Part shown: one piece after another, positions 1 through 64,000 of the stretch
How positions within the stretch are numbered: the stretch's first letter is position 1
Layout of the letters: every line of letters begins with the position of its first letter
Sequence record: MT446390.1
Source: Escherichia phage TH12
Length of the DNA stretch: 64,000 nucleotides
Reading direction: 5' to 3' (one strand)
Program-made: the position numbers and the translations under genes
Notes under the pieces: generated by a model
Seen by the model: the letters and a program-made list of their open reading frames with translations, nothing else
Told to the model about the DNA's origin: nothing
Databases searched by the model: none

Positions 1-11
1 GTGGAACACTC

Positions 12-302
12 ATGATTCTTTATGCTAAAGTAAAATCTGTCGAGAATGGATACGAAAGCGATCAACGTGCAGCTAAAGCATTGATCGATGATTATGGCAT
101 TTTAACATATTTTGAAGTTGAAAAGGTTTACATTGACCGTTCGTCTTCACAGGTTAAATTACTCTGTGAAGATGATAAATTTAACACAGTTAACTTTGAT
201 TTCTTTATTGAAACAGAAAAAGGCCCTCTTGAATATGATATTTTCAAGAATCCTTTGAAATTACGTTGCATTGAATATAATTACATTAATATGGTACGGT
301 GA
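12..302 (+). CDS. hypothetical protein (96 aa); frame is open to the window edge so may be 5'-truncated
   Basis: ORF track; first ATG at 12, no upstream stop in frame. Confidence 0.4.
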   Translation: MILYAKVKSVENGYESDQRAAKALIDDYGILTYFEVEKVYIDRSSSQVKLLCEDDKFNTVNFDFFIETEKGPLEYDIFKNPLKLRCIEYNYINMVR

Positions 303-306
303 TTAA

Positions 307-822
307 ATGAATATTCGATTAGGCAGTACAATTCCTAAGGGCTACGTAATTGATGTCACTACCTATGAAAGTGATGGTGACAACTATAAAACCAAAACAT
401 TGTTTGAAGTGGAAGAGCATGAGCTCCAACAGTTTAAATATCTCTTGAAGAAATTTAAGAGCCGTCATTCTAGCACCAAAGCCGAACGTTATTGCGGTAA
501 TACACCATTCGGTCGTTGCTCGCTTATTATCTACGAATATCTGGTTGAAGGACTGTTCTCAGACCAACTCCAACCGGAATTCATTAAAAAGGTCTTTGGT
601 ATCGAAGTAGACCTTGGTGATAAATCTGAAGAAGACGAAGCCCGCGTATTCGACCTGTTCTTTGTGAAAGGCGATGAGATATCTCAAGGACTTATTGATA
701 TTCTTGGCTATGCTTCTGAATACTACGACTATGATTTCTTGCGTGTAGTTGAACGTGTTGAATTCGCTTATATTGAAGAAGAAATTGTTTTGCCGACTGT
801 TAAAATGATTGATTTGCTTTAA
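307..822 (+). CDS. hypothetical protein (171 aa)
   Basis: ORF, tight spacing to upstream gene. Confidence 0.5.
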   Translation: MNIRLGSTIPKGYVIDVTTYESDGDNYKTKTLFEVEEHELQQFKYLLKKFKSRHSSTKAERYCGNTPFGRCSLIIYEYLVEGLFSDQLQPEFIKKVFGIEVDLGDKSEEDEARVFDLFFVKGDEISQGLIDILGYASEYYDYDFLRVVERVEFAYIEEEIVLPTVKMIDLL

Positions 823-901
823 GAATTATGTGTTATTATTAATTCATACCCTCTATTACCAAAGGTGCTCTAAAGTGCCTTTCATAATAGAAAGTTATTA
901 A

Positions 902-976
902 GGCCCTGTAGCTCAATGGGAGAGCTGTCAGCTCATAACTGATAGGTAGCTGGATCGAAACCAGCCAGGGTCACCA
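902..976 (+). tRNA. tRNA, anticodon CAT (Met or Ile2); CCA encoded
   Basis: Manual cloverleaf: acceptor GGCCCTG/CAGGGTC, D-arm GCTC/GAGC, anticodon loop CTCATAA, T-arm GCTGG/CCAGC. Confidence 0.75.
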
Positions 977-979
977 ATC

Positions 980-1056
<77 letters not shown>

Positions 1057-1074
1057 ACTTTAAGTGAGGAAAAT

Positions 1075-1419
1075 ATGAAAGGCAATATTTATTTTGTAGT
1101 TCATGATTTAACGTTTTATTTTAATGAATATGATACAGTTATTTCTCATCGATTGATTAATTCACTTTATCAGCATGCCGATTACATCTATGTTCAAAAT
1201 GAATTCGGACATTGGAAGTTCATTAAAAACCGTTCAGGGTTAACTAGTTTTGAATACTTTGATCGTAAAGACCTTTTAAACGAAATCCCATTGCAACATC
1301 GGTTTCAGAAACGTGAATCATTATATTATTGCCGTCATATACCAAACGCCGAATGTGTTAATGAAGCGATTAATCTATGGCGTCGGCGTCGAGAGCAAAT
1401 TGATGATATGCCAAAATAA
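1075..1419 (+). CDS. hypothetical protein (114 aa)
   Basis: ATG at 1075 after GAGGAAAA; the track's TTG start at 1027 would overlap the tRNA. Confidence 0.5.
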   Translation: MKGNIYFVVHDLTFYFNEYDTVISHRLINSLYQHADYIYVQNEFGHWKFIKNRSGLTSFEYFDRKDLLNEIPLQHRFQKRESLYYCRHIPNAECVNEAINLWRRRREQIDDMPK

Positions 1420-1723
1420 GAAGCCGGGTCGCTACCGGCAAGTCGTCGGACTGATGTTCCCTGAGTAAGGACTGGTCTTAATAAATCTTTACGATTTGTT
1501 AATATCCCCTTACATCACAGCAGAAACGGCGCACAGAATTATCGATTCGAGGAAATATCTTTGCCGTAAGCCGAGTAGCGTTTTTGACGGAACGTTCGGA
1601 TATGGTCGAGATATGGCCTTTTAAAAATATTGAGTAGCGTCAACTGCTTAATAACCGGGTTCGAATCCCGGCGTTTCGTACAAACACTTGCCTTAGTAGG
1701 TGGAAACCCCGACAAGGTATATA

Positions 1724-1751
1724 GCCCCTTCCGAAAGGTTGGGGCTTTTTT
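1724..1751 (+). terminator. intrinsic terminator (GC stem, GAAA loop, T-run)
   Basis: GCCCCTTCC-GAAA-GGTTGGGGC followed by TTTTTT. Confidence 0.6.
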
Positions 1752-1752
1752 G

Positions 1753-1760
1753 TATAAATA
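1753..1760 (+). promoter_or_regulatory. T4-type late promoter TATAAATA
   Basis: Exact TATAAATA about 35 nt upstream of ATG 1796. Confidence 0.5.
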
Positions 1761-1795
1761 TAGTAAACAATAAACCTACTTTCTAAGGACCATCA

Positions 1796-2422
1796 ATGTA
1801 TACTTTTAATGAATTTTTAGCCGAAACGGAAGTAATCACCGAAGCCGGTGTACGTATGACAAAAGAGAAATGGCAAGCTGCTTACGATGCTATTTCTGGT
1901 ACAAAAACTAGTACAGAGTTTTTCAAAAACGTTCAAGCCATGTACGGTATCGACACTTCCAGCCAAAAAGAATATTACAGAGCTTCTAAAGCATTCAAAG
2001 ATATTGTTAGTGGTGGTGTTTCTGCTAAATCTGGTTCGCCTAAAGTAAAACCTGCTCCTACCATTCCTAAACCTGCGACCCCTAAAGCAATAGCAAAACC
2101 TGAGCCTAAGCCGGAAGTAAAAGCAACTCCTAAAGCTCCCGCTCTTAAGTTTGATACTTCTAGCCTGGAAAAAAAATATAAACAACTATCTTCGCTTGTT
2201 CGTGATATTGAATCCGATACATCTTCACTCGTTCGTGAATTCAACAGTCTTCGTAATGGCCAACATATCAACAACCTTGATACCCCAGACCTTTATCGTC
2301 TTTATTTGACTATCGAAGGTTTGAAGTATACTCAACCACTTCACGATGCGATTAAAGAAAAACTTCGTCAGGCAGGTCGTTTGGCCGCTGACGCTGCTCA
2401 GTATGCAAAAACTCGTAAGTAA
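1796..2422 (+). CDS. internal-protein-like capsid cargo (208 aa) with N-terminal capsid-targeting-like sequence MYTFNEFLAE and Pro/Lys-rich linker
   Basis: N-terminus resembles T4 IP capsid targeting sequence MKTYQEFIAE; late promoter upstream. Confidence 0.55.
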   Translation: MYTFNEFLAETEVITEAGVRMTKEKWQAAYDAISGTKTSTEFFKNVQAMYGIDTSSQKEYYRASKAFKDIVSGGVSAKSGSPKVKPAPTIPKPATPKAIAKPEPKPEVKATPKAPALKFDTSSLEKKYKQLSSLVRDIESDTSSLVREFNSLRNGQHINNLDTPDLYRLYLTIEGLKYTQPLHDAIKEKLRQAGRLAADAAQYAKTRK

Positions 2423-2427
2423 AGAAT

Positions 2428-2446
2428 GGGGACTTCGGTCCCCTTT
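2428..2446 (+). terminator. UUCG-tetraloop hairpin terminator
   Basis: GGGGAC-TTCG-GTCCCC then TTT. Confidence 0.5.
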
Positions 2447-2474
2447 AGGGGGTCTATAACTTACTGAAAAAGTT

Positions 2475-2503
2475 GTTTACTTCTTCCCTAGATGTGTTAC
2501 TAT
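2475..2503 (+). promoter_or_regulatory. T4-type early promoter (-35 GTTTAC, -10 TACTAT)
   Basis: GTTTAC, 17-nt spacer, TACTAT. Confidence 0.5.
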
Positions 2504-2531
2504 GGTCCTATTAAAACATGAGGAGAATAGT

Positions 2532-2837
2532 ATGAGTCTTTATACTGAACTGAATAAAAAATCTGAAGAATCTGCTGAAACTATTTTTAAAAACGTGCAA
2601 AAGCGTATTTTAGAAAAGATGTATAACACTGCAGCTAAAGGTGAAAAATCTTGCCGGTTCCCGATGAGGTGTTCTTCTGATTTATGCGCAAATACTATTG
2701 AATGGCTGGAAAGTGAAGGTCTTACGGTAGAGAAAAACCCGGCGATTTCTATTGACAGCGAATCATATATTAGTATTTCTTGGGATAAACCACGTACGAA
2801 TGAAGGATACTACAAGTTGTTAAGTTGGAAAAATTAA
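2532..2837 (+). CDS. hypothetical protein (101 aa)
   Basis: ATG after GAGGAG RBS. Confidence 0.55.
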   Translation: MSLYTELNKKSEESAETIFKNVQKRILEKMYNTAAKGEKSCRFPMRCSSDLCANTIEWLESEGLTVEKNPAISIDSESYISISWDKPRTNEGYYKLLSWKN

Positions 2838-2846
2838 AAATAATGA

Positions 2847-2875
2847 TGTACAAACACCAAGGATGGTGATACTAT
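2847..2875 (+). promoter_or_regulatory. early promoter-like (GTACAA -35, TACTAT -10) with CACC/GGTG hairpin in spacer
   Basis: Motif match to neighbouring early promoters. Confidence 0.45.
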
Positions 2876-2905
2876 AGACTTATCAACTACAGAGGAGTAA
2901 ACAAA

Positions 2906-3070
2906 ATGACTACTTTAATTATTTGGTTCGATGAAAATGAAGAAACATACTGTGTGAATATTGGTGAAAGTCCAATGCCTGAATTTGAATCCTCAGATAA
3001 AAACTCTGTTGTATCTTGGGCTGAAGGTTATAAAGCCGCTAAAGGTGACGTTGAAATAATTTACATCTAA
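2906..3070 (+). CDS. small hypothetical protein (54 aa), absent from ORF track
   Basis: ATG 11 nt after AGAGGAG; fills promoter-to-gene gap. Confidence 0.45.
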   Translation: MTTLIIWFDENEETYCVNIGESPMPEFESSDKNSVVSWAEGYKAAKGDVEIIYI

Positions 3071-3117
3071 GTACGTTTATGTTATAGTAATCACATCAAA
3101 TCAAGAGGAGAAACAAA

Positions 3118-3372
3118 ATGGCTAAAGTTAGTATTGATGTCGTTGATTACGAATACACCGAAGAAGTTATTCGCAACCGTCACCCTGAAGTTCGTATCGA
3201 TTCAGCCCAAGATTCCAAGTTCTGGACAACTGAGCTTAATCTGAGTGGTCCTTATGAAGCTGTTAAGAAGTTCATGGTTGAAGAATACTGTGAAGGCATG
3301 CACCCCGAAGACGCCAAGTTTTATGTCAATTTGATTAAAAATAATTTACAAACTCTTGAGAGCAGAGTATAA
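3118..3372 (+). CDS. hypothetical protein (84 aa)
   Basis: ATG after AGAGGAG RBS. Confidence 0.55.
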   Translation: MAKVSIDVVDYEYTEEVIRNRHPEVRIDSAQDSKFWTTELNLSGPYEAVKKFMVEEYCEGMHPEDAKFYVNLIKNNLQTLESRV

Positions 3373-3392
3373 TGCTCTCATTGGATAATAAA
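3349..3392 (+). repeat. 44-bp repeat copy 1 (hairpin GAGAGCA..TGCTCTC with TATAAT in loop)
   Basis: Near-identical to 32461-32504, one mismatch. Confidence 0.8.
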
Positions 3393-3414
3393 CCACCAAT
3401 TGAAAGGTAATAAT

Positions 3415-4008
3415 ATGAACACACTGAAGAAACTTGTTGAATTCATCCGCACTAAACTGGGTACTGCTATGGCTAAAAATCTGACTGTCGAAGAACAGTA
3501 TAACGCAGCTGCAGATAAGTTGATTACCCAAATCAAAGAACTAAAAACGGCTTCTGTTAAATCTATTAATGAAGAAAAACGTATTCGCGAACTTGTTATT
3601 GAAAAGAATAAGCAAGCCGCTTCTAAGGAACGTGAAATTCGTAAGCTCCTGGCTGAAGGACAAGATGTTACCATGCATGCTAAGCTTGGTCTTCTGTATC
3701 GTCGAACTGCCGAACAACTTAATACAAAAGCTGACGGGTATGCCGCTATGCGAATTGAAATTGCTCGTAAGGTGGTTGAACTTGATGATGCTCGTCAGAA
3801 TCTGGCAATCAAACTCGAATACATTCGTGAAACTCGAGCAGCCAATGCCCTTGGTATCTCTACGGCTGATGATGTAATTGAAATCGCTGCACTGACTAAG
3901 GTTGATATCGAAGACACTCTGACTCGTGTTGAAACGTTCAATGGTACTCCAGCCGGTGTCGAAACCACTTCTGCTGATGTACAAGAATATATTAACTCTT
4001 TGAAATAA
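3415..4008 (+). CDS. coiled-coil protein (197 aa), possible PspA/IM30-like
   Basis: Heptad-rich, charged sequence; family call from recollection only. Confidence 0.5.
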
Positions 4009-4016
4009 AATAATAC

Positions 4017-4038
4017 GGAGGACTCCGGTCCTCCTTTT
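4017..4038 (+). terminator. hairpin terminator GGAGGAC-TCCG-GTCCTCC + TTTT
   Basis: Perfect 7-bp GC-rich stem then T-run. Confidence 0.6.
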
Positions 4039-4057
4039 GGATAATAAAGGAGTTAAC

Positions 4058-4654
4058 ATGCGAAACCAAAATAATGATATTGACTCAATGTTCGAAGAGT
4101 TCCGAGATAAGGTAAATCCACCTACGTCTTTAGTTGATTCATTACGATATGTTGCAACCGGACGTAAATGGTACTGGTCGTCTTCTTATGAGACAACTGA
4201 ATATGCAAATAACCGAAAATCTTTATTAGCCCCAGGTATTATGATTCATGATATCGGAGCTATTGCTAAACTAGTTGCAGACCATGATATTAGATTCACT
4301 GATTTCGTTGCTCCTACGTGGTCTGTTTGTTGTTTAAACACCGAATGGGACTATATCAGTGAACGTTCAGATGATTACGTAGGCTTTAGAGACAAGCTTT
4401 TAAGGTCTAACATGTTTTATATTGATACAGAAGTTCTTGTCAATAATAAAAAATACTACTTCACTTTAATCGTCGATTCTGAAACTATGTATGAAGGCAA
4501 GCCTTTGCTTAAGAGAGTTGATGCTTTAAGTGCTATTGATGCGCTTTATGAAACTATGGTTGTTAGTCCTAATTTCACTAACAATTTAATCCTTGAGCAA
4601 TTTATTATGGAATGTAGAGAATATGTCAAAGCCAACCCTATACATGCCAAGTAA
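4058..4654 (+). CDS. hypothetical protein (198 aa)
   Basis: ATG after AAAGGAG. Confidence 0.55.
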   Translation: MRNQNNDIDSMFEEFRDKVNPPTSLVDSLRYVATGRKWYWSSSYETTEYANNRKSLLAPGIMIHDIGAIAKLVADHDIRFTDFVAPTWSVCCLNTEWDYISERSDDYVGFRDKLLRSNMFYIDTEVLVNNKKYYFTLIVDSETMYEGKPLLKRVDALSAIDALYETMVVSPNFTNNLILEQFIMECREYVKANPIHAK

Positions 4655-5015
4655 GCCCTGGGCGTATGAATACAAGCGTAAATTAATCCCAAATGAAGTA
4701 CTATTTGGCCCTATTTTAGCTTTAGCATTTTTAATCTTTATGATTATAGGAGCCGTTTTAGATTCTAGTGAAGTTATATCGTCTGATGCAGCATTTTCAT
4801 TAATGTTCGACGCACCACTTATTGTACCGTTTTTATTAATGCCTATTAACTGGATGGGATATTGGTACCAAGGACGTCATCACAGAGCCCGATTAAGAGA
4901 ATGGAAAGTTCAGTGCGCAAAAGCCCAAGCTCAGTATGATGAAGCTGTTAAAAAGTATGAATATGAAGAAGCTATGGAATTCGTTAAGGAAATAAGATGC
5001 AAAAGCCTTAACTGA
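4623..5015 (+). CDS. small membrane protein (about 130 aa, two hydrophobic helices); start uncertain
   Basis: ORF track; first in-frame ATG at 4623. Confidence 0.45.
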   Translation: MSKPTLYMPSKPWAYEYKRKLIPNEVLFGPILALAFLIFMIIGAVLDSSEVISSDAAFSLMFDAPLIVPFLLMPINWMGYWYQGRHHRARLREWKVQCAKAQAQYDEAVKKYEYEEAMEFVKEIRCKSLN

Positions 5016-5024
5016 ATTTATGCT

Positions 5025-5054
5025 GTTTACGCTTCTCAAATGATTAGTTATAAT
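5025..5054 (+). promoter_or_regulatory. early promoter (GTTTAC, 18 nt, TATAAT)
   Basis: Consensus-like -35 and -10. Confidence 0.55.
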
Positions 5055-5113
5055 GAACTCCTAGCTAAACGTGAAAATGAAACAATCGAAAACTTTATTA
5101 AGGAATGTAGAAA

Positions 5114-5419
5114 ATGAGTAAGATTATTGAAATTAAAGTACCAGAGTTTAATGATGCCAAATCCGCTTCAGATGCAATTTATAAACTTCTGAATCAAGCT
5201 GAACGTATCGAAGAAGAAGCAACAAAGATCGCAGACCAATATGCAGTATCATTTTCTGTAGGTGATTATGGTAGCGGCCGTACTTATTATCCTAAGGGTG
5301 AAATCGTATCCCAGTGGATGAAAGATGAAATTGAAAATAATGGTGGCGATGTTAAGCGTGAAGGTAATGGTTACGTTATTACTGAAGGTGCTTGGGTTTC
5401 GTCTTCTGCGTTGTGCTAA
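5114..5419 (+). CDS. small protein, paralog family member 1 (C-terminus GAWVSSSALC)
   Basis: ORF; shared C-terminal motif with the next two genes. Confidence 0.55.
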   Translation: MSKIIEIKVPEFNDAKSASDAIYKLLNQAERIEEEATKIADQYAVSFSVGDYGSGRTYYPKGEIVSQWMKDEIENNGGDVKREGNGYVITEGAWVSSSALC

Positions 5420-5428
5420 GGAATCATT

Positions 5429-5701
5429 ATGTCTAAAGAACAAACCGAACTGGCTGAAGCTGTAGCAAAAATCTATGCAGCTATTGAGGCTGCCAAAGAA
5501 ATTGCTAATAAACAAAACACAACATTCAACTTGTATCCAGCTTATGGCATGGGTGGAACCTATCATTCACCAGGACATCTTAAAGCCGATCTTGAACGTT
5601 GTACAAAAAACGGTTATGCTGAATGGGCCGACGTTTACCAATACGACTACAACTTGAGCCTTGAAGATGGTGGTTGGGTTGCATCTTCTCACACTTGTTA
5701 A
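5429..5701 (+). CDS. small protein, paralog family member 2 (C-terminus GGWVASSHTC)
   Basis: ORF; RBS AAGGAA. Confidence 0.55.
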   Translation: MSKEQTELAEAVAKIYAAIEAAKEIANKQNTTFNLYPAYGMGGTYHSPGHLKADLERCTKNGYAEWADVYQYDYNLSLEDGGWVASSHTC

Positions 5702-5710
5702 GGAAATCAT

Positions 5711-5908
5711 ATGTCTCGTGAATTAGATTGTGCTGTACGTACGGCCGTAGCTGCTCTAGAAAACCTGTTCCAGATTGCAACCGAAGAGCGTGAAGAAGTT
5801 ACATTGTGGATTGAAGATAATGCAGGTCTGAATCTCCAGGACGCAATCTCGTTATCAAATAATAGTATTACTGTTCAAGGCTGGGTATCATCTAGTTATT
5901 CTTGCTAA
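5711..5908 (+). CDS. small protein, paralog family member 3 (C-terminus QGWVSSSYSC)
   Basis: ORF; RBS AAGGAAA. Confidence 0.55.
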   Translation: MSRELDCAVRTAVAALENLFQIATEEREEVTLWIEDNAGLNLQDAISLSNNSITVQGWVSSSYSC

Positions 5909-5912
5909 AACA

Positions 5913-5942
5913 GTTTACAACAAGATAGGGCTATGTTATAGT
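5913..5942 (+). promoter_or_regulatory. early promoter with embedded stem-loop (GTTTAC ... TATAGT)
   Basis: Near-palindrome GATAGGGCTA / TAGTCCTATC around the -10. Confidence 0.5.
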
Positions 5943-5970
5943 AGTCCTATCAAATTAAATGGAGACAACA

Positions 5971-6210
5971 ATGGTTTATTACGAAAGTATAGGAACCGAA
6001 GTAGTTGCTAAAACTATTACTCGTGAAAAGTTTGCAAAGATATTCGATATGCGTTATAAAAAATCTGAACACAAAGGCATCCGATTCGAAGATGCGCACT
6101 GTACAATTTGCCCTTATAATGAAGACATAAACGGCACAATCGTTCCATTAGTAGAGGCTTCACATGACGACCTCTGGGATGAATATAATATCGCATGTCG
6201 CGAAATTTAA
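5971..6210 (+). CDS. hypothetical protein (79 aa)
   Basis: ATG after GGAGA. Confidence 0.5.
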   Translation: MVYYESIGTEVVAKTITREKFAKIFDMRYKKSEHKGIRFEDAHCTICPYNEDINGTIVPLVEASHDDLWDEYNIACREI

Positions 6211-6235
6211 GTAATCTAAATTCGAGGAAAATATT

Positions 6236-7192
6236 ATGATGTTAGTTATTGGTTCTCGTGCACTTCACTATCACGGTCTTATTGATTCTAGCGCTATCAA
6301 AAATAGTGACTGGGACTTTATTGCGGACCAAGGTTCTTGGAATGTATTCAAAAATCAAATGATGGGTGTATATGTTCACCAAGATAACCCTGATGTCCAA
6401 GTTTTCAAATGCTTCCATAATGGACGCGAAACTCATTTTGAAGCATATATTGTTCCGGCAATCACTAATGTCCGTGAATTAGTCGGTGAACTCACTCCTG
6501 AAGATTTCACGTCTTCTTATGACCTTTTAAAATACGCCAAGAAAAATTTGACTAAAGACCGTTTGAACGGGTTTTACTGGGCAACTCCTGAGATGTGTCT
6601 TGCAATTAAGATGTCTCATCGTTTCAAGAAAAATAATCCATTCTTTTTAAAGACTATGAACCATATTCAGTATCTTCGTGGTAAAGGTGTTACACTTAAC
6701 GATGAACTTACTGAAATTATGCTGAAACGCCAGAAAGAAACCTTGAACTATGCTCACCCAGTTCTTGACACTTCTAAAAGCGCATTCTTTAAAGATGACA
6801 TCTATACGTATGACCATGATACTATTCACGAAGCCATTGCACTAACAGACCGTCCAGCGTATACATTTTATATGAAAGATGGTTCTGAAGTCATGACCTC
6901 ACGCGAGAAGTTCGAATCATTACCAGAAATGGTCAAATTAGCCGGCGTATACGAAGAATCATGTGTACTAGCGTTAGAACGTTCTCAGATTCCTAATAAC
7001 TTTGAAATCCATCCACGTGATAGTTTTATGATGGCATTAGAAAAAGTCTGTACTTCAATCACGTCAGGCTGGTTCCGTGAATACGCTTGGGAAAACTACA
7101 GCAAAGTTGTAAGTATGTACCAAAGCTTAGGACATGACGATTATGTAAAACGTTTTAAACAAAATTTCCATATGGTAAAACCTTTCAAATAA
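6236..7192 (+). CDS. hypothetical protein (318 aa)
   Basis: Long ORF, GAGGAAAA RBS. Confidence 0.6.
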   Translation: MMLVIGSRALHYHGLIDSSAIKNSDWDFIADQGSWNVFKNQMMGVYVHQDNPDVQVFKCFHNGRETHFEAYIVPAITNVRELVGELTPEDFTSSYDLLKYAKKNLTKDRLNGFYWATPEMCLAIKMSHRFKKNNPFFLKTMNHIQYLRGKGVTLNDELTEIMLKRQKETLNYAHPVLDTSKSAFFKDDIYTYDHDTIHEAIALTDRPAYTFYMKDGSEVMTSREKFESLPEMVKLAGVYEESCVLALERSQIPNNFEIHPRDSFMMALEKVCTSITSGWFREYAWENYSKVVSMYQSLGHDDYVKRFKQNFHMVKPFK

Positions 7193-7204
7193 TTTCGCAA
7201 AACT

Positions 7205-7234
7205 GTTTACACAATTATAGGACTATGTTATAGT
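7205..7234 (+). promoter_or_regulatory. early promoter with palindrome ATAGGACTAT/TAGTCCTAT
   Basis: GTTTAC, 18 nt, TATAGT. Confidence 0.5.
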
Positions 7235-7262
7235 AGTCCTATTAAAACATGAGGAGAATATT

Positions 7263-7568
7263 ATGAAATTAGGCGAAACCAACCGAATTGGTCTTTTAAC
7301 TATATTTGTATCACTTTTTTACGTAGCTCTTTCTGTTGCAGTATTACAAAAGGCTTACGATATGGATGGTGTTCCTGGTTTTGTATTCTTATCACCATTT
7401 TTATTATTCGTCGGGGCTTTGTTATTATATGCCACGACTAGTTTTGACCATAACGTCTGGGTTAATTATAAATGTAAATTGTCTGAAGAAGAACACGCAG
7501 AAGCTCGTAAAAAAGCTATTGAATCTACCAATCTAGAAAATTTCATTAAAGAATGTCGAGGAAAATAA
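7263..7568 (+). CDS. small membrane protein (101 aa)
   Basis: GAGGAGAA RBS; two hydrophobic segments. Confidence 0.55.
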   Translation: MKLGETNRIGLLTIFVSLFYVALSVAVLQKAYDMDGVPGFVFLSPFLLFVGALLLYATTSFDHNVWVNYKCKLSEEEHAEARKKAIESTNLENFIKECRGK

Positions 7569-7569
7569 T

Positions 7570-8256
7570 ATGAATAGTTCTAAAGTGTTTAATAGTCAAG
7601 CTCGTGCAGTAGGTGGTTTTGCTCATAACGTACAAAATGACCAAATCAAAAATGAACCAATGTTCTTTAACTGTGATTTGAGTTTTGCTTGGGATAACGG
7701 CGGTCCTATTACTCGTAGCTTTATTGCCAATCTCCCAATTGATTGGACTAATCAACATGTTGTATTTGATTCTCGGGTTCATATGCTGATGCCTGGTTGG
7801 TATCCTGCTATTCCTGGATATCACCATGACGATGTTCCTCGCCCTGATATTCCAGTCGGCCAACACTTTATTACTGCAGGACAACCTGACTATGATAACC
7901 CTCGTTACCATTCTGAACATATTCTTGGTCTTGTTAACGCTGACGTGTGTCCTACTCATTTTGCAACAGGAACTGCAGAGTTCAGTCAGATTCCTGATGG
8001 CGAACTTATCTATCGCCAATGGCACAAAGAAGTCCTCGAAAAAATTGAAAAAGGTGAACTAGAGAAATGGGAAGCTCCAGACCGTACTCTTCTTCAGTTT
8101 GATTGGCAAACATGGCACACTGGTTCTCGTGCAATTAGTAATGGATGGCGTTGGTTCGGACGTGTATCTCGTAATACAGACCGAGTTAAAAAGATTACCA
8201 ATGAAATTCGTGTCAATGCCCAAGTTTATCTGGAATTCCCTATGGAAGGCTGGTAA
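7570..8256 (+). CDS. hypothetical protein (228 aa), His/Asp-rich
   Basis: ORF; GAGGAAAA RBS; no confident family. Confidence 0.55.
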   Translation: MNSSKVFNSQARAVGGFAHNVQNDQIKNEPMFFNCDLSFAWDNGGPITRSFIANLPIDWTNQHVVFDSRVHMLMPGWYPAIPGYHHDDVPRPDIPVGQHFITAGQPDYDNPRYHSEHILGLVNADVCPTHFATGTAEFSQIPDGELIYRQWHKEVLEKIEKGELEKWEAPDRTLLQFDWQTWHTGSRAISNGWRWFGRVSRNTDRVKKITNEIRVNAQVYLEFPMEGW

Positions 8257-8747
8257 TGATTAACAAAACATATTGGTCTAATATTGACGACGGCAATGAA
8301 GGTATTTCATACTATTCAGTAGATTGGACAGGATGTCCATCCTACTTAGTGAAACGTATTTGTCAAGAATTTAAAATCGACCAGCCAGCAGGTATTATCG
8401 TGAACAGATACATTAATGGATATCAACCTATCGATGAAGTAATACGAACAACTCAAGCTGATCTTGAAAAGTTTTTCAATAAGTGTCAATGGATAACAGG
8501 ATGGATTATATTTGTACCGTCGGTATGGTTTTTTAGTACTAAAGTAAGTGCCTTTGCCATACCAGATATTATCGCTATCTTATTAGCATCTACTATCGTA
8601 AGTATTATTGGTGGTATTATTGGTGGAGGTACTATAGGCATCATTATTAATCTTGTTAAAAGTAGTTTACAGGAACGTAAAGACAAGATAAAGGCCAAGA
8701 ATAATGAAGTTGAACGTTTTATTACCGAATGCAGGAATTTGAGATGA
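8256..8747 (+). CDS. membrane protein (163 aa)
   Basis: Stop/start overlap; hydrophobic Gly/Ile-rich core. Confidence 0.5.
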   Translation: MINKTYWSNIDDGNEGISYYSVDWTGCPSYLVKRICQEFKIDQPAGIIVNRYINGYQPIDEVIRTTQADLEKFFNKCQWITGWIIFVPSVWFFSTKVSAFAIPDIIAILLASTIVSIIGGIIGGGTIGIIINLVKSSLQERKDKIKAKNNEVERFITECRNLR

Positions 8748-8980
8748 GTATAGCAATTTACATTAAATCAGAATCATGTGATAGTTATCTGTACACATAT
8801 GATAAAGATGTGTCAGAAGAAAAAATCAAAGACGATCTTAATATGGACCTTGATTTGTTCAGTCCTATTGCAGATTACAAACTTGCGGTCTCTAATAGTG
8901 AAAGTCCATCTAAAGAAACGCGTATTGAAGAATTTATGTCCGAATTAATGGCCAAATCATGGGACCGAGATGATGAGTAA
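8744..8980 (+). CDS. hypothetical protein (78 aa)
   Basis: ATGA overlap with upstream stop. Confidence 0.4.
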   Translation: MSIAIYIKSESCDSYLYTYDKDVSEEKIKDDLNMDLDLFSPIADYKLAVSNSESPSKETRIEEFMSELMAKSWDRDDE

Positions 8981-9428
8981 GAAAAATAAAGTGAAAGAAC
9001 TATCAGCCGGTATTATCTTCATGACAAAAGATAAAGAATTATTCATGGGTCGTGTAACTGGTTCTCGTCCTAAAGGTGCATTAGCTCATCGGTGGGATAT
9101 TCCTAAAGGCCGTGTCGAACCTGGCGAATCTCCTATCGAAGCCGCTATTCGTGAATGCGAAGAAGAAACTGGGTTTACACAATATGACCCTGCCTTCCTG
9201 AAAGACCTAGGTGAACATCATTACTCAGATAATAAGAATATTCATCTGTTCCTATATACCATCCCTGTAGAGCACGAGCAATTCAGAAACAGTGTTTGTA
9301 ATTCATATCATACATTCCCGGACGGACGACAGATTCCTGAATTTGATGCATTCGCTTTAATTAAACCTTCTCAATGGGAATATGTAATGGGCAAATCATT
9401 ATATAAGGTGCTCACTACCATCCTATAA
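8970..9428 (+). CDS. nudE: Nudix hydrolase (T4 NudE-like)
   Basis: Nudix box GRVEPGESPIEAAIRECEEETGF; sits just upstream of e as in T4. Confidence 0.8.
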   Translation: MMSKKNKVKELSAGIIFMTKDKELFMGRVTGSRPKGALAHRWDIPKGRVEPGESPIEAAIRECEEETGFTQYDPAFLKDLGEHHYSDNKNIHLFLYTIPVEHEQFRNSVCNSYHTFPDGRQIPEFDAFALIKPSQWEYVMGKSLYKVLTTIL

Positions 9429-9462
9429 GTAATAAATACCTCCTATAAACGTGGGAGGTATT

Positions 9463-9951
9463 ATGAATATATTTGAAATGCTTCGTAATGACGAAGGTCT
9501 TAGACTGACTTTATACAAAGACACTGAAGGCTTTTGGACGATTGGCATAGGCCATTTAGTAACAAAGAACCCGTCTTTAGCCGTAGCTAAAGCTGAACTT
9601 GACAGAATGATCGGTCGTAAATGCAACGGTACAATTACCCTTGATGAGGCTGAAAAGCTATTTAATGAAGACGTCGATAAAGCCGTTCGCGGAATCTTGG
9701 GTAATGCTAAACTTAAACCGGTATATGATTCTTTAGACGCGGTTCGTCGATGTGCATTGGTCAATATGGTCTTCCAAATGGGTGTAGCAGGCGTTGCTGG
9801 TTTTACTAATTCTCTTCGTATGCTTCAACAGAAACGTTGGGATGAAGCGGCAGTAAATCTCGCCCAATCTAAATGGTATCGTCAGACACCTAATCGCGCG
9901 AAACGCGTAATCTCAACATTTAAAACAGGAACTTGGAAAGCGTATATATGA
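9463..9951 (+). CDS. e: T4-type lysozyme (endolysin)
   Basis: [15 protein letters not shown]...TGTW, near-identical to T4 lysozyme over full length. Confidence 0.95.
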
Positions 9952-10229
9952 AAACATATAGTGAATTTTTATCAGAATCTATTCTTAACGAAGCTACTGA
10001 CACATTTGCAACTAAGCTAGGTGCAGCTTTGGTTGAAGCCGAAAGTCTATTAGCACGTATTTCTGAACTTGCTAGTAAGATAGATACTCGCAAATTTGAA
10101 CGTACCAGCGATATCGCTAAGCTTGAAGCCTTGTTACGTATGTGCGATAAACCGGAAGAAATCGCTAAGAACGGCTCGCTGATGAAACAACGTCTTGAAA
10201 AATATATTTCAGGCGCTTCAGAAAAATAG
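9948..10229 (+). CDS. internal-protein-like (93 aa) with capsid-targeting-like N-terminus MKTYSEF
   Basis: CTS-like N-terminus; ATGA overlap with e stop. Confidence 0.5.
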
Positions 10230-10230
10230 T

Positions 10231-10260
10231 GTTTACTTCCTCCAAGGGTTTTGATACTAT
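10231..10260 (+). promoter_or_regulatory. early promoter (GTTTAC, 18 nt, TACTAT)
   Basis: Motif. Confidence 0.5.
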
Positions 10261-10287
10261 ACATTCATCAACTACTTGGAGGAAATT

Positions 10288-10701
10288 ATGACTCGTATCA
10301 ATTTAACACTTGTTTCTGAACTGACCGATCAACATCTTATGGCTGAGTATCGTGAATTACCACGCGTATTTAGTGCAGTCCGTAAACATGTCCAAAACGG
10401 TAAACGTGTAAAGGATTTTAAAATCTCTCCAACATTTATCTTAGGCACAGGTCACGTAACATTCTTTTACGACAAACTTGAATTTTTACGTTTACGACAA
10501 ATCGAGCTAATCGCTGAATGCTTGAAACGTGGTTTCAAAATCAAGGACACGACAGTCCAGGATATTTCCGACATCCCTGCCGAATTTCGTAATAATTATG
10601 TCCCGTCCGAAGCGTCCGTTGCGATAAGTCAAGCACGCTTAGATGAAAAAATTGCTCAACGTCCTACTTGGTACAAATACTATGGTAAATCAATTTACTA
10701 A
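10288..10701 (+). CDS. denV: endonuclease V (pyrimidine-dimer DNA glycosylase)
   Basis: [12 protein letters not shown]...TWYKYYGK, near-identical to T4 DenV. Confidence 0.95.
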
Positions 10702-10707
10702 GGAAAA

Positions 10708-10968
10708 ATGAAAATGTATCAAGAATTTATCATTGAAGCAGATGCCAAAGGTCCTAAATTTAAAGTTAAAGCTTTCATTGGTGATGCCGAAGACTTTGGC
10801 TCATTAAAACGTAATGGGTATTCTTTCTTAGGTGGCGATGGTAAAGAAATCAACACCTATGCAAAACGTAGTGAAATTGCTTATGTTGTAGTAAATCCTA
10901 AAGTAGATGTTGACGATATTGGATACGATTTTAACAACTTCGGAATTATTTCTGGCGGTAAAGCTTAA
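10708..10968 (+). CDS. internal-protein-like (86 aa) with CTS-like N-terminus MKMYQEFIIEA
   Basis: CTS-like N-terminus. Confidence 0.5.
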   Translation: MKMYQEFIIEADAKGPKFKVKAFIGDAEDFGSLKRNGYSFLGGDGKEINTYAKRSEIAYVVVNPKVDVDDIGYDFNNFGIISGGKA

Positions 10969-10972
10969 ATTG

Positions 10973-11001
10973 TTTACGCTTAAGTATTAATATGGTATAA
11001 T
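10973..11001 (+). promoter_or_regulatory. early promoter (GTTTAC, 17 nt, TATAAT)
   Basis: Consensus match. Confidence 0.55.
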
Positions 11002-11032
11002 TACTCTATCAAAACAAACAAGGAAACAAAAA

Positions 11033-11335
11033 ATGAAAACATATCAAGAATTTATTACTGAAGCGCGAGTGAGTGCAGGTAAATTAGAAGCCGCTATAAA
11101 TAAAAAGGCCCATTCATTTCATGATTTGTCCGATAAAGACCGTAAGAAACTTGTAAGCCTTTATATTGACAAAGAGCGTATTCTCGCTCTTCCTGGCGCT
11201 AATGAAGGTAAACAGGCCAAGCCTTTGAATGCTGTCGAAAAGAAAATTGATAACTTTGCTTCTAAATTCGGTATGTCTATGGATGACCTTCAGCAAGCGG
11301 CTATCGAAGCAGCTAAAGTAATTAAAGGTAAATAA
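11033..11335 (+). CDS. internal protein (IPII/IPIII-like, 100 aa) with CTS MKTYQEFITEA
   Basis: N-terminal region matches my recollection of T4 internal proteins. Confidence 0.7.
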   Translation: MKTYQEFITEARVSAGKLEAAINKKAHSFHDLSDKDRKKLVSLYIDKERILALPGANEGKQAKPLNAVEKKIDNFASKFGMSMDDLQQAAIEAAKVIKGK

Positions 11336-11337
11336 CA

Positions 11338-11367
11338 GTTTACTTTCTCCTAGAATTGTGATAGTAT
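11338..11367 (+). promoter_or_regulatory. early promoter (GTTTAC ... TAGTAT)
   Basis: Motif. Confidence 0.45.
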
Positions 11368-11448
11368 ATTCATAATTACTTAGAGGGGTAAATACAGAAA
11401 TGGACAATTCATGCGCCACGGAATGGCCCAACCTAAAAGAGAAACTAA

Positions 11449-11988
11449 ATGAGAACATTTTTAACTGGTCCTTATCTATCCCTGATGAATGCTTTTACAC
11501 ACCATTCTGATGTTAGAGTAGAAGAAATTTGTAAGAACGGTTATGCCCCACCATTTGAAGACGTACTCAAGCAGTACTGTACACTTCGTTTAGACGGCGG
11601 CAGACAATCAGGTAAATCGACTGCAGTAACTAATTTTGCTGTTAATTGGCTGTATGACGGTGGAACAGTTATTGTTCTTTCTAATACTTCAGCCTATGCT
11701 AAAATTTCTGCTGGCAACATTAAAAAAGAATTTTCTCGTTATTCTAGCGATGATATTCGATTCCGTTTATTTACCGATTCTGTCCGTAGTTTTATTGGCA
11801 ATGAAGGTTCTAAATTCCGTGGATTAACGCTTTCTCGTATTCTGTACATAATTGACGAGCCTATTAAAGCTCCTGATATGGATAAGATTTACAATGTCCA
11901 TATTAAAACAGTCCAACACTGTTGCAAAAGCAAATATTGCATCGGCGGTAATGCTCGTCCTCAATTTTTTGTGATTGGAATGCAATGA
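11449..11988 (+). CDS. P-loop NTPase-like protein (179 aa)
   Basis: Walker A-like GGRQSGKST. Confidence 0.5.
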   Translation: MRTFLTGPYLSLMNAFTHHSDVRVEEICKNGYAPPFEDVLKQYCTLRLDGGRQSGKSTAVTNFAVNWLYDGGTVIVLSNTSAYAKISAGNIKKEFSRYSSDDIRFRLFTDSVRSFIGNEGSKFRGLTLSRILYIIDEPIKAPDMDKIYNVHIKTVQHCCKSKYCIGGNARPQFFVIGMQ

Positions 11989-12293
11989 TGACCACTATTG
12001 AAGTTTTTGAATATTGTTATAACAGCCCAGTATGCAATAAAAGGGCTCTTGTAGAAAATTATGAGATTTACCATTTTAAACCTAAACGATATCGTTTGAC
12101 TAAAGGCCCGTTCGCAGGGCAGCAGGTTCTTTGTACTGCTCCTAATGCACGGTTTATGACTAGTATTCCGCATTTCAAAATGGAATTTATTGATGGGCCG
12201 TTTAAGGGATTAATCACTCAAAGTTTAATGGCGTTTAATTCTGACCCATTTTTGATTAAAGAAAAAACTTGGATAAATTTATTTTCTAATTGA
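11985..12293 (+). CDS. hypothetical protein (102 aa)
   Basis: ATGA overlap. Confidence 0.5.
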   Translation: MMTTIEVFEYCYNSPVCNKRALVENYEIYHFKPKRYRLTKGPFAGQQVLCTAPNARFMTSIPHFKMEFIDGPFKGLITQSLMAFNSDPFLIKEKTWINLFSN

Positions 12294-12299
12294 GGTTAT

Positions 12300-12662
12300 A
12301 TGAAAGCATATCAAATTCTTGAAGGCACACACAAAGGCACTATTTATTTTGAAGACGGTACTCAAGCCCGGATTATTGTCTCTAAGACTTTTAAAGAAGA
12401 CGCTATTGTAGACCCGGAAATTTTCTACGGTTTGAATGCCCGTGAAATTGAAATTGAACATCAACCTAAAGTTAAAATTGAAGGTGGTCAACACCTGAAC
12501 GTTAATGTTCTGCGTCGTGAAACTCTGGAAGATGCAGTTAAGCATCCAGAAAAATATCCGCAGTTGACCATCCGTGTATCCGGTTATGCAGTTCGCTTTA
12601 ACTCTCTGACTCCGGAACAGCAGCGTGACGTTATCGCTCGTACCTTTACTGAGAGTCTATAA
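12300..12662 (+). CDS. autonomous glycyl-radical cofactor (GrcA/YfiD-like)
   Basis: C-terminal [25 protein letters not shown] glycyl-radical motif. Confidence 0.8.
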
Positions 12663-12886
12663 TGGCTAAATTGATTATAGAAGGGTCTGAAGATGTTTTA
12701 AAATGTTTTGCCGCCTGGTTTAGTTGCTCAGGCGAGCAATCATTCATTGAAGCATTTAGAATGGGTGATATTACTGGAAACTATCCGACAACTGATATAA
12801 TTGTACGTGGATATGGCATTAATGAGCCTATCCAATTAGTCGAATATGACCTTGCCACTGATGAGGAAATTCCTTATGTCGATTGA
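12662..12886 (+). CDS. hypothetical protein (74 aa)
   Basis: Stop/start overlap. Confidence 0.45.
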   Translation: MAKLIIEGSEDVLKCFAAWFSCSGEQSFIEAFRMGDITGNYPTTDIIVRGYGINEPIQLVEYDLATDEEIPYVD

Positions 12887-13142
12887 AGACATCAAAGGCT
12901 ACAAGCCGCATACCGATGATAAAATCGGTAAAGTGAACGCTATTAAAGATGCAGAAGTCCGTCTTGGATTGTTGTTTGATGCTCTGATTGAAGAAGCATA
13001 TATCTTGAAAGAAAATGAAACAGAGCAACAAACCAAAGAAGATATGGATGCAGTACAGGCTCTTAAGTATGCTAAGCAACATCTAAAAGAAGCCAGCATG
13101 TGGGCCTGTCGTGCAGTATTTCGACCTGAGGAAAAATACTAA
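12876..13142 (+). CDS. hypothetical protein (88 aa)
   Basis: ATG after GAGGAAA. Confidence 0.4.
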
Positions 13143-13441
13143 TGGCTCAAATCCTATCAGGCTTTGGAACTCATTATGAAGCATCTAGACGCATAACTGA
13201 AAGCAATCCTTTTGGCCTTGTTCCGAAGCACAAGAAAATTCAAAGCCTTGATGACTTTGAGAACCGCCTATGGGCCCTCTTTAATGAGTACAAGGCATAT
13301 CTGAAAGAAGACGCTGACGATTGTCTTGAAGAAGATGAGATTGCGTATTACGAACAACGCCTTGAACAGCTCAAGAACTTCCATCAGGTTCGTGACGAAG
13401 TATCTAAAGCAGTTAAAAAGTTAATTCCTTTCAAAGAGTAG
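13142..13441 (+). CDS. hypothetical protein (99 aa)
   Basis: Stop/start overlap. Confidence 0.5.
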
Positions 13442-13469
13442 TTTACTTCTCCTCTAGTTGTGTTACTAT
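13441..13469 (+). promoter_or_regulatory. early promoter with inverted repeat CTCCTCTAGTTG/CAACTAGAGGAG bracketing the -10 and RBS
   Basis: GTTTAC, 17 nt, TACTAT; 12-bp inverted repeat. Confidence 0.5.
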
Positions 13470-13497
13470 AGACTTGTCAACTAGAGGAGAAATCAAA

Positions 13498-13956
13498 ATG
13501 ACTATCAATTCGGAAGTTTTTATCCGCCGTAATAAACTCCGTCGAATCTTTGAAACGGAGTTCCGCAAAATAAATGCCGGTATAAAAGATGCTGCAAAGT
13601 CTCTTGGACTACCAGGCTTTCATATCAAGTATTCTCAACATCTCTTAGATCGTGCCATCCAGAGAGAAATAGATGAGAATTACGTTTTTGAATTATTTCA
13701 TAAAGTAAAAAATCATGTTAAAGAAGTTGCAGAATTTTTATCAATGCCGGCACGTCCAGATGTTGATGAAGATTTTGTCGAAGGTGTCGAATATCGCCCA
13801 GGCCGTTTAGAAATAACTGATGGAAATCTTTGGTTAGGTCTTACAGTTTGTCGCGAAAATCCGGCATTCAAAATGAAGACTCTTCAATGTAGAATGGCTA
13901 TTATTAACAGTAAACGACTACCAGGAAAAGCTTCTAAAGCAGTGATTAAAATCTAG
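13498..13956 (+). CDS. regB: RegB site-specific endoribonuclease
   Basis: MTINSEVFIRRNKLRR...PGKASKAVIK matches T4 RegB. Confidence 0.9.
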   Translation: MTINSEVFIRRNKLRRIFETEFRKINAGIKDAAKSLGLPGFHIKYSQHLLDRAIQREIDENYVFELFHKVKNHVKEVAEFLSMPARPDVDEDFVEGVEYRPGRLEITDGNLWLGLTVCRENPAFKMKTLQCRMAIINSKRLPGKASKAVIKI

Positions 13957-13964
13957 AGGTAAAC

Positions 13965-14507
13965 ATGAGAAAAGCACTACTCGCTGGTCTATTTGCTCTT
14001 TCGTTATCAGCACATAGCTCCGAGCATACTTTTAGTAATGTCCAACTCGATAACTTGAATTATGCTTATCAGTTTGGGGAACAGTTTTCTAAGGACGGAA
14101 AATTTAAAACGCATGAAAATATGCATAAGAAAGGACTTGGATACATAATGGCCGCAATACTATGGCAAGAATCATCCGCAGGTATTAATCTTAAAGATAA
14201 GAAAGGTCACCATGCGTATGGAATGTTCCAAAACTATCTACCAACAATGAGGGCAAGAATTAACCAGCTTGGTTATAATATGACTGATGCCCAAATTAAG
14301 AAAATGCTATCTAAGCGGTCTAATTCAGCAAGATGGGCTTATATCGAATTTTCTTATTGGTTAAATATACATAACGGGGATATAAGAAAAGCTATATCCT
14401 CATATAATGCGGGATGGAAGACAAGTGCTGGAAGTAAATATGCTTCTGAAGTCCTAGAAAAGGCTAATTACCTTAAATCAAATAAACTACTGGAAATAAA
14501 AGAATGA
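13965..14507 (+). CDS. secreted lytic-transglycosylase-like protein (signal peptide; ES, GMFQ, YNAG motifs)
   Basis: N-terminal signal peptide plus SLT-like motif order. Confidence 0.55.
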   Translation: MRKALLAGLFALSLSAHSSEHTFSNVQLDNLNYAYQFGEQFSKDGKFKTHENMHKKGLGYIMAAILWQESSAGINLKDKKGHHAYGMFQNYLPTMRARINQLGYNMTDAQIKKMLSKRSNSARWAYIEFSYWLNIHNGDIRKAISSYNAGWKTSAGSKYASEVLEKANYLKSNKLLEIKE

Positions 14508-14851
14508 CCAAAATGTTGGCTTTAATAGTTAGCTTGGTTTCATTTAACGCTCTTGCTAATACTACATATACTGATGTAACGGAGTATACAAACAGAACGG
14601 CGTCTGATTATTGTGGTAAAAGTCAAGAGTGTAAAGTAGATTTTTCACAAAAATTGTTATATGCGTATAAAGACGGAGAAAAAGATGGGGCGTCTAGTAG
14701 GTTCAAGGCGTCTACTTTAATTAAAAGATACTATAAAAAATGGCAAATATTAGAATGCTCGGTGGCGGAACCTAAAGATAAGGCAGCATGCAATTCTATG
14801 GTGGACCGTCTAGTTGACTCTTATACTAGAGGACTTGTAGCAAGTGATTAA
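14504..14851 (+). CDS. secreted hypothetical protein (115 aa)
   Basis: Signal-peptide-like N-terminus. Confidence 0.5.
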   Translation: MTKMLALIVSLVSFNALANTTYTDVTEYTNRTASDYCGKSQECKVDFSQKLLYAYKDGEKDGASSRFKASTLIKRYYKKWQILECSVAEPKDKAACNSMVDRLVDSYTRGLVASD

Positions 14852-15311
14852 AAACTATATCAAGGGCGATATTGTCGCCCTGTTTTCTAAAGGTAATAAT
14901 ATTGCTCATGGGTGCAATTGTTTTCATACAATGGGTGCCGGTGTAGCAGGTCAATTGGCAAAGGCTTATCCAAAAATTTTAGAAGCCGATAAACTTCAAA
15001 CCGAATTCGGAGACGAGACTAAACTCGGGACTTATTCGGTTTATGAAAAATATTTTAAGACCCATAAAGCTTATTGCTTTAATCTTTATACACAGTTTGA
15101 GCCGGGACCTAATTTTGAGTACTCTGCTTTAATGAATTGTATAATAGAATTAAATGAATTCGGAAAAAATAAGATAACAAAGCCTGTAATTTATATGCCA
15201 AGAATTGGTGCAGGTATTGGTGGTGGAAACTGGGATGTCATCGAAGAGATTTTAGATACGTATTCCACTAAACTAGAAATTGTGATTGTTGATTGGGAAC
15301 CATTGTTATGA
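14844..15311 (+). CDS. macro-domain-like protein (ADP-ribose binding/hydrolase fold); GTG start
   Basis: Motifs resembling macro domain: GAGVAG and PRIGAGIGGG. Confidence 0.55.
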   Translation: MIKNYIKGDIVALFSKGNNIAHGCNCFHTMGAGVAGQLAKAYPKILEADKLQTEFGDETKLGTYSVYEKYFKTHKAYCFNLYTQFEPGPNFEYSALMNCIIELNEFGKNKITKPVIYMPRIGAGIGGGNWDVIEEILDTYSTKLEIVIVDWEPLL

Positions 15312-15514
15312 GCCAAACAAAAATTCTTACAGGTGCTAAATGCGAAAAATGCGAATGGCCTGTAGTTTTTGCTTTATGCAATGACGAAATGGCTTGTGAT
15401 TTTGATTATTGGTGTTACTGTTCGAACAAAGGTTGTAGCAATCATAAAGGTGAAGGGTTTTACTCAGGATTTTACCCTTACCCAGATTTCGTTAAAGAAG
15501 GTGAACCTAAATGA
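15308..15514 (+). CDS. Cys-rich small protein (68 aa), possible zinc-binding
   Basis: CEKCEW ... CYCSNKGC; ATGA overlap. Confidence 0.45.
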   Translation: MSQTKILTGAKCEKCEWPVVFALCNDEMACDFDYWCYCSNKGCSNHKGEGFYSGFYPYPDFVKEGEPK

Positions 15515-15693
15515 AATTGACTAAAGAAGAGAAAACTAAACTGTTCGAACTTATCCATGACCTATTGGATGAGCAAGCAGCCACTAATGCGTACGATGAA
15601 TATGCTCCTTTAACAGACGAAGAATATCAAGCATTGATGGAATCATTTGACAGGAAAGAACAAGAACTCATTGACTACGTGAATTCACTATAA
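15511..15693 (+). CDS. hypothetical acidic protein (60 aa)
   Basis: ATGA overlap. Confidence 0.45.
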   Translation: MKLTKEEKTKLFELIHDLLDEQAATNAYDEYAPLTDEEYQALMESFDRKEQELIDYVNSL

Positions 15694-15702
15694 GGGACTC
15701 TT

Positions 15703-16284
15703 ATGGCTAGTTTAATTTTTACCTATGCCGCTATGAACGCTGGTAAGTCTGCTTCATTACTTACTGCCGCACATAACTATAAAGAACGTGGCATGGGTGT
15801 ATTAGTTCTTAAACCGGCTATTGATACTCGCGATTCAAAAGGTGAAATAGTCTCCCGTATTGGTATTCGTCAGGATGCCAATATAATTACAAAAGACATG
15901 GATATCTTTGAATTTTATAAATGGGCTGCAGCACAAAAGGATATTCACTGTGTATTTGTTGACGAAGCTCAGTTCTTAACTACTGAAAAGGTGTATCAAC
16001 TTAGTCGTATTGTTGACGTATACAATGTGCCGGTAATGGCATACGGACTACGAACAGATTTTAAAGGTAATCTATTTGAAGGTTCTCAAGCATTAATGGC
16101 TATTGCCGATAAGCTTGTTGAACTTAAAGGTGTCTGTCATTGTGGTAAAAAGGCCACTATGGTAGCTAGAGTCACGGAAGACGGACTTCCAATTACAGAT
16201 GGCAGTCAAATTGAAATTGGTGATACCGATAGATACGTGTCATTATGCCGGAAGCATTGGAATGATTTGACAGGGTTGTTATAA
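15703..16284 (+). CDS. tk: thymidine kinase
   Basis: P-loop AAMNAGKSASLL and zinc-ribbon Cys pairs; matches T4 Tk. Confidence 0.95.
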   Translation: MASLIFTYAAMNAGKSASLLTAAHNYKERGMGVLVLKPAIDTRDSKGEIVSRIGIRQDANIITKDMDIFEFYKWAAAQKDIHCVFVDEAQFLTTEKVYQLSRIVDVYNVPVMAYGLRTDFKGNLFEGSQALMAIADKLVELKGVCHCGKKATMVARVTEDGLPITDGSQIEIGDTDRYVSLCRKHWNDLTGLL

Positions 16285-16290
16285 ATACTA
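16283..16290 (+). promoter_or_regulatory. late promoter TATAAATA
   Basis: Exact motif overlapping tk stop, about 22 nt upstream of ATG 16312. Confidence 0.4.
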
Positions 16291-16311
16291 ATATCTAACC
16301 AAGAGGTATAT

Positions 16312-16524
16312 ATGCAGCAATTAAACGAAAGACAACTTCGTAATCTTACTGTAACCCAATTGGATGAAATCCGAAGAGAATTAGGACATTCTATTTCTCA
16401 TTTAAACGAGGATATCCGTCAAACTGGTTCTAAAGCTGATTATACACGCAAGCGCAAGCTGGAAAAATACCTCACAGATGTTAAGGCCGTCCAAAGGCGA
16501 AAAATAAATACTGGCCAAAATTAA
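16312..16524 (+). CDS. hypothetical basic protein (70 aa)
   Basis: ORF. Confidence 0.5.
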
Positions 16525-16536
16525 CAGGAGGCCTAT

Positions 16537-16839
16537 ATGGCCTTAAGAGCGATAGCTGTCATGGCGATGCTGGGGTTTTTTGCAGCAACAACTCCTATCG
16601 TTGGTACTGCACATATTGACCCATATTTTGATAACTTTATGGAATCAGGGATTAAAAACGTATATACTTTGTTTGAAATTCAAAATGTCGAGAATTCTGA
16701 AAAATTCTATAAGTATATGGCAAAGCATTACAAAAATAGCCCCTGTGATGATGCATTTGAATGTCATGAACAAGGCATAAAAACTGCCAGACAATTTGCT
16801 GAGTTCATGAAAATAAAATTAGAGCCTACATCTATCTAA
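16537..16839 (+). CDS. secreted hypothetical protein (100 aa)
   Basis: Signal-peptide-like N-terminus. Confidence 0.5.
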   Translation: MALRAIAVMAMLGFFAATTPIVGTAHIDPYFDNFMESGIKNVYTLFEIQNVENSEKFYKYMAKHYKNSPCDDAFECHEQGIKTARQFAEFMKIKLEPTSI

Positions 16840-16846
16840 TTTACTA

Positions 16847-16873
16847 GCCCCTTCCTTATGGTTGGGGCTTTTT
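16847..16873 (+). terminator. intrinsic terminator, same GCCCC..GGGGC stem as 1724
   Basis: GCCCCTTCC-TTAT-GGTTGGGGC + TTTTT. Confidence 0.6.
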
Positions 16874-16884
16874 GGCATTTAACA

Positions 16885-16913
16885 GTTTACTTCTCCTTGA
16901 GATGTGTTATAGT
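16885..16913 (+). promoter_or_regulatory. early promoter (GTTTAC, 17 nt, TATAGT)
   Basis: Motif. Confidence 0.5.
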
Positions 16914-16940
16914 AGTCCTTACTTACTAGAGGAGAACGTT

Positions 16941-17120
16941 ATGACACGTAAAGAAAAGATTTCTAAGTTGATGTTTTTGATTGAAGAGTACGCTAATGCG
17001 GTATCTGATTGGGAAAATGCTCATGGTTGCGAAGATGGAGACATCGACATTAACAGGGCTATGAAAAAGATGGCCGACGCTCACACCGAATTGCAAATGT
17101 ATGTTAACGAGATTATGTGA
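16941..17120 (+). CDS. hypothetical protein (59 aa)
   Basis: ATG after GAGGAGAA; track start at 16872 would run through the promoter. Confidence 0.45.
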   Translation: MTRKEKISKLMFLIEEYANAVSDWENAHGCEDGDIDINRAMKKMADAHTELQMYVNEIM

Positions 17121-17127
17121 GGATATT

Positions 17128-17334
17128 ATGCTTTACGATTATACTGGAAAATCTGAAGACGGTGTACTTGAACTTTTACCTGAAAGCGCTGAAGATGATG
17201 ATATGGTGGTGATGTTTTGTAAAAATGGCCCTGGGGATAAGGGATGGATTTATCTTCGCCAAGAAAATGACCTAATTGTTTTAGACCCTAAACAAGTTGA
17301 AGAACTTTATCAACATTTAAAACACAATCGGTAG
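17128..17334 (+). CDS. hypothetical protein (68 aa)
   Basis: ATG after GAGGA. Confidence 0.45.
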   Translation: MLYDYTGKSEDGVLELLPESAEDDDMVVMFCKNGPGDKGWIYLRQENDLIVLDPKQVEELYQHLKHNR

Positions 17335-17363
17335 TTTACATCTTGGTAGGACTATGTTATAGT
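17334..17363 (+). promoter_or_regulatory. early promoter with palindrome GGTAGGACTA / TAGTCCTACC
   Basis: GTTTAC ... TATAGT. Confidence 0.5.
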
Positions 17364-17391
17364 AGTCCTACCAAAACAAACGGAGAACAAA

Positions 17392-17502
17392 ATGAAACTT
17401 TTGCTTATCGCTTATGTTGTAGTACAATACAATTATCCGATGTTTACTTATAACATGGTAAACGGCATAGTGAATCTTATTGAAACGAGTATGGTAAAAT
17501 GA
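17392..17502 (+). CDS. micro-ORF (36 aa, hydrophobic), absent from track
   Basis: ATG after GGAGAA; ATGA-coupled to next ORF. Confidence 0.3.
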   Translation: MKLLLIAYVVVQYNYPMFTYNMVNGIVNLIETSMVK

Positions 17503-17678
17503 CCCGTGAACAAGCTAATAAATTGATGGACCTTATCCATGACCTACGTGAAGCCGATTCAGATTTGAATGATGTAGCTTATCACGCGGTAAATGATAAC
17601 GGAGACTTTTATGAAAATCAGGTTGATGCTTGTCAGAATGATTTGGTGAATTTTGTTGAAACTTTAATTGGTGAATAA
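17499..17678 (+). CDS. small acidic protein (59 aa), absent from track
   Basis: ATGA overlap on both sides. Confidence 0.35.
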   Translation: MTREQANKLMDLIHDLREADSDLNDVAYHAVNDNGDFYENQVDACQNDLVNFVETLIGE

Positions 17679-17679
17679 T

Positions 17680-18210
17680 ATGAAAATTGTAATTGAAACA
17701 ACCGAGTTGTTTGGTGATTTATGTATCGAAAAACGTGGTTATGCTTACGTTCTGACACAAGAAGATGATTCTGTTACTATTCTTCCTATGGAACTGGACA
17801 AGATTTTGAAACTCAATCCACCGGGCCATGCATCTGTAATTAACATTGATGAAGACCTTCAAGTTCGTTTTTATCATGGACTTTATAGTGGGGTTAATAT
17901 CGAAACAGAAGATGAATGCCTTTCTATTAATAATTGGAAAACATTCGTCACTAAAGTGAAAGAATTCATTGAATCTGAAACAGCCAAAAAGGCCAAACTT
18001 CAATGGGCTAAATGCCGTAATGCTTTTATTACAAATCAGGACCGCCCTGACTATACAACGGTCCTAGGCGTTAATCCTTCTTATGAAGATGGCGATGTTG
18101 TAGTTATTCGTCAAATTGATGACCTTCGTCAACATATCGTTACATTAGACAAAGATGAAGCAGTTGCTCTTAAAGCTTATCTTGATTCTATTATCCCAAC
18201 TTTGAAATAA
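17680..18210 (+). CDS. hypothetical protein (176 aa)
   Basis: ATG directly after upstream stop. Confidence 0.55.
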   Translation: MKIVIETTELFGDLCIEKRGYAYVLTQEDDSVTILPMELDKILKLNPPGHASVINIDEDLQVRFYHGLYSGVNIETEDECLSINNWKTFVTKVKEFIESETAKKAKLQWAKCRNAFITNQDRPDYTTVLGVNPSYEDGDVVVIRQIDDLRQHIVTLDKDEAVALKAYLDSIIPTLK

Positions 18211-18219
18211 GGAATTATT

Positions 18220-18693
18220 ATGATTATCAATGAAAACTCTTGGCACTTTAAAATTTATGCCGCGTTCAATAGTACATGGAATCGTCCGAAAACGTTGTGT
18301 GCTTATTTTTGGAAAACGTTAATCCCAGTATTGTCTGTTTCAATTATTGGATTTGCGATTTTAGCAGCAGTCGTAATCATTGGCCAGGAAATTTTAACTA
18401 GATTCTTTGTTTTTAGCAGTCTATGGACATTAGTTCCGGCCTCAATTGGCGTAGGCATTTTAATGGTAGCAGTCATGTCTCTTATTGCTGTCGGGTTGGT
18501 AATTGGCCCGTCTTGGTTGTTAGACAAATATAACGACAGAAAATATTATAAAGAAGTTGAGCTCATTGCACAAAACCAAGAACGAATTAAAAATGGACTT
18601 GAGCCTATTGAACGTAAGAAATCATTAATAGGTGAATACCTTAAAGCTCGTAAAGAAAAAGTCTGTCCTACTCTTGAATATAAGGCTAAATGA
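18220..18693 (+). CDS. membrane protein (157 aa)
   Basis: Two long hydrophobic helices. Confidence 0.5.
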   Translation: MIINENSWHFKIYAAFNSTWNRPKTLCAYFWKTLIPVLSVSIIGFAILAAVVIIGQEILTRFFVFSSLWTLVPASIGVGILMVAVMSLIAVGLVIGPSWLLDKYNDRKYYKEVELIAQNQERIKNGLEPIERKKSLIGEYLKARKEKVCPTLEYKAK

Positions 18694-19679
18694 TGAAAAC
18701 AATTATGAAAGGCTACTTTGGTAGTCACCTTTATGGAACGTCTACTCCTGAATCTGACGTCGATTTTAAAGAAATTTATGTCCCTCATGCTCGTGATATC
18801 TTGACCGGTAACGTTAAAGAACACATGAGCAAGAACACGAATAACACATCTTCTAAGAACACAAAAGACGACGTGGACCATGAGTTGTATAGTCTCAAAT
18901 ATTTCTTTAAACTAGCTGTGGATGGTGAAACCGTCGCATTAGATATGCTTCACACTCCACAAAGTCTAGTAGTTAAATCTGATTTGCCTGATGTATGGAA
19001 GTATATTCAAGATAACAGATCTCGTTTCTATACCACTAACATGAAATCTTATTTAGGGTATGTCCGTAAGCAAGCTTCTAAATATGGCGTCAAGGGTTCT
19101 CGTCTGGCTGTTCTCCGCCAAGCCCTTAAACGTTCTAATGAATGGGGACGATACTTTGATAATGGCGCAGTAATTCGTTTATCACATATGAAGAACGTTC
19201 TGCCTGTAGGTGAATTTGCTTCATGGGTTGAAACTGAAAACGAGAAAACAGGTAAGCAAACATTCTATAGTCTGTTGGACCGTAAATTCCAAGACACGTT
19301 AACCAATAAAGAGTTCAATGCCATCCTGGTTAAACTTGAAGAGAACTACGGTGAACGTGCTCGTAAGGCAGAAGCCAATGAAGGTATTGATTGGAAAGCA
19401 TTGAGTCATGCATGCCGTGGTGGACTTCAGCTCTTAGAAATTTACAAAACCGGCGACCTGGTTTACCCGCTTCAGGATGCTCCATTTATTCTCGATGTTA
19501 AGCTTGGTAAACATACGTTTAAAACCGTACAGGAATTCTTAGAAGATATCGTTGACCAAGTTGAACATGCGGCAGAACAAGCTGCTAAGAACGGTATGCA
19601 GCAAAAAGTAGATATGAGTTTCTGGGATGACTTCCTTGAGCAAGTCTACTTAGAAAACCACAATTCATACTATAAATGA
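18690..19679 (+). CDS. nucleotidyltransferase-fold protein (329 aa; pol-beta-like GS..SDVD motif)
   Basis: YFGSHLYGTSTPESDVDF resembles the NTase signature. Confidence 0.5.
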   Translation: MMKTIMKGYFGSHLYGTSTPESDVDFKEIYVPHARDILTGNVKEHMSKNTNNTSSKNTKDDVDHELYSLKYFFKLAVDGETVALDMLHTPQSLVVKSDLPDVWKYIQDNRSRFYTTNMKSYLGYVRKQASKYGVKGSRLAVLRQALKRSNEWGRYFDNGAVIRLSHMKNVLPVGEFASWVETENEKTGKQTFYSLLDRKFQDTLTNKEFNAILVKLEENYGERARKAEANEGIDWKALSHACRGGLQLLEIYKTGDLVYPLQDAPFILDVKLGKHTFKTVQEFLEDIVDQVEHAAEQAAKNGMQQKVDMSFWDDFLEQVYLENHNSYYK

Positions 19680-19682
19680 TAA

Positions 19683-19699
19683 GGGCCTTCGGGCCCTTT
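19683..19699 (+). terminator. UUCG-tetraloop hairpin
   Basis: GGGCC-TTCG-GGCCC + TTT. Confidence 0.5.
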
Positions 19700-19726
19700 A
19701 GGGGGTCAAAATATTTTTAAAAAGTA

Positions 19727-19755
19727 GTGTACATGTTTTTAGGATATGTTATTAT
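19727..19755 (+). promoter_or_regulatory. early promoter (GTGTAC, 17 nt, TATTAT)
   Basis: Motif. Confidence 0.45.
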
Positions 19756-19794
19756 AGACCTATCAAAACGAAATGAGTAAATTTGGAGAATAAA

Positions 19795-20775
19795 ATGTTC
19801 AACGTTCAAATCAAAAAAGGTATCTATCGTAATAATGAAATCTCCGGTTCTTATGTTGCCACAAAGACATGGTTCCCAGCAAAGCTTAATCCTGAATGTT
19901 CCCACTTAGGTGACGGTAAAATTTTCGTTATGATTGATGGTTCTGAACGTGGAGTATGGGTCTTCAAATCAGACATCGTAATGGAAGGAGTTGAGACGAC
20001 ACCAGTTGCAGTTGTTGAAAGCACTGAAGATATGAAAACTCGTATCAACAAACGCTTTAAAGTAATGAACATGATGACGAATGGCATTATCGATGGCAAA
20101 ATTCGTTCACTCATTATTTCAGGTGCAGCTGGTATTGGTAAGACGTATTCTCTGGATAAAGCGCTTAATAATGCTAATGATAATGGTTTCATCAAATACA
20201 AAAGCATTAATGGTAAAATCTCTGGTATTGGCCTTTACGAACAACTTTGGCTCAACCGTGATGCAGACAGCGTTCTCTTAATCGACGATGTTGATGTATT
20301 CTCGGATATGGATATCTTGAACCTTCTTAAAGCAGCATTAGATACTGGTGATAAACGCAAAGTTTGCTGGAGCACTGCATCATCTTATCTTGATGATAAG
20401 GGTATCGATAAAGAATTTGAGTTTGAAGGTACTATTGTTTTCATTACAAACGTTGATATCGATAAAGAGTTAGAACGCGGTTCGAAACTTGCTCCGCACC
20501 TTCAAGCTTTAGTATCTCGTTCAGTGTATCTCGACCTTGGAGTACACTCTAATGAAGAGATTATGGTTCGAGTTGAAGATGTAATATTATCTACTGACAT
20601 GATGCAGAAACGTGGTCTGACGGATGCAGAAACGTATAAAGCATTGTCCTGGATGAAGGCTAACGTATCTCGTCTTCGCAATGTATCATTACGTACGGCT
20701 CTTTATGTAGCAGATTTTATTTCAACCGATAAAGATGGTTGGGAGGAAATCTCTGAAGTAACTTTACTGAAATAA
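19795..20775 (+). CDS. AAA+/P-loop ATPase (326 aa)
   Basis: Walker A GAAGIGKT, Walker B LLIDDVD. Confidence 0.6.
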   Translation: MFNVQIKKGIYRNNEISGSYVATKTWFPAKLNPECSHLGDGKIFVMIDGSERGVWVFKSDIVMEGVETTPVAVVESTEDMKTRINKRFKVMNMMTNGIIDGKIRSLIISGAAGIGKTYSLDKALNNANDNGFIKYKSINGKISGIGLYEQLWLNRDADSVLLIDDVDVFSDMDILNLLKAALDTGDKRKVCWSTASSYLDDKGIDKEFEFEGTIVFITNVDIDKELERGSKLAPHLQALVSRSVYLDLGVHSNEEIMVRVEDVILSTDMMQKRGLTDAETYKALSWMKANVSRLRNVSLRTALYVADFISTDKDGWEEISEVTLLK

Positions 20776-20791
20776 GCTTATAGGAAGTTCT

Positions 20792-20831
20792 GAGGTAAGC
20801 CATAAAGATGAATAATCATATGGCTTACCTC
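20792..20831 (+). repeat. 12-bp perfect inverted repeat with 16-nt loop
   Basis: GAGGTAAGCCAT ... ATGGCTTACCTC, just after the ATPase gene. Confidence 0.7.
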
Positions 20832-20907
20832 AAAGAAGGACACCAGGAACCTACTGAGGGCATAGAAATATTTAAAATAATGATGTACAAATCAAAGAGG
20901 ATATGTT

Positions 20908-21195
20908 ATGGATTTTATGCAAAAAAATAAAGCCGCAGTCGAACTCTATGCTCATCGTATGGTTAGTTCTACAATGCAATATAGCGAGGAAGTTCGCCAG
21001 GACTCTTCCTTGAAAGGAAAAACTAAAGCCTTAATTACCTTAGATCGTTTGCAAAAGAATGCCATAGAGATGCTCCAGTACGACAAGAGTGTATATAAGA
21101 AAGAACAGGAAGAGAAACTTAAATCTGAAAAGTTACAGAAAACCCCGAAGTCGGTTTGGTTCAGTGGAAAAAATACTGAAAAAAGTTTCTTTTAG
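20908..21195 (+). CDS. hypothetical protein (95 aa)
   Basis: ORF. Confidence 0.5.
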   Translation: MDFMQKNKAAVELYAHRMVSSTMQYSEEVRQDSSLKGKTKALITLDRLQKNAIEMLQYDKSVYKKEQEEKLKSEKLQKTPKSVWFSGKNTEKSFF

Positions 21196-21197
21196 TT

Positions 21198-21226
21198 GTT
21201 TACAAGGTCTATGGTTGTGTTATTAT
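21198..21226 (+). promoter_or_regulatory. early promoter (GTTTAC, 17 nt, TATTAT) with conserved leader TATAGACCTATCAACTACTGGAG
   Basis: Leader near-identical to that at 54610-54660. Confidence 0.55.
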
Positions 21227-21253
21227 AGACCTATCAACTACTGGAGGTAAAAC

Positions 21254-21781
21254 ATGAACGCTAAAGATATTTTCAACCTGGTAAATTATAACGACGGTAA
21301 ATTTAAATCTGAAGCACAGAGCAAGTTCTTTAATGACGTTGCTTATGGTAACGAGATTACCGTGGATGGAGGTCAGATTTTCAAATCTCGCTGGAATTGG
21401 ATTGCTATCATCGATTCAGTTGGAATTGTGGAAGTCTACAAAAACACTAACAAAAAACGTACATTATTCTGGTCTCGTGAAACTAACGAACAGTACAAAA
21501 AGGATAAAGCATCTCGTTTATCCAAAGTAACCCAGGAAGATATCGAGTTTATCAAGAAAGATATCGAGATGTACGAAAATTTAATAGCTGAAGACCAGGC
21601 AGTACTCGATAAGTTTGATGAAATTAAAGCTTCTCGTGAAATCCCTGACTTCATGAAAGAAACAGTAAACGAACGATACGCTCTCACTTCAGAACGTATT
21701 GCAAACTATACAAAACAGAAAGCAGAACGTATTAGTACTCTTCGGAAATTTGAAGAACGTTTAAAGACGGTTCACGCATAA
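21254..21781 (+). CDS. hypothetical protein (175 aa)
   Basis: ORF. Confidence 0.55.
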   Translation: MNAKDIFNLVNYNDGKFKSEAQSKFFNDVAYGNEITVDGGQIFKSRWNWIAIIDSVGIVEVYKNTNKKRTLFWSRETNEQYKKDKASRLSKVTQEDIEFIKKDIEMYENLIAEDQAVLDKFDEIKASREIPDFMKETVNERYALTSERIANYTKQKAERISTLRKFEERLKTVHA

Positions 21782-21843
21782 ACGCTTTACCCAAGGACGG
21801 GTTATAATGGTTTTGAGTTCCAATTCAATCTGAGGAAATAGTT

Positions 21844-22839
21844 ATGAGCATTATATCTGATGCGGTAAAACATGAAATTAACGGTTTATGTGCTTCACAG
21901 ATTAAAGTGTGGTTTAAAGACCATAACGATCGCAGAGCACTTAATTATGAGCAAATTGCTATCCAAGTTCATCAATTACTGACTAGTAAATTTGATTTTC
22001 ATATGCCATCTGAAATCTATACTAATCTGCCACGAGCACTTATTAAAGCGTGTAAAGGTTATGGAAAATCAATGGCTGATGGAATCTTCAGCGCGCTGAA
22101 TAAACTTAACGTTCTGTCGATGATTAACTCTAACAATATCCTGCGTAATCTAGGACGTACTGATTTGTTCGGACGTGAACAGTGTAAAATGCCTTTGAAA
22201 TGGATTGTTGCTCATCTTAACGAGAACCAAACACGTTTTATGGCCGTAACAGCACGTTTACAAATGGGCTTAGATCGTCAGATGAACTTTAAAACTCATC
22301 CATGTTATTCAGGTTCAACAGACTTTTATAAATGCGAGCTTCAAAAGGTCGGTGGCAAAACTGTCTTAGTAGTTCGTGTAACGTTTGAAGGACGACGTCA
22401 AGGATATTTTGACATAATCGGCTCTGGTCTTAAACATTGTGGATTTATCAACGAAGTTGATATCAAGCGAGACAGCGTTGGATACCGTATTGGGTATGTT
22501 TGTACTCTTAAAGAAGAGATTTCAGGACCAGCACCAGGACTAAAAGACGTTAGATATAAAGACGAGCTCGTTGAAGAAATAAAAGAAGTTGAATATGATA
22601 TCAACCAAGAAGATGCTCTTAAAGACCTTATTGACGAACTAAACCAAGACGTTATTCCGGTTCAGAAATTTGAATCAAAACATGCTGAGCAAATCAAATA
22701 CTTTGAAGCTTTGATTAACGAACTTAATGTAACTATTCAACAGACTGACGATGAAATCTCACGATTAGCAGGCTTAAATGGTAAAAATAAAACAGAACGA
22801 GCTAATCTTATTCAAGTAGTAAAACTTCTTAAGGAATGA
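21844..22839 (+). CDS. hypothetical protein (331 aa), C-terminal coiled coil
   Basis: ORF. Confidence 0.55.
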   Translation: MSIISDAVKHEINGLCASQIKVWFKDHNDRRALNYEQIAIQVHQLLTSKFDFHMPSEIYTNLPRALIKACKGYGKSMADGIFSALNKLNVLSMINSNNILRNLGRTDLFGREQCKMPLKWIVAHLNENQTRFMAVTARLQMGLDRQMNFKTHPCYSGSTDFYKCELQKVGGKTVLVVRVTFEGRRQGYFDIIGSGLKHCGFINEVDIKRDSVGYRIGYVCTLKEEISGPAPGLKDVRYKDELVEEIKEVEYDINQEDALKDLIDELNQDVIPVQKFESKHAEQIKYFEALINELNVTIQQTDDEISRLAGLNGKNKTERANLIQVVKLLKE

Positions 22840-22840
22840 T

Positions 22841-22869
22841 GTACAACCAAGGATGGTTGGAGTATAATA
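22841..22869 (+). promoter_or_regulatory. early promoter (TGTACAA ... TATAAT), duplicated at 23859
   Basis: Shared spacer CCAAGGATGGTTGGAG. Confidence 0.5.
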
Positions 22870-22894
22870 AATTTTTCAACATGAGGAATATAAA

Positions 22895-23854
22895 ATGGCT
22901 TTTATTACACGTAGAGAACTTATCAAAGAATTTACCTCGAACGCATATACTCCAGGACCTAATCCTATCCGTATGCCTGTAAAGACTCCTGAAGAGATTG
23001 AGGAAATCTGTTCGTATTATGGGATTACTTCTCGTATGTTTACTCAATTTGAATGTGTTACTAACACGCCCGTTAAAGAGTTCATTAAAAATGGTGAGTT
23101 CAGCCGTTTATTAGCCAAACAGAAACTTCGTAATTTTTGTATTGGCGGTTGTGGACAATATTTCGCTAAGCAGTTCCGGAATAACCTTAACAATCTGATG
23201 GCCATTGCTTCTCGTATTCGTCCTCAAGCAATTAACATGAAACATTTGAAATATACTTACGATAAGTTAGAAATCATGGTTATCAGTGAGAACGAGTTCA
23301 CTCTTACGTATAAACCTAAGAATGATAACGTTGCTCGTGTATTCCACCAAGCGCTAGAAGTGTTAGGCGATAATATCCATGAGATTAAAGCAATTTATTC
23401 TCGTGAGCTTAATATTATCGACCCTATCAAGAATAAGGGCCATATCGCTATCCAGGCTCGTGTATCTATTGGTAAAAAGGTTCCTGCGCCATGGTGGCAC
23501 AAAGACTCTGAATACTATCAAAATCTTAAAAAGGAAAATGCAACGTTCGAAGGCAATATCACAGCAACACCAGTCGGTAATGCAGAGGTTCTAAGCGCAT
23601 ATTCTCCGACACAACCCGGTATGTTTAAAGGTTTGCCAAATGTGTGCAAACTGTCGGCAGTAAAACTAAATGTTTCTAATGACCTTCTTCCGGCCGAAGA
23701 TTATCATTACAACCAAATCAAGGCTACTGTAGACCAACTGTCCGTTGAACTTGACAAAGCACAAGCTAAGCTTCGTGATGCTCAAAGTGTTGTAACGAAT
23801 CTCCAGTTGCAGTACTCTAAACTTTTTAATGCAATGAATGCATTAAAATCATAA
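22895..23854 (+). CDS. hypothetical protein (319 aa), C-terminal coiled coil
   Basis: ORF. Confidence 0.55.
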   Translation: MAFITRRELIKEFTSNAYTPGPNPIRMPVKTPEEIEEICSYYGITSRMFTQFECVTNTPVKEFIKNGEFSRLLAKQKLRNFCIGGCGQYFAKQFRNNLNNLMAIASRIRPQAINMKHLKYTYDKLEIMVISENEFTLTYKPKNDNVARVFHQALEVLGDNIHEIKAIYSRELNIIDPIKNKGHIAIQARVSIGKKVPAPWWHKDSEYYQNLKKENATFEGNITATPVGNAEVLSAYSPTQPGMFKGLPNVCKLSAVKLNVSNDLLPAEDYHYNQIKATVDQLSVELDKAQAKLRDAQSVVTNLQLQYSKLFNAMNALKS

Positions 23855-23858
23855 AACG

Positions 23859-23889
23859 GTTTACAACCAAGGATGGTTGGAGTATAATG
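23859..23889 (+). promoter_or_regulatory. early promoter (GTTTAC ... TATAAT), duplicate of 22841
   Basis: Shared spacer. Confidence 0.5.
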
Positions 23890-23916
23890 AATCTATCTTA
23901 ACGAGAGGAAAATATT

Positions 23917-24867
23917 ATGACACGTTCACATTACATTGAATACTTTGCCGGTCTTATCGCTAACGTTCATGCCCAGCGCGCTGTTGGTGCACTAGGATTT
24001 GATGTTCCACACCGAGATGTAGTAAGTGGTATTCTTCGCGATTTTGGTACATACACAGGTCAAGAAAATCATATCTGTAAAGATACTCAGAATGCGTATT
24101 CTCATTCATTAGGGACACTGCTTCAATGGTTCAAACGTTCTCGTTTATTATCTTCTACTGTAGCTCGCGATAACATTAAAAACTTTATGAAACCGAGCTT
24201 TATTAAATCTGTGACATCTAAAACCGATTTGGTTGAATTCACTATTGTTAATGATGTTAAAAAGACTCATTTGGCTGATTGGTTATCTACCATTCCTGAA
24301 ACTAAATTCGCTGATAAATTTGCTTGTGAATTCAATAACCAAGTGAATATGCTTTTTAAACATTCTCGTAAATTATTCACGGGCGGTGATGGTCGTACAA
24401 ATAAAGTTCATGTTAAAGATTGGGTTACTGCAGTATTCAAACCGACCGGTAATGGTAACGCATCATTATCAATTGATATCCAGGTTCCTTATTACTACTC
24501 ACGTAATCTCGGTACCATGAAAGCTGAAGAAATTAATAAGCATAACAAAACCGTTCGTTCATTGTCTTATAAACTTATTACATTGTTAGAGACTATGGAT
24601 GTTGTTGAAACGTTCGACGAATCCGAAGATAACGGTTCAATGTTATACAGTTCTCGCACCCGAATTAAGCTGAAGAACCCTAACGAGTATAAACTTAAGA
24701 CTATTAAAGAACCTAAAGTAGAAAAAGTTGACAACTTGAGCGAAGAACGTGAATATCTCAAATCTCGTCTGAAAGAAGTCGAAGCCCAGATTAAAGAACA
24801 GACTAAATCATTAAAAGCTCTGAATGCAAAAGCTGATGGTTTACGAAATGCTATTGAGGTTTTATAA
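23917..24867 (+). CDS. hypothetical protein (316 aa), C-terminal coiled coil
   Basis: ORF. Confidence 0.55.
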   Translation: MTRSHYIEYFAGLIANVHAQRAVGALGFDVPHRDVVSGILRDFGTYTGQENHICKDTQNAYSHSLGTLLQWFKRSRLLSSTVARDNIKNFMKPSFIKSVTSKTDLVEFTIVNDVKKTHLADWLSTIPETKFADKFACEFNNQVNMLFKHSRKLFTGGDGRTNKVHVKDWVTAVFKPTGNGNASLSIDIQVPYYYSRNLGTMKAEEINKHNKTVRSLSYKLITLLETMDVVETFDESEDNGSMLYSSRTRIKLKNPNEYKLKTIKEPKVEKVDNLSEEREYLKSRLKEVEAQIKEQTKSLKALNAKADGLRNAIEVL

Positions 24868-25172
24868 TGAAACTACGTCTTTTAGAGGATATTGATATGA
24901 GCACTAATCATGGCTTGGTTAAGTTTATTGACGATAGTTCAAAGATTGAATTTGTTCAGCGAGATAAAATCCACGGTGAAGAAGAGTTCGTTCCTCCGGC
25001 ATGGAACGAAATCATGAAAATGGTTGAACGACGTGAAAATGCTGCCAAATCGGCGGCAAAACATCCATGCCCGGAATGTGGAACTATCCAAGTCCAACTG
25101 GTTAACTGGACCACTGATAACTTGAAATTGAAATGCCGTAAATGCTTCCACAAATTTGAGAGAATATTATAA
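24867..25172 (+). CDS. zinc-ribbon protein (101 aa; CPECG ... CRKC)
   Basis: Two Cys pairs. Confidence 0.5.
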   Translation: MKLRLLEDIDMSTNHGLVKFIDDSSKIEFVQRDKIHGEEEFVPPAWNEIMKMVERRENAAKSAAKHPCPECGTIQVQLVNWTTDNLKLKCRKCFHKFERIL

Positions 25173-25585
25173 TGAGATATAGCCTTCGTTGTTTTATCGC
25201 AGCTTTAGTTTTTGCCGTTATTCCATTCATTTGGAACAGTCAGAATACTTACATGGAAACTAAAGTAATTCCTGTGGAGGTAGTGGAATTAATCTCAGGC
25301 CAATCTACAGGAAAATATTCTAAATTAGAATTTATTGCAGTCTATAAAGATGAGCAAGGACGAGTTTTTGACAGGCGTGTATCGCCATCGTTTTATACGC
25401 TTCTGAATAAAGGTGATACGATAGCTATAGAAATTCGTGAGATGGATATCAAACAAACTACTAAAGATAACTTGATTTGGTTCTTTGGTACAGTGTTGTT
25501 GGTTTCTATTTGTATCACAGGTTTTATTACATGTATTGTATTTGGCATTGCATATTTAATCGATGAAAGGAAAAATAATGTTTAA
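25172..25585 (+). CDS. membrane protein (137 aa)
   Basis: N- and C-terminal hydrophobic helices. Confidence 0.5.
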   Translation: MRYSLRCFIAALVFAVIPFIWNSQNTYMETKVIPVEVVELISGQSTGKYSKLEFIAVYKDEQGRVFDRRVSPSFYTLLNKGDTIAIEIREMDIKQTTKDNLIWFFGTVLLVSICITGFITCIVFGIAYLIDERKNNV

Positions 25586-25841
25586 AGTGTACGGGTATGA
25601 CTCTACTATTCATAAATGCATTTATTGCGATAATGCGAAACGACTGCTGACTGTTAAGAAACAGCCATTCGAATTCATTAACGTTATGCCAGAAAAAGGT
25701 GTATTCGATGATGAGAAAATTGCTGAGCTTCTGGTTAAGCTTGGACGTGAATCACAAGTTGGATTGACTATGCCTCAAGTGTTTGCTCCTGACGGAAGTC
25801 ACATTGGTGGATTTGACCAACTACGAGAATATTTTAAATGA
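25578..25841 (+). CDS. nrdC: glutaredoxin/thioredoxin (T4 NrdC-like)
   Basis: MFKVYGYDSTIHKCIYCDNAK ... matches T4 thioredoxin. Confidence 0.9.
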   Translation: MFKVYGYDSTIHKCIYCDNAKRLLTVKKQPFEFINVMPEKGVFDDEKIAELLVKLGRESQVGLTMPQVFAPDGSHIGGFDQLREYFK

Positions 25842-26134
25842 GTATTGATTTAACTTTCCCTGGCCCTTATGACCAGAACGAATTAGAAACTTTGTTATAT
25901 CAAGAAATGTGCTCTCGTGCTAAGAACGATATTCAGTATGCTATTGATAATCCATGGGGCGAATTTCGGGTAATGATGGGTAATAGAATCATCGGTGTCC
26001 AATGGCGATTCGTTGGCCTTGAGCCTGAGGACTATGAAGAAAACGAGCATGGTGACTGGATTCCTGTTGGTGAATACCACTGGGAATACGGTGGTCCTGA
26101 CTTCGAAGTTTCCTGTGCATGGGTAGAACAATAA
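25838..26134 (+). CDS. hypothetical protein (98 aa)
   Basis: ATGA overlap. Confidence 0.5.
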   Translation: MSIDLTFPGPYDQNELETLLYQEMCSRAKNDIQYAIDNPWGEFRVMMGNRIIGVQWRFVGLEPEDYEENEHGDWIPVGEYHWEYGGPDFEVSCAWVEQ

Positions 26135-26152
26135 ACTGCGAGAATATTTTAA

Positions 26153-26488
26153 ATGAACGATATTGATTTCGCCAAAGCATATAAATTTGTAGCAACTCTT
26201 CTCGGTCCTGACGCTCCTACTAAGCTTGAAGTTTTAAATTCTATTCCGACTTCATTGGTTCGAGATGCTGAAATATGGACATGGGACGACTCGGCTGTTT
26301 GTGAAGATCTGTACATTCTGATGAATGACATGATGGTTAAAAAGCCTGAAACAATGGTTACTATTACTGTTGAAGAATATAATCGCCTGCAAGCCATTGA
26401 AGAGCTTCTGTGGAACATTGAATGTGACCTGCCGTCAGGGCTAGAATCCTGGATTGATTATGAAGAGCTCAATAAACTCCGGGGTTAA
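26153..26488 (+). CDS. hypothetical protein (111 aa)
   Basis: ORF. Confidence 0.5.
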   Translation: MNDIDFAKAYKFVATLLGPDAPTKLEVLNSIPTSLVRDAEIWTWDDSAVCEDLYILMNDMMVKKPETMVTITVEEYNRLQAIEELLWNIECDLPSGLESWIDYEELNKLRG

Positions 26489-26616
26489 ACCGTGGTATTC
26501 TGCTCGATGGGAGACTGTCGAGCCAGACGTCGAAACGGTTTACAACGACGAAGAACCATGTTATGATGAACCTTCAATAAATGAATTAATTGATATGGAA
26601 ATGGGAAGAGATTATT

Positions 26617-26787
26617 ATGCAAGTTAAATTATTGTACCGTTTATTAAAAAATGGCAAGCATGATTGGTATTTGCTTATTAAAACCGATCCGAATTTTTTC
26701 TCTGGACAACCATTTACAGTTCGTCCTACTAAACGTCAGCTTCGCAAAGCTAAACGTTCTCATCGTAACTTTTATAGAGAATATTGA
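26617..26787 (+). CDS. small basic-tailed protein (56 aa; C-terminus VRPTKRQLRKAKR)
   Basis: Paralog of 55172-55384. Confidence 0.45.
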   Translation: MQVKLLYRLLKNGKHDWYLLIKTDPNFFSGQPFTVRPTKRQLRKAKRSHRNFYREY

Positions 26788-26788
26788 T

Positions 26789-27202
26789 ATGAATATTTCT
26801 GAAACTCGCGGTAAATGGTTCAAGATTGTTAAAGAAGACGAAGAACTACAAGACAAGTTTCCTGAATTAAAGAAAGGAACAATCATCAAGGTAATTGGTA
26901 CTACTACCGAAGATGGTTATGGCGACCATGGCATTATCGAAGTGATGTTGAACACAGGTGAGAAACTTTGCATCTATGACCGTGATACTTCTCTTTGGTG
27001 CTTCTGGGAATCCCATTCAATAGATGAACTCGAAGAAATTGACCAAGTAGTTTGTGATGGTGGACTTGGTGAATTCGAAGGTGAACGTATTTCTTATGCT
27101 TTAGCTAAATTAGCTGGTCAAGAAAATAATGACGGTTATGAAGGTAATCTGATGCAAGCCGCAGCGGAATACATTGAATATTTAGAAAGACGTTTAAGTT
27201 AA
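26789..27202 (+). CDS. hypothetical acidic protein (137 aa)
   Basis: ATG 2 nt after upstream stop. Confidence 0.5.
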   Translation: MNISETRGKWFKIVKEDEELQDKFPELKKGTIIKVIGTTTEDGYGDHGIIEVMLNTGEKLCIYDRDTSLWCFWESHSIDELEEIDQVVCDGGLGEFEGERISYALAKLAGQENNDGYEGNLMQAAAEYIEYLERRLS

Positions 27203-27237
27203 TAAATACCCTTATCTATTTAAGGTAAGGGTTTATT

Positions 27238-27711
27238 ATGTTATTATCTGGCAAATTATACAAAGAAGAAAAACAAAAATTTTATGATGCACAGAACGGT
27301 AAGTGTCCTATTTGCCACCGTGAATTAGACCCTGATGTTCAAGGTAACCATCTTGACCACGACCACGAGTTAAACGGGCCAAAAGCCGGTAGAGTTCGTG
27401 GATTACTCTGTAATCTGTGCAACGCAGCAGAAGGCCAAATGAAGCATAAGTTCAACCGTTCTGGTCTTAAAGGTCAAAACGTTGATTACCTCGAATGGCT
27501 TGAAGCTCTTCTTGCTTATTTGAAACAAGATTATTCTGATAATAATATCCATCCTAATTTTGTTCCAGACAAAACTAAAGAGTTCTCAAGACTAGGTAAA
27601 GAGGAAATGATGGCTGAGATGCTTCAAAGAGGATTTGAATATACTGAATCTGATACTAAAACACAATTAATAGCTTCATTCAAAAAGCAGCTTAGAAAGA
27701 GTTTAAAATGA
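27238..27711 (+). CDS. 49: endonuclease VII (Holliday-junction resolvase)
   Basis: MLLSGKLYKEEKQKFYDAQNGKCPIC ... near-identical to T4 gp49. Confidence 0.95.
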   Translation: MLLSGKLYKEEKQKFYDAQNGKCPICHRELDPDVQGNHLDHDHELNGPKAGRVRGLLCNLCNAAEGQMKHKFNRSGLKGQNVDYLEWLEALLAYLKQDYSDNNIHPNFVPDKTKEFSRLGKEEMMAEMLQRGFEYTESDTKTQLIASFKKQLRKSLK

Positions 27712-29525
27712 AAATTGAAAAAGAAATTGAAGGATTAATTTATAAAACTAATAAAGATCTTTTGAACGAGAATGCTAATAAAGATTCTCGTGTTTTTCCA
27801 ACTCAACGGGACCTTATGGCTGGTATTGTGTCTAAGCACATTGCCAAAAATATGGTCCCGTCTTTTATTATGAATGCGCATGAAAGCGGAATCATTCATA
27901 TGCATGATATTGATTATTCTCCTGCTCTTCCGTTTACTAATTGTTGTTTAGTCGATTTAAAGGGGATGCTTGAGAATGGATTTAAATTAGGCAATGCTCA
28001 AATTGAAACGCCTAAATCGATTGGTGTTGCTACTGCAATTATGGCACAAATTACTGCACAAGTTGCTTCCCATCAGTATGGCGGAACTACATTTGCGAAT
28101 GTCGATAAAGTTCTTTCTCCTTATGTTAAACGTACATACGCTAAACATGTTGAAGATGCAGAAAAATGGCAAATACCAGACATTCTGAATTATGCTCAAT
28201 CTAAAACAGAAAAAGACGTATACGATGCATTCCAAGCTTATGAATATGAGGTAAATACTCTTTTTAGTTCAAACGGTCAAACGCCTTTTGTAACAATTAC
28301 ATTTGGTACTGGAACTGATTGGACCGAACGAATGATTCAGAAAGCAATTCTGAAAAATCGGATTAAAGGTCTCGGTCGTGATGGAATAACTCCTATTTTT
28401 CCTAAACTTGTTATGTTTGTTGAAGAAGGTGTTAATCTTTATAAAGATGATCCGAACTATGATATTAAACAACTTGCGTTAGAATGTGCAAGCAAAAGAA
28501 TGTATCCTGACATTATTTCGGTTAAGAATAATAAAGCTATTACTGGTTCTTCAGTTCCAGTTTCTCCAATGGGTTGCCGTAGTTTCTTGAGTGTATGGAA
28601 AGATTCGACTGGTAATGAAATTCTTGATGGACGTAATAATCTCGGTGTTGTAACACTGAATCTTCCTCGCATCGCGTTAGATTCTTATATTGGAACACAG
28701 TTCAATGAACAGAAATTTGTTGAGCTATTTAATGAACGAATGGATCTGTGCTTTGAAGCCTTGATGTGTAGAATTAGTTCCTTAAAAGGAGTTAAAGCGA
28801 CTGTTGCTCCTATTCTTTACCAAGAAGGTGCATTCGGGGTTCGTCTTAAACCTGATGACGACATAATTGAGTTATTTAAAAACGGTAGAAGTTCAGTGTC
28901 TTTAGGATACATTGGTATTCACGAATTGAATATTCTTGTCGGACGTGATATTGGACAAGAAATTTTAACTAAAATGAATGCTCATCTTAAACAGTGGACC
29001 GAAAGAACTGGATTTGCTTTTAGCTTATATTCTACTCCTGCTGAAAACCTTTGTTATCGCTTCTGTAAACTTGATACAGAAAAATATGGAAGTGTAAAAG
29101 ATGTCACTGATAAAGGCTGGTACACTAACAGTTTCCATGTTTCAGTAGAAGAAAATATTACTCCGTTTGAAAAGATTTCTCGTGAAGCCCCATATCATTT
29201 CATTGCGACAGGCGGTCACATTTCTTATGTTGAACTTCCTGATATGAAAAATAACCTAAAAGGTCTTGAGGCTGTATGGGATTATGCTGCACAACATTTA
29301 GATTATTTTGGTGTTAATATGCCAGTAGATAAATGTTTTACATGTGGAAGTACTCATGAAATGACTCCTACTGAAAATGGATTTGTTTGTTCAGTTTGCG
29401 GAGAAACTGATCCTAAAAAGATGAACACTATAAGAAGGACCTGCGGTTATTTGGGAAATCCGAACGAGCGCGGATTTAATCTAGGCAAAAATAAAGAAAT
29501 CATGCATAGGGTTAAACACCAATGA
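27708..29525 (+). CDS. nrdD: anaerobic ribonucleotide reductase, uninterrupted
   Basis: 605 aa, C-terminal glycyl-radical motif RTCGYLG; matches T4 NrdD. Confidence 0.95.
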   Translation: MKIEKEIEGLIYKTNKDLLNENANKDSRVFPTQRDLMAGIVSKHIAKNMVPSFIMNAHESGIIHMHDIDYSPALPFTNCCLVDLKGMLENGFKLGNAQIETPKSIGVATAIMAQITAQVASHQYGGTTFANVDKVLSPYVKRTYAKHVEDAEKWQIPDILNYAQSKTEKDVYDAFQAYEYEVNTLFSSNGQTPFVTITFGTGTDWTERMIQKAILKNRIKGLGRDGITPIFPKLVMFVEEGVNLYKDDPNYDIKQLALECASKRMYPDIISVKNNKAITGSSVPVSPMGCRSFLSVWKDSTGNEILDGRNNLGVVTLNLPRIALDSYIGTQFNEQKFVELFNERMDLCFEALMCRISSLKGVKATVAPILYQEGAFGVRLKPDDDIIELFKNGRSSVSLGYIGIHELNILVGRDIGQEILTKMNAHLKQWTERTGFAFSLYSTPAENLCYRFCKLDTEKYGSVKDVTDKGWYTNSFHVSVEENITPFEKISREAPYHFIATGGHISYVELPDMKNNLKGLEAVWDYAAQHLDYFGVNMPVDKCFTCGSTHEMTPTENGFVCSVCGETDPKKMNTIRRTCGYLGNPNERGFNLGKNKEIMHRVKHQ

Positions 29526-29992
29526 ATTATGATAGATTTTATCCTTGCGATTTTGTGAATGGTCCTGGTTGTAGGGTCGTTCTTTTCGTTACGGGGTGTT
29601 TGCATAAATGCGAAGGGTGTTATAATAAATCAACATGGAATGCTAGAAATGGTATTCCATTCACTGGTGAAACACTAGAACAATTAATTGAATGTTTGAA
29701 TAATTATTATATAGAAGGATTAACTATAACCGGAGGAGACCCTCTCTATCCTGATAACCGAGATGTTATTCATTACATTGTTCAAACAGTAAAAAATCTT
29801 TATCCCAATAAAAGCATTTGGTTGTGGACAGGATATAAGTTTGAAGATATTAAACAGCTAGAAATGCTTAAATATGTTGATGTTATTATTGATGGGAAGT
29901 ATGAGAAAAATCTTCCGACCAAAAAGCTGTGGCGAGGATCAGATAATCAGCGACTTTGGTCAAATACCGATGGGGTGTGGAAACATGATTAA
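29522..29992 (+). CDS. nrdG: anaerobic RNR activating enzyme (radical SAM)
   Basis: CLHKCEGC CxxxCxxC motif; ATGA-coupled to nrdD. Confidence 0.9.
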   Translation: MNYDRFYPCDFVNGPGCRVVLFVTGCLHKCEGCYNKSTWNARNGIPFTGETLEQLIECLNNYYIEGLTITGGDPLYPDNRDVIHYIVQTVKNLYPNKSIWLWTGYKFEDIKQLEMLKYVDVIIDGKYEKNLPTKKLWRGSDNQRLWSNTDGVWKHD

Positions 29993-30103
29993 ATTGAATT
30001 ACATTATGGATACTATAAATGATATGATTTTTCATTTTGGTCCAGAATTTTATTCGCAATATGGTTTGCTTATCAATGCTTGGTTAATTAATTAAGGGTA
30101 AAT

Positions 30104-30319
30104 ATGTATAAATTTCGTAAAGGTTTAGCTGATTTTCTTACAACTGTAACGTTCTTTTTGTTTATGGCAGTTGGAGCTATTTTTCTTATTCCTTTTACTG
30201 GTGTATTTTTCGTGATTAGTTTAATTTCTCCAGAAAAGGGCTTATCTTCTAATGAGTTCAATGAGCGTCTGGATAAAATTACTAACAAACTGAATTCTGT
30301 TCTTGATAAAAAGGCTTAA
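30104..30319 (+). CDS. small membrane protein (71 aa)
   Basis: Hydrophobic helix. Confidence 0.5.
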   Translation: MYKFRKGLADFLTTVTFFLFMAVGAIFLIPFTGVFFVISLISPEKGLSSNEFNERLDKITNKLNSVLDKKA

Positions 30320-30321
30320 TT

Positions 30322-30639
30322 ATGATTAGTTTTGAGCGGTATGTAGTAGAGAGTTGGAATGGGTTTGATATGTTCGGTAATGACTATTATTTTTACGAAT
30401 GTAATCTAAATCCTAGTTTTTGGGCTGGACGTGAACGAGATCTCGAAGAAATTAATGCTCGCGCCGAATTGTTAGGTGAACTGCCTACAGTTTATTTTAC
30501 ATTTGATGAATCTGGATTTGTTATCCAGGTTTATTTTCCTGAAGAAAACTCTGGTGAGGATTCTGTTAATCCTCCTTATTGGGCTTATCAAGGAATTATT
30601 TCTCGTGGAACAAAACTCGAACTTAAAGAACAAGATTGA
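30322..30639 (+). CDS. hypothetical protein (105 aa)
   Basis: ORF. Confidence 0.5.
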   Translation: MISFERYVVESWNGFDMFGNDYYFYECNLNPSFWAGRERDLEEINARAELLGELPTVYFTFDESGFVIQVYFPEENSGEDSVNPPYWAYQGIISRGTKLELKEQD

Positions 30640-30928
30640 AATCTATGGCATCCCTGAAGAAGTTGGACGTTGTCCAGGATGTTATACTGTTACAAAACTT
30701 TTAAAGGAGCTCAATGCTCCTTATACATTTTATAAAGTCCTCACTAATAATGGTAAGATTGAATATGACCGTCCTTTAATCGTATCTCTTGCTAAACGTG
30801 CAGGATTCACTTCACTTAATATTCGTTATCCTGTCATATTTTTAAATGGTAAGAAACAAAAGAATATTGCAGAGTTTAAAAAGTCCTTGATTTCATTAGG
30901 ATACGACTCTGATATCATAGAAGATTGA
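30605..30928 (+). CDS. nrdH: glutaredoxin-like protein (NrdH-like; CPGC); start unresolved (GTG at 30605 or frameshift from upstream ORF)
   Basis: KIEIYGIPEEVGRCPGCY resembles NrdC N-terminus; no in-frame ATG near fold start. Confidence 0.45.
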   Translation: MEQNSNLKNKIEIYGIPEEVGRCPGCYTVTKLLKELNAPYTFYKVLTNNGKIEYDRPLIVSLAKRAGFTSLNIRYPVIFLNGKKQKNIAEFKKSLISLGYDSDIIED

Positions 30929-30951
30929 CCAGGTGCCGCCTGGTCTTCTTT
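30927..30951 (+). terminator. hairpin terminator GACCAGG-TGCCG-CCTGGTC + TTCTTT
   Basis: 7-bp stem then T-rich run. Confidence 0.5.
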
Positions 30952-31036
30952 ATCCCATTTCTAATATAATCTATTGGAACCCTCACTTCACTATCTCCTT
31001 GTGCCCCTCTCAAATCAAAAATATTTTCATAAAACA

Positions 31037-31065
31037 GTTTACATCCTCGATAGATATGTTAAGAT
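31037..31065 (+). promoter_or_regulatory. early promoter (GTTTAC, 17 nt, TAAGAT)
   Basis: Motif. Confidence 0.45.
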
Positions 31066-31093
31066 TAAACCATCTGCTATAGAGGAAAACAAA

Positions 31094-31276
31094 ATGACAA
31101 TTGAAGATAAAGAAATTAAGGTTGACCAGTACTATTCTGTCAACGGTAATGCAGTACAGATAACCAGAGTTTCAAGCCTGGATGTTTGGTACCGTTCAAT
31201 CAAATATCCAGAAATTGGTGAAATGCTTTGTGACCGTAGTATCTTCTGTTCAATTGCGAAGGAAATTAAGCCATGA
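31094..31276 (+). CDS. hypothetical protein (60 aa)
   Basis: ATG after AGAGGAAAA. Confidence 0.45.
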   Translation: MTIEDKEIKVDQYYSVNGNAVQITRVSSLDVWYRSIKYPEIGEMLCDRSIFCSIAKEIKP

Positions 31277-31521
31277 TTAGTTTAGATTCAAAGAAAGTTG
31301 TTCTAACCCTTAAAGTTAATGATGAGCGACCGGTATTCGTTACCATTTCCGATTTGCATGTTGAAATTGCTAATGGCGTTCGTACTTATCAAACGTCTAA
31401 AACTCAATGGGACTATATCCCAATGTTGACGCTTACTCAGCGTTTAGAATCAATCGGACTTAAAGACCTTTCAGTAAGTGAAGTGAATTTTATCAAACGC
31501 ATTGTATCAATCAACCTCTGA
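31273..31521 (+). CDS. hypothetical protein (82 aa)
   Basis: ATGA overlap. Confidence 0.5.
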   Translation: MISLDSKKVVLTLKVNDERPVFVTISDLHVEIANGVRTYQTSKTQWDYIPMLTLTQRLESIGLKDLSVSEVNFIKRIVSINL

Positions 31522-31528
31522 GGTACTT

Positions 31529-31822
31529 ATGGGTAAAACATATCGTCGTAAAGATTTGAAAGTTCGCGATTACGACTATTTTGGTAAGCGTAAAGCTCCT
31601 GATGGTGTTAGCCACAAAGACATGGTTGAAAACATCTTCCGCTCAGATAAATGGAAACGTATGAAAGGCGTTGATTCTGAAGTCAAGAATGAAATGAATC
31701 GACAACTCCGCAAAGAAGTTCGTAAGTTGAAAAAAGATGTTTACAGTAAAGAAGATTATGATTATAATACTTCTCATACTGAAGCCAAACGTAAAGCTAA
31801 CGAATGTTATCGTTACAGTTGA
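31529..31822 (+). CDS. basic hypothetical protein (97 aa)
   Basis: ATG after GAGGT. Confidence 0.45.
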   Translation: MGKTYRRKDLKVRDYDYFGKRKAPDGVSHKDMVENIFRSDKWKRMKGVDSEVKNEMNRQLRKEVRKLKKDVYSKEDYDYNTSHTEAKRKANECYRYS

Positions 31823-31829
31823 GGAAATT

Positions 31830-31964
31830 ATGAATATCAAACGAATGCTTTTTAAGCAGGGATTATATACTTTAAATGTTAATCCAAAGGGTGATACAAC
31901 TAAATGGTCTGTAAATGACTGGATTAAGTTCATCGATGAAAATGGGGCATGGAACACAAAATGA
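31830..31964 (+). CDS. small hypothetical protein (44 aa)
   Basis: ATG after GAGGAAA. Confidence 0.35.
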   Translation: MNIKRMLFKQGLYTLNVNPKGDTTKWSVNDWIKFIDENGAWNTK

Positions 31965-32161
31965 ATCCTGAAAATATTGTGTCATGGCAACTTCGTGAAG
32001 AACGTGCAGAATTCTTTGCCAATATGAAACTCAACGGTGTTGAGGATGAAGACTTTTTACGCTGGTTCTGGATTTACAAATACAAAGAATGCCAACATGC
32101 TGTGCTATTGACTTGCGCAATTATGTACGAAGGCTGGAAAGGCGCTAAAAAGTTCGGTTAA
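31961..32161 (+). CDS. hypothetical protein (66 aa)
   Basis: ATGA overlap. Confidence 0.45.
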   Translation: MNPENIVSWQLREERAEFFANMKLNGVEDEDFLRWFWIYKYKECQHAVLLTCAIMYEGWKGAKKFG

Positions 32162-32216
32162 TAGTTTATGATGGTAGGAAGATAACACTTCTTCCTACCA
32201 ATTTGAGGAGAATATC

Positions 32217-32456
32217 ATGGAACAAGAATTAGACATTATTACATCGAAAAAACGTCTTGAAGTTGTAGTGAATGGCTCAACTATTAAGTTTGTATATGAC
32301 ACTTTAACTGATGCTATTACCGTTAGTTGTGGTGGAAAGGCTTTTAGTCTAGATTCTACTGAAAACAAATACCCGTTCTATAAAGGTATCTTTGATATGG
32401 GTGTTGATATCAGTGTTCGTCAAGCAAACTATTTACATTATCTTATCACTAAATAA
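32217..32456 (+). CDS. hypothetical protein (79 aa)
   Basis: GAGGAGAA RBS. Confidence 0.5.
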   Translation: MEQELDIITSKKRLEVVVNGSTIKFVYDTLTDAITVSCGGKAFSLDSTENKYPFYKGIFDMGVDISVRQANYLHYLITK

Positions 32457-32460
32457 CGCA

Positions 32461-32504
32461 CAAACTCTTGAGAGCAGAGTATAATGTTCTCATTGGATAA
32501 TAAA
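32461..32504 (+). repeat. 44-bp repeat copy 2
   Basis: Near-identical to 3349-3392. Confidence 0.8.
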
Positions 32505-32522
32505 ATAACCGAGGAAAATAAT

Positions 32523-32855
32523 ATGTCTACTAAAATCAAAAACGTGGTGAACTCTTTCGCTTTCGATAAAGTTGTTAGTCTTCTAGAAAAAGGCGGTATT
32601 GTTACTCCTCAAGTTCTTGACGCATGGGAATTCCGTCTTTATGAAATCATGCAAAAACACGACCAGAAAATTGGACGTAATTCTATTCGCGAAATTCTAG
32701 TACAATATATTCTTTCTGAATTTGACGTTGCTGCATTTGGTGTTGAATCTAAAGCTTATCAGAAACATGAAATCTCTGAAAAGACTATCCGTCGTATGAA
32801 AAATCAACGTAAGAAAAAATTCGTTGACCTGAAAATTGTTAAGGCGGTAAAATGA
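32523..32855 (+). CDS. hypothetical protein (110 aa)
   Basis: ATG after GAGGAAAA. Confidence 0.5.
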   Translation: MSTKIKNVVNSFAFDKVVSLLEKGGIVTPQVLDAWEFRLYEIMQKHDQKIGRNSIREILVQYILSEFDVAAFGVESKAYQKHEISEKTIRRMKNQRKKKFVDLKIVKAVK

Positions 32856-33079
32856 GCGTATTAACAGAAACTTTGATTAATGACCTGCGTCTAGCTGGTT
32901 ACGAAGTTGGTACAAATAGTCTAGGTCTTCCTCAGATTGAAGGTCCTGGATTTATTCTAGAATATGAATTTAAACAATGGTGGCTATATGCTACGGTTGA
33001 CGATGCGTTGAATATTGATTTCGTTGACCAATTTGATTCGCTGGATGCTGCTCTTGAAGCAGCAAAGGAACTAGAATGA
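32852..33079 (+). CDS. hypothetical acidic protein (75 aa)
   Basis: ATGA overlap. Confidence 0.5.
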   Translation: MSVLTETLINDLRLAGYEVGTNSLGLPQIEGPGFILEYEFKQWWLYATVDDALNIDFVDQFDSLDAALEAAKELE

Positions 33080-33345
33080 AACTATCTCGAATCGCTATAA
33101 CTGAAGAAAAGCTGGGCGAATTTTACGTCGACAACTTTATGAAAGTTACGTATTTTCCATTTGTTAAAGGTGTCGGTTTTTGGGAAACTCATGTATCTCA
33201 ATTAAATGAAGGCGACTATAACGAAACACATGAGAACTTTTTAGATTTTCTTTATAACGCTGGTCTTACTGAGCTTTATATCGATATCCATGAGTTCAAA
33301 CGTTTAATGGAAAAAGTATTCCAGGCGTATTGTTTGCTCCGATAG
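33076..33345 (+). CDS. hypothetical protein (89 aa)
   Basis: ATGA overlap. Confidence 0.5.
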   Translation: MKLSRIAITEEKLGEFYVDNFMKVTYFPFVKGVGFWETHVSQLNEGDYNETHENFLDFLYNAGLTELYIDIHEFKRLMEKVFQAYCLLR

Positions 33346-33417
33346 TATCTCGTGCTTTAAGATAGGTCTCTAAATATTATGATATAATAGACCTATGAAT
33401 TGAGCCAAGAGGTACTT

Positions 33418-33975
33418 ATGACTGAACAAAAACCTAAAAATAACTATGTGAATAATAAAGAGCTTCTCGCCGCTATAATCGAGTGGAAAAAGGAGCTCTT
33501 AAATAATAAAGACCCAAACAAAATTATTCGTCAGAATGATACCATCGGTTTAGCAATTATGCTTATCGCCGAAGGCCTGTCCAAACGTTTCAACTTTTCA
33601 GGATATACCCAGTCTTGGAAGCAGGAGATGATTGCAGATGGGATTGAAGCCTCTATTAAGGGACTTCATAATTTCGACGAAACTAAGTACAATAACCCAC
33701 ATGCATACATAACTCGAGCTTGTTTTAATGCTTTTGTCCAACGTATCAAAAAAGAACGTAAGGAAGTTGCAAAGAAATATAGTTACTTCGTTCATAATGT
33801 CTACGACAGTCATGACGATGATATGGTAGCGTTGGTAGATGAAACGTTTATTCAAGACATCTACGATAAAATGACGCATTATGAAGAATCCGCTTATAAA
33901 GCTCCTGGGGCTGAAAAGAAGGAAGTTGTTAGCGATTCGCCTAGTTTGGATTTTTTATATGAGGATGACAATTGA
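33418..33975 (+). CDS. 55: late-transcription sigma factor gp55
   Basis: [24 protein letters not shown] ... near-identical to T4 gp55 (185 aa). Confidence 0.95.
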
Positions 33976-34174
33976 TATCTCTAACTACTTAGAAGAACCT
34001 TTTGACGAAGCAATCCCTTATTTGGTAAAACTGTTGGGTCGAGAATTTAAAATTAATTTTGACATCGACCCTTTGAACCCACATGACGTGTCATTTTCGA
34101 TAAATGGGACTCCAGTTGAGTACGAGTTCTGTATTGAAGAGGACGGACGTTTTTATTTTAATTTAATGAGATAA
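33965..34174 (+). CDS. hypothetical protein (about 70 aa); start uncertain
   Basis: ORF overlapping gene 55 end; poor RBS. Confidence 0.3.
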
Positions 34175-34175
34175 T

Positions 34176-34499
34176 ATGACTACCGAGATTATTGAAAATA
34201 AAGAAGCAGAAGATGCAGTAGCTAAAATGCTACAAGAAATCCAAAAGAAAAATGAAGCTGAAGCACGTAAAAAATCCGAAAAGATTCTTAAAAAGAATCG
34301 TTTTGAACTAAACCGTCTTTATGCTCATGCTCAAGAAGCAGCAATTCAAAACAACTTCGAAGCTTACGAATATGCTATTAAGAAATCTCGGGATATTCTA
34401 CGACAACCATATAATGAAAAGTTAATTAAAATCCAATGGGTTACTACTCGTCAGGCTATTGAGGACATCATTAATGGCACTACTTCAAACAAAGTTTAA
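34176..34499 (+). CDS. hypothetical protein (107 aa)
   Basis: ORF. Confidence 0.5.
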   Translation: MTTEIIENKEAEDAVAKMLQEIQKKNEAEARKKSEKILKKNRFELNRLYAHAQEAAIQNNFEAYEYAIKKSRDILRQPYNEKLIKIQWVTTRQAIEDIINGTTSNKV

Positions 34500-34680
34500 A
34501 CGTCTGAATTTGAACGCAGGGTTCACCCTTAAATTGGGAGGTCCTCTTTGTGTTAAAATTTCTGAAAAGGAATATCACGACGGTTCTATTACAGAAATTT
34601 GTCCGCCTATTGTAAAGGCAGACCCAAAACAACTCGTGTGGGTTGATTCATTTCAAGTTAAGAAATGGTGGAAACGATGA
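34474..34680 (+). CDS. hypothetical protein (68 aa)
   Basis: ORF. Confidence 0.35.
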   Translation: MALLQTKFKRLNLNAGFTLKLGGPLCVKISEKEYHDGSITEICPPIVKADPKQLVWVDSFQVKKWWKR

Positions 34681-34769
34681 TAACGTGGACAGGTGGCTAA
34701 TGAAAGACGAACACCCGGATTTTTAAGCTTATGAATGACAAATACGAAAAAGTTTAAGGGGTCATATGA

Positions 34770-34943
34770 ATGACGAATTTGACGGATTTTGATAAGATTA
34801 AATCTGACAAAAATGAGATGATACTTCAATTTGAAGCCGCTCGTATTAAAGCAGAAAATGAAGGTACTATTACCCGCAAGAAAATCAAGTTCACGTCTAG
34901 TCGCGAACCTCTGTACGGTGTGTTAATTGGAAAGGAAGCCTAG
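34770..34943 (+). CDS. small hypothetical protein (57 aa), absent from track
   Basis: ATG 9 nt after AAGGGG; stop inside terminator hairpin. Confidence 0.35.
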   Translation: MTNLTDFDKIKSDKNEMILQFEAARIKAENEGTITRKKIKFTSSREPLYGVLIGKEA

Positions 34944-34957
34944 TGCTTCCTTTTTTT
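34934..34957 (+). terminator. intrinsic terminator GGAAGC-CTAGT-GCTTCC + TTTTTTT
   Basis: Stem-loop plus 7-T run. Confidence 0.65.
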
Positions 34958-35004
34958 GCTTTATATTCTGGATGATAAAATGAACCAACTAATGAGGAAA
35001 ACAT

Positions 35005-35148
35005 ATGATTATATTTTTAGGTGTGACCATATTGATATTAGCCTTCTATCTATTCACTAGGGCGTGCTGGATAGGTTTCTTTAGTGCCCCAGATGGATTA
35101 ATTTCTGTGGTTTTATTTTGCATTGCGATAACGGCGTTAGACTTATGA
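35005..35148 (+). CDS. small membrane protein (47 aa), absent from track
   Basis: ATG after TGAGGAAA; ATGA-coupled to gene 47. Confidence 0.4.
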   Translation: MIIFLGVTILILAFYLFTRACWIGFFSAPDGLISVVLFCIAITALDL

Positions 35149-36164
35149 AAATTTTACATTTAGGTGACTTCCATATCGGCGTTAAACAGGACGACCCATG
35201 GGTTCAAGATATTCAACGGGATGGTATTCGTCAAGCAATTGAATACTCTAAGAAACACGGTATTAAAACTTGGATTCAGTACGGTGATTGGTTTGACGTC
35301 CGTAAAGCAATTACACATCGTACGATGGAATTCAATCGTGAAATAGTTGATATGATTTCTAAGGCAGGCATTCACGTTCATGTCACGATAGGAAACCATG
35401 ACATGGCGTTTAAGAATACAATAACACCTAACACTGTTTCTGAATTGTTAACTCAATTTGAAAACTTTACTATTTACGAACATCCAACTACTGTAGATTT
35501 TGACGGATGTCTGATCGATATCGTTCCGTGGATGTGTGAAGAAAATACAGGTGAAATCTTAGAGCACATCAAGACTTCTTCCGCAGCGTACTGTGTTGGG
35601 CACTGGGAACTGAACGGCTTTTATTTCTATAAAGGAATGAAGTCTCATGGGCTTGAACCTGATTTCTTAAAGACCTATAAACAAGTCTGGTCTGGCCACT
35701 TCCACACAATCTCTGAAGCTGCTAACGTCAAATATATTGGGACACCATGGACCCTTACTGCAGGTGATGAGAACGATCCGCGAGGATTCTGGGTATTTGA
35801 CACTGTTGTTGAACGTATGGAATTTATTCCCAATGAAACGACATGGCATCGACGAATCACTTATCCATTTAAAGGCAAAATCAATTATTCTGATTATACT
35901 AATCTAGCCGTACGTGTTATAGTATCAGAAATTGATTCAGAGTTGACTAAATTTGAATCTGAACTTGAAAAAGTAGTTCACTCTCTTCGTATGGTTTCTA
36001 AAGTTGATAACAGTGTTGAATCTGATGACGACCAGGAAATCGAGATTAAATCACTTCAAGATATCATTAAAGAATATATTGACGCGATTCCGGATATCTC
36101 AGACGAAGACAGAGAAGCGCTGGTCAAATATTCCAACGAACTTTATATTGAGGCAACACAATGA
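35145..36164 (+). CDS. 47: recombination nuclease subunit gp47 (Mre11/SbcD-like)
   Basis: MKILHLGDFH ... GNHD phosphoesterase motifs. Confidence 0.95.
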   Translation: MKILHLGDFHIGVKQDDPWVQDIQRDGIRQAIEYSKKHGIKTWIQYGDWFDVRKAITHRTMEFNREIVDMISKAGIHVHVTIGNHDMAFKNTITPNTVSELLTQFENFTIYEHPTTVDFDGCLIDIVPWMCEENTGEILEHIKTSSAAYCVGHWELNGFYFYKGMKSHGLEPDFLKTYKQVWSGHFHTISEAANVKYIGTPWTLTAGDENDPRGFWVFDTVVERMEFIPNETTWHRRITYPFKGKINYSDYTNLAVRVIVSEIDSELTKFESELEKVVHSLRMVSKVDNSVESDDDQEIEIKSLQDIIKEYIDAIPDISDEDREALVKYSNELYIEATQ

Positions 36165-36418
36165 CTTTAGATGAATTTAACAATGCTGGGCTTGGGCTTG
36201 AAGTTGAAATAGACGTTAAAGATGATGATGGATTCGAGAACACTATCAAGTATTGGATTGAGCCATTACGCGTTGAAGGCAATGAAGTTAAAGCCGTTCA
36301 TGTCTGTACCGACTGGGCTATTGAATTTAGCTTTAATATAATGGACAACGATACTCCTGGCTCTATTCTTAAAATGGCTGAAGCGTGTATTGAGGATGCG
36401 TATAATGACGAAGACTGA
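36161..36418 (+). CDS. hypothetical acidic protein (85 aa)
   Basis: ATGA overlap. Confidence 0.5.
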   Translation: MTLDEFNNAGLGLEVEIDVKDDDGFENTIKYWIEPLRVEGNEVKAVHVCTDWAIEFSFNIMDNDTPGSILKMAEACIEDAYNDED

Positions 36419-36644
36419 TTATGAAATCCATCGTCATGAATTTAGTATTGGTGATGGTTATATTGGTATCGTTGAATGGACTGAGAATTACGAGGAATCA
36501 ACTCCTCGTTTCTTTGGAACAATGTATGTTACCTGTGAGTACGCACCAGGTGTTGTTATGTATGCAGAACTAGATGAATATTTTGCTGATAGGGATGACA
36601 TGTTAAAATATGTAGAGGACTTCATTCGAAGAGAATACATATGA
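36405..36644 (+). CDS. hypothetical protein (79 aa)
   Basis: ATG 8 nt after GAGGA. Confidence 0.45.
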   Translation: MTKTDYEIHRHEFSIGDGYIGIVEWTENYEESTPRFFGTMYVTCEYAPGVVMYAELDEYFADRDDMLKYVEDFIRREYI

Positions 36645-38329
36645 AATCATTTAAATTAAATCGTGTTCGTTATCAAAACATCATGTCGGTAGGTGGGAAT
36701 CCTATTGATATCCAATTAGATAAAGTCCAAAAGACATTAATCACTGGTAAAAATGGTGGTGGTAAATCTACGATGTTAGAAGCCATTACTTTCGGACTTT
36801 TCGGTAAACCATTTCGTGATGTTAAGAAAGGACAAATCATTAATAGCACTAACAAGAAAGAGCTCTTAGTTGAGCTTTGGATGGAATTCGATGATAAAAA
36901 ATACTTCATTAAACGTGGCCAAAAGCCCAATATTTTCGAAATCTCCGTTGACGGTGTTCGTCTTGATGAATCTGCCAGCAGTCGCGACTTCCAAGAAGAA
37001 TTTGAACGTAGCATCGGAATGTCATACGCGTCTTTTAAACAGATCGTTGTGCTTGGGACGGCAGGGTATACCCCTTTCATGGCTCTTAGCACCCCTGCTC
37101 GCAGAAAACTTGTTGAAGACTTATTAGAAGTTGGAATACTTGCCGAAATGGATAAAATCAATAAGTCTCAAGTTCGAGAACTTAATTCCCAGGGACAAGT
37201 TCTCGATGCCAAGAAAGATGGTGTTATCCAACAAATTAAGATTTATAATGAGAATATCGAACGTCAAAAGAAATTATCTGGTGATAATGTAGCGCGTCTA
37301 CAGAATATGTATGACGACCTAGCCAAAGAAGCTCGTTCATTAAAAGCAGAAATTGAAGAAGCTAACGAGCGTCTACTTAATATCGTTCTTGACGAAGACC
37401 CTACTGAGGCATTCAACAAGATAGGACAAGAAGCATTCTTGATTAAATCTAAAATTGACTCATATAACAAAGTTATTAAGATGTATCATGATGGCGGTAC
37501 ATGTCCTACTTGCGCATCACAGTTGCACCAGGGTGACCCTATTGTCTCTAAGATTACCGATAAGCTTCATGAATGTAATCACTCATTCGAGCAACTTACC
37601 TGTCACAGAGATAACCTGAGTGTCCTAGTGGACGAATATAGAGCTAATGTTAAGACTAAACAGGACCTTGCATCTGATATTCGTACCAAGAAACAAGCAA
37701 TGATTGCCACTATTGATAAAGCTAAGAAAGTTAAAGCTGCAATAGAACAAGCCTCGGCGGAATTTATCGACCATGCCGATGAGATAGCTTTGCTTCAAAA
37801 AGAACTTGATAAAATCATTAAAACAAAATCGGATATCGTTCTTGAAAAATACCATCGTGGTATTATCACAGATATGTTAAAAGATTCTGGTATTAAAGGT
37901 GCTATCATTAAAAAATATGTGCCTCTGTTCAACAAGCAGATTAACCATTATCTTAAAATCATGGAAGCCGATTACGTGTTTTCTATTGATGAAGAATTCA
38001 ATGAATCTATAAAATCACGTGGTCGTGAAGAGTTCAGTTATGCTTCATTTAGTCAAGGTGAAAAGGCACGTATCGATATCGCATTGTTGTTTACATGGCG
38101 AGATATTGCTGAAAAGGTCTCTGGTGTTAGAATCAATACATTAATTATGGACGAAGTCATGGATTCCGCGACTGATTCTGAAGGTATTAAAGCTATTTCA
38201 ACAATTCTTAACTCTCTAACCGATGCAAACGTGTTTATAATTAGTCACAGAGACCATGACCCACAAGCTTATGGACAACATCTTCAAATGAGCAAAGTTG
38301 GACGATTTACTGTAATGACTGTTTCATAA
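36641..38329 (+). CDS. 46: recombination nuclease ATPase subunit gp46 (Rad50/SbcC-like)
   Basis: Walker A GKNGGGKST, zinc hook CPTC, coiled coils. Confidence 0.95.
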   Translation: MKSFKLNRVRYQNIMSVGGNPIDIQLDKVQKTLITGKNGGGKSTMLEAITFGLFGKPFRDVKKGQIINSTNKKELLVELWMEFDDKKYFIKRGQKPNIFEISVDGVRLDESASSRDFQEEFERSIGMSYASFKQIVVLGTAGYTPFMALSTPARRKLVEDLLEVGILAEMDKINKSQVRELNSQGQVLDAKKDGVIQQIKIYNENIERQKKLSGDNVARLQNMYDDLAKEARSLKAEIEEANERLLNIVLDEDPTEAFNKIGQEAFLIKSKIDSYNKVIKMYHDGGTCPTCASQLHQGDPIVSKITDKLHECNHSFEQLTCHRDNLSVLVDEYRANVKTKQDLASDIRTKKQAMIATIDKAKKVKAAIEQASAEFIDHADEIALLQKELDKIIKTKSDIVLEKYHRGIITDMLKDSGIKGAIIKKYVPLFNKQINHYLKIMEADYVFSIDEEFNESIKSRGREEFSYASFSQGEKARIDIALLFTWRDIAEKVSGVRINTLIMDEVMDSATDSEGIKAISTILNSLTDANVFIISHRDHDPQAYGQHLQMSKVGRFTVMTVS

Positions 38330-38383
38330 ACGCTTTAACACGATGTGGTTATAATGACCACATCAAATTAAATGGAGAACAAC

Positions 38384-38572
38384 ATGGAGTATTCAACCGG
38401 ACAACATCTTCTTGTTGTCCCTGAAATTAAAAAATATGTTTTGACCAATACGTTTTCAGGTGAAGAACATATTGTTACTGAACAAATGCTCAAATCTGCT
38501 TTTAAAGATGAGTATAATAAAATAATGTCTAATCGCAATTCCGCATGGACAGTTACTGACTTCTACGAATAA
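38384..38572 (+). CDS. hypothetical protein (62 aa)
   Basis: ATG after GGAGA. Confidence 0.45.
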   Translation: MEYSTGQHLLVVPEIKKYVLTNTFSGEEHIVTEQMLKSAFKDEYNKIMSNRNSAWTVTDFYE

Positions 38573-38584
38573 GAGAGAAATAAT

Positions 38585-39001
38585 ATGTTTACTACTGCTA
38601 AAGGTTTCACTGCTGCTGATCTGAAAGTTACTTCTATCCGTACTGACGCTAACCCGCATAACCATAATCGTGTTCGTAAAGCATGGGTCCTGCATTGTGA
38701 TGACGCAAGTGCTAAAAAGCTTCAATCTTTGCCACAAGAAACTCGTTTTATGATTTATGGTTTTATTGATAACGATGTATCTGATATGTGGATTCATCTG
38801 ATGCGTAAGCACTATAAAGATTCTATTGAAGCTGGTGGAAAAATCGTTCTTGATAAAGATGGTTCTGAGCGTCTGGAAGATTTCTACTGTGTTGATGCCG
38901 ACGAACAATTAATTGCAGCTGGCGAAATTGTTGCTTCTAAAATTCCAGAATATATTGAATCACTACCTGAAGCTATTAAAAAGCAGATGGTCGCTGCATA
39001 A
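38585..39001 (+). CDS. hypothetical protein (138 aa); position of T4 rpbA
   Basis: Position between 46 and 45 only; sequence not recognised. Confidence 0.4.
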   Translation: MFTTAKGFTAADLKVTSIRTDANPHNHNRVRKAWVLHCDDASAKKLQSLPQETRFMIYGFIDNDVSDMWIHLMRKHYKDSIEAGGKIVLDKDGSERLEDFYCVDADEQLIAAGEIVASKIPEYIESLPEAIKKQMVAA

Positions 39002-39043
39002 TAAATTTGTTATAAACTTTGAATTGTCTTGAAAGGAAATAAA

Positions 39044-39730
39044 ATGAAACTGTCTAAAGATACTATCGCTATTCTGAAAAACTTTGCCTCTATTAACTCC
39101 GGTATTCTGCTGAGTCAAGGTAAATTTATTATGACGCGTGCAGTTAATGGCACTACTTATGCGGAAGCAAATATCTCTGATGAAATTGATTTTGACGTAG
39201 CACTTTATGATTTGAATAGCTTCTTAAGCATTTTGAGTCTAGTGTCTGACGATGCTGAAATTTCAATGCACACTGACGGCAATATTAAAATTGCCGATAC
39301 GCGTTCCACAGTTTATTGGCCTGCTGCCGACAAGAGCACCATTGTTTTTCCTAATAAGCCAATTCAATTCCCAGTGGCTTCTGTGATTACTGAAATTAAA
39401 GCTGAAGACCTTCAACAATTGCTTCGAGTTTCACGTGGTCTTCAGATTGATACAATTGCTATTACAAATAAAGATGGTAAAATTGTTATCAATGGTTACA
39501 ATAAAGTTGAAGATTCTGGCTTGACTCGTCCTAAGTATTCTTTGACTCTTACCGATTATGATGGTTCTAACAACTTTAACTTCGTAATCAACATGGCTAA
39601 TATGAAAATCCAGCCAGGTAACTATAAAGTAATGTTGTGGGGAGCTGGTGATAAAGTTGCAGCCAAGTTTGAAAGCTCTCAAGTAAGTTATGTTATTGCA
39701 ATGGAAGCCGATTCTACTCACGACTTCTAA
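39044..39730 (+). CDS. 45: sliding clamp gp45
   Basis: MKLSKDTIAILKNFASINSG ... ALEADSTHDF, near-identical to T4 gp45 (228 aa). Confidence 0.95.
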   Translation: MKLSKDTIAILKNFASINSGILLSQGKFIMTRAVNGTTYAEANISDEIDFDVALYDLNSFLSILSLVSDDAEISMHTDGNIKIADTRSTVYWPAADKSTIVFPNKPIQFPVASVITEIKAEDLQQLLRVSRGLQIDTIAITNKDGKIVINGYNKVEDSGLTRPKYSLTLTDYDGSNNFNFVINMANMKIQPGNYKVMLWGAGDKVAAKFESSQVSYVIAMEADSTHDF

Positions 39731-39805
39731 GTCAAAGCTTTACGTTTAATGTAGTACGATTATGGAGGAGAAATCCTCCAGATTAATGATAATGAGGAAA
39801 ATTAC

Positions 39806-40768
39806 ATGATTACTATCAATTCCAAAGAACACATTCTAGAACAGAAATATCGTCCTTCTTCCATTGACGAATGTATTCTGCCTGCGTATGACCATGAAAT
39901 ATTCAAGTCTTTAGTATCTAAAGGAAAACTTCCTCATATTATTTTGCACTCTCCTTCTCCTGGTACAGGTAAAACAACCGTAGCAAAAGCATTATGTAAT
40001 GATATCAATGCCGAAATGATGTTCGTCAACGGTTCTGATTGTAAGATTGATTTTGTGCGTGGTCCGTTAACTGCATTCGCTCGTTCAGTCTCAATGGAAG
40101 GCAAGCCTAAAGTTATTGTTATTGACGAATTTGACCGTAGTGGCCTTGCCGAATCACAACGTCACCTTCGTACGTTTATGGAAGAATTCTCTAGTAACTG
40201 CTCTATTATTATCACTGCTAACAATATTGATGGAATTATTGAACCATTACGTAGTCGTTGTCGAGTTATCGAATTCGGTCGTCCGACTGAAGAAGATAAA
40301 ATCTCGATGATGAAGAAAATGATTCATCGTATGGTTGAAATCTGTAAGAACGAAAATATCGAAATCGCTGATATGAAAGTTGTTGCAGCTCTGGTTAAAA
40401 AGAACTTCCCAGACTTTCGTCGTACAATTGGCCAATTAGACCAGTACTCGTCTAAAGGTGTTCTTGATGCAGGTATTCTGTCTATCGTAACTAATGACCG
40501 TGGCACAGTCTCCGATGTTATCGAAGCAATGAAGAACAAAGATATCAAACAACTTCGTGCATTAGCTCCAAAATATGCTGCAGATTATTCATGGTTCATC
40601 GATAAATTAGTTTCAGAATGTTATGATCAAGTTGCACCTGGTAAAAGTATTATTTCGCTTTACGAAATTGCAGGCGAAAATAATAAGTTTCATGGACTAG
40701 CAAGTAATATTGAATTACATGTTATGTATATGCTTCTTCAACTGACCTGCGAACTGACTTGGAAATAA
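39806..40768 (+). CDS. 44: clamp loader large subunit gp44
   Basis: AAA+ motifs [15 protein letters not shown]. Confidence 0.95.
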
Positions 40769-40769
40769 T

Positions 40770-41333
40770 ATGAACTTATTCGATGATGACGTCCAGCTTA
40801 ACGAGCACCAAATTGCATGGAAGTCTAATGACGCTGATGCGATTCAAAAATGTGCTGATATGTTTAAAGAAAAACCTGAGAATGAATTCTTTAAAATCAT
40901 TAATGCTATTAATGAAAAGAAATCTATGTCAATTGCTCAGGTCGACTACTCAAAATTTATGGTTGAGAACTCATTATCACAGTTTCCAGAATGTATGCCA
41001 GCCGTTTACATGATGAACTTAGTCGGTTCTGAATTAAGTGATGAAGCGCACTTCAACTATATGATGGCGGCAATTCCACGTGGTCGTCGATTCTCTAAAT
41101 GGGCTAAACTAGTCGAAGACACTTCAGAGTTACTAGTTATCAAACTGTTGATGAAACATTACACAATCAACATGAATGATGCTACCGAGTATAAGCGGCT
41201 CCTTGAAAAAAATAACAAGTTGCCAATAGTCCTTAAAGAACTGAAGGCCATGGTCACTGATGAATTTCTCAAAGAAGTTACTAAAAACGTAAAAGAACAA
41301 AAACAATTTAAAAAATTAGCATTGGAATGGTAA
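40770..41333 (+). CDS. 62: clamp loader small subunit gp62
   Basis: Position and size (187 aa) downstream of gene 44. Confidence 0.85.
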
Positions 41334-41335
41334 AA

Positions 41336-41704
41336 ATGATTGAAATTAAATTGAAGAACCCTGAAGATTTTCTGAAAGTCAAAGAGACTCTAACCCGTAT
41401 GGGCATCGCTAATAACAAAGATAAAGTCCTTTATCAGTCCTGTCATATCCTCCAAAAGCAAGGTAAATATTACATCGTCCACTTTAAAGAAATGCTGCGT
41501 ATGGACGGACGTCAGGTTGATATTGATGGTGAAGACTATCAGCGACGTGATTCGATTGCTCAGCTGCTTGAAGACTGGGGATTGATTGTTATTGAAGACT
41601 CTGCTCGTGAAGATCTGTTTGGCCTGACTAATAACTTCCGTGTTATCTCTTTTAAACAGAAAGATGACTGGACTTTGAAAGCAAAATACACAATTGGTAA
41701 TTAA
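41336..41704 (+). CDS. regA: translational repressor RegA
   Basis: MIEIKLKNPEDFLKVKETLTRMGIANNKDK ... matches T4 RegA (122 aa). Confidence 0.95.
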   Translation: MIEIKLKNPEDFLKVKETLTRMGIANNKDKVLYQSCHILQKQGKYYIVHFKEMLRMDGRQVDIDGEDYQRRDSIAQLLEDWGLIVIEDSAREDLFGLTNNFRVISFKQKDDWTLKAKYTIGN

Positions 41705-41709
41705 AGCAA

Positions 41710-41728
41710 TGGGACTTCGGTCCCATTT
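41710..41728 (+). terminator. UUCG-tetraloop hairpin
   Basis: TGGGAC-TTCG-GTCCCA + TTT. Confidence 0.5.
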
Positions 41729-41785
41729 GGAGTATAATAAGTTCATCAACAAACAAAAGACAATAACTCGTCTAAAGGAAATTAA

Positions 41786-44497
41786 ATGAAAGAATTTTAC
41801 TTAACGGTTGAACAGATTGGTGATTCAATTTTTGAACGTTACATCGATTCTAATGGCCGTGAACGTACTCGTGAAGTAGAATATAAACCATCGTTGTTTG
41901 CACATTGTCCAGAAAGTCAGGCTACTAAATATTTCGATATCTACGGTAAACCTTGTACTCGTAAGTTGTTCGCTAATATGCGTGATGCCTCCCAATGGAT
42001 TAAACGCATGGAAGATATCGGACTTGAAGCACTTGGCATGGACGATTTCAAATTGGCGTATTTGTCTGACACTTATAACTATGAAATCAAATACGACCAT
42101 ACAAAAATTCGTGTGGCTAACTTCGACATCGAAGTAACATCTCCGGATGGGTTCCCTGAGCCGTCACAAGCAAAACATCCGATTGATGCTATCACCCATT
42201 ATGACTCAATTGACGACAGGTTCTACGTATTTGATCTATTGAATTCTCCGTATGGTAATGTAGAAGAATGGTCTATCGAAATTGCGGCTAAGCTTCAAGA
42301 ACAAGGCGGTGATGAAGTTCCATCTGAAATTATCGATAAAATCATTTATATGCCATTCGATAACGAAAAAGAATTGTTGATGGAATATCTCAACTTCTGG
42401 CAACAGAAAACTCCTGTCATTTTGACTGGATGGAACGTTGAGTCATTTGATATTCCATATGTGTATAACCGAATCAAGAATATTTTTGGCGAATCTACTG
42501 CGAAACGTTTATCACCACATCGTAAAACTCGTGTTAAAGTTATCGAAAACATGTATGGTTCTCGTGAAATCATTACATTGTTCGGTATCTCTGTTCTTGA
42601 TTACATTGACCTTTACAAAAAATTCTCTTTTACCAATCAACCGTCGTATTCTCTGGATTACATTTCAGAATTTGAATTGAACGTTGGTAAACTGAAATAT
42701 GACGGCCCTATTTCTAAGCTTCGTGAAAGCAATCACCAACGATATATAAGCTATAACATCATCGACGTGTATCGTGTATTGCAAATTGATGCTAAGCGCC
42801 AGTTCATCAACTTGAGTTTGGACATGGGTTATTATGCTAAGATACAGATTCAATCTGTGTTTAGCCCAATTAAAACATGGGATGCTATTATTTTTAATAG
42901 CCTTAAAGAGCAGAACAAGGTGATTCCACAAGGTCGTTCTCACCCGGTTCAACCTTATCCTGGCGCTTTTGTTAAGGAACCTATTCCAAATCGATACAAA
43001 TATGTAATGAGTTTCGACCTTACATCTCTGTATCCAAGTATTATTCGCCAAGTGAATATTAGCCCAGAAACAATAGCAGGAACGTTTAAAGTAGCTCCAT
43101 TGCATGATTATATTAACGCAATCGCTGAACGTCCTTCAGATGTGTACAGTTGCTCCCCTAACGGCATGATGTATTATAAAGACCGTGATGGTGTAGTTCC
43201 AACTGAAATCACTAAGGTCTTTAATCAACGTAAAGAACATAAAGGTTACATGCTTGCAGCTCAACGTAATGGTGAAATAATTAAAGAGGCATTGCATAAT
43301 CCTAATCTTTCTGTTGACGAACCATTAGATGTTGATTATCGTTTCGACTTCACTGATGAGATTAAAGAAAAGATTAAAAAGTTGTCTGCTAAATCTCTTA
43401 ATGAAATGTTGTTTAGAGCTCAACGTACTGAAGTTGCAGGTATGACTGCACAGATTAACCGTAAATTGCTCATCAACTCACTTTATGGTGCACTTGGCAA
43501 CGTTTGGTTCCGTTATTATGATTTGCGTAATGCTACTGCAATCACAACATTTGGTCAAATGGCTTTACAATGGATTGAACGTAAAGTTAATGAATATCTG
43601 AACGAAGTTTGTGGTACAGAAGGTGAAGCTTTCGTTCTTTATGGTGATACAGACTCTATTTACGTATCTGCAGATAAAATTATTGATAAGGTTGGTGAAT
43701 CTAAATTCCGTGATACCAACCATTGGGTAGACTTCTTAGATAAGTTCGCACGTGAACGTATGGAACCAGCTATTGATAAAGGTTTCCGTGAAATGTGTGA
43801 ATACATGAACAATAAACAACACTTAATGTTCATGGACCGAGAAGCTATCGCTGGTCCTCCGCTTGGTTCTAAAGGTATTGGCGGATTCTGGACTGGTAAG
43901 AAACGTTATGCATTAAACGTGTGGGATATGGAAGGAACCAGATACGCTGAGCCTAAACTCAAAATCATGGGTCTCGAAACACAGAAATCTTCGACCCCTA
44001 AAGCAGTACAGAAAGCTCTTAAAGAATGTATTCGCCGTATGCTTCAAGAAGGTGAAGAATCATTACAAGAATATTTTAAAGAGTTTGAAAAAGAATTCCG
44101 TCAATTGAATTATATTAGCATCGCGTCGGTATCTTCTGCGAATAACATTGCTAAATATGACGTTGGTGGATTCCCTGGTCCTAAATGTCCGTTCCATATT
44201 CGTGGAATTCTGACATATAACCGAGCTATCAAAGGTAATATTGATGCTCCACAAGTTGTAGAAGGCGAAAAGGTATACGTTCTGCCTTTACGTGATGGAA
44301 ACCCGTTCGGTGATAAATGTATCGCATGGCCTTCTGGTACTGAAATCACAGATTTAATTAAAGACGACGTACTTCATTGGATGGACTACACTGTTCTCCT
44401 TGAGAAGACATTTATTAAACCACTTGAAGGATTCACATCAGCAGCGAAACTCGATTACGAGAAGAAAGCATCTCTGTTCGATATGTTCGATTTTTGA
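41786..44497 (+). CDS. 43: DNA polymerase gp43 (family B), RB69-type
   Basis: 903 aa; exo motif FDIEV, pol motifs SLYPS and YGDTDS; matches recalled RB69 gp43. Confidence 0.98.
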   Translation: MKEFYLTVEQIGDSIFERYIDSNGRERTREVEYKPSLFAHCPESQATKYFDIYGKPCTRKLFANMRDASQWIKRMEDIGLEALGMDDFKLAYLSDTYNYEIKYDHTKIRVANFDIEVTSPDGFPEPSQAKHPIDAITHYDSIDDRFYVFDLLNSPYGNVEEWSIEIAAKLQEQGGDEVPSEIIDKIIYMPFDNEKELLMEYLNFWQQKTPVILTGWNVESFDIPYVYNRIKNIFGESTAKRLSPHRKTRVKVIENMYGSREIITLFGISVLDYIDLYKKFSFTNQPSYSLDYISEFELNVGKLKYDGPISKLRESNHQRYISYNIIDVYRVLQIDAKRQFINLSLDMGYYAKIQIQSVFSPIKTWDAIIFNSLKEQNKVIPQGRSHPVQPYPGAFVKEPIPNRYKYVMSFDLTSLYPSIIRQVNISPETIAGTFKVAPLHDYINAIAERPSDVYSCSPNGMMYYKDRDGVVPTEITKVFNQRKEHKGYMLAAQRNGEIIKEALHNPNLSVDEPLDVDYRFDFTDEIKEKIKKLSAKSLNEMLFRAQRTEVAGMTAQINRKLLINSLYGALGNVWFRYYDLRNATAITTFGQMALQWIERKVNEYLNEVCGTEGEAFVLYGDTDSIYVSADKIIDKVGESKFRDTNHWVDFLDKFARERMEPAIDKGFREMCEYMNNKQHLMFMDREAIAGPPLGSKGIGGFWTGKKRYALNVWDMEGTRYAEPKLKIMGLETQKSSTPKAVQKALKECIRRMLQEGEESLQEYFKEFEKEFRQLNYISIASVSSANNIAKYDVGGFPGPKCPFHIRGILTYNRAIKGNIDAPQVVEGEKVYVLPLRDGNPFGDKCIAWPSGTEITDLIKDDVLHWMDYTVLLEKTFIKPLEGFTSAAKLDYEKKASLFDMFDF

Positions 44498-44537
44498 TAT
44501 AATGCCATGGACGGTAAACTAATTAAATGAGAGAAAT

Positions 44538-45173
44538 ATGAAAACTACACCAATCACTATCGCTATTGACGCAATCGTAAAACAAGCTTCATCTCTTGCC
44601 ACTATGGCTAAAGTAATTAGTCAAAACTCTGCCCGATATAATGCTATTCTTGAAACTCTTCGTCGCCCTGGACTGAGTAATTATGAAAGCCGAGTAATTA
44701 TTACAGGTGTTGGTAAGAACGCTAATATCGCAACTAAAGCTTCCGAGACTTTTGCTTCACTAGGTATTCCTAGCATGTATTTGAACACCGGGCATTATTC
44801 TCATGGCGACGCAGGGTTTATTGCACCTAATGATGTATTAGTTCACATCAGTCGTTCTGGTAAGACTGAAGAAATGATAGGTGTTGCTAAACATCTTCGT
44901 ATGATTCGTCCTCAGGTTAAACAGATTCTGTTACATTGTAACCCTGACATTCCGCAAGAATACGAAGCTCTTTTTGATTATACGTTCTGTACAGGCATCG
45001 CGGTAGAGGTTGATGAGAATTCTCTGGCTCCGACCATGTCCACTACATTGTTGTTAGCGCTTATCGATACGTTTGCTATCAACCTTTCGTCTGAACGTGG
45101 ATTTACCTCTAATGACTTCCTTAAGTTCCACCCTGGTGGTGCACTAGGTGCCATGTTACGAGGCGAACAATGA
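44538..45173 (+). CDS. SIS-domain sugar-phosphate isomerase (arabinose-5-phosphate isomerase-like)
   Basis: SIS motifs ITGVGKN and SRSGKTEE. Confidence 0.7.
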   Translation: MKTTPITIAIDAIVKQASSLATMAKVISQNSARYNAILETLRRPGLSNYESRVIITGVGKNANIATKASETFASLGIPSMYLNTGHYSHGDAGFIAPNDVLVHISRSGKTEEMIGVAKHLRMIRPQVKQILLHCNPDIPQEYEALFDYTFCTGIAVEVDENSLAPTMSTTLLLALIDTFAINLSSERGFTSNDFLKFHPGGALGAMLRGEQ

Positions 45174-45313
45174 AAGCAATAACAATAGGACTTTTACTAT
45201 TGATGCTTGTCATGACTATCTACTGGAGCTTAACGGCTCCAGTAATGATTCCGACTCTTATAATCGGATGGATTATGATTGGACTACAAACAAAGTATGA
45301 ATGCTTTAACTAG
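45170..45313 (+). CDS. small membrane protein (47 aa), absent from track
   Basis: ATGA-coupled to isomerase gene; hydrophobic throughout. Confidence 0.35.
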   Translation: MKAITIGLLLLMLVMTIYWSLTAPVMIPTLIIGWIMIGLQTKYECFN

Positions 45314-45326
45314 AATAGTGTACAAT
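45299..45326 (+). promoter_or_regulatory. candidate MotA-dependent middle promoter
   Basis: gaaTGCTTTA, 12 nt, TACAAT, about 30 nt upstream of ATG 45355. Confidence 0.35.
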
Positions 45327-45354
45327 ACACCTACTTACCAATGAGGACCACAAC

Positions 45355-47040
45355 ATGAAAAAAGCTGTTATTCTTGGTGCTGGACTGGCAACTCGTTTGT
45401 ATCCAATAACGCACCATATTCCTAAGGTGCTTGTTAACTATAAACAAGACACTATTCTGAGCAATTTGTATACAATTTATTCTGACCTTGGTGCAGATGA
45501 AATTATTGTAGTAGTTCATTCAAAATTTGTTGAAACTGTTCGAGCTTATTGTGAGCAAGAAGGGTTCAATGTGACTATTCGTACAGTTGATGAAGCGTAT
45601 GGTTCTGCTTATGCTCTTGCTAAATTATACAAAGATTTAGATGGCCATAATGTAATTGTTAACTGGTGTGATATTATTCCTGATTTTGGTTCATGGTCTT
45701 GGAATGTTAACGCAATCTATGTTAAGGGTGACGAATGTCGATATAATTTCGACGGTGAAAATATCACTAGCGTAGGTTCAACAGGTGGTAATGTTGTAGG
45801 AATTTATCAGTTCAAAGACTGGGAATTCTATATGGGTTCTACTGATGAGGAAATTCATGAATACTGCAAAGGACGTGATTTCGTAGAATTCCTTTACGGC
45901 AGCGCATTCAATAAATCAGAGCTTATGAATCTAATTGATTTAGGTGATATGCCTAAACTTGAAAAAGCTCATGAAGTTCGTGAACTTAATCGTAGTTTTA
46001 ATGCAGTTGAAATTGGTGAAGAAACTGTAACTAAATTCGCATTAACCGAACAGGGCCGAGCTCTTCAGAAAGATGAGATTTCATGGTATCTTAAAGTGAA
46101 ATCAGATTCAGTTCCTCAGTTAGTTTCTGTTAATGAAAATAACTTTGAAATGGAACGCATTAAAGGTAAGCCGGCATTTGAATATATTAAATCCAAATCG
46201 AGTCTTGCTCGTCCACAAATTGTTGATGCAATTTTAGATGCACTGAAATTCAGCACAGACACTTATTTTGTAAGTCCTGAAACTGTTCGTCGTGATTTCA
46301 CTAAAGAATTCTATACGAAAGTTATTGATCGTTGTGAAAGCATTCAACCATTGATTGATTCATTTGGTAAAATCACACATGTGAACTACACTAAGATTGG
46401 ACGTCTGAAGCCAATGCTGAAACAAGCTTTAGAACACCTTATTCGTTATCATAACCGTTCTCAGGGACAGTACTCTGTTATTCATGGTGACCCGAACTTC
46501 AGTAATACTATGATTACTGATAACGGCGAAGTCAAGTTTATCGACCCTCGTGGATATTTTGGCGAAACCAAGATTTACGGGCCAAAATTGTACGATGAAG
46601 CTAAAGTGCTTTATGCTGTTTCAGGTTATGATGAATTCAATGCTAATCCGACCTGGGGACAGTTTACTATTGATGAAACAACTTGTAATGTGACTATTAA
46701 CATCAATCCATTAATTTACAAATATGGAAAGATGAGTTCGTTTAACGAGTATCATCATTTGGCGGTGGCAATTATCTGGATTGCATTAGGTGGTTATTTC
46801 AAGAATAATCCACTTAAAGCGGTAGCCGCATATTATAAAGGTATGGAACTTCTGACTAAGCAATTACGCAACATGGGCCGTGTACTTCAAGACGGCTCTA
46901 TTAGTTATGACGTAGCAGAACCTGTAACGGCTACTCTGATTACAAAAAATCCTGGTAAATGGGTACTAACTGATAAAGAAACTGGTGTTTCCTATCGTCC
47001 AATCGGTGGCGATATCACTCATCAATGGGAACGAATCTAA
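45355..47040 (+). CDS. bifunctional sugar-1-phosphate nucleotidyltransferase / anomeric sugar kinase fusion (MurU-AmgK-like)
   Basis: N-terminus GAGLATRLYP; C-terminus HGDPNFSNTMI ... FIDPRGYFG. Confidence 0.65.
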   Translation: MKKAVILGAGLATRLYPITHHIPKVLVNYKQDTILSNLYTIYSDLGADEIIVVVHSKFVETVRAYCEQEGFNVTIRTVDEAYGSAYALAKLYKDLDGHNVIVNWCDIIPDFGSWSWNVNAIYVKGDECRYNFDGENITSVGSTGGNVVGIYQFKDWEFYMGSTDEEIHEYCKGRDFVEFLYGSAFNKSELMNLIDLGDMPKLEKAHEVRELNRSFNAVEIGEETVTKFALTEQGRALQKDEISWYLKVKSDSVPQLVSVNENNFEMERIKGKPAFEYIKSKSSLARPQIVDAILDALKFSTDTYFVSPETVRRDFTKEFYTKVIDRCESIQPLIDSFGKITHVNYTKIGRLKPMLKQALEHLIRYHNRSQGQYSVIHGDPNFSNTMITDNGEVKFIDPRGYFGETKIYGPKLYDEAKVLYAVSGYDEFNANPTWGQFTIDETTCNVTININPLIYKYGKMSSFNEYHHLAVAIIWIALGGYFKNNPLKAVAAYYKGMELLTKQLRNMGRVLQDGSISYDVAEPVTATLITKNPGKWVLTDKETGVSYRPIGGDITHQWERI

Positions 47041-47426
47041 TGCACCGTGTAGAAAACATGCTTAATCTTTGTTTTGATGTCGATGATTGTATAACAGAGT
47101 GGAATAACAATCGTGATTACGTGAACTTCAAACCAGACGTCGAAATGGTGTCTGCCATTAATGCCCTGTATGATGCAGGGCATACCATAACGCTTTACAC
47201 TGCTCGTGGTATGAAGTCAGTAGGTCCTGGTCGTATAGCAATTGACATTCTCCCAAGTCTGATTCAGAACTTGGCAAACATTGGCTTGAAGTACCATAAT
47301 TTGCTAACACATAAACCAGTATATGATTGGATTATCGACGACAAAGCTATGCGTCCTGACGAATTCAAAGCTCTTATGAATAAAGGCGAATTCGAAACAT
47401 TTAAATCGTATAAACCGAATCTATAA
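47040..47426 (+). CDS. HAD-superfamily phosphatase-like protein
   Basis: HAD motif I FDVDDCIT near N-terminus; start may be 47025 or 47058. Confidence 0.55.
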   Translation: MHRVENMLNLCFDVDDCITEWNNNRDYVNFKPDVEMVSAINALYDAGHTITLYTARGMKSVGPGRIAIDILPSLIQNLANIGLKYHNLLTHKPVYDWIIDDKAMRPDEFKALMNKGEFETFKSYKPNL

Positions 47427-47484
47427 TAATTTAAGTAAGACCTGCAAAAAAACCATCGCATCAATTAACGCGAGATGCAAAAAA

Positions 47485-48645
47485 ATGAATACTTTTAAAA
47501 TCGGAACGAATTTTGATTTAGCTCTTCTTGATAAAATCGTAGAGCTCAATAAAACCTATCCTAATAGCTTGATAAACGAAGTATATGGCTCTACAAGAGA
47601 AATGGCTTTTGTAGCAGCCAGACCTGATTTTAGGCTTCCTGACGTTGACAAAAAGATGTTAGAAGACTACGTTAAACGTTGTAACGAATTAGGTATTTGC
47701 TTTAACTATACACTCAACACGATAAATCCTGGTTCAAAAAGAGAACTAGTTGAGTGGAAGAAGAAAGCTATTCAGGATTATGTTCAGTATCTTTGGTCAA
47801 TAGGCGTATGGCGTATTACTATCGCTAACCCTGTTGTTATGGAAATTGTTCGTGAAGTCAATAAAGATATTGAGATTGAAGTTTCAACAATTCTACATGT
47901 CGATGCGGTAACTCAAATCAAATACTTACATGACCAATATAACATCAAAAAGGTCTGTTGCGGAATTCATAAGAACCGTTCAGTTTCTTTCCTGAAGCGT
48001 GCAGCAGAGTTTTGCAATAAGAACAATATAATATTTGAAGTTCTTGTAAATGAGTTCTGTTCTAATGCTGGTAAAGGGTATACAACACATTGTAGTTATC
48101 GTGACTCTTGCTATATTTTCCATAGTACTGATGTTACAGCTGATGATGCTAAATCCTTAAATGGATATCCAATGCAACACTGCATTAAAGCTCGTGATAC
48201 AGACCCATTTAACTGGTTGAGAACTCGTTTTGTTCGTCCTCAAGATTTGAAACTTTATAATGATATTGGTATCACTCAATTCAAAGTTTCAGGACGTACA
48301 GGTAGCACAGACTACATTTTGAAAGTTCTTGAAGCATACGCTTCTGAAAAGTTTGAAGGTAATTTGTTAGAACTGTGGAAGCCTTTAGAGACTATTTTCA
48401 CTCTTGAAAATGAGACTGAGTTTTCACATACAGTAAATATTGAAACCTCTTTGTTAGATGGCTTTTTAGAAAAAAGGTGGTTCAGACATCCAGATTTTGA
48501 TTGTGCTAATGAAATCTGTGGGTCAACGTGTACATATTGTGAAAGGTATTATAAACGTCAATTATCTAAAAACGGGTTAGCAGAAAACTCCATATCTATT
48601 ATTGATATAACTAACTCTGATGACGCTTTGAGGTACCCGGAATGA
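47485..48645 (+). CDS. Cys-rich putative Fe-S enzyme (386 aa); weak peptidase-U32-like features
   Basis: YTLNT motif, C-terminal CxxxCxxC; family call is tentative. Confidence 0.35.
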   Translation: MNTFKIGTNFDLALLDKIVELNKTYPNSLINEVYGSTREMAFVAARPDFRLPDVDKKMLEDYVKRCNELGICFNYTLNTINPGSKRELVEWKKKAIQDYVQYLWSIGVWRITIANPVVMEIVREVNKDIEIEVSTILHVDAVTQIKYLHDQYNIKKVCCGIHKNRSVSFLKRAAEFCNKNNIIFEVLVNEFCSNAGKGYTTHCSYRDSCYIFHSTDVTADDAKSLNGYPMQHCIKARDTDPFNWLRTRFVRPQDLKLYNDIGITQFKVSGRTGSTDYILKVLEAYASEKFEGNLLELWKPLETIFTLENETEFSHTVNIETSLLDGFLEKRWFRHPDFDCANEICGSTCTYCERYYKRQLSKNGLAENSISIIDITNSDDALRYPE

Positions 48646-48881
48646 TTTCTAGAAAAAGTTTTAATTATAAACTTAACGAAGAGATTTTGACTATGAAACT
48701 GAACACTAACGAACAAATTCTTAAAAAGGCCCTTATGGGCCTGTTTGAAACCAAAGCGGCTAAAGTGATTAAAGAACCTGTTCAATTGGAATACTACACT
48801 GATGCATTCCTTCATAGTGTTCTTGGAAGTATAGATTCTGAAGCTTTACGTTATATCAACATTGTCAAGAAATTCAAATAA
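48642..48881 (+). CDS. hypothetical protein (79 aa)
   Basis: ATGA overlap. Confidence 0.45.
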   Translation: MISRKSFNYKLNEEILTMKLNTNEQILKKALMGLFETKAAKVIKEPVQLEYYTDAFLHSVLGSIDSEALRYINIVKKFK

Positions 48882-48923
48882 GCTTTATGAATTGAGTATA
48901 TAATAAATTGTATTGAGGTAAAT

Positions 48924-49640
48924 ATGGGAAAACATAACACAATGAAATATATCAAAGCCGCAGATTTTCAAACCGCATTTAAAGCAGTCAATCGTGAAAT
49001 TTTAGAAAACCCCGAATTCGTAACTGATTCTCGTATTGGACGTTGTAATGAAATTGGGTCTATGACAGTAGTTGTTGACACTCCATCATCATTCAAAATG
49101 ACCGACCCACGTATTAACCGCATCTCTTATGAATATGCCGAAGACTTCTGGAAGTTTATGATTTCTGGTGGTACCAACGCAGAAGAAGCGTTTAAGGCAT
49201 ATCCTAATGTCGCTAAATTTATTTCTAAACCAAAATCAGATGTTTTGCCGGCGAACTTCAACACTTTCTATGGTCCTCGCATTGCGGCCCAATTACCAAC
49301 TCTTCTAAAAGAACTTAAAGAAAAACCTAACTCTCGAAGAGTTGTGTTCCAAATTCTAGAAAGTTCTGATCAGGCTTTGCTTGATTCGGACGAAACACTT
49401 GAATATCCATGTACTGACTCAGTAACTTATTATATTCGTGATGGTAAGCTTTATACCCACTGTCATATGCGTTCTCAGAACTGTGCTGTTGTTATGCAGT
49501 TGGATTTTTATCTCCAAGGAAAATTACTTCATTATATCGCTAACGAATGTGGTGTAGAAGTTGGTGATTATACTCATACCATGGTAAGTGCCCATGTGTT
49601 TGAACGTGATTTTGATTATGTTAAAGGATTCCTTGACTAA
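48924..49640 (+). CDS. 42: thymidylate-synthase-fold pyrimidine hydroxymethylase (dCMP hydroxymethylase, gp42 position), divergent
   Basis: NSRR, YPCTD, MRSQN..D motifs; position between 43 and uvsX. Confidence 0.6.
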   Translation: MGKHNTMKYIKAADFQTAFKAVNREILENPEFVTDSRIGRCNEIGSMTVVVDTPSSFKMTDPRINRISYEYAEDFWKFMISGGTNAEEAFKAYPNVAKFISKPKSDVLPANFNTFYGPRIAAQLPTLLKELKEKPNSRRVVFQILESSDQALLDSDETLEYPCTDSVTYYIRDGKLYTHCHMRSQNCAVVMQLDFYLQGKLLHYIANECGVEVGDYTHTMVSAHVFERDFDYVKGFLD

Positions 49641-50539
49641 TGGCTATTTTCCGCGTACCAATCTTGAGTATGCGGTCTTATGAAACTGGACAGTATGCTA
49701 TCCTTAAGGATGGCAACTTCCAACTTCATTTGCACCGTGCTAATCCGGGTGATGTGATTACATATCCACGTAATGCATCTGATATTAAAGAATGCGAACG
49801 TCTTTTCCCAGAATTTAAGTTTGTTCCATTATGGTATAAAGATAACGCGTATAACACTCGTAAATATTTCTGGACTGAAAATGAATTTGTGGTTGATTCA
49901 TTAATTGATTATTATGATTGTGATTTTCTAATCACAGATATCACTGGTTATGGCGGCGCTTTTGATGTGGAATTCAATTTCAATATCACTGCAGACCCTA
50001 ATAAACCACGTTTTTATATTGATGAATTCTTAAAAACCGACATGTTGTCTGTTAATCGTTCACTTCAAACTACTGTGTTGAATGAACGTCAAAAAGGAGT
50101 GCTGGTTAACGCAGGTGCAGATGGTAATAAGATTATCGTAACGCAGAAAGTTATACGTCCTTCCATCATGCAGCGTCTTGTAGGTGATTTGGCTCCTATT
50201 CATCTAGATGGTATTTTTCATCCATTTCGAATTAGTGACCCATGTTATCGTTTTGAACAAGTGGTTGAATGTGCAATTCAATTAGGTCAACCGCTTTATA
50301 TAACCGATCCAAATAATAGCTTCGACAGAAATAAGTATCCTGAAGAAGCGCTGATTCGAATTTTTAAACCAACTAAAACTGAGTACTATCAAATTCTTAA
50401 AGGACGTCCGAAAATTCAATATTTCGAAAATCCTGAAGAAGTATTCCATCCAGGTCTTGGTGAGTTCATCTACTTTAATGCTTTAATTTCTTCGCCGTAT
50501 AATATACCTAAATACGAAGATGTCGTAATCGAGGAATAA
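49640..50539 (+). CDS. hypothetical protein (299 aa) at the T4 beta-gt position; candidate DNA glycosyltransferase
   Basis: Position only; no resemblance to T4 beta-gt. Confidence 0.35.
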   Translation: MAIFRVPILSMRSYETGQYAILKDGNFQLHLHRANPGDVITYPRNASDIKECERLFPEFKFVPLWYKDNAYNTRKYFWTENEFVVDSLIDYYDCDFLITDITGYGGAFDVEFNFNITADPNKPRFYIDEFLKTDMLSVNRSLQTTVLNERQKGVLVNAGADGNKIIVTQKVIRPSIMQRLVGDLAPIHLDGIFHPFRISDPCYRFEQVVECAIQLGQPLYITDPNNSFDRNKYPEEALIRIFKPTKTEYYQILKGRPKIQYFENPEEVFHPGLGEFIYFNALISSPYNIPKYEDVVIEE

Positions 50540-50540
50540 A

Positions 50541-51089
50541 ATGGCTAAAATTATTTTAGTAGACGGCCCAGATAATGCTGGTAAAACAACTTTCATTAAT
50601 GACATAATGGAAATTAGTGAAAGATATGTAAAGATTGATTTCCCTAAACGAACAGTTGATGGACGTTTCGATGTTAAGTCTCGAAATGAAGTTGGTTGTT
50701 TCGAAACGATGTTGAATTATTTAGACCCTACTAAGATTTATCTGTTAGACCGTGGATATATTAGTAACTGGGTTTATGGACGTATTCGACAAGATGCGGA
50801 CTCGGTTCTTGACGTTTATGAACAGGACTATGTTCGTCTTTGCCAAAACCATGATGTGTTCACAATTATTTTAACACGTAACGAAATGACTGAAAGTTTT
50901 GAAGACGACCTTATTACTTTGTCTTCATTCGGTTTTAATACAGTCGTTTCACATTTTGAAGAGTTTGCAATTCATAACAAAATCCAAACATATCAATTAC
51001 TTAATCATGATGGTGCTAACAAAGTTATAGGATTTAATGCAAGCGAACGTAATTGTTTGATTACAGAAATCATCAAATGGGCTCGTTAA
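50541..51089 (+). CDS. P-loop kinase-like protein (182 aa)
   Basis: Walker A DGPDNAGKTT at N-terminus. Confidence 0.5.
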   Translation: MAKIILVDGPDNAGKTTFINDIMEISERYVKIDFPKRTVDGRFDVKSRNEVGCFETMLNYLDPTKIYLLDRGYISNWVYGRIRQDADSVLDVYEQDYVRLCQNHDVFTIILTRNEMTESFEDDLITLSSFGFNTVVSHFEEFAIHNKIQTYQLLNHDGANKVIGFNASERNCLITEIIKWAR

Positions 51090-51187
51090 GAGCCATTTAA
51101 AGTTTTAAATGCTGTATAACCCTTAGTATATAATCGTCTTATCTTTTAAACATGAGTAAAATATAATGATGCCTATGGAAAAATACA

Positions 51188-52360
51188 ATGTCTGATTTAA
51201 AATCTCGTCTGATTAAAGCTTCTACTTCTAAAATGACTGCGGACTTGACTAAGTCTAAGCTGTTTAATAATCGTGATGAAGTCCCTACTCGTATTCCGAT
51301 GTTGAATATCGCACTAGGTGGTGCTCTGAATGCAGGATTGCAATCAGGCTTGACTATTTTTGCTGCACCTTCTAAACACTTTAAAACGCTGTTTGGACTA
51401 ACTATGGTTGCAGCGTATATGAAGAAATATAAAGATGCAATCTGTTTGTTTTATGACTCAGAATTTGGTGCTTCAGAATCTTATTTTCGTTCAATGGGTG
51501 TTGATTTAGACCGTGTAGTTCATACTCCGATTCAATCTGTCGAACAACTTAAAGTTGATATGACTAATCAGCTTGACGCGATTGAACGCGGTGATAAAGT
51601 TATTATCTTTATCGATTCAATCGGTAATACTGCATCTAAGAAAGAAACCGAAGATGCATTGAATGAGAAAGTCGTAGGTGATATGTCTCGTGCTAAGGCA
51701 CTTAAATCTCTGTTCCGTATTGTGACTCCTTATCTGACTATTAAAGATATTCCATGTGTTGCAATCAACCATACAGCAATGGAAATCGGCGGATTGTATC
51801 CTAAAGAGATTATGGGCGGTGGTACAGGTATTCTTTATTCTGCCAACACGGTATTTTTTATCTCTAAACGTCAGGTTAAAGAAGGTACAGAATTGACCGG
51901 TTATGACTTCACGTTGAAAGCGGAAAAATCTCGTACAGTTAAAGAGAAATCTACTTTCCCGATCACGGTTAATTTTGATGGCGGTATTGACCCATTCAGT
52001 GGCTTGTTAGAAATGGCAACTGAAATTGGTTTTGTAGTTAAGCCTAAAGCCGGGTGGTATGCTCGTGAATTCCTTGACGAAGAAACAGGCGAAATGATTC
52101 GTGAAGAGAAATCATGGCGTGCTAAAGCTACTGATTGTGTAGAATTCTGGGGACCTTTGTTTAAACATAAGCCTTTCCGAGATGCAATTGAAACTAAATA
52201 TAAACTAGGTGCTATCTCTTCTATTAAAGAAGTTGATGACGCTGTTAACGACCTTATTAATTGCAAAGCAACAACTAAAGTTCCGGTTAAAGCTTCTGAT
52301 GCTCCGTCTGCAGCAGATATAGAAAACGACCTTGACGAAATGGAAGATTTCGATGAATAA
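51188..52360 (+). CDS. uvsX: RecA-like recombinase UvsX
   Basis: MSDLKSRLIKASTSK ... matches T4 UvsX (390 aa). Confidence 0.95.
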   Translation: MSDLKSRLIKASTSKMTADLTKSKLFNNRDEVPTRIPMLNIALGGALNAGLQSGLTIFAAPSKHFKTLFGLTMVAAYMKKYKDAICLFYDSEFGASESYFRSMGVDLDRVVHTPIQSVEQLKVDMTNQLDAIERGDKVIIFIDSIGNTASKKETEDALNEKVVGDMSRAKALKSLFRIVTPYLTIKDIPCVAINHTAMEIGGLYPKEIMGGGTGILYSANTVFFISKRQVKEGTELTGYDFTLKAEKSRTVKEKSTFPITVNFDGGIDPFSGLLEMATEIGFVVKPKAGWYAREFLDEETGEMIREEKSWRAKATDCVEFWGPLFKHKPFRDAIETKYKLGAISSIKEVDDAVNDLINCKATTKVPVKASDAPSAADIENDLDEMEDFDE

Positions 52361-52694
52361 TCTCGATGATTTAAATCTAGAAATCGTTGATGAATCCCCT
52401 TCTTCGGAAGGGGAAGACATTCGCAAAGAACGAGTGTTTAATGAATCTCTTAAAATTATCCGTTCAGCAATGGAAAATGTCATTCAAGAGATTCTGATTA
52501 CACTTGAAGACGGTTCTCATCATATAGTCTATATTACAAAACTAGACTGGGTTGATGGTAAAATCGTAATGGACTTTGCAGTTCTTGACCAGGACAGAAA
52601 AGCAGAACTTGCACCACATGTTGAAAAATGTGTTACAATGCAGGTACAACAAGCTTTTAATGAACGAACCAAGAAAAAATTTAAATTCTTTTAA
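52353..52694 (+). CDS. 40: gp40-like protein (by position)
   Basis: Position between uvsX and 41; overlaps uvsX stop. Confidence 0.45.
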   Translation: MNNLDDLNLEIVDESPSSEGEDIRKERVFNESLKIIRSAMENVIQEILITLEDGSHHIVYITKLDWVDGKIVMDFAVLDQDRKAELAPHVEKCVTMQVQQAFNERTKKKFKFF

Positions 52695-52703
52695 GGAGTT
52701 ATC

Positions 52704-54146
52704 GTGGTAGAAATTATTTTGTCTCATCTCGTATATGACCAGGCTTATTTTTCTAAGGTCTGGCCTTATATGGATTCTGATTACTTTGAGCGTGGACCGG
52801 CAAAAAATGTCTTTAAAATTATAAAGAACCACGTTAACGAATATAACGCAATGCCATCCATTAATGCATTAAAGGTGGCTTTAGATAACAGTTCTTTAAC
52901 TGAAGCCGAATATAAAGGAACTTCAGACTTAATTGAAAAATTGGCTGATACTCCTGAAGACCACGAATGGTTGGTTAAAGAAACTGAGAAATATGTCCAG
53001 CAAAAAGCGATGTATAATGCTACATCCAAAATCATTGAGATTCAGTCTAATGCTGAACTACCTCCAGAACAACGTAACAAGAAAATGCCTGATGTAGGAG
53101 CTATTCCTGATATTATGCGTCAAGCACTTTCAATTTCGTTCGATAGTTATGTTGGACATGACTGGATGGAAGACTACGAAGCACGCTGGCTTTCTTATCT
53201 AAATAAAGCACGTAAGGTCCCGTTCAAATTAAACATTTTGAATAAAATAACCAAAGGTGGTGCAGAAACAGGTACACTAAACGTTTTAATGGCCGGTGTT
53301 AACGTCGGTAAATCTTTAGGCCTTTGTTCACTTGCTGCAGATTATCTTCAAACAGGTCATAATGTTCTTTATATTTCCATGGAAATGGCTGAAGAAGTTT
53401 GTGCTAAGCGTATAGATGCAAACATGCTTGACGTATCACTCGATGATATCGATGATGGTAACGTATCTTATGCTGAATATAAAGCCAAGATGGAAAAATG
53501 GCGTTCAAAAACAACATTAGGACGTTTAGTAGTTAAACAGTATCCTACTGGTGGAGCTAATGCTAATACATTCCGTGCGTTGCTTAATGAGTTAAAACTT
53601 AAGAAGAACTTTGTGCCATCTGTAATCATGGTTGATTACTTAGGTATTTGTGGGTCTTGTCGTATCAGAGTTTACACTGAAAATAGCTACACATTAGTTA
53701 AAGCTATCGCAGAAGAACTTCGTGCATTAGCAGTAGAATCTGAAACAGTTCTATGGACTGCAGCTCAAGTAGGACGTGCAGCATGGGATGCTTCAGACAT
53801 GAACATGAGTGATATCGCAGAATCAGCAGGTTTACCAGCAACGGCAGATTTCATGTTGGCCGTAATTGAAACCGAAGAACTTGCACAAGCTGAACAACAA
53901 CTTATCAAACAAATCAAATCACGATACGGTGATAAGAATAAGTGGAACAAGTTCTTGATGGGTGTACGTAAAGGCAATCAGAAATGGGTTGAGATTGAGC
54001 AAGAAGGCATGAACACACCTAACACAGTAAATGAAAACGCAGGTGCTCAGATGCGTCAGGCAGAGGTGAATCGTACGGAACGCGTAGGTAAAGCCAAAGC
54101 AACACGTGCTGACCTAGATAGCTTAGCCAATGAGTTAAAATTTTAA
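52704..54146 (+). CDS. 41: replicative DNA helicase gp41; GTG start
   Basis: MVEIILSHLVYDQAYFSKVW ... Walker A GVNVGKS; AAGGAG 8 nt upstream of GTG. Confidence 0.95.
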   Translation: MVEIILSHLVYDQAYFSKVWPYMDSDYFERGPAKNVFKIIKNHVNEYNAMPSINALKVALDNSSLTEAEYKGTSDLIEKLADTPEDHEWLVKETEKYVQQKAMYNATSKIIEIQSNAELPPEQRNKKMPDVGAIPDIMRQALSISFDSYVGHDWMEDYEARWLSYLNKARKVPFKLNILNKITKGGAETGTLNVLMAGVNVGKSLGLCSLAADYLQTGHNVLYISMEMAEEVCAKRIDANMLDVSLDDIDDGNVSYAEYKAKMEKWRSKTTLGRLVVKQYPTGGANANTFRALLNELKLKKNFVPSVIMVDYLGICGSCRIRVYTENSYTLVKAIAEELRALAVESETVLWTAAQVGRAAWDASDMNMSDIAESAGLPATADFMLAVIETEELAQAEQQLIKQIKSRYGDKNKWNKFLMGVRKGNQKWVEIEQEGMNTPNTVNENAGAQMRQAEVNRTERVGKAKATRADLDSLANELKF

Positions 54147-54152
54147 TAAAAA

Positions 54153-54171
54153 GGAGACTTCGGTCTCCTTT
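54153..54171 (+). terminator. UUCG-tetraloop hairpin
   Basis: GGAGAC-TTCG-GTCTCC + TTT. Confidence 0.5.
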
Positions 54172-54234
54172 CGGGGTTTACATCTTCCTCTAGGCATGAT
54201 ATGATGAACTTACACCAACCAAGAGGAAAACATT

Positions 54235-54609
54235 ATGAATATGTCTCAAGCAATTTTTACTGCAATCACAGAAAACACAACTGTTGAAGTAGTTTCTCCA
54301 CTGGCAACCTACGTTATTCTTGCCCCTAAAACTATTGTATCTCGTATGGAAAACATGGGCAAACGTATCGTACAAATTGTCGGAGCCGGAAATCAAAAAC
54401 TTGATTATCTGCGAACCATCAAAGCTTATGAACATTTCCAACTCGAAAAAGGTTCTCCTATCCGGGTAGAACTCGTAAATGGTGATATCGTTCGAGCAAT
54501 GTTCCATCATTTCTATGCATTGAATGACCCATCTAAAGCGGTTCGTTTAATTGCATACGACGCAAACCAAAACGAAATCAACGCAGATATATCTAAATTA
54601 CGTTTTTAA
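54235..54609 (+). CDS. hypothetical protein (124 aa)
   Basis: AGAGGAAAA RBS. Confidence 0.5.
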   Translation: MNMSQAIFTAITENTTVEVVSPLATYVILAPKTIVSRMENMGKRIVQIVGAGNQKLDYLRTIKAYEHFQLEKGSPIRVELVNGDIVRAMFHHFYALNDPSKAVRLIAYDANQNEINADISKLRF

Positions 54610-54638
54610 GTTTACTTCTCCGGTAGTTGTGTTATTAT
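54610..54638 (+). promoter_or_regulatory. early promoter with inverted repeat CTCCGGTAGTTG/CAACTACTGGAG
   Basis: GTTTAC, 17 nt, TATTAT. Confidence 0.55.
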
Positions 54639-54664
54639 AGACCTATCAACTACTGGAGAACAAA

Positions 54665-54982
54665 ATGAAAACCATCGATTGTAAAGCAGAATTTAAGATT
54701 TTTTATCACGGTTCAAGTAGTTCAGCTAACATCGAAAACATGCTTTGTCCTCCTGAAGAAACAGGAGTTCTGTCTGAAACTGGACGTAAGAAAAACTTGG
54801 ATCGTGTATTCTTTACTGAAGATATCGGTTTAGCAAAGATTTATGCAGGACGAGCAGCACGCTCTTATGGAGGTGAACCACGTCTCTATCGAGTAATTTC
54901 TCCGGTAGACGTAGTTCAAATGAATAATACTAAAGGTGCTACAGTTTATCACGCTGAATGGGCCTTCTGTGAGGAAATATGA
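54665..54982 (+). CDS. hypothetical protein (105 aa)
   Basis: ORF. Confidence 0.5.
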   Translation: MKTIDCKAEFKIFYHGSSSSANIENMLCPPEETGVLSETGRKKNLDRVFFTEDIGLAKIYAGRAARSYGGEPRLYRVISPVDVVQMNNTKGATVYHAEWAFCEEI

Positions 54983-55170
54983 GCAAATTAACTAAAGTTA
55001 CTTTTATCGGTTGGTTTAAAAGCGGCGAGATGTTCACTAAAGATATCATGTTATCAGGTGATCGCGAAGAAATCGAGTGGGTTGCGGTACAACTTGCTGA
55101 AGTGAACAAAGCATTAGTTAAAGCATTTGTTAATGACGAGAAAGTTTTTGAAGCTGATTTCAGAGGATAA
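54979..55170 (+). CDS. hypothetical protein (63 aa)
   Basis: ATGA overlap. Confidence 0.45.
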   Translation: MSKLTKVTFIGWFKSGEMFTKDIMLSGDREEIEWVAVQLAEVNKALVKAFVNDEKVFEADFRG

Positions 55171-55171
55171 T

Positions 55172-55384
55172 ATGTATTCAACTGTGTTTAAACCATCGAC
55201 ATACGAATTTGCATCAACTACACAATGGAAAGCTCTTATTCTGGAAGGATGGGAACTAATGATGGACTGCGAAGCATCTGAAAAGTTTCCACACGGCAAA
55301 GTGGACTTCGTTAAATTTGCTGTACGTCCGACTAAACGACAAATTCGTCAAGAAAAACGCAAATTTCGCAAAAGTTTAAAATAG
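55172..55384 (+). CDS. small basic-tailed protein (70 aa; VRPTKRQIRQEKRK)
   Basis: Paralog of 26617-26787. Confidence 0.45.
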   Translation: MYSTVFKPSTYEFASTTQWKALILEGWELMMDCEASEKFPHGKVDFVKFAVRPTKRQIRQEKRKFRKSLK

Positions 55385-55386
55385 CT

Positions 55387-55416
55387 GTTTACAAGCACTA
55401 CATAATGTGTTACTAT
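55387..55416 (+). promoter_or_regulatory. early promoter (GTTTAC, 18 nt, TACTAT)
   Basis: Motif. Confidence 0.5.
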
Positions 55417-55444
55417 CTTTCTATCAACTACAGAGGAAATTGAA

Positions 55445-55813
55445 ATGAAAAAATTAATCACTTTAGCAATGGTATTTGGATTAACCGGATGTGGTGCCCA
55501 TGGCTTTATCCCTAATAATGTTGGCCAATTGATTTATAACCCGAATGTTAAACAGTACAACCAACCTAAAGTTGAAGTGGAAGACCCGGTTACTGTAGGT
55601 AATCGAATGATTCAAGCTGATGCCCATGCTCAACGTTATCGTGATTCTGATACTGTAGCATTGTCAAAAGAACAACGCGTTAAAGAACATTGTCTACAGG
55701 CTACTGAAATCGCATTCATTCGCTATGTTGAAACAACTGGTAAAGAGCCTTCCCAGAAACAAATCGCGAATAACTACGTCCAGTGTATTGAACGTTTAAA
55801 CAAATTTAATTAA
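55445..55813 (+). CDS. predicted lipoprotein (122 aa; lipobox LTGC)
   Basis: Signal peptide ending in lipobox Cys. Confidence 0.55.
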   Translation: MKKLITLAMVFGLTGCGAHGFIPNNVGQLIYNPNVKQYNQPKVEVEDPVTVGNRMIQADAHAQRYRDSDTVALSKEQRVKEHCLQATEIAFIRYVETTGKEPSQKQIANNYVQCIERLNKFN

Positions 55814-55874
55814 TTGGTTTACGCCAAAGTTAAAACAAGATACTATAAACATAACAAATCAAGAGGAAATTAAC

Positions 55875-56123
55875 ATGGAATTATTCGTAGCTAGTTCAGT
55901 AGCAGTTTTAATCGCAGGTATTGGTTCAATCATCATTTACATGTTGCCTTGGGTAATCGCACTTATTCGTGGCACAAAAAGCACAACAGCAATCTTCTTT
56001 GTATCTTTACTCTTTAACTGGACGATGATTGGTTGGATTGGAACTTTAATTTGGTCTATCGTTGCCGAAAAGAAATCTGCTCAGCAGCCTCAACAAGTAA
56101 TTATTATTCGCGAAAAAGAATAA
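55875..56123 (+). CDS. two-helix inner-membrane protein (82 aa); Imm-like size and topology
   Basis: Two hydrophobic helices. Confidence 0.45.
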   Translation: MELFVASSVAVLIAGIGSIIIYMLPWVIALIRGTKSTTAIFFVSLLFNWTMIGWIGTLIWSIVAEKKSAQQPQQVIIIREKE

Positions 56124-56127
56124 ACTT

Positions 56128-56158
56128 GTTTACATTATAGATGGACTATGGTATAGTA
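56128..56158 (+). promoter_or_regulatory. early promoter with palindrome
   Basis: GTTTAC ... TATAGT. Confidence 0.45.
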
Positions 56159-56186
56159 GTCCTATCAAATCAACTAAGGAGTTAAA

Positions 56187-56480
56187 ATGAAAAAGTTATC
56201 ATTGGCAGCAATCTTACTCGCAGTATCATGTGCACCAGCTCCAGTTACAGCAGGTTATGATAAAGACCTCTGTGAGTGGTCAATGACTGCAAATCAAGAA
56301 GATGTTGAACAACAAATCTTCTCTGATATCGTGAACATCACTAAACGAGACCGTCCTAATATGGTTAATAAAGTTGTTGAACAACTTAAGTCTGGCGGTA
56401 TCATGCAGTACAACTATGTTTTGTATTGTGACCCTAATTTCGATAACAAAGATATCGTAACCGAAATCACAGGTGAGTAA
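56187..56480 (+). CDS. sp: periplasmic Spackle-like protein (97 aa)
   Basis: Signal peptide then GYDKDLCEWSMTA, matching my recollection of T4 Sp. Confidence 0.6.
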   Translation: MKKLSLAAILLAVSCAPAPVTAGYDKDLCEWSMTANQEDVEQQIFSDIVNITKRDRPNMVNKVVEQLKSGGIMQYNYVLYCDPNFDNKDIVTEITGE

Positions 56481-56481
56481 T

Positions 56482-57132
56482 ATGATTTATTATATGCACA
56501 AAAATGCACCATTTAAATATGGTAAATTTCCTAATGCACAATGTTATAATATAACGCCGAATGAAAATAATAACGGATACCATATTGGTGTAATTTTTGT
56601 AATTGTTAAAGATAATGAAATCGTTGCCTGGGCAGATTTTAAAGGTACAACATATGATGTTAATCCTGTGCCTTTCACATATTACAATATAATGGATTTG
56701 GCATATGATTATAATTGGTTTACTCATGATACTCTGGCACATGTTGAAGGCGTAGGATTTGATATCTCTTATTCTAGTTATTCATTATGTCCTATGAGCC
56801 GAGCTCACGGTAAAGATGTATCATATCTTTCAATTCGGAAACGTGTAAACTTCAAACGTAGTACAGAGTATGTTGGTGGACTCTTTGTTAAAGATAATAA
56901 AATAACTCGTATTAGTTATCCTTTAAGTGTAGGTCAAAAAGATGTTGATGTTGATTTAGACTTAACTGAAAGTAACATTAATCGTATTGCTTCTGTATAT
57001 TTTGATATCGATGAAAAAATTGTAGTGTGTGGATACGAATTACCACCTGAAGAAAAGGTTGAAGCAATTGAAGTCGAATTAGAAATTTCTGTTGATGACC
57101 AAATATTTAATGCATTTATGAATCGAGGTTAA
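56482..57132 (+). CDS. hypothetical protein (216 aa)
   Basis: ATG 2 nt after upstream stop. Confidence 0.5.
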   Translation: MIYYMHKNAPFKYGKFPNAQCYNITPNENNNGYHIGVIFVIVKDNEIVAWADFKGTTYDVNPVPFTYYNIMDLAYDYNWFTHDTLAHVEGVGFDISYSSYSLCPMSRAHGKDVSYLSIRKRVNFKRSTEYVGGLFVKDNKITRISYPLSVGQKDVDVDLDLTESNINRIASVYFDIDEKIVVCGYELPPEEKVEAIEVELEISVDDQIFNAFMNRG

Positions 57133-57133
57133 A

Positions 57134-57331
57134 ATGACTACTGCAATTTGCACTGGTTCTAAAATTAGTGTTTTTACAAGTTTTGAAGATTATGAAGTTG
57201 TTTCAAAACACCAATACAATATTAGCGTAAAAGCTAATGATGGTGTAATTTGGAATATTCCACACTATGAAGACACTACATATGAAGTCACAGATGCGAA
57301 CGGTGATAAAGCGATCTTTGTGATTGATTAA
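57134..57331 (+). CDS. hypothetical protein (65 aa)
   Basis: ORF. Confidence 0.45.
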   Translation: MTTAICTGSKISVFTSFEDYEVVSKHQYNISVKANDGVIWNIPHYEDTTYEVTDANGDKAIFVID

Positions 57332-57350
57332 ATATACTCAGGAGGTACCT

Positions 57351-57818
57351 ATGGGTATTATTAACACTGCAATAGATTCTGTTTACGCATATAAGTTTAT
57401 TCGACTAATGCAAAAACCTTTTACCGAATGGAAAGCGTACGAAGCCAAAATAATCGACGAACGTGGAAGTGTTCTTAAACGTCCTTCTACTCCCGAAGAG
57501 AAAGCGGCTTATACACCTTTTCATGCTTCAGTTCGTTCAATGAAGCGAATGATGAGTACTGTTCCAGGTCTTAATGGAATGGCCTCAATGATGTCTGCCT
57601 GGAGTGCTGTAGCTTCACGCTATAACATTACAGAAGAACAGCAGAAAGAAATATTTAAAGAACTCCCTTTATTTGAGGATATGGTGGCTGGTGATTCAGG
57701 TGGCAGTCCTCAAGCTATTGCATCAGGAACTACTACAGGTGCAATTGTAAATAAAGGTCCAGAACAAATTCCTTCCAAGAAAAGAAAGCGAATTAAAGTA
57801 AATATTAATAAGTTGTGA
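57351..57818 (+). CDS. hypothetical protein (155 aa)
   Basis: ATG after AGGAGG. Confidence 0.5.
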   Translation: MGIINTAIDSVYAYKFIRLMQKPFTEWKAYEAKIIDERGSVLKRPSTPEEKAAYTPFHASVRSMKRMMSTVPGLNGMASMMSAWSAVASRYNITEEQQKEIFKELPLFEDMVAGDSGGSPQAIASGTTTGAIVNKGPEQIPSKKRKRIKVNINKL

Positions 57819-57857
57819 TAAGATGGCCTTATTAATTTAAGGCCTCTGGAGAATACT

Positions 57858-58880
57858 ATGGCTGAATGGATAGATAATGAATTTGCTTATCGTGCGTTTT
57901 CTCACCTCCCTCGTTTTAGACAAATCAATAATTCAAGCACATTTAAATTAACATTTCGTTGTCCAGTTTGTGGCGACTCTCAGACAGATGCAATGAAAGC
58001 CCGCGGATGGTATTATGGCGGTACTCCAGGTAATGTGCATTGCTATAACTGTCAATATCATAATACAATTTCTGGATACTTAAAAGAGTACGATGAAGAG
58101 CTTTATCGCGAGTATCTAATGGAAGTTCGTAAAGAAAAAGCTAGAATGGAACCAAAGATTGAAAAGGTTCCTGAAGCTAAGCCGGAGCCAGAGAAAAAGA
58201 CTATAAATTCTTTGCCGTCTTGTTCTCGTCTGGACAAGTTGCCTGAAGAGCATCCTATTGTGAAATATGTTAAGTCTCGGTGTATTCCTAAAGAATCATG
58301 GAACAGATTATGGTTCACATTAGAATGGCCCAAATTGGTCAACAAGATTCAACCTGGTACGTATAAGAAAGAGATTCCTGAACCGCGTTTAGTGATTCCT
58401 ATTTTTAATAAAGATGGGAAGGCCGAGTCATTCCAAGGACGTGCACTTCGTAAAGATGCTCCTCAGAAATATATCACTATTAAAGCGTTTGAGTCTGCAA
58501 CAAAAATTTATGGTGTTGAACGTGTTAAGGAAGGAGACGTCTGGGTAATGGAAGGTCCTATTGATAGTTTATTCATACCCAATGCAATCGCTATTACAGG
58601 CGGCTCAATAGATTTAGATGTGGTACCATTTAAAGAACGTCGGGTATGGGTAATGGATAATGAACCTAGGCATCCAGATACTATAGCTCGTATGAAGCGA
58701 TTAGTTGATGCAGGCGAACGTGTCATGTTCTGGGACCGAGCTCCATGGAGATCAAAGGATGTGAATGATATGGTAATGAAAGAAAATGCAACACCACAAG
58801 AAATTTTAGAATATATGAAACAGAATATTTCAAGTGGGTTGCATGCTAAAATGAGATTATCTCGTTATTCGAAGATTTAA
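57858..58880 (+). CDS. 61: DNA primase gp61
   Basis: WIDNEFAYRAFSHLPRF ... zinc ribbon CPVCGDS / CYNC; matches T4 gp61. Confidence 0.95.
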   Translation: MAEWIDNEFAYRAFSHLPRFRQINNSSTFKLTFRCPVCGDSQTDAMKARGWYYGGTPGNVHCYNCQYHNTISGYLKEYDEELYREYLMEVRKEKARMEPKIEKVPEAKPEPEKKTINSLPSCSRLDKLPEEHPIVKYVKSRCIPKESWNRLWFTLEWPKLVNKIQPGTYKKEIPEPRLVIPIFNKDGKAESFQGRALRKDAPQKYITIKAFESATKIYGVERVKEGDVWVMEGPIDSLFIPNAIAITGGSIDLDVVPFKERRVWVMDNEPRHPDTIARMKRLVDAGERVMFWDRAPWRSKDVNDMVMKENATPQEILEYMKQNISSGLHAKMRLSRYSKI

Positions 58881-59074
58881 ACAAGCCCTATAATAGCAAA
58901 GGCCAAATCAACTACAGTATCCAATGGAACAGAAGGAACTATAATACCATTAGCAACTAACAATGGTGCAATCCCGAAGTTCCATGAAATAATGCCACCT
59001 ACAACTATTGCAGCGATAGCAGTTTTCTTTTTATTGCCTTTAATAGCGTTGATTAACGATGGAAGTTTAAACAT
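58877..59074 (-). CDS. small hydrophobic membrane protein (65 aa) on the opposite strand
   Basis: AAGGAG 5 nt upstream of ATG on minus strand; sits in an otherwise empty gap. Confidence 0.5.
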   Translation of the reverse strand: MFKLPSLINAIKGNKKKTAIAAIVVGGIISWNFGIAPLLVANGIIVPSVPLDTVVDLAFAIIGLV

Positions 59075-59163
59075 AATATCTCCTTAGTTACCTATTATTT
59101 ATTACGCTTTATAAAATTAATGTTAGAATTAAACTCTCTTACACTGAATTGAAAGGAAAAATA

Positions 59164-59685
59164 ATGGCGCACTTTAACGAATGTTCACAACTTATTTCTG
59201 GTGTTGATAAAGCAGAAGAAGCTTATTTTAATGCTCTGATTCACGAAGATAAAGACCCACTGCAGGTAATGCTTGATATGCAGAAATCTTTACAGGTTCG
59301 TTTGGCAAATGACAAGCCTGAACATAACAAACATCCTGATGAATTGGCTACTGCCGGTGATGTTGTTGATTGGCTGCGTAATCAGAAAGATTATATTGAT
59401 GATGAATTCCGTGAACTGTTGACTTCACTTGGCGGTATGAGCAATGGTGAAAAAGCCGCCAGCAGTGTATGGAAGCCGTGGAAAGCACAACATGCCGAAT
59501 ATCGTAATCGTCGTATCGATGAACTGTCTCCTGAAGACCAGCTTGAAATTAAATTCGAGATGATTGATATCCTCCACTTTGTTCTGAACATGTTCCAAGG
59601 CCTTGGACTTACTGCAGAAGAAATCTTTAAACTTTACTACTTGAAAAACCAACACAACTTTGAACGCCAGGATAATGGTTACTAA
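59164..59685 (+). CDS. 56: dCTP pyrophosphatase gp56-like
   Basis: MAHFNECSQLISGVD... recalled as T4 gp56-like; position. Confidence 0.6.
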   Translation: MAHFNECSQLISGVDKAEEAYFNALIHEDKDPLQVMLDMQKSLQVRLANDKPEHNKHPDELATAGDVVDWLRNQKDYIDDEFRELLTSLGGMSNGEKAASSVWKPWKAQHAEYRNRRIDELSPEDQLEIKFEMIDILHFVLNMFQGLGLTAEEIFKLYYLKNQHNFERQDNGY

Positions 59686-59690
59686 TTAAG

Positions 59691-59698
59691 TTATAAAT
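59691..59698 (+). promoter_or_regulatory. late promoter TATAAATA
   Basis: Exact motif about 33 nt upstream of soc. Confidence 0.55.
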
Positions 59699-59730
59699 AC
59701 ACCTGTAATTAAACAACAAAGGAGTTAATT

Positions 59731-59967
59731 ATGGGTGGTTACGTTAATATCAAAACCTTTACACATCCGGCTGGCGAAGGCAAAGAAGTTAAAGGTATGG
59801 AAGTTTCTGTACCGTTTGAGATTTATTCAAACGAACATCGAATTGCAGATTCCCATTACCAAATCTTTCCATCAGAAAAGGCAGCTTATTCTGATGTCGT
59901 TTCTGATGCAGCAACTTGGAAAACTAAGAACGCTGCAATGTTTACCCCTACACCAGTAAGTGGTTAA
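59731..59967 (+). CDS. soc: small outer capsid protein Soc
   Basis: MGGYVNIKTFTHPAGEGKEVKG ... matches recalled RB69 Soc. Confidence 0.9.
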   Translation: MGGYVNIKTFTHPAGEGKEVKGMEVSVPFEIYSNEHRIADSHYQIFPSEKAAYSDVVSDAATWKTKNAAMFTPTPVSG

Positions 59968-59976
59968 ATAATTTAA

Positions 59977-60001
59977 GGAATCCTTCGGGATTCCTTTTTT
60001 C
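59977..60001 (+). terminator. UUCG-tetraloop terminator
   Basis: GGAATCC-TTCG-GGATTCC + TTTTTT. Confidence 0.65.
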
Positions 60002-60010
60002 GTTTCTAGA

Positions 60011-60040
60011 GTTTACAACCACTAAAAACTGTGTTAAGAT
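60011..60040 (+). promoter_or_regulatory. early promoter (GTTTAC, 18 nt, TAAGAT)
   Basis: Motif. Confidence 0.45.
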
Positions 60041-60068
60041 ATTCTTACTTACTCAAGAGGAGAACAAT

Positions 60069-60296
60069 ATGTTAAATCGTTGGATTAAACCTAATAACAC
60101 ATTAGGTGCTTTGATTGCTCAAGAAGTTTCGTTGAAATACGGTCTTGGATATTACGATGATGTAGTCGTACACTCATTCATGATGGATGGTGAAGACGTC
60201 AAATTTAATGCCGAAATCCGTTGGGATGATGGTGGTGTTCGTTTTGTTCGAGGAACAATTAATGCTTACGATGCTGAAGAAGTTTTTTGCTGTTAA
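60069..60296 (+). CDS. hypothetical protein (75 aa)
   Basis: AGAGGAGAA RBS. Confidence 0.5.
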   Translation: MLNRWIKPNNTLGALIAQEVSLKYGLGYYDDVVVHSFMMDGEDVKFNAEIRWDDGGVRFVRGTINAYDAEEVFCC

Positions 60297-60309
60297 ACCA
60301 GGCGAAGGT

Positions 60310-60498
60310 ATGATGCCTATTCCTGATACACACGAAAAAAGTTGGGAATACATTGGTGACGGCATGATGGAAGAAGTTGTTCGTCCTAAGTCTGCTTTAA
60401 ACTCTTCAAGTTATAATCATTCATACGTATCGTCTTGGCCTGGTGATTCCGGGTCAAGTTATTCTGATTGTGGTTCAAGCTCAGGGAGCTGCGAATGA
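60310..60498 (+). CDS. Ser/Gly-rich small protein (about 62 aa); start uncertain
   Basis: ORF. Confidence 0.35.
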   Translation: MMPIPDTHEKSWEYIGDGMMEEVVRPKSALNSSSYNHSYVSSWPGDSGSSYSDCGSSSGSCE

Positions 60499-60674
60499 AC
60501 AAGATAGTTAAATGGTTTAAAAGCTGGGACGATGGTGTCGGTCCAGAAGATTGGCTGGATGTTCTTGAAGAGAATATGGCTAAAGAATTCCAGAAACATG
60601 AAGAAAAGCTCGTCGAAGATGAAGGCGAACGTATTGTAAAACTTTATATGGGTGAACCATCGAGGAAATTATAA
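60495..60674 (+). CDS. hypothetical protein (59 aa)
   Basis: ATGA overlap. Confidence 0.4.
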   Translation: MNKIVKWFKSWDDGVGPEDWLDVLEENMAKEFQKHEEKLVEDEGERIVKLYMGEPSRKL

Positions 60675-61138
60675 TGGATGCTATGCTATTTAAAATGTAT
60701 TTGCTTGAAGCCAAGTCATTTAAACATATACCGGTGGAAGATAAGACTCCACTAGAAATAGCTATTCTCATTAACAAAAGTCTAAATAATCCGCAATATA
60801 TCGTAGAAGAATTCTGTAAATTGCAGATTCCTAAAGGTTACAAAATTCGTGTAGAGCGAGTTGGAGCTATTACTCGTTCTAAAAATTCTCCGTTTAGTCT
60901 TGAAGAAGGCATAAAGGACTTAGGTTATGAATCTACGGAAAATGCAGTTTATGTGAATCCTGAAAAGCGTTTAGACTTGTTTGAAAAGCGAGACCATAAG
61001 TATTTTGCCAAAAAATACTTTATTACATCATTAGCAGATTTAGTCCATTTGCAACGAGCTATTTGGAAATTTTTTAAGACAAAAGGTGTAGCACTAGAAA
61101 CATTCTCTGAACCAGCTAGTTTTTATCTAGGTGAATAA
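60674..61138 (+). CDS. hypothetical protein (154 aa); position of T4 mrh
   Basis: Position only. Confidence 0.45.
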   Translation: MDAMLFKMYLLEAKSFKHIPVEDKTPLEIAILINKSLNNPQYIVEEFCKLQIPKGYKIRVERVGAITRSKNSPFSLEEGIKDLGYESTENAVYVNPEKRLDLFEKRDHKYFAKKYFITSLADLVHLQRAIWKFFKTKGVALETFSEPASFYLGE

Positions 61139-61139
61139 T

Positions 61140-61319
61140 ATGGACCTTATGAGTATGTTTGACGAGCCTGAAGTTGAGGCTCCTAAAGTGCATCGTAGTG
61201 AACTTGTTGATGAACTAGATAGTATTATACAACGACACGGCTTTAGTTTACCTGTTGAAGCCCTGAAAGACCTTGCATCTTATTATGACGACCCTCCACC
61301 ATGGAGTCCTTGGAAATGA
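61140..61319 (+). CDS. hypothetical acidic protein (59 aa)
   Basis: ORF. Confidence 0.4.
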   Translation: MDLMSMFDEPEVEAPKVHRSELVDELDSIIQRHGFSLPVEALKDLASYYDDPPPWSPWK

Positions 61320-61480
61320 AAGAGAAATTTAAAGAGAAATTCTTACTAGAAATCAAGGAAAAAGACTTTGAGACATGGTACCGAATGGTGAAAGGGTTGA
61401 CATTGCTTTTTAAAGCATCCTTATTCATGTTAGAACAACCCGGTCCTGATGGTCCTTTAGTAGGAAAGCTTAAAAAGTAG
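61316..61480 (+). CDS. small hypothetical protein (54 aa), absent from track
   Basis: ATGA overlap with upstream stop. Confidence 0.35.
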   Translation: MKEKFKEKFLLEIKEKDFETWYRMVKGLTLLFKASLFMLEQPGPDGPLVGKLKK

Positions 61481-61509
61481 TTTACATTCCCTCCTCTCGT
61501 GTTATGATA
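61480..61509 (+). promoter_or_regulatory. early promoter (GTTTAC, 18 nt, TATGAT)
   Basis: Motif. Confidence 0.45.
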
Positions 61510-61535
61510 GGCTTATCTTTAAATGGAGGTCTATC

Positions 61536-62117
61536 ATGACATGTCAATCTGAACTTCAAGAACGCGAATACCTAACAAATCTGATTGATAGCAAATTCAC
61601 CCGCCAAGAACAAAACATTCTCTGGGCTTGCACTGATTCTAAGGAAGACCCAGATTTCCACTATGAATTAGACCATCTTGTCCGTAAGCATATGACTTCT
61701 ACAGTACCAGTAGAACTCTACCGTGGTGTAACTCCAGAAGAAGTAGAACGTCTTTCCCTTCTTTCTGTTGGATGCCATTGGTCTCCTGGACGCGCGACAT
61801 CATTCACAACTGATTTCAGTACAGCTCGTCAATTCTCTGGGAGATGGGAATATCAAACGTACACTATTCTTAGTCTTCGAAATGCTCCATTCATTTTTGA
61901 TTACTACCAAAACATGGTTAACATTATACTCGCTGGAAAGAATCCTAAGCATGTTATGGAAGAAACGCGTGTTGACGTCCTAGATATGATTGAATCTGAA
62001 CAAGAATACATGGTCTCAGGTATCTCTAGATTTGAGATTGTGGAAATTGAAGACTTAGAATATGACCCTTTATCTCGGTTATACAAAATCATTCATTTGA
62101 AAATGTTGAATTTTTAG
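61536..62117 (+). CDS. modB: ADP-ribosyltransferase (ModB-like by position)
   Basis: R-S-E type ART motifs (YRG ... TTDFSTA); tandem paralog of next gene. Confidence 0.55.
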   Translation: MTCQSELQEREYLTNLIDSKFTRQEQNILWACTDSKEDPDFHYELDHLVRKHMTSTVPVELYRGVTPEEVERLSLLSVGCHWSPGRATSFTTDFSTARQFSGRWEYQTYTILSLRNAPFIFDYYQNMVNIILAGKNPKHVMEETRVDVLDMIESEQEYMVSGISRFEIVEIEDLEYDPLSRLYKIIHLKMLNF

Positions 62118-62146
62118 TGTACAAACTCTTCCGATGATGATATTAT
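62118..62146 (+). promoter_or_regulatory. early promoter (GTGTAC, 17 nt, TATTAT)
   Basis: Motif. Confidence 0.45.
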
Positions 62147-62174
62147 ACTTTTATCAACCACAGGAGAAACCTAA

Positions 62175-62783
62175 ATGTTTATGCCGTATAACGAGTGTGA
62201 AATTGAAGAAATGGTTCGTCGTGCTCAAAACCCCGAATATCAAGATGTATTGCAGTACGAAATTGATAGTCAATTCAGCGACATTGAACAAAGTGTACTG
62301 TGGCAGTGTATGGAAAACAAGCCAGATAGCATCCAACAGGAGTTAAGTTCAATCGTTCGTAGAAATTGGACGTCTTCTGTTCCTGAGACAATGTATCGTG
62401 GAATCTCTAAGAAAACTATGGCCACACTTGATGATAAAGGCATTGGTAGTATTATTAAATTTGACAGAGTAATGAGCTTCAGCCCAGTGTTCGGTGTAGC
62501 ACGTAACTTTGCTTCGTATAATTTTTACGGAACATTTAATATGTTCTGCATCAAAGATGCACCATTTGCTTTCAACTTCCGTGAACATATGCTTAATATG
62601 ATTCTGGCTGCGCCATCTTGCGAGTTCAATGGAGCTTTCCCTGAAGCAACAAGACGGTCTAATGCTAGACTTATATCTGACGAATGCGAATTTATGCTCC
62701 CTATAGGGACTACACTGCGTGTAGATTCTATTATTCAAGATGGACGTTATACAATCTGGAATCTGTCTATTGTCAGTTACTGA
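62175..62783 (+). CDS. modA: ADP-ribosyltransferase (ModA-like by position)
   Basis: YRG ... SFSPVFGVARNF; paralog of 61536. Confidence 0.55.
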   Translation: MFMPYNECEIEEMVRRAQNPEYQDVLQYEIDSQFSDIEQSVLWQCMENKPDSIQQELSSIVRRNWTSSVPETMYRGISKKTMATLDDKGIGSIIKFDRVMSFSPVFGVARNFASYNFYGTFNMFCIKDAPFAFNFREHMLNMILAAPSCEFNGAFPEATRRSNARLISDECEFMLPIGTTLRVDSIIQDGRYTIWNLSIVSY

Positions 62784-62858
62784 CTGAATTAGAATAACCG
62801 GATGGAACTCAGAACCATTATAACACATAAAAAATTAAAGCATTTTATGAAAAAAAGA

Positions 62859-62887
62859 GTGTACACTACCTGAGGGCATGATATTAT
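62859..62887 (+). promoter_or_regulatory. early promoter (GTGTAC, 17 nt, TATTAT)
   Basis: Motif. Confidence 0.45.
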
Positions 62888-62937
62888 AGACTTATCAGCT
62901 AAATGACCTTAACGTCCGTAAGACAGAGGAAAATATT

Positions 62938-63684
62938 ATGTTATCAAATAATAAAATTAACAAAATCAATCGTCGTCTTGACCACACCAGAGCTTCTGCG
63001 AAGAGACGCTCTAAGGATTTTAACTTAGACTTTAATTACCTTAAAAACATTCTTGATCAAAAGGTCTGCGCTTACTCAGGTGAATCTTTCAATAACTCTG
63101 TTGAAGGTGAGAAATTATCCTTAGAACGTTTTAATAACGATATCGGCTACATTAAAGGTAATGTTATCCCAGTTAAGAAAAAATATAACACGGCTCGTTC
63201 TGATTTAACATTAGAAGAACTTATTGAGAAACGTGATGCCATTGCAAGACGTATCGCTAATCCTTCTGCCCGTAAAGTAGAGAAACTTAATCTCGACGAG
63301 AAGAAATGGGCCCAAATCAAAAAGGTTTATGGTACTATTTTAAAAATCCGAGCAAAACGTGAAAATCGTGTTAAGCATATGGCGAACATGTTGAAAAATC
63401 AACCTTTATCTAACGAATCTAAACTTAGAATTGTTGCTTTGAAAGCACGCATTAATGGCTCACATCAAGCAGAAGGCCATGAACTTACTAAACTCAACGT
63501 TCTTCTTAAAGGCTCTGACTGGAAAACTAAAACTAAATTAACCGATGCTGAATCGCTTTTCGATACATATGATAAAGTTATCCAAGGTCTGCAACGTTTT
63601 GAAAAGATTGGTTTCATTGGTAAATTAAAATTGAAACGTGGCTTACCACTTAGCGCATCATTATTCCAACTGATTAAAGGTTAA
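62938..63684 (+). CDS. hypothetical basic protein (248 aa); position of T4 srd
   Basis: Position only. Confidence 0.45.
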   Translation: MLSNNKINKINRRLDHTRASAKRRSKDFNLDFNYLKNILDQKVCAYSGESFNNSVEGEKLSLERFNNDIGYIKGNVIPVKKKYNTARSDLTLEELIEKRDAIARRIANPSARKVEKLNLDEKKWAQIKKVYGTILKIRAKRENRVKHMANMLKNQPLSNESKLRIVALKARINGSHQAEGHELTKLNVLLKGSDWKTKTKLTDAESLFDTYDKVIQGLQRFEKIGFIGKLKLKRGLPLSASLFQLIKG

Positions 63685-63686
63685 TT

Positions 63687-63998
63687 ATGGTTTATGTATA
63701 TGCAATAGTTTATCGAGATATGGAAGGATTTACTGTCCCGGTTCCACTTGATGAGCATCGTCCTGCAGTATTTTTTAGAAAGGATATTGCAGATAAAGTT
63801 TTCGATACTTTGAAAACACAGTATAAAACAGATTTAAAAATGGGAGTTCTAAGAATGGTCGAAACTCCGCGTAAGTTCTGGTTTAATAAGCTTGAAATGA
63901 AACACGTTAAACTAGATGCGGAGACGCAAAGATTGTATCAACGAATCCTGGACACAGGCCGTATTGTTAGTATTCCAATTGCAGGGACTTTACGATGA
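63687..63998 (+). CDS. hypothetical protein (103 aa); next gene starts at ATG 63995 and runs off the window
   Basis: ORF; ATGA overlap at 63995. Confidence 0.5.
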   Translation: MVYVYAIVYRDMEGFTVPVPLDEHRPAVFFRKDIADKVFDTLKTQYKTDLKMGVLRMVETPRKFWFNKLEMKHVKLDAETQRLYQRILDTGRIVSIPIAGTLR

Positions 63999-64000
63999 TA

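Follow-up and report, generated by a model that had tools for sequence, protein, structure and literature searches.

Layout of the locus

The window, as we call the whole stretch of 64,000 nucleotides analyzed here, comes from Escherichia phage TH12 (sequence record MT446390.1), and its closest relatives are the phages of the JS09 / HX01 / LF82 group. One of its operons carries two tRNA genes, an open reading frame (ORF) and, at positions 1416–1680, two putative stable RNA genes, rnaD and rnaC, followed by a trailer hairpin and an intrinsic terminator (Table 1). Just 5 nt lie between rnaD and rnaC. The ORF, for which Pfam gave no hit, separates rnaD from tRNA-Arg and reaches into the 5′ end of rnaD with its stop codon.

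Table 1. Features of the tRNA/stable-RNA operon of phage TH12, with window coordinates and the evidence for each
Feature	Position	Strand	Evidence and remarks
tRNA-Met (CAU), which opens the small tRNA operon	902–976	+	ARAGORN; Rfam tRNA 59.4 bits
tRNA-Arg (UCU)	980–1056	+	ARAGORN; Rfam tRNA 71.1 bits
114-aa ORF, phrog_3355, between tRNA-Arg and rnaD	1075–1419	+	ORF list; PHROG E 5.7e-50
rnaD, ortholog of the "species 2 RNA" of T4	∼1416–1536	+	Boundaries carried over from the RB6 annotation via alignment
rnaD hairpin 1, GCCGG-GUCGCUA-CCGGC	1423–1439	+	Covariation; loop invariant in 14 sequences
rnaD long imperfect hairpin	1442–1534	+	RNAalifold, pair counts, single-sequence minimum free energy (MFE) fold
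rnaC, ortholog of the "species 1 RNA" of T4, 139 nt	1542–1680	+	RB6/T4 alignment, consensus fold, covariance model
rnaC acceptor-like stem, 5′ strand CGAUUCG	1543–1549	+	Covariation; pairs with 1672–1678
rnaC arm I, 70-nt elongated hairpin in the D-arm position	1550–1619	+	Alignment; helices 2–5 with many compensatory pairs
rnaC loop 1, UUGACG, apex of arm I	1584–1589	+	Perfect 6-nt complement of 1638–1643
rnaC arm II, 10-bp stem with 6-nt loop in the anticodon-arm position	1628–1653	+	Eight of nine counted pairs compensatory
rnaC loop 2, CGUCAA, arm II; proposed kissing partner of loop 1	1638–1643	+	Inter-loop pair counts
rnaC T arm, CCGGG-UUCGAAU-CCCGG	1655–1671	+	Contiguous with the 3′ strand of the acceptor stem, like a tRNA T arm
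rnaC acceptor-like stem, 3′ strand CGUUUCG	1672–1678	+	RNAalifold, pair counts
U-ACA tail, in the place of the tRNA discriminator and CCA	1679–1682	+	Annotated mature 3′ end at 1680
Conserved 3′ trailer hairpin, CUUGCC...GACAAGG, from rnaC to the terminator	1681–1723	+	MFE fold; conserved versus T4
Intrinsic terminator of the tRNA/stable-RNA operon, GCCCCUUCC-GAAA-GGUUGGGGC then U6	1724–1751	+	Sequence, fold

An initial annotation had taken positions 1420–1720 as one RNA-like element, and the landmarks that it named are present. The hairpin GCCGG-GTCGCTA-CCGGC that it described after the stop codon lies at 1423–1439, 4 bases past the TAA (1417–1419). The T-arm-like element CCGGG-TTCGAAT-CCCGG, at 1655–1671, occurs once in the window, against 0.01 occurrences expected by chance with two mismatches allowed. 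The terminator that it placed at 1724 was recovered as a G+C hairpin with a T run after it (1724–1751); it is annotated as "terminator" in related phage records, and a simple promoter/terminator scan missed it because of the U.U mismatches in its stem. The same scan flagged rnaD hairpin 1 on the minus strand, a call that was disregarded. What did not survive was the idea of a single element, as the interval instead holds two separate RNA genes.

Homology to the stable RNAs of T4

A search with 341 bases of the window (1420–1760; megablast and blastn) returned matches in ∼800 records of T4-like phages. In the records of RB6 and T4, noncoding RNAs are annotated under the match, namely rnaD ("species II RNA") and rnaC ("small, stable RNA; species 1 RNA"). 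Over its full length, rnaC of TH12 is identical to the annotated rnaC of RB6 (139/139) and agrees with T4 rnaC at 137 of 139 positions. For rnaD, 109 of 121 positions are shared with RB6 and 104 of 121 with the T4 counterpart (86%–90% identity); the first 48 nt at the 5′ end and the last 25 nt at the 3′ end are near-invariant. The RNA ends given for TH12 were transferred from the T4 and RB6 annotations. The interval is much more strongly structured than shuffled sequence, with folding z-scores of −4.55 for 1542–1680, −3.56 for 1416–1536 and −5.62 for 1416–1755. Our covariance model of rnaC (R1) had a single match in the window, at 158 bits, with the window sequence among those used to train the model. 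No Rfam family was found for either rnaC or rnaD, at the gathering threshold or at E values up to 10.

The upstream junction is where TH12 differs. According to the annotation, tRNA-Arg directly abuts rnaD in T4 and RB6, and ORF 1075–1419 is absent from this junction in both. The junction sequence CCAAAAUAAGAAG is retained in TH12; because the ORF is inserted there, the 5′ end of TH12 rnaD could not be produced by 3′ processing of tRNA-Arg, as it can be in T4.

The rnaC of TH12 resembles T4 rnaC in sequence, in its position and strand within a tRNA cluster ahead of the terminator, and in following the consensus fold of the family; rnaD is linked to T4 rnaD by homology. Sequence, position and structure place the two genes in the T4 families as orthologs. 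The initial annotation had raised the possibility of a homolog of the stable small RNAs of T4, and the alignments of rnaD and rnaC to T4 and RB6 bear this out.

Structure of rnaC

Our comparison of rnaC drew on 29 distinct sequences, which represent at least 10 genera of T4-like phages. The set covers Tequatrovirus, Karamvirus, Moonvirus, Gelderlandvirus, Winklervirus, Kanagawavirus and Marfavirus, together with the TH12 window (nearest to the JS09 / HX01 group), Citrobacter phage Ursula and contigs from IMG/VR; Pectobacterium phage PM2 (Mosugukvirus) and Erwinia phage COW86c were read separately. RNAalifold predicted a four-way junction in which 25 of 40 pairs are compensatory. Across the 29 sequences, 96.6% of the cells are standard pairs and 26 pairs have changes on both sides, counts that overstate the number of independent events because the sequences are related, with the signal still spread across all helices. 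When the sequences were shuffled 500 times, no shuffle reached four of the five measures and one reached the fifth, the count of further pair types. In slid controls, with pairing partners moved by one to three columns, pairing fell to 37%–50%.

The part of the fold closest to tRNA is formed by the acceptor-like stem and the T arm. The stem has seven pairs, two of them U.U mismatches, and its third pair covaries between A-U (nine sequences) and G-C (20 sequences). PM2 has A-U as its first pair and U-A in place of both U.U mismatches, giving an uninterrupted 7-bp helix. The middle pair of the T arm also covaries, being U-A in 15 sequences, G-C in 11, A-U in two and U-G in one. Winklervirus-type homologs lack a canonical T loop, so recognition of the T loop cannot be universal. 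In every homolog read, the acceptor stem is followed by GU[A/C]CA; the 3′ tail is U-ACA in nearly all of them and a true U-CCA in Marfavirus F48 and PM2. The G3.U70 alanine determinant was seen only in PM2. Overall, rnaC carries a 7-bp acceptor, a 5-bp T stem and a T loop, with a U-ACA tail in place of N-CCA. An alternative 9-bp, tRNA-Sec-like acceptor (1587–1595 with 1671–1679) was rejected: among the 29 homologs it was 87% paired, with 33 broken cells and no compensatory pairs, and did no better than shuffles. The preferred acceptor stem, at the 5′ end of the RNA, was 100% paired in the same homologs and had one covarying pair.

The remaining two arms depart from tRNA. The sequence of arm I has been replaced wholesale in several genera, and the total length of rnaC stays at 138–141 nt. 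A 7-nt anticodon loop is lacking, and RNA C therefore cannot decode. By its covarying pairs, rnaC is a tRNA descendant with a four-way junction.

Standard detectors see little of this. ARAGORN called only tRNA-Met (902–976) and tRNA-Arg (980–1056) in this region of the window, and these were also the only two calls of Rfam at its gathering threshold; in 1420–1720, neither program found a canonical cloverleaf tRNA complete with D arm and 7-nt anticodon loop. A standard tRNA that the initial annotation might have overlooked was thus not present. The best match of rnaC within the Rfam tRNA clan was to tRNA-Sec (16.6 bits, E of 1.5, against a gathering score of 47), covering no more than the T arm and a portion of the acceptor, and the tmRNA_permuted model matched the T arm alone at 10.1 bits (gathering score 47). 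No tmRNA was called by ARAGORN, and there is no tag reading frame at rnaC. Rfam 15, which we take to contain the bacterial Y RNA and YrlA families, gave no match of these families to the window at E values up to 10. The matches that did appear at E ≤ 10 (tRNA-Sec, NsiR1, PyrR and isrK among them) were taken as chance, being below threshold and resting on the T arm or the terminator. By the models used, rnaC is not a tRNA, a tmRNA or a Y RNA.

The initial annotation had reported that no full cloverleaf could be folded around the T arm. A cloverleaf-like fold does exist there, but it spans 139 nt and lacks an anticodon loop. The same annotation had offered a decayed tRNA as one explanation, which would make the T arm a relic of a dead tRNA and the rest of the interval neutral spacer. 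Such a pseudogene would fit with the absence of calls from ARAGORN and the Rfam tRNA model, and with scores limited to the T arm and some of the acceptor. Covariation is not expected of a neutral remnant, however, and the 26 compensatory pairs, the conservation of all 139 nt, the invariant loops and the near-constant length over at least 10 genera contradict it. Selection on the structure of rnaC is strong. The T4 ortholog, moreover, accumulates as a discrete RNA, and the T4 homologs have been detected by northern blot (PMC9697503). We give the pseudogene practically no credence.

The covariation bears equally on whether the interval encodes small proteins. ORFs are found at 1496–1624 (+), 1630–1773 (+) and 1539–1715 (−), and several phage records annotate a "hypothetical protein" under the match. 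These ORFs are short (42–58 aa), overlapping and nonconserved, and we share the earlier view that 1420–1720 holds no convincing one. They straddle the rnaD/rnaC and rnaC/terminator boundaries; substitutions preserve base pairs, not codons; the homologs differ by indels of 1–3 nt and by the wholesale swaps of arm I, which would break any frame; and in RB6 and T4 it is noncoding RNAs that are annotated here. Protein-coding genes are therefore an extremely improbable reading, and the "hypothetical protein" ORFs deposited over the interval in many T4-like genomes can be flagged as spurious.

Complementary loops of rnaC

Loops 1 and 2 of rnaC are exact complements of each other, for which a simple calculation gives a chance of ∼1 in 4096 for two given 6-nt loops. 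Neither varies among 25 of the 29 sequences. The other four, of the Marfavirus type, have UUGGCG and CGCCAA, an A-U to G-C change made in both loops together, and all six inter-loop pairs are standard in 29 of 29 sequences. In F48, the inter-loop helix forms directly in the single-sequence MFE fold. The loops of PM2 (GAGACG and CGUCAU) can form four Watson–Crick pairs and one G.U pair around an A.A mismatch.

This pattern suggests that the two loops pair as a kissing loop that would lock the two long arms. Because there is one clean covariation event, in one clade, we can only infer this contact. Pairing between two rnaC molecules is equally compatible with the data. As to geometry, the two arms differ greatly in length, arm I being the longer, and a kiss within one molecule would need bends.

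Structure and host effect of rnaD

Fourteen distinct rnaD sequences were compared. Their common fold has two domains, with 94.4% of the cells paired and 11 pairs showing double changes, compared with 33%–51% pairing in slid controls. In hairpin 1, the pair at the base of the stem covaries between G-C and A-U (five versus eight sequences). The long hairpin has an invariant base (GUCGUCG / CGGCG-CAC) and invariant internal loops, and its apex exists in three unrelated sequence versions, all of them paired. RNA D is unrelated to tRNA. The term "tRNA-like" in the initial annotation, which was applied to the whole interval, thus fits rnaC and fails for rnaD, which is without any tRNA feature.

A convergent adaptive SNP in rnaD has been reported from adaptation to ECOR34, and a point mutation in rnaD alters host performance, with the virulence measure RBG rising from 0.17 to 0.98 (PMC12685909). 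A role of rnaD in host range is hinted at by this convergent SNP (PMC12685909).

These data have also to be set against a base-pairing regulatory sRNA, a reading that concerns mainly rnaD and in which the invariant loop GUCGCUA and the internal loops GACUGA and GAAA would pair with host or phage mRNA. Invariant unpaired segments within a covarying scaffold are what rnaD presents, the convergent SNP is located in this RNA (PMC12685909), and "small regulatory RNAs" is the wording chosen by the authors of PMC9697503. Against this, no target is known, and the conserved loops of rnaC are probably not free for a target because they are complementary to each other. We regard such a regulator as unlikely.

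Distribution and modularity

The two RNAs are separate modules that occur independently. In Karamvirus, Moonvirus, Gelderlandvirus and Erwinia phage COW86c, rnaC is found without rnaD and takes up precisely the space from tRNA-Trp to tRNA-Gly; in Winklervirus LC53, it is flanked by tRNA-Phe and tRNA-Trp. Dhakavirus SHP1 has the opposite arrangement: rnaC is cleanly absent, and the 3′ trailer follows directly on rnaD. In Gaprivervirus VR20, another sequence and an ORF stand in place of rnaC. The trailer hairpin is kept in both of these phages. The absence of rnaC in SHP1 and its replacement in VR20 are points in favor of an accessory role.

Beyond the phage records, most of what a loose end-anchored pattern picked up in viral and metagenome contigs was due to chance, with at least 13 new true homologs recognized by nhmmer. 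A strict pattern found no copies of rnaC in 185,579 bacterial and archaeal genomes, so no cellular homolog was detected at the sensitivity of that pattern.

The same distribution bears on whether the RNAs act merely in cis, as an operon tail that shields the upstream tRNAs from 3′ exonucleases or organizes RNase E/RNase P processing and termination, with no role in trans. The T4-type location agrees with such a tail, being the 3′ end of the operon ahead of the conserved trailer hairpin and the terminator, and so does the retention of trailer and terminator where rnaC has been lost (SHP1) or replaced (VR20). A cis-acting tail is at odds with Karamvirus, Moonvirus, Gelderlandvirus and Winklervirus, where rnaC sits inside a tRNA array and not at its end, and a mere protective hairpin would have no need of invariant loop sequences. 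The T4 RNAs also persist as abundant late species (PMC9697503), and the effect of an rnaD point mutation on host performance (PMC12685909) likewise speaks against a purely local role. We think a cis-acting tail quite improbable.

Proposed biogenesis and function

In T4, transcription crosses the whole tRNA cluster and ends after the species I gene, and from the resulting precursor transcript come both the tRNAs and the species I and II RNAs (PMC2330249). By analogy with T4, the RNAs of TH12 would form the tail of the + strand transcript of the tRNA-Met/tRNA-Arg operon, which in this phage would also cross the inserted ORF 1075–1419 and end at the hairpin and U-run at 1724–1751. RNA D and RNA C would then be excised from this polycistronic precursor by the tRNA-maturation enzymes of the host, again as in T4. 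RNA C keeps the part of a tRNA that such enzymes recognize, a 7-bp acceptor stacked on a 5-bp T arm with its UUCGAAU loop and a U-ACA end, and this acceptor / T-arm / ACA end may let host RNase P and the 3′-trimming enzymes excise rnaC like a tRNA. Excision of this kind would explain why rnaC occupies an exact slot between two tRNAs in other genera. The putative kissing loops would give RNA C a closed, compact and probably nuclease-resistant body.

We consider it very probable that the interval 1416–1680 encodes the T-even stable RNAs D and C, the latter being a locked, tRNA-derived and non-decoding RNA processed from a precursor, whose function is a matter of speculation. In T4, both are late RNAs detected by RNA-seq and northern blot (PMC9697503). 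Speculatively, RNA C would most likely mimic tRNA at a late stage of infection without decoding, and would bind, titrate or be used by a protein recognizing the acceptor / T-arm end of tRNAs. Both RNAs look, again speculatively, like accessory, host-dependent factors and not like core functions. A bolder proposal is that rnaC represents a distinct class of locked tRNA mimic, in which the acceptor / T-arm face of a tRNA was retained and two arms held by a conserved 6-bp kissing loop took the place of the decoding half, acting in trans on a host tRNA-recognizing factor, with rnaD as a second, independent host-range determinant; we hold this to be doubtful, although tenable enough to state. If true, rnaC could, for example, act as a decoy or inhibitor toward a tRNA-targeting defense nuclease or toward an enzyme of processing or modification.

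The roles of T4 RNA C and RNA D are given as unknown in the published accounts (PMC3014915, PMC9697503, PMC12685909). The literature that we searched, outside which lie the primary papers of the 1970s–80s and the 2003 T4 genome review, contains no function for species 1 RNA / p2Sp1. Nor does it describe the covarying complementary loops, the repair of the stem in PM2, the ACA/CCA tail or the pattern of presence and absence; the original papers being outside this search, we claim no priority for these observations.

RNA C and RNA D of phage T4 have been known since the 1970s, and for this reason the finding is not new: the element is the one already known from T4, and the present work offers incremental insight and no new element. 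To our knowledge, the two are among the oldest sequenced phage RNAs still without a function. For the window, the practical outcome is that two named RNA genes replace a "possible RNA." For work on the function of rnaC and rnaD, the analysis supplies several handles, namely their independence as modules, the tRNA-slot behavior, the covarying acceptor, the ACA/CCA-like tail, the invariant complementary loops and the existence of phages that naturally lack rnaC.

Comparison with known systems

Loop–loop kissing complexes of six base pairs are familiar from HIV TAR-TAR* and from RNA I / RNA II of ColE1, in which loops of ∼6 nt are fully complementary. The proposed contact in rnaC differs from these in that the two loops are part of a single molecule, on arms that differ greatly in length, and in that the pairing is inferred from conservation and one covariation event, with no solved structure.

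The closest counterpart is T4 itself. There, rnaC lies on the same strand and in the same position between rnaD and the terminator, and within the RNA we found no difference of substance. T4 rnaD has the same two-domain fold and is located immediately 5′ of rnaC; in the apical third of the long hairpin, the TH12 sequence differs. The main contrast is upstream, where T4 has eight tRNAs and segB, and TH12 only two tRNAs and the inserted ORF.

Compared with canonical tRNA (RF00005), rnaC has the same 7-bp acceptor and 5-bp T stem, the UUCGAAU loop, a four-way junction and a U followed by an ACA/CCA tail, and it is located inside tRNA arrays. Unlike a tRNA, it is 139 nt long and has neither a D arm nor a 7-nt anticodon loop, and the arms that replace them carry mutually complementary loops. 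The tRNA-like domain of tmRNA and the YrlA / Y RNAs are also non-decoding and keep the acceptor / T-arm module, with other structure elsewhere in the molecule; it is this module that rnaC has in common with them.

The rnaC slot and a possible cassette upstream of rnaD

Gene content turns over at the slot that rnaC (T4 species 1 RNA) occupies. In phage VR20 the slot holds an unrelated structured sequence together with a 127-aa ORF, and in phage SHP1 it has undergone a clean deletion. In other relatives, namely T4 (segB) and Enterobacter phage CW742, a homing endonuclease gene is likewise present in the tRNA region.

Upstream, tRNA-Arg and rnaD (T4 species 2 RNA) directly adjoin in T4 and RB6 but are separated in the window by ORF 1075–1419, for which a Pfam search returned no match. 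The T4-like sequence CCAAA(A)UAAGAAG is retained at the junction, which suggests insertion of the ORF as a cassette at the 3' end of the tRNA. The same spot is occupied by a different ORF in VR20; in Karamvirus, the phrog_3355 gene is placed after the last tRNA instead.

Features of the rnaC region and of comparison loci from other phages
Feature	Location	Description
ORF 1075–1419	window 1075–1419	114 aa; phrog_3355; between tRNA-Arg and rnaD
rnaD 3' end, GAAACG	window 1523–1528	
Direct repeat GAGTAGCGT	window 1573–1581, 1632–1640	9 nt; 5' strand of each loop-bearing rnaC hairpin
rnaC 3' acceptor strand, CGUUUC	window 1672–1677	
Trailer hairpin, CUUGCC...GACAAGG	window 1681–1723	between rnaC and terminator
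TATAAATA	window 1753–1760	immediately 3' of terminator; ~35 nt upstream of ORF 1796–2422
ORF 1796–2422	window 1796–2422	phrog_2280; ~35 nt downstream of TATAAATA
rnaC slot, VR20	L007 1320–1830	
rnaC slot, SHP1	L006 1196–1400	
rnaC, Winklervirus type	L018 1426–1565; L038 5960–6099; L094 4203–4342	
rnaC, Pectobacterium phage PM2	L228 329–471	most divergent rnaC found

Repeats and a possible pairing within the precursor

The two rnaC hairpins that bear mutually complementary loops each contain a copy of GAGTAGCGT, which hints at duplication as a possible origin of the two arms. Divergent arm-I versions of rnaC lack the repeat. In T4-type phages with both RNAs, the 3' end of rnaD is complementary to the rnaC 3' acceptor strand (GAAACG/CGUUUC), and this match could allow an alternative rnaD–rnaC pairing within a dimeric precursor. 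Phages having rnaC only carry CGUUCC in the acceptor strand.

Conservation of the trailer hairpin extends to SHP1 and VR20, two phages without rnaC; the hairpin may serve as a processing site or give structural protection at the 3' end. The T4 and RB6 trailers have an extra 9-nt segment (the UUGCCGCAAGG region) that is missing from the window. Immediately beyond the terminator lies TATAAATA, the T4 late-promoter consensus.

Annotation and diversity of the rnaC family

Numerous deposited T4-like genomes carry "hypothetical protein" CDSs in the rnaC/rnaD interval or leave it unannotated, and one public phage record calls a "tRNA-Lys" within it. These look like annotation errors; applying an rnaC/rnaD covariance model would correct them.

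Winklervirus-type homologs retain the T stem with a loop of UGCAUCC or UGCAUGC, as opposed to UUCGAAU; the canonical T-loop motif is thus not universal among the rnaC family. In the PM2 homolog the putative kissing loops are weakened (GAGACG/CGUCAU) and a U-CCA 3' end is encoded. Its 7-bp acceptor stem is perfect, and position 3:70 is occupied by G.U, the pair that specifies alanine identity in tRNA and tmRNA.

Follow-up and report, generated by a model that had tools for sequence, protein, structure and literature searches.

Early promoters of T4 and RB69 are known from the consensus of Liebig & Rueger and Wilkens & Rueger, and those of RB69 were predicted by Nolan et al. 2006 (PMC1524935), who described the sites as promoters alone and made no mention of stem-loops or hairpins. 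Promoter-early stem-loop (PeSL) cassettes have been reported from T4-like phages (Arbiol 2010, PMC2839356; Comeau 2014, PMC4122927), and PeSL-like elements at the internal-protein (IP) loci of T-even phages are credited to Repoila 1994 by a citing paper. The T4 genes e, soc, 49 and I-TevI have masking hairpins with an internal promoter (Uzan & Miller 2010, PMC3014915). In these hairpins the 3' arm contains the ribosome site and the two arms flank the promoter and start site, so that only RNA initiated upstream folds and is silenced. We compared these systems with a stretch of 64,000 nucleotides from Escherichia phage TH12 (MT446390.1), referred to as the window, which is the early-gene arm of a Mosigvirus (RB69-like, T4-type coliphage). 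Judged from their sequence, the promoter cassettes described below are almost certainly sigma-70-dependent early promoters of an RB69-like T4-type phage, built as compact semi-homologous units. The best explanation as a whole, in which early promoter cassettes form the T-even counterpart of PeSL elements, carry hairpins and take part in recombination, is very probably correct.

The motif GTTTAC-N16-19-TANNNT has 26 matches against 4.06 expected, a number reached in 0 of 100 shuffles; of these matches, 24 are on the + strand. When scanned with position weights derived from the sites, the + strand gives 26-29 hits and the - strand none, with 0.1-0.8 expected. Curation leaves 27 cassettes between 2475 and 62887, all co-oriented on the + strand and none on the minus strand, which bears out the earlier claim that more than twenty intergenic sites follow one template. 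Four cassettes missing from the earlier list (2846, 3059, 3344, and 22839) have a degenerate -35. Every curated cassette sits in a gene junction ahead of a + strand gene, and the stretch from 32 to 54 kb is cassette-free. The common layout consists of GTTTAC or a close variant, a 17-18 nt spacer, TGn and TAnnnT, a AGNCCTATCAAC leader, GGAG, and ATG; the distance from the end of the -10 to the ATG is 26-31 nt in 22 of the 27. The earlier note also held that several sites share a leader. This stands for the looser consensus AGNCCTATCAAC, and fails for the 23-nt leader TATAGACCTATCAACTACTGGAG, which occurs in just two sites even when up to 3 mismatches are allowed. GGAG is present in the ribosome site of 16/25 cassette genes and of 11/107 other genes. 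In the proposed arrangement, each cassette fills a whole gene junction, running from the upstream stop codon through an A-rich UP region, the -35 GTTTAC, the 17-18 nt spacer, and TGn with the -10 to a conserved start region (CC-T-ATCAAC), the GGAG ribosome site, and an ATG ~28 nt past the -10.

The reading of these sites as early promoters is supported by comparison with RB69 and T4. Of 25 cassettes checked, 24 correspond exactly in position to orthologous early promoters that were predicted for RB69 in 2006, with a constant +14 offset from the Pe coordinates (Nolan 2006, Additional file 3, PMC1524935), and T4 has the same promoter layout, the same leader, and the same ATG spacing. The T4/RB69 early promoters share with the cassettes the -35 GTTTAC, the 17-18 nt spacer, the TGn-extended -10, the A-rich UP region, and the C residues right ahead of the start, but their definition omits the fixed ~28 nt distance from -10 to ATG and the covarying arms noted here. 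Promoter use and start sites in the window are predicted by homology to both phages.

Inverted repeats are found in about ten cassettes, six of them strong (z -3.2 to -6.1), with moderate hairpins in about 4 further cassettes (z around -1.6 to -1.9). They are of two classes. Class A hairpins are formed around the -10; class B hairpins join a CTCC arm of the spacer to the GGAG ribosome site and so bracket the -10 and start site. The two inverted repeats quoted earlier are present, at 7217-7226/7233-7242 and 54616-54629/54647-54660. The accompanying statement that many sites carry one applies to the six clearly non-random and ~4 moderate cases and not to the rest, as about 17/27 cassettes are without a significant stem. 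Folding with shuffle controls covered 14 cassettes, four of which fold no better than shuffled sequence; the 13 folded without such controls have weak predicted structures only. When the 5' half of one site is joined to the 3' half of another, the chimeras fold less well than the native pairs (p<1e-4). The stems in the window are AT-rich.

All the features described from 2475 to 31768 lie on the + strand. The cassette of the RB69ORF146c homolog (2475..2534; GTTTAC, 17-nt spacer, TACTAT) is a mosaic, with a CTCC-type spacer and 25 nt of leader that recur unchanged in the leader of cassette 7205. The cassettes at 2846..2908 (degenerate -35 ATGTAC, leader AGACTTATCAACTACAGAGGAG) and 3059..3120 (degenerate -35 ATTTAC, frd.3 homolog) match RB69 Pe:72567 and Pe:72354, respectively, and that of the e.6 homolog (3344..3417; ATTTAC) has a putative RB69 counterpart in Pe:72069, its -10 being enclosed by TGAGAGC (3357-3363) and GCTCTCA (3374-3380). 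The cassette at 5025..5116, a match to RB69 Pe:70143, has a long 59-nt leader, and Mizar has 250 extra bp ending exactly at its -35. Two class A cassettes follow. The one at 5913..5973 forms the hairpin 5924-5934/5941-5951 (-16.0 kcal/mol, z -3.9) with the -10 in its loop and 3' arm; the other, at 7205..7265, carries the repeat at 7217 (z -3.2), and Mizar has an additional cassette-plus-ORF module (261 bp) inserted at its -35. The class B cassette of denV (10231..10290) forms its stem between the spacer arm 10237-10250 and the SD arm 10270-10284 (-19.1 kcal/mol, z -4.1). The cassette of an internal-protein gene (10972..11035) has no significant stem and lies within the IP locus, which is replaced in relatives. 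The only one of the 25 checked without an RB69 counterpart is at 11338..11451; it has an 81-nt leader and resembles the T4 promoter at 66498 (GAATTGTGA TAGTAT ATTCA.AATT). The class B cassette of regB (13441..13500) has a 14-bp stem, 13447-13460/13478-13491, which includes GGAG (-21.6 kcal/mol, z -5.1).

A terminator-type hairpin, AGCCCC..GGGGCT followed by a T run (16846..16874), stands directly upstream of the cassette of the mobD.2a homolog (16885..16943); in LF82-1 and PTE-Eco05, a 594-bp insertion has a copy of this hairpin on either side. The mobD.2a cassette is a mosaic with a broken stem (z -0.5), matching the regB cassette in its 5' part and class A in its -10 and start region. A 13-bp hairpin (17343-17355/17362-17374; -20.9 kcal/mol, z -6.1) marks the class A cassette at 17334..17394. 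In PTE-Eco05, phiC120, and RB69, an extra ORF stands between two cassettes, of which the GTGTAC cassette of nrdC.10 (19727..19797; shared core 19746-19781) is a hybrid. The class A cassette of nrdC.8 (21198..21256; stem 21205-21215/21222-21232, z -1.7) has 33 identical nt in common with cassette 54610. The ATGTAC cassette of nrdC.5/6 (22839..22897; putative RB69 counterpart Pe:52042) and that of nrdC.3 (23859..23919; small in-spacer hairpin AACCA..TGGTT) have the identical core AACCAAGGATGGTTGGAGTATAAT, and PTE-Eco05 is without the intervening gene. Weak promoter-like sites within coding regions are located at 26538..26567 (ortholog of RB69 Pe:48639) and 31739..31768 (sequence match to RB69 Pe:43242). 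The gp55.6 cassette (31037..31096) is a moderate class B cassette (TCCTCGATAG / CTATAGAGGA, z -1.9).

Beyond the cassette-free stretch, all the features described are again on the + strand. After gene 41, the hairpin GGAGAC TTCG GTCTCC followed by TTT (54153..54175) lies directly upstream of a moderate class B cassette (54176..54237; 7 bp, z -1.6) ahead of the variable gene 54235-54609. The next class B cassette (54610..54667) carries the second quoted repeat, a 14-bp stem including GGAG (-21.0 kcal/mol, z -5.1), and LF82-1 and Mizar have a single cassette at this locus. The cassettes of imm.1 (55387..55447; no significant stem, right edge of two indel events) and imm (55817..55877; no stem, z +0.8) are followed by the class A cassette of sp (spackle; 56128..56189), the stem of which (56140-56149/56156-56166) contains one bulge (z -1.9). 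A terminator-like hairpin, AAGGAATCC TTCG GGATTCCTT followed by TTTTT (59975..59996), lies after soc and upstream of the stemless mrh.2 cassette (60011..60071; z +0.7). The last three are the cassettes of modB (61480..61538), whose CCCTCCTC-rich spacer pairs weakly with GGAGG, modA (62117..62177; GTGTAC), and srd (62859..62940; GTGTAC, 50-nt leader).

The earlier note proposed as a check whether the cassettes coincide with gene-content breakpoints, and the outcome is positive: indel or replacement events against four relatives had an edge inside a cassette in 15/35 cases versus 2.4 expected. With the null limited to gene junctions, 18 were observed versus 9.5 expected (p=0.0015), an enrichment of only about 1.5-2 fold over 35 events that are not fully independent; within the variable arms, the link has p=0.017. 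In 17/35 events, homing-endonuclease insertions among them, the junctions closest to the two edges are both cassette-free. Joins between modules can be seen at 7205, 19746-19781, 22839/23859, and 54176/54610, and some cassettes are mosaics of others. Since the cassettes have identical tracts of 15-33 nt in common, recombination between them probably adds, removes, or swaps promoter-plus-ORF modules.

The arms of the stems covary. The orthologous regB and denV cassettes of other phages have stems that differ in sequence. In an IMG/VR sample picked solely on GTTTAC..CTCC..TANNNT..GGAGA, the core is extended by at least 5 pairs in 41/74 cassettes with 18 different 5-mers, compared with 4.4 for permuted partners and 0 for 15 chance hits. 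Among 145 non-redundant cassettes, 23 have class A stems of 7 bp or longer versus 4.1 with permuted partners, and 43 have such class B stems versus 15.2. In the arm alignment, 68.5% of cells pair in register versus 43-47% with the register slid, and the covariation score of 0.291 (0.06-0.15 when slid) is reached in 0/500 shuffles. As both classes covary across T4-like phages, the pairing is selected. This disfavors the notion that the stems are functionless by-products of a partly palindromic promoter consensus spread by gene conversion. The mosaics with long identical tracts, the complementarity between the consensus spacer (T/A)TCTCC..TAGTTGTGT and the consensus leader CAACTA..GGAGA, and the absence or loss of stems at many sites would agree with such an origin. 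We nevertheless regard it as highly improbable, because the complementarity is site-specific, with at least 18 arm sequences having matching partners, far above the permuted and slid controls, and because the regB and denV stems keep their pairing between genera.

In ~40% of the cassettes, the 5' arm of the inverted repeat precedes the start site, lying in the spacer of the promoter, and the hairpin can therefore form only in RNA reading through from a promoter further upstream. For regB, denV, and the gene at 54665 (class B), the 3' arm is the ribosome site itself; read-through RNA would thus not support translation of that gene and would be protected from RegB, and RNA begun at the gene's own promoter would stay open. 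This masking, like any action of the stems at the RNA level, is a tentative reading, one we put at somewhat less than an even chance. The ribosome site is predicted to be unpaired with a probability of 0.51 in the gene's own transcript versus 0.24 in read-through RNA (p=0.0005), and this drop exceeds that of 67 control genes (p=0.015). Masking cannot account for class A, whose hairpins stay clear of the ribosome site. The overlap of the class B 3' arm with the ribosome site could also be forced by shortage of space, because in a ~60-nt cassette the arms fit only the spacer and the short leader. The stem is moreover dispensable: in LF82-1 and Mizar the 3' arm of cassette 54610 is retained, but the spacer is not complementary to it. 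The stems could instead be attenuators or terminators that stop or reduce polymerase coming from upstream, leaving each gene dependent chiefly on its own promoter. Such a role was proposed for the PeSL stems of RB49 and phi1, where one stem-loop cut downstream lacZ expression like a strong terminator; it would suit the covariation and the position of the hairpins directly after upstream stop codons. We consider it unlikely here. No class A or B stem is followed by a U/T run, the tails are A-rich, and a terminator scan flags none, so the stems are not classical terminators; true hairpin-plus-T-run elements are separate and upstream of the -35 of a few cassettes (16846, 54153, and 59975), and the RB49 stems are polyG/polyC whereas those of the window are AT-rich.

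The hairpins might also act on RNA stability rather than translation, shielding the 3' end of the upstream cistron from exonucleases, or internal GGAG sites of long read-through mRNAs from RegB. This nuclease cleaves at the GGAG of early ribosome sites, and secondary structure inhibits it. The enrichment of GGAG in cassette genes and the hairpins immediately 3' of upstream stop codons are in line with this, and it fits class A and class B alike. It leaves the exact anchoring of class B arms on the ribosome site unexplained and is compatible with masking, not exclusive of it; we give it a rather small chance. The same anchoring is unexplained if the inverted repeats act as DNA, forming hairpins or cruciforms that are seen by recombination or repair enzymes and become recombination hotspots. 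Indel edges do fall within cassettes, and Mosig 1998 ties T4 deletions to short inverted motifs. Isolated non-Watson-Crick oppositions in the stems number 9 for G.T/T.G and 9 for A.C/C.A, as expected if both strands pair; these equal counts give no wobble signature of selection on the transcribed strand, and the wobble-pair comparison did not separate RNA from DNA action. A DNA-level role is nonetheless very unlikely. The class B loops of about 20-25 nt disfavor cruciform extrusion, the joins at 19746-19781 and 22839/23859 lie in direct homology (the -10 and start-region core) and not in stems, and the stemless cassettes 5025, 55387, and 19727 also carry breakpoints.

Compared with the hairpins of T4 e, soc, 49, and I-TevI, the class B cassettes have exactly the same geometry. 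The internal promoter of the T4 genes is late (gp55) and gives a switch from early-off to late-on, whereas here it is an early sigma-70 promoter and the masking function is putative. The resemblance to PeSL elements proposed in the earlier note is supported, since the composition of promoter plus stem-loop and the restriction to variable arms match the PeSL description and indel edges coincide. In both, an AT-rich upstream region, an early promoter, a stem-loop, a ribosome site, and a start codon make one intergenic unit; the units are concentrated in variable gene arms and flank single ORFs, and indels between close relatives coincide with them. The phi1 PeSL elements also have the stem between -35 and -10 or overlapping the -10. 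The stems of PST and T4 are located upstream of the promoter (Comeau 2014, PMC4122927), while most of those in the window are inside or around it, class B extending to the ribosome site. The window stems further differ from PeSL stems in being AT-rich, without polyG/polyC tracts and without U tracts, and the likeness is known here from sequence. As far as we have checked, the Mosigvirus group has apparently no earlier description in PeSL terms. The type of element is already known, and it is seen here marking gene gain and loss among related phages.

The window carries 27 copies of a cassette of about 60 bases, which combines a putative early promoter, a leader, and a ribosome site, along with two weak intragenic sites. 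Each cassette is named here by its start coordinate. The motif GTTTAC-N16-19-TANNNT occurs 26 times in the whole window versus 4.06 expected, and 24 of these occurrences are on the plus strand. A position-weight scan, trained on the cassette sites themselves, returned 26-29 matches on the plus strand and none on the minus strand, compared with 0.1-0.8 in Markov-shuffled sequence. A relaxed scan, informed by the RB69 promoter list, added sites with ATGTAC or ATTTAC as the -35 box, among them 3344 and 22839, both of which the first position-weight scan had missed. A generic sigma-70 scan (TTGACA/TATAAT) gave no enrichment, with counts of 65 and 50 against shuffled expectations of 65.6 and 49.3, respectively. 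The enrichment is confined to the T4-specific motif. All cassettes lie within 2.4-31.1 kb or 54.1-62.9 kb, and the replication-gene block at 32-54 kb contains none of the 27.

The window shares ca. 96-97% identity with the Escherichia phages LF82-1 and Mizar, and equally with phiC120, a phage assigned to Mosigvirus, the genus that forms the RB69 group within the T4-type phages. It spans the long arm of early and middle genes. In order, this arm runs through the tRNAs, e, denV, regB, tk, nrdC.x, 49, nrdD/G, 55, 47/46, 45, 44/62, regA, 43, uvsX, 41, imm, sp, 61, 56, soc, modB, modA, and srd. Every gene but one is on the plus strand. The sole minus-strand gene (58877-59074) encodes a 65-residue equivalent of RB69ORF029w, for which one transmembrane segment is predicted; it runs convergently to the primase gene 61 and overlaps the 3' end of 61 by 4 nt. 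The interval between gene 43 and uvsX (44538-51089), occupied in T4 by genes 42 and beta-gt, hosts a gene cluster. Named from annotation in relatives, the products are arabinose-5-phosphate isomerase, a nucleotidyltransferase, phosphoheptose isomerase, a U32 peptidase, a thymidylate-synthase-like protein, and thymidylate kinase. The cluster looks like the RB69-type set of sugar and DNA-modification genes. An Rfam search of the window matched only two tRNAs, which are also predicted by ARAGORN, namely tRNA-Met (CAT, 902-976) and tRNA-Arg (TCT, 980-1056); the cassettes are covered by no family.

The cassettes share a compact layout. The upstream gene's stop codon directly adjoins or overlaps the -35 box, which is preceded by an A-rich UP region, and the consensus up to the -10 box reads ..ataaa..a GTTTAC ... 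TaTGt TAt.AT. The spacer is 17 or 18 nt long and ends in TGT or TGA, giving an extended -10; the TG preceding the -10 box (TAnnnT) was flagged at most sites by a promoter scan. The 12 nt after the -10 box follow the pattern AGNCCTATCAAC, GGAG or GAGG serves as ribosome site, and the distance from the -10 box to ATG is 26-31 nt in 22 of the 27 cassettes. GGAG, the target motif of RegB, is found in the ribosome site of 16 out of 25 cassette genes versus 11 out of 107 other genes. Among the co-oriented genes downstream of the cassettes are orthologs of the T4 early genes regB, denV, imm, sp, modA, modB, and srd.

T4 early promoters have a matching layout, including the CTATCAACTAC leader and a distance of ~28 nt to ATG. 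For RB69, 57 early promoters were predicted, and 58 are given with coordinates in the supplement (Nolan et al., 2006, PMC1524935). Twenty-four of 25 cassettes could be mapped at a constant offset of +14 from a published RB69 early promoter (Pe) site, and the exception, 11338, is within a segment absent from RB69. Hence, this promoter set is already on record for RB69, the type species of its genus. The 2006 paper makes no mention of hairpins at the RB69 promoters, and a literature search for start-site and terminator maps of T4 and RB69 and for transcript data on phage TH12 found none. Judged by all sequence-level criteria, the cassettes are predicted members of the T4-type early sigma-70 promoter family.

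We folded each cassette from the -35 box to ATG, 14 of them also with shuffle controls, and found six strong and about four moderate hairpins in the 27 cassettes. The earlier note had quoted inverted repeats at 7217 and 54617, both of which are present, and had stated that many sites carry such a repeat. This holds for roughly 10 of the 27 cassettes, while the remainder are promoter-only. Four of the 14 shuffle-controlled cassettes fold no better than shuffled sequence, and the other 13, folded without shuffle controls, have weak predicted structures only. The stems fall into two classes. In class A, a hairpin of 10-13 bp encloses the -10 box, with its 5' arm in the spacer and its 3' arm extending from the end of the -10 box to about +8. 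Shuffle-controlled folding places the strong class A hairpins in 17334 (z -6.1), 5913 (z -3.9), and 7205 (z -3.2); weaker ones are in 21198 and 56128, and in 3344 by inspection. In class B, the 5' arm lies in the spacer, 1-2 nt past the -35 box, and holds CTCC, and the 3' arm ends with GGAGAA, which is the ribosome site. The class B helix of 10-14 bp brackets the -10 box, located in the loop, and the putative start site. Only in class B is the ribosome site part of the 3' arm of a stable helix, which is strong in 13441 of regB (-21.6 kcal/mol, z -5.1), 54610 (z -5.1), and 10231 of denV (z -4.1), moderate in 31037 and 54176, and degraded in 16885 and 2475.

A leader shared by several sites had also been proposed. 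A looser consensus is indeed common to other cassettes, but the 23-mer itself occurs at two sites only (21224 and 54636), where both copies sit inside a 33-nt identical tract. This tract is the longest between any two cassettes of the window, and with only two copies of the 23-mer, the idea of a long repeat family was dropped.

Stem pairing is under selection across many T4-like phages. The native 5' and 3' halves of the cassettes fold better than chimeras between sites (permutation p<1e-4). At regB and denV, the orthologous cassettes of T4 and of IMG/VR contigs have the stem at the same position with different stem sequences. The regB stem arms include CTCTAGTTG/CAACTAGAG, CTCTTGACTG/CAGTTAAGAG, CTCTTTATG/CATAAAGAG, and TGTAAG/CTTACA, and the denV stem arms include CAAG/CTTG, TGTAG/CTACA, GTTTG/CAAAC, and TGTGG/CACA. 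A pattern scan of IMG/VR that fixed only GTTTAC, CTCC, TANNNT, and GGAGA gave 74 non-identical cassette-like matches. In 41 of them the CTCC:GGAG core is lengthened by at least five contiguous pairs, via 18 different 5-mers, compared with 4.4 when partners were permuted (maximum 14 in 5000 permutations), and none of the 15 matches without a following ATG has such an extension.

A second sample comprised 145 non-redundant cassettes from all fetched loci. As part of it was retrieved by the CTCC/GGAGA pattern, the frequency of class B is inflated in this sample, but the complementarity of the flanks is not. Stems of 7 bp or more belong to class A in 23 of the 145 cassettes versus 4.1 with permuted partners (maximum 10), and to class B in 43 versus 15.2 (maximum 24). 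In a two-arm alignment anchored on CTCC and GGAG only, 68.5% of cells pair in register versus 43-47% after shifts of ±1-3. In register, covariation scores 0.291 versus 0.06-0.15, and none of 500 column shuffles attains the in-register score. A count with the register two columns off served as an unplanned control, in which the +2 slide singled out the true register. Aside from these cassettes, the denV upstream regions of some T4-like contigs (L028, L030, and L038-L040) have an anti-ribosome-site arm 3' of the -10 box, GTCYTCC ... GGAGGAC by the ATG; unlike in class B, the denV ribosome site would there be masked in its own transcript.

Alignment of the window to LF82-1, Mizar, PTE-Eco05, and phiC120 yielded 35 distinct indel or replacement events. 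With the cassette defined as extending from 30 nt before the -35 box through ATG, 15 of these events have one or both edges inside a cassette (p<5e-5), versus 2.4 expected because cassettes make up 4.0% of the window, and five events have both edges inside cassettes. Under a fairer null that allows edges only at gene junctions, the count was 18 versus 9.5 expected (p=0.0015), and within the two variable arms alone it was 18 of 33 versus 11.7 (p=0.017). The coincidence with gene-content breakpoints that the earlier note proposed as a check is thus positive.

Several events delineate single modules. Mizar has an additional cassette with a 65-codon ORF, inserted exactly at the -35 box of cassette 7205. 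PTE-Eco05, phiC120, and RB69 have an additional ORF with a cassette at 19746-19781, and the single window cassette at this place is a hybrid of the two cassettes that flank this ORF, joined within their common core TGTTATTATAGACCTATC. The gene at 22895-23854, whose flanking cassettes have 24 identical nt in common, is absent from PTE-Eco05, and the gene at 54235-54609, flanked by cassettes 54176 and 54610, is absent from LF82-1 and Mizar. In LF82-1, the terminator hairpin that lies upstream of cassette 16885 is duplicated, with a copy on either side of a 594-bp insertion. Some cassettes are mosaics themselves: 2475 has a class B-type spacer and the leader of 7205, and in 16885 the 5' part of the regB cassette is combined with the -10 and start region of class A. 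The other events have no relation to cassettes; among them are homing-endonuclease-type insertions, one of Mizar between the two tRNA genes (977-1053) and one of PTE-Eco05 between nrdD and nrdG (29500-29522). In phiC120, 438 bp (61554-61993) inside the modB homolog (61536-62117) are absent and a 135-nt remnant ORF is annotated, which suggests that modB is deleted or decayed in this phage.

The stems of promoter-early stem-loop (PeSL) cassettes in T4-like phages have been proposed to function as terminators or attenuators (Arbiol 2010, PMC2839356; Comeau 2014, PMC4122927). In the window, no T run or U tract follows any class A or class B stem, and a terminator scan flags none of them; given the lack of a T run, termination is disfavored as their principal role. 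Terminator-like structures accompany the cassettes only as separate GC-rich hairpins with a T run on the plus strand, at 16846-16874, 59975-59996, 4017-4034, and, more weakly, 54153-54175. Three of these four (16846, 54153, and 59975) are immediately upstream of a cassette -35 box. A different and tighter terminator-promoter composite is found just upstream of denV in phage contigs of ~350 kb (L041, L043, L048, and L049; locus position ~540-600), where GGGTTGACTTCGGTCAGCCC is followed by TTTTT and GCTATAAT, forming a terminator hairpin with the -35 sequence TTGAC inside the stem.

With respect to translation, the 5' arm would be absent from RNA made from the cassette's own promoter, so the helix could form only in read-through RNA from an upstream promoter. 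In class B, the ribosome site would thus be hidden in read-through RNA but accessible in promoter-proximal RNA. Partition-function calculations predict that the ribosome site is unpaired with a median probability of 0.51 in the own transcript and 0.24 in the read-through transcript (Wilcoxon p=0.0005). Five sites are predicted to be fully masked in read-through RNA, with an unpaired probability of 0.00, and the drop in accessibility at cassettes exceeds that at 67 non-cassette genes (p=0.015). RegB cleaves GGAG in early-mRNA ribosome sites, a reaction that secondary structure blocks, and therefore the class B helix would also shield read-through RNA from RegB. Several points speak against masking. 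Class A hairpins make no contact with the ribosome site, the tight packing of the cassette leaves hardly any other place for the arms, and LF82-1 and Mizar retain the 3' arm of 54610 together with a non-complementary spacer. The stems contain nine G.T and nine A.C oppositions in the larger sample (two and one, respectively, in the first sample), and hence lack the wobble signature of selection on the transcribed strand, which we counted against masking. As a test of RNA versus DNA pairing, this wobble asymmetry is either uninformative or mildly against RNA-only selection. On balance, ribosome-site masking is the likeliest role of class B, and we propose it tentatively. If true, it would explain how strong promoters can be arranged in tandem within densely packed early regions without cumulative over-expression of toxic genes such as regB, and would provide phage engineering with a compact "insulated" expression cassette.

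Ribosome-site masking has a precedent in T4, where e, soc, 49, and I-TevI have a late promoter inside a hairpin that masks the ribosome site (Uzan & Miller 2010, PMC3014915). Class B resembles these switches in that the promoter is between the arms, the ribosome site is in the 3' arm, and the helix covaries. It is not a member of that set, because its internal promoter is of the early sigma-70 type rather than a late one with late-only translation. Class B might be a conserved, covarying RNA switch across T-even-type phages, T4 regB and denV included, that makes translation of some immediate-early genes strictly dependent on initiation at the gene's own promoter and leaves read-through RNA silent for these genes and RegB-resistant; we consider this broader reading less likely than not. 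Such a switch would carry the e/soc/49/I-TevI paradigm over to early promoters of the sigma-70 type, and PeSL-type stems would then act post-transcriptionally instead of as terminators.

The main result is confirmatory, in that known RB69-type early promoters behave like PeSL cassettes, which are the proposed drivers of modular gene shuffling in T4-like genomes. Nothing is categorically new: predictions of the RB69 early promoters have been available since 2006, and the cassette concept took shape between 1994 and 2014. What is added is a demonstration for an RB69-type genome, to our knowledge the first in this genus, with clean cases of single promoter-plus-ORF modules gained or lost exactly at cassette cores and with quantitative covariation of both stem classes across many T4-like phages. 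The anchoring of one stem class on the ribosome site is a further addition, which may already have been described for T4. The resemblance to PeSL cassettes suggested in the earlier note fits in composition, location, and link with indels. Specifically, like PeSL cassettes, about ten of the window cassettes unite a predicted early promoter and a stable stem-loop in one intergenic unit ending in the ribosome site and start codon; the cassettes reside preferentially in hyperplastic regions next to small variable ORFs, and edges of indels and replacements between close relatives fall in them, with hybrid cassettes at the joins. AT-rich "PeSL-like" elements were noted at the internal-protein (IP) loci of T-even phages (Repoila 1994, as cited in later work), and the window elements are closer to this AT-rich type than to the GC-rich type of RB49.

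Follow-up and report, generated by a model that had tools for sequence, protein, structure and literature searches.

A 44-nt repeat, CAAACTCTTGAGAGCAGAGTATAATG(C/T)TCTCATTGGATAATAAA, occurs exactly twice, both times on the + strand, in the 64,000-nt stretch of Escherichia phage TH12 DNA analyzed here (sequence record MT446390.1; hereafter the window), at positions 3349–3392 and 32461–32504. The repeat is real and non-random, and is explained by an element of a known kind, the PeSL (promoter-early stem-loop) cassette of T4-type phages (Arbiol et al. 2010, PMC2839356; Comeau et al. 2014, PMC4122927), here with a probable RegB site as its conserved 3′ part. The finding is largely ordinary in that the repeat represents two copies of a portable T4-phage cassette made up of an early promoter, a hairpin around the -10 and a probable RegB site; the combination of PeSL and RegB elements, together with a covariation of the stem that is specific to one strand, is a modest addition and does not amount to a new system. 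A conspicuous repeat is accounted for as ordinary phage regulatory architecture rather than as a structural hazard, and direct sequence examples are provided from a further genus (Mosigvirus) of small early genes gained and lost via crossovers in promoter cassettes. In addition, a widespread PeSL subfamily with a probable RegB site beside a covarying hairpin links genome plasticity and early-mRNA decay, which are treated separately in the papers cited here, and suggests a role for the hairpin in RNA processing rather than termination.

The window derives from a T4-type phage of the genus Mosigvirus (RB69/JS09-like) that is 98–99% identical to the LF82-x phages, JS09, ST0 and NBG1, and early transcription within it runs along the + strand. 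The sole mismatch between the 44-nt copies is a C at 3375 versus a T at 32487, in agreement with the initial annotation of this DNA, which had described a 44-bp repeat present twice with one mismatch. The longer similarity of the copies spans 54 nt (3339–3392 versus 32451–32504; 93% identity). That annotation had also proposed an exact-match search of the whole genome for additional copies; in the window, with up to three mismatches allowed, none were found. A chance origin was ruled out, as 100 dinucleotide-preserving shuffles of the sequence produced 0 matches. At the Rfam gathering threshold, the window contained only two tRNAs (902–1053) and no RNA family at the repeat. The window lacks the two other members of the same family that complete Mosigvirus genomes carry, located before genes whose products begin MSKYLTRK... 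and MKTLLENYIK....

Copy 1 precedes an e.6-like gene (3415–4008, + strand), whose orthologue in slur03 has e.7 annotated directly upstream, and overlaps the end of a Frd3-like ORF (3118–3372, + strand; PF05798), the stop codon of which falls inside TATAAT. Copy 2 is intergenic, lying between an ORF075c-like gene (32217–32456, + strand) and the ATG at 32523 of a 55.2-like gene (DUF7570; 32523–32855, + strand; named from the RB69 annotation), with the late sigma factor gene 55 next at 33400. Both placements were as originally described. Neither the two downstream proteins (e.6-like and 55.2-like/DUF7570) nor the two upstream proteins (Frd3-like and ORF075c-like) share a Pfam family or any evident similarity; a paralogous coding sequence as the source of the repeat was disfavored on these grounds. 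The Frd3-like ORF overlaps copy 1 only because the A-run just before the element has one base fewer than its counterpart in NBG1 and in two related contigs, where this ORF ends at a TAA directly before TTTACA. The overlap takes the form of a 9-codon extension through the promoter (3335–3372), and the Pfam match of the ORF stops at residue 74 of 84. The short A-run may reflect a genuine frameshift, or it may be an error in sequencing the homopolymer.

Based on sequence, the promoter of copy 1 looks strong and that of copy 2 appears weakened by the loss of its -35. In copy 1, a -35 of TTTACA (3345–3350) is followed after 17 bp by a -10 of TATAAT (3368–3373), matching 11 of 12 consensus positions in a promoter scan; the -35 fits the published T4/PST PeSL consensus (TTTACW-N17-TAYWAT), and overlap with the -10 is among the two commonest stem positions in that group (PMC2839356). 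A promoter is annotated at exactly the orthologous position in the NBG1 record. Copy 2 has the same -10 (TATAAT, 32480–32485) with a degraded -35, CGCACA (32457–32462), that matches only 3 of 6 positions, and it was not returned by the same scan. The promoter reading given earlier for copy 1, with its correctly spaced TTTACA, is thereby borne out; the loss of the -35 in copy 2 had been missed. Relatives carry TATACA (RB69, ST0), TTTACA (PTE-Eco05, AV116) or TGCACA (contig L090) at the 55.2 locus. As in other PeSL cassettes, the 20 nt upstream of each copy are A+T-rich (85%), and a Shine-Dalgarno (SD) sequence and start codon follow (AAGG, then ATG at 3415; GAGG, then ATG at 32523). Approximately 27 comparable + strand sites of the form T(T/G)TAC-N16/17-TAnnnT were found in the window, each of them ahead of an SD and an ATG. 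A T4 late promoter, for which the -10 consensus is TATAAATA, was rejected, as the -10 region reads GTATAATG. A T4 middle (MotA-dependent) promoter was likewise rejected, there being no TGCTT upstream of either -10 (the MotA box consensus is (a/t)(a/t)TGCTT(t/c)a, centered at -30; PMC2988021).

Two further promoter-like sites in the window were observed. The promoter at 62118–62146 starts with TGTACAAACTCTTC, the -35 and beginning of the spacer of the repeat family, and then diverges (no stem; -10 of TATTAT); it may be a recombinant half-cassette. At 31740–31768, an 11/12 sigma-70 match (TTTACA-17-TATAAT) lies within ORF 31502–31822 and overlaps the start of ORF 31737–31964, with no obvious stem and no SD nearby; it could be an internal promoter or a chance match.

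The stem-loop of copy 1 (3357–3380, + strand) consists of a 5′ arm TGAGAGCA at 3357–3364, a loop GAGTATAA at 3365–3372 and a 3′ arm TGCTCTCA at 3373–3380; that of copy 2 (32469–32492, + strand) reads TGAGAGCA, GAGTATAA and TGTTCTCA. A 7-bp stem (GAGAGCA/TGCTCTC) with TATAAT in its loop had been proposed initially. This stem is real and under selection, but it comprises 8 bp (TGAGAGCA/TGCTCTCA, with the loop GAGUAUAA), and its loop holds the -10 except for the final T of TATAAT, which forms the first base of the 3′ arm. A stable stem-loop inside the promoter or overlapping it is what PeSL cassettes display. Folding energies for the + strand RNA were -13.8 kcal/mol for copy 1 (z-score -3.95) and -11.4 kcal/mol for copy 2, in which the C-to-T change at 32487 converts a G-C pair to G.U; the - strand of copy 2 folded with only -5.0 kcal/mol.

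When public viral and metagenomic contigs and GenBank phage records were scanned for a sequence pattern, 42 distinct copies of a shared backbone were obtained: (G)T(T/G)TACAAACTCTTG, an arm, GAGTATAA, the complementary arm, 1–2 bases, and GGA(T/G) with an A-rich run behind it. The copies precede approximately 12 different genes in contigs from at least four T4-type genera (Mosigvirus, Tequatrovirus, Dhakavirus and Klebsiella Marfavirus), including e.6-like genes, motB (T4, RB14), the gene downstream of pseT.2 (Dhakavirus JS10), 55.2-like genes and several others. This widespread family had been overlooked in the initial annotation, which held that absence of the repeat from related phages, combined with a lack of recombinants and of promoter activity, would count against it; the element is in fact present at both loci in many genomes.

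The arms vary among these copies and their complementarity is kept, with at least 10 different arm pairs showing double compensatory changes (e.g. GAGAGCA/TGCTCTC, GGGAGTA/TACTCCC, GGGACCA/TGGTCCC, GGGAGCA/TGCTCCC, GGGGTCA/TGACCCC, GAGGAC/GTCCTC and GAGAGA/TCTCTC). In an alignment of 34 distinct sequences, 97.4% of cells paired, compared to 35–56% when the 3′ partner was slid; compensatory changes were found in five of the eight stem pairs, one of which showed six pair types. The constancy of GAGTATAAT in this alignment is not independent evidence, as it was set by the search pattern for most sequences. Among 12 unrelated contigs matching the search pattern, 1–5 of 8 pairs formed, with one exception at 8/8. 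Within the six inner pairs, all of the non-Watson-Crick cells in the 34 sequences were G.U on the + strand, the C-to-T difference between the two window copies included. The G.U-only exceptions and the weak - strand fold therefore indicate a hairpin in the sense RNA, and antisense RNA was disfavored on the same two grounds. G.T is the least destabilizing mismatch in single-stranded DNA as well, and so a + strand DNA hairpin could, strictly speaking, still be accommodated.

More specifically, the covarying stem points to a hairpin in read-through sense RNA. Only read-through transcripts would be expected to form it, since transcription is predicted to start ∼7 nt after the -10, downstream of the 5′ arm. 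Among the window promoters, complementarity between the spacer and the promoter's own downstream region averaged 16.7, versus 13.2 with the downstream regions of other promoters, and 0 of 20000 permutations reached the observed value. Spacers thus complement their own downstream regions above those of others, and stems are therefore a class property of these promoters. Overall, the repeat very likely represents an early promoter cassette of the PeSL type whose sense-strand stem is under selection.

One site resembling the stem was observed on a contig that does not look T4-like, metagenome contig Ga0123356_10034408 (∼3583–3608). It fits the search pattern, and 8/8 pairs form around GAGTATAA (TGGTCTCA/TGGGACCA), without a TTTACA -35 or a GGA tail; this may be a comparable device of a different phage group, or it may be a coincidence.

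The likeness of the window elements to published PeSL cassettes includes the order of motifs (A+T-rich upstream sequence, -35/N17/-10, stem-loop, SD and start codon), a stem-loop in which overlap with the -10 and G-T pairs are both permitted, repetition through regions of small non-essential early genes, and location at indel junctions between close relatives. There are differences, however. PeSL cassettes were published for RB49/phi1, T4/PST and KVP40/nt-1, whereas those described here are from Mosigvirus; the published stem was assigned a terminator role, whereas the window stem lacks a U-tract; and the window subfamily has a RegB/S1 site directly 3′ of the stem, RegB not being mentioned in either PeSL paper (PMC2839356, PMC4122927). 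Copy 2, having lost its -35, would rank as a "degraded" PeSL.

The final bases of the repeat are GGATAATAAA, and the base after them is C in copy 1 and A in copy 2; the last 10 repeat bases belong to an 11-nt RegB/S1-type site whose final base lies just beyond the repeat. This tail, GGAUAAUAAA(C/A), begins two bases 3′ of the stem and follows the consensus GGAG/U-RAYARAA, a feature that was also overlooked in the earlier description. The copy 1 site, GGATAATAAAC (3383–3393, + strand; GGAUAAUAAAC as RNA), is located in the 5′ leader of the e.6-like gene and matches GGA(G/U)RAYARAA at 10 of 11 positions; the copy 2 site, GGATAATAAAA (32495–32505, + strand; GGAUAAUAAAA as RNA), lies in the 55.2-like leader and matches at 11/11, with U at position 4. 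Both are unpaired in centroid folds of the 80–82-nt leaders. GGA(G/U) and the A-rich run are kept in 42/42 stem-bearing copies of the family, 33 of which have tails with no more than one mismatch to the RegB consensus. The phage encodes regB itself (13498–13953, + strand; Pfam PF10715, E=4e-69), whose endoribonuclease product is proposed to act in trans on the GGA(U/G) sites, and although RB69-type RegB was called divergent in one review, the predicted protein is 78% identical to T4 RegB. Across the window, matches to the RegB consensus with one mismatch or fewer numbered 11, versus 7.7 ± 2.7 in block shuffles, which is not a significant enrichment; the assignment therefore rests on conservation and on experiments in T4.

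In T4, the strong RegB/S1 consensus is GG*AGRAYARAA, and U is tolerated at position 4 if the A-rich tail is strict (PMC1702504, PMC3014915). Most GGAU motifs are resistant (28 of 30 uncut), efficient cutting has been suggested for those with a strict consensus tail, and the GGAU of the 55.2 leader is one of only two cut in vivo among the 30 tested (PMC1702504). The T4 55.2 leader contains a UUCG-loop hairpin, UUUUU and then GGAUAAUAAAA, identical to the copy 2 site and before the homologous gene. The T4 member of the promoter family is the motB promoter, GTTTACAaactcttGGGACCAgagTATAATGGTCCCgtGGAGTATAAAAtc; the motB leader is a model RegB substrate, the minimal form of which ends in GGAGUAUAAAA, the tail of that family member. 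The window sites thus resemble known RegB/S1 leader sites (Durand et al. 2006, PMC1702504) in having the same 11-nt GGA(G/U)RAYARAA in an unpaired leader. They differ in that cleavage was demonstrated for T4 motB and 55.2 and is predicted for the window phage, and in that most known sites are SD sequences, whereas those in the window are upstream of the SD and would occupy approximately +3 to +13 of the transcript. No tie between the site and an adjoining promoter or hairpin is made in the RegB sources cited here, which with respect to 5′ context report only that sequence 3′, and not 5′, of GGAG is needed (PMC1702504); the hairpin is therefore unnecessary for cutting. On the strength of its conservation and of the T4 results, the cassette tail is probably a RegB site.

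A third leader site of the RegB type is present at 4039–4049, following a non-promoter hairpin. This hairpin (4017–4034) is terminator-like, GGAGGACTCCGGTCCTCC and TTTT, and is followed at once by GGATAATAAAG, with the next gene starting near 4058.

On balance, we favor a reading in which each copy would be a T4-type cassette of the PeSL kind for early regulation, in which three functions overlap. At the DNA level, a sigma-70 early promoter would drive the next gene. At the RNA level, read-through transcripts would fold the 8-bp hairpin, with its 5′ arm in the spacer and the -10 in the loop, whereas transcripts from the cassette's own promoter, with predicted starts near 3380 and 32492, should lack the 5′ arm and form no hairpin. 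Phage RegB would then cut GG*A two bases 3′ of the hairpin, as it does in T4 motB and 55.2. In read-through RNA, such a cut would detach the downstream cistron from the upstream message, whose 3′ end would then be a protective hairpin; in promoter-proximal RNA, it would remove the first few bases and the 5′ triphosphate. RegB cutting leaves a 5′-OH that is phosphorylated by T4 PNK, leading to attack by RNase G/E, and 3′ ends that are exonuclease substrates (PMC3014915), so that the resulting ends could feed this known decay route and early-gene shut-off. The cassette may have been spread and homogenized by recombination, and constraint from all three layers would keep 44–54 bases nearly identical. 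Cassettes also serve as crossover points at which small genes are gained or lost; crossovers within the -35 region are documented below.

Protection of the 3′ end of the upstream RNA by the hairpin is suggested only tentatively from the sequence. More speculative still is the proposal, which we regard as doubtful, that the T-even-type PeSL stem-loop is not primarily a terminator and is instead one half of a portable "mRNA punctuation" module formed by a hairpin and a RegB site. In support of this, the order of hairpin and then GGAUAAUAAA also occurs with the non-promoter hairpin at 4017–4049 and in T4 55.2. If true, a RegB cut just 3′ of the hairpin would leave the upstream message with an exonuclease-resistant 3′ hairpin, while the downstream cistron and the triphosphate-less transcript of the cassette's own promoter would go to PNK and RNase G/E for timed decay; a gene inserted with its cassette would bring along a transcription start, insulation from upstream RNA and an early shut-off signal.

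Hairpins that mask translation in T4 (gene e and others; PMC3014915) are similar in that the promoter lies within the hairpin-forming region, such that read-through transcripts fold and transcripts from the internal promoter lack the 5′ arm. In gene e, however, the promoter is a late one and the hairpin sequesters the ribosome-binding site, whereas the window hairpin stops before the RegB site and SD and masks neither. The early promoters at 10232, 13442 and 54611 of the window do pair their spacers with the SD.

Comparisons among close relatives placed both copies at sites of indels or gene replacement, as is typical of PeSL cassettes. The ORF075c-like gene upstream of copy 2 is flanked by two cassettes, copy 2 itself and a neighbor at 32164–32216 (+ strand; GTTTAT, then a stem of GGTAGGAAGA/TCTTCCTACC). 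In PTE-Eco05 and AV116, exactly this gene is missing; the junction reads ...TAACGATTTA joined to CAAACTCTTG... and falls inside the -35, between TTTA and CAAAC, with the 32164–32216 cassette as the left partner. Upstream genes also differ between slur03 and the window. At copy 1, the Frd3-like gene and the element are separated in contig L036 by an additional ORF of 84 codons that has a cassette of its own (TGCACA...TATGAT); this ORF is absent from the window, the crossover lying within the common ACAAAC. A compensated C-G to A-U change distinguishes the 55.2-locus stems of RB69 and ST0, and the ST0 arms are those of other Mosigvirus copies. In addition, three of four Mosigvirus copies have GAGAG, while other T4-type contigs have GGG, or GAGG in the Marfavirus type. 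These patterns suggest homogenization between cassette copies.

Several other explanations were weighed against the cassette reading. The stem-loop could be a terminator or attenuator of upstream transcription that insulates each small gene, with the RegB-like tail incidental. The hairpin would form in read-through RNA only and sits between genes, and an RB49 PeSL stem-loop lowered lacZ expression to the same degree as did the rrnB T1 terminator (PMC2839356). The stems described here, however, contain A/U and have 7–8 bp and 8-nt loops, whereas RB49 stems are G/C-rich; a T-tract is absent after the stem, where ATTGGATAAT is found instead, and a terminator scan returned nothing at either copy even though it detected the 4017–4034 hairpin. 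An intrinsic (rho-independent) terminator was rejected, neither copy having a G+C-rich stem and a T run. Furthermore, an incidental tail is difficult to reconcile with GGA(G/U) and an A-rich tail in all 42 stem-bearing copies and with T4 motB and 55.2 being proven RegB sites. We consider this explanation unlikely overall, although the stem could still cause some attenuation in the window phage. That the element is only a strong promoter, with the additional conserved positions (spacer, discriminator and initial transcribed region) tuning polymerase binding, escape or stimulation by Alt and the stem a by-product, would fit the T4 early promoters, whose consensus extends beyond the canonical elements and whose stimulation by Alt depends on unidentified positions (review PMC2988021). 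Polymerase contacts would not, however, produce a pattern in which complementarity is conserved and arm sequence is not; copy 2 retains the stem and tail despite its lost -35, and the T4 55.2 locus has a hairpin and GGAU site without any promoter. This makes the promoter-only account highly improbable.

At the DNA level, the inverted repeat might be recognized, as a cruciform or single-strand hairpin, by a protein of recombination or replication, for example endonuclease VII. The cassettes would then be active hot spots of recombination, and ectopic exchange could take place between the 44-bp copies. A stem-specific recombination protein was speculated on by the PeSL authors, who mapped one crossover inside a loop (PMC2839356), and both window copies are indel junctions. 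The crossovers found here are nevertheless in the -35 region (ACAAAC), outside the stem, and T4 recombination needs just short patches of homology (Singer et al. 1982, cited in PMC2839356). The inner-pair exceptions, being G.T on the + strand, are A.C on the - strand, which would destabilize a two-sided cruciform (-5.0 kcal/mol for the - strand of copy 2). We regard a DNA-level role of this kind as improbable. Finally, the copies could be a recent chance duplication without function and a possible source of 29-kb deletions. They are 98% identical and in direct orientation, and T4 recombines efficiently at short homologies (Singer et al. 1982, cited in PMC2839356). This account is already contradicted by the conservation data and is scarcely credible: the element is found at both loci in many genomes from at least four T4-type genera, and the covariation of the stem reflects purifying selection.

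The interval between the copies also weighs against a deletion, carrying gene 49 for endonuclease VII (27238–27711) and other core genes along with nrdD, nrdG, tk, pinA, nudE and regB. Gene 49 is essential in T4, and a 29-kb deletion would therefore give no viable phage on its own. The deletions between the copies that had been envisaged in the initial annotation are not sustained, and neither are the inversions, as direct repeats do not yield them. Its broader suggestion of recombination at the repeat holds in a different form: both copies are gene-cassette indel junctions, and the exchange seen is not between the copies 29 kb apart. It involves neighboring cassettes separated by a few hundred bases, or genomes that co-infect a cell.

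Other arrangements of spacer pairing were observed among the window promoters. Those at 22840–22877 and 23860–23897 (also 2847) have a small hairpin wholly within the spacer, CAACCA AGGA TGGTTG, and have GGAGTATAAT in common with the 44-nt repeat cassettes; the 22840 and 23860 promoters precede three consecutive ORFs of ∼320 aa (21844–24867). The spacers of the promoters at 13442–13500, 10232–10296 and 54611–54672 (also 16886, 54177 and 61481) complement the SD GGAG of the next gene, with stems of up to 10–14 bp and -19 to -22 kcal/mol, the clearest being regB's own promoter (13442). In read-through RNA, such stems would hide the SD and RegB site, which would stay free in the promoter's own transcript.

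Follow-up and report, generated by a model that had tools for sequence, protein, structure and literature searches.

Small phage proteins sharing an invariant cysteine-ended tail are encoded next to a predicted nucleotidyltransferase

The window analysed here is a 64,000-nucleotide stretch of Escherichia phage TH12 (MT446390.1), an RB69-like, T4-type phage (Mosigvirus). Between tRNA genes on one side and the nudE/lysozyme genes on the other, it carries an array of three small consecutive genes on the plus strand. ORF1 (5114..5419) encodes 101 residues with a pI of 4.6, contains a DYGSGRTYYP-type segment and ends in GAWVSSSALC. ORF2 (5429..5701; 90 residues, pI 5.0) is of the YGMGGTY type and ends in GGWVASSHTC, and ORF3 (5711..5908; 65 residues, pI 4.05) ends in QGWVSSSYSC. 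The tail corresponds to W94-V-S-S-S-A-L-C101 in ORF1 (5393..5416), where C101 is the C-terminal residue, to WVASSHTC in ORF2 (5675-5698) and to WVSSSYSC in ORF3 (5882-5905), all on the plus strand. A GGA(A) ribosome-binding site precedes the ATG of each gene, and those of ORF2 and ORF3 overlap the preceding stop codon (TAAGGAA). The sizes, positions and tails of the three genes, as well as their individual ribosome-binding sites, are as described in the initial annotation.

The counterparts of ORF1–3 in RB69 are ORF139c, ORF137c and ORF136c. The same triplet is present in phage JS98, where the record notes equate the three homologs with these RB69 genes. ORF1 and ORF2 belong to phrog_899 and ORF3 to phrog_4882, both annotated as function unknown in PHROGs. 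The array region is 96–99% identical to many Escherichia and Shigella phages. Compared with three close relatives, the changes are mostly synonymous, with pN/pS values of 0–0.09 for ORF1, 0.04–0.16 for ORF2 and 0–0.03 for ORF3, indicating real genes under purifying selection. Diversifying evolution is therefore not supported, at least on short timescales, as selection within the genus is strongly purifying (pN/pS 0.00–0.16).

Two database entries lack the Cys tail. The RB69 ORF139c reference (P0002, 71 aa) is a frameshifted or truncated version, and the annotation of the ORF2 homolog of phage mar005P1 (P0046, 75 aa) is likewise frameshifted or truncated. Sequencing errors may account for this, or the tail may have been lost, in nature or in the laboratory. 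Many close relatives, among them phage 55 and JK45, have one more predicted membrane-protein gene (~360 nt), inserted upstream of ORF1 and downstream of the gene for a 140-aa membrane protein. At this position (5016-5113) the window instead contains ~100 nt, including an early-promoter-like site, which splits the matches of the relatives in two. A 'sulfurtransferase' annotation in phage JK45 refers to the membrane protein encoded upstream rather than to ORF1–3, and does not have Pfam support.

The relationship between the three genes is uneven. ORF1 and ORF2 are homologous over their whole length and have the YGxGxTY motif in common, whereas ORF3 is devoid of this segment. A profile built without ORF3 matches it only over the last 17 residues, and profile–profile comparison of ORF3 with ORF1/ORF2 yields an alignment limited to the last 14 residues (93% probability). 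The initial annotation of three paralogs thus stands for ORF1 and ORF2, while ORF3 shares detectably no more than those 14 residues with them. Judged by these comparisons, the tail is the common unit, and the bodies that carry it can differ strongly. Searches of Pfam, NCBIfam and PADLOC with ORF1–3 returned nothing significant, and neither did a sequence search against the PDB.

The AlphaFold model of ORF1 is confident (pLDDT 93.4). A long helix (residues 15-43) packs on a small sheet, the last β-strand includes W94, and a short helical turn at the C-terminus is formed by S97-L100. The predicted fold does not match any of the PDB chains it was compared with. As W94 falls within a β-strand of the model, the tail may in part have a structural role instead of being exposed.

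Endings of the form W..S[ST]..C are found in 3 of the 946 stop-to-stop ORFs of at least 30 residues in the window, exclusively in ORF1–3, and chance does not account for this pattern. Beyond the window, the family profile, run against 1.84 billion cluster representatives, matches 709 clusters at 50% identity (E<=1e-3). Across hundreds of these clusters the Trp, the Ser-Ser pair and the terminal Cys are nearly invariant, which bears out the view of a conserved tail on diverged bodies. Among the 136 family representatives listed, 128 terminate exactly in Cys; these have W at position -7 in 126 cases, S at -4 in 127 and S at -3 in 125. Six of the eight remaining sequences have one extra residue after the Cys. 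The Cys is the only one in the protein in 85 of the 136. In an alignment of 38 sequences, W94, S97, S98 and C101 are invariant, and A40, Y52, G53, G55 and T57, which mark the DYGSGRTYYP / YGMGGTYYP motif, are nearly so. The family is strongly acidic, with a median pI of 4.4 and a median net charge of about -9. In T4, no ORF other than tk.1 (10346-10549 in locus L128, E 0.034) shows even marginal similarity to the profile of the small family. tk.1 does not have the Cys tail, and the match is probably due to chance.

The tail is conserved as protein. All six Ser codons occur at the two invariant serines in a set of 109 distinct tail-coding sequences, with AGY codons numbering 28 and 34. Within the window, the codons of the Ser region differ as well (TCG TCT TCT, GCA TCT TCT and TCA TCT AGT). 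The use of both TCN and AGY codons at invariant serines indicates that selection acts at the amino-acid level.

Five intergenic sites of the form (G)TTTAC(A/G)-N17-TATA(A/G)T are found on the plus strand of the window (3060-3088, 3345-3373, 5026-5054, 5914-5942 and 7206-7234). The site at 5026..5054 (TTTACG-N17-TATAAT), a consensus match only, is located in the gap before ORF1. The one at 5914..5942 (TTTACA-N17-TATAGT, with TG) separates the array from the downstream genes. By their sequence, the five sites look like T4-type early promoters that would split the accessory region into short early transcription units. The late-promoter sequence TATAAATA has its nearest occurrences at 1753 or 11095, none of them close to the array. 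The N-termini of ORF1–3 are hydrophilic (MSKIIEIK, MSKEQTEL and MSRELDCA), and the three products are probably early cytoplasmic proteins. We rejected the idea that they are internal head proteins with a capsid-targeting sequence, as only early-type promoter-like sites, and no late one, are found near the array.

Downstream of the site at 5914..5942 is an ORF of 83 residues (5959..6210, plus strand; phrog_3723), which has no tail and no match in Pfam, NCBIfam or PADLOC. It recurs in only 15 of the 80 enzyme-anchored loci described below and is probably not core to the module. The next gene (6236..7192, plus strand) starts 0.3 kb downstream of the array and encodes a 318-residue homolog of RB69 ORF134c. 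DUF7277 and DUF7275 are its only Pfam matches, and searches of NCBIfam and PADLOC, as well as a sequence search against the PDB, gave no significant match. The structure model (pLDDT 92) contains a Pol-β nucleotidyltransferase core and a helical C-terminal lobe, as in MenT/AbiEii, and bears structural likeness to MenT1/3/4, ANT(2'') and LnuA. G6, S7, D25, D27, E69, K125, H128, H194 and D195 are among the residues that are invariant across 32 homologs. In sequence terms, this is the hG[GS]...DxD...carboxylate pattern of Pol-β-type nucleotidyltransferases, so that the catalytic motif is intact in the predicted fold. The catalytic set of MenT/AbiEii enzymes (DUF1814) consists of hG[GS]...DxD, a further carboxylate, and Lys and Asp residues contributed by the helical lobe (K137 and D152 in MenT1), for which K125 and D195 would be the candidate counterparts in the window enzyme. 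The AbiEii/DUF1814 profile PF08843 does not match any of the 32 homologs at E<=10. Downstream of the enzyme gene there is a 228-residue ORF without a Pfam match (7570-8256), which is present in 23 of the 80 enzyme-anchored loci.

The key result of our analysis is the linkage between the tail family and the gene of the DUF7277+DUF7275 protein, which exceeds ordinary synteny. This conserved gene, the main clue to the array, is not mentioned in the initial annotation. The starting clue was provided by two distant family members, one on a 371-kb jumbo-phage contig and one on an 87-kb contig, that lie just upstream of a DUF7275 protein; both loci contain two tail ORFs. Our enzyme-anchored sample comprises 80 IMG/VR loci with DUF7275 homologs that are 38–98% identical to the window protein. 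The family profile finds members in 67 of them, and an ORF ending in W..S[ST]..C is present in 71. In these 71, the number of tail ORFs is one in 26 loci, two in 23, three in 10, four in 11 and five in a single locus. Most remaining loci have divergent tails, giving an overall range of 71–77 out of 80. Among the divergent tails, short W-x-G-S-S-C variants are found in L071 and L085, and the largest array seen (L081, 6030-7645, on a 368-kb jumbo-phage contig) consists of five tandem divergent copies with FW[IV]PSSM[SE]C ends and directly precedes the enzyme gene. A few enzyme loci, such as L030, apparently have no tail ORF.

Order and orientation are nearly fixed. With one exception, located immediately downstream, the tail ORFs of the 80 loci are found upstream of the enzyme gene on the same strand. 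Out of 17,028 ORFs, 152 carry the tail pattern, and 148 of these fall into one 3.5-kb same-strand upstream zone, compared with 4 among the ~15,000 ORFs outside it (Fisher p about 6e-146). Three of these four, too, lie upstream of the enzyme gene, in loci that are placed differently. In the reverse direction, 37 loci were anchored on the YGMGGTY motif of the small family. The enzyme gene is just downstream in 35, and the other two are contig ends (35/35 testable loci). Each of the other genes next to the array in the window is present in no more than 29 of the 80 loci anchored on the enzyme. The gap between the nearest tail ORF and the enzyme start is at most 30 nt in 11 of 106 loci and at most 100 nt in 29.

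The pairing spans T4-like, jumbo, Pseudomonas, Acinetobacter and Aeromonas phages as well as environmental and unclassified contigs. The enzyme family contains 2221 clusters at 90% identity. Copies of the enzyme in 185,579 bacterial and archaeal species genomes number just five, each of them on a metagenome-assembled contig, which indicates that the module is essentially viral. Neither gene was found in the complete T4 genome, which may explain why the pair has been unstudied. Our literature search found no description of the module, of RB69 ORF139c/137c/136c, of DUF7275 or of a Cys-tailed partner family.

From their sequences and arrangement, the tail family and the enzyme look like a two-component phage module, built from one nucleotidyltransferase and 1–5 small acidic tagged proteins. 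We assign a probability of roughly 0.55 to ORF1–3 being functional, dedicated partners of the nucleotidyltransferase at 6236-7192, with which they would interact physically. The three proteins would be expressed early and act in the cytoplasm together with the enzyme. The C-terminal W-x-x-S-S-x-x-Cys would be the element recognised by the enzyme, on variable bodies that differ between the paralogs. The Trp, Ser-Ser and Cys stay constant while the rest changes, even on an otherwise dissimilar body, and the tail is therefore best explained as a site that meets a conserved partner. As the enzyme is the only conserved partner, we propose that the tail occupies its acceptor site. It would sit in the acceptor/active site, where MenT-type enzymes hold the RNA 3' end. 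This tail-in-active-site mechanism is less certain than the partnership itself. The initial annotation had suggested a shared anchor or modification site; a common site for docking or modification agrees with the near-obligate linkage to the single predicted nucleotidyltransferase, and the anchor is not supported (see below).

Some features argue against such a partnership. Antitoxins do not usually come as arrays of 1–5 divergent copies. Between the array and the enzyme gene of the window there are a promoter-like site and the unrelated 83-aa gene, suggesting that the coupling is looser than in classical toxin–antitoxin operons. A conserved linkage, taken by itself, could also reflect common regulation or membership in one pathway, with no direct contact between the products.

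If the tail does reach the active site, it could play one of several roles. MenT toxins add nucleotides to tRNA 3' ends. In the MenA1–MenT1 pair, a short protein antitoxin encoded upstream blocks the toxin (PMC10435456). By analogy, the tail could be a pseudo-substrate plug that restrains the enzyme; we offer this tentatively, as slightly likelier than a role as acceptor. It fits the resemblance to MenT and the gene order. As in MenAT/AbiE pairs, the small gene is located upstream on the same strand (71–77/80; 35/35 testable loci). However, there are 1–5 copies of the partner, and other genes are often found in between.

The tail could instead be a true acceptor that is nucleotidylated on Ser or Cys, by analogy with GlnD-PII or MntA-HepT. 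We regard this as doubtful, although it fits the reactive nature of the invariant residues and the presence of multiple paralogs. The known nucleotidylation acceptors in MntA-HepT and GlnD-PII are Tyr residues on HEPN or PII proteins. In contrast, the invariant residues here are Ser-Ser and Cys, the partners are neither HEPN nor PII proteins, and the gene order is opposite to the usual mntA-hepT. ORF1–3 do not show HEPN features: there is no Rx4-6H motif, no Pfam match and no PDB fold match. To our knowledge, Ser or Cys nucleotidylation has not been described for this type of enzyme. A similarly speculative extension would be a virus-specific protein–nucleotide conjugation, in which one or more nucleotides are placed on the tail Ser or Cys of small carriers, and the paralog bodies steer the conjugate to host or defence targets.

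One short invariant C-terminal motif on several different proteins, together with one co-occurring enzyme, is also reminiscent of the sortase/LPXTG and exosortase/PEP-CTERM systems, as an analogy only. Those tags serve cell-surface sorting of proteins with a signal peptide, whereas ORF1–3 are probably cytoplasmic and the enzyme is a predicted nucleotidyltransferase, not a transpeptidase.

Anti-defence phage nucleotidyltransferases of the Pol-β type were reported by Ho et al. in phages BCP1 and Av05; they are found in accessory-gene regions, sometimes near NAD-salvage genes, and the type has been shown to make competitor cyclic dinucleotides (10.1101/2022.06.09.495361). No tail-family partner is reported there (10.1101/2022.06.09.495361). 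The enzymes described here are likewise phage-encoded in an accessory region, and in one 87-kb environmental phage contig (L009) a NAMPT/NAPRTase-like gene (4323-5990) directly precedes the tail-family gene (6001-6279). A pattern search of the window enzyme finds neither GS-x-AY[GAN]T-x4-SDxD nor NP-x-h2[DE], the motifs of the Ho et al./RlaP enzymes, and we rejected membership in this family on the absence of the motif. PF10127, which represents the RlaP / T4 NrdC.11 type, matches neither the window enzyme nor the 32 homologs, and blastp detects no significant similarity between the window enzyme and T4 NrdC.11 (E>=2.4). NrdC.11 itself contains the near-match GSHLYGTSTPESDVD, which has L in place of A and fails the exact GS-x-AY[GAN]T-x4-SDxD pattern.

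The strongest rival to a dedicated partnership is that ORF1–3 are effectors directed independently at the host, for example by inhibiting host defence or host enzymes or by serving as decoys for them. Their tail would bind a host target or a metal, and they would merely share an accessory-gene island or a pathway with the enzyme, without contacting it. The genes are small, acidic and apparently early, and their location, the hyperplastic stretch from the tRNA genes to lysozyme, is where T4-like phages typically keep accessory genes. In the window, array and enzyme gene each have a promoter-like site of their own. Often the two are separated by unrelated genes, and the lone invariant Cys together with two Ser could bind metal in an oligomer. 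However, the pairing is kept in jumbo, Pseudomonas, Acinetobacter and Aeromonas phages and in unclassified contigs, where other synteny is gone, and the order and strand of the genes are fixed. The invariance of the tail is also hard to explain across hosts that range from enterobacteria to unknown environmental taxa. On balance we consider independent effectors unlikely, and prefer the partnership.

It is considerably less probable that ORF1–3 are RiPP-like or cofactor precursors whose S-x-x-Cys tail is chemically processed, into a thioether, an aminovinyl-cysteine-type structure or a released small molecule, with the enzyme as maturase. Epidermin-type peptides use an S-x-x-C-COOH arrangement for AviCys. 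A Ser three positions before a C-terminal Cys is also found here, in 125 of the 128 Cys-ending representatives among the 136 listed, and tandem precursor-like genes in 1–5 copies upstream of an enzyme would suit such a pathway. Against this, the model of ORF1 (pLDDT 93) is a compact fold into which the tail is integrated, and the neighbours do not include a dehydratase, an HFCD/LanD-type decarboxylase or a radical-SAM gene. The terminal Cys is missing in 8 of the 136 representatives, six of which extend one residue beyond it, and the core, usually variable in RiPPs, is invariant here. A likeness of SSSALC to the IscS 'SSGSAC' loop was discarded as a lead, as the domain is folded and there is no supporting enzyme nearby.

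A lipid anchor or disulfide tether at the terminal Cys, the other part of the initial annotation's proposal, is very improbable despite the invariance of this residue. ORF1–3 have no signal peptide, lipobox or CaaX-type context, and the Cys is the last residue rather than four from the end. The T4-type early promoter-like sites point to early proteins in the cytoplasm, a reducing compartment, most members have a single Cys (85 of the 136 listed), and no membrane or secretion gene is consistently linked. Finally, the similarity of the tails could be ascribed to a repeat at the DNA level or to a compositional artefact left by recent tandem duplication, without a selected protein function. This notion is refuted by the mixed TCN/AGY serine codons, the pN/pS values of 0–0.16 and the spread over 709 clusters, even though the TAAGGAA-N-ATG junction downstream of both ORF1 and ORF2 fits duplication of whole gene units.

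The enzyme comes from a known superfamily, and nucleotidyltransferases paired with a small partner were known as well. What is new is this partner family, its tail, the variation in copy number and the restriction to viruses. Through the linkage, two Pfam domains and two PHROG families, all of unknown function, gain a testable context. The results also point to a relative of the MenT/AbiEii enzymes that is carried by phages; the bacterial enzymes act as tRNA-modifying toxins and abortive-infection effectors. The module would be a likely player in host takeover or counter-defence. A plug or acceptor function of the tail, if true, would be a new way to control or use such an enzyme.

In JS98 (L003, NC_010105), an unannotated fourth tail-family ORF (3790-3999, plus strand; MTIDEIEK...GFWFSSSMSC) directly follows the annotated orf129-127, and equivalents of it are present in several Dhakavirus-like loci (L011, L013 and L021).
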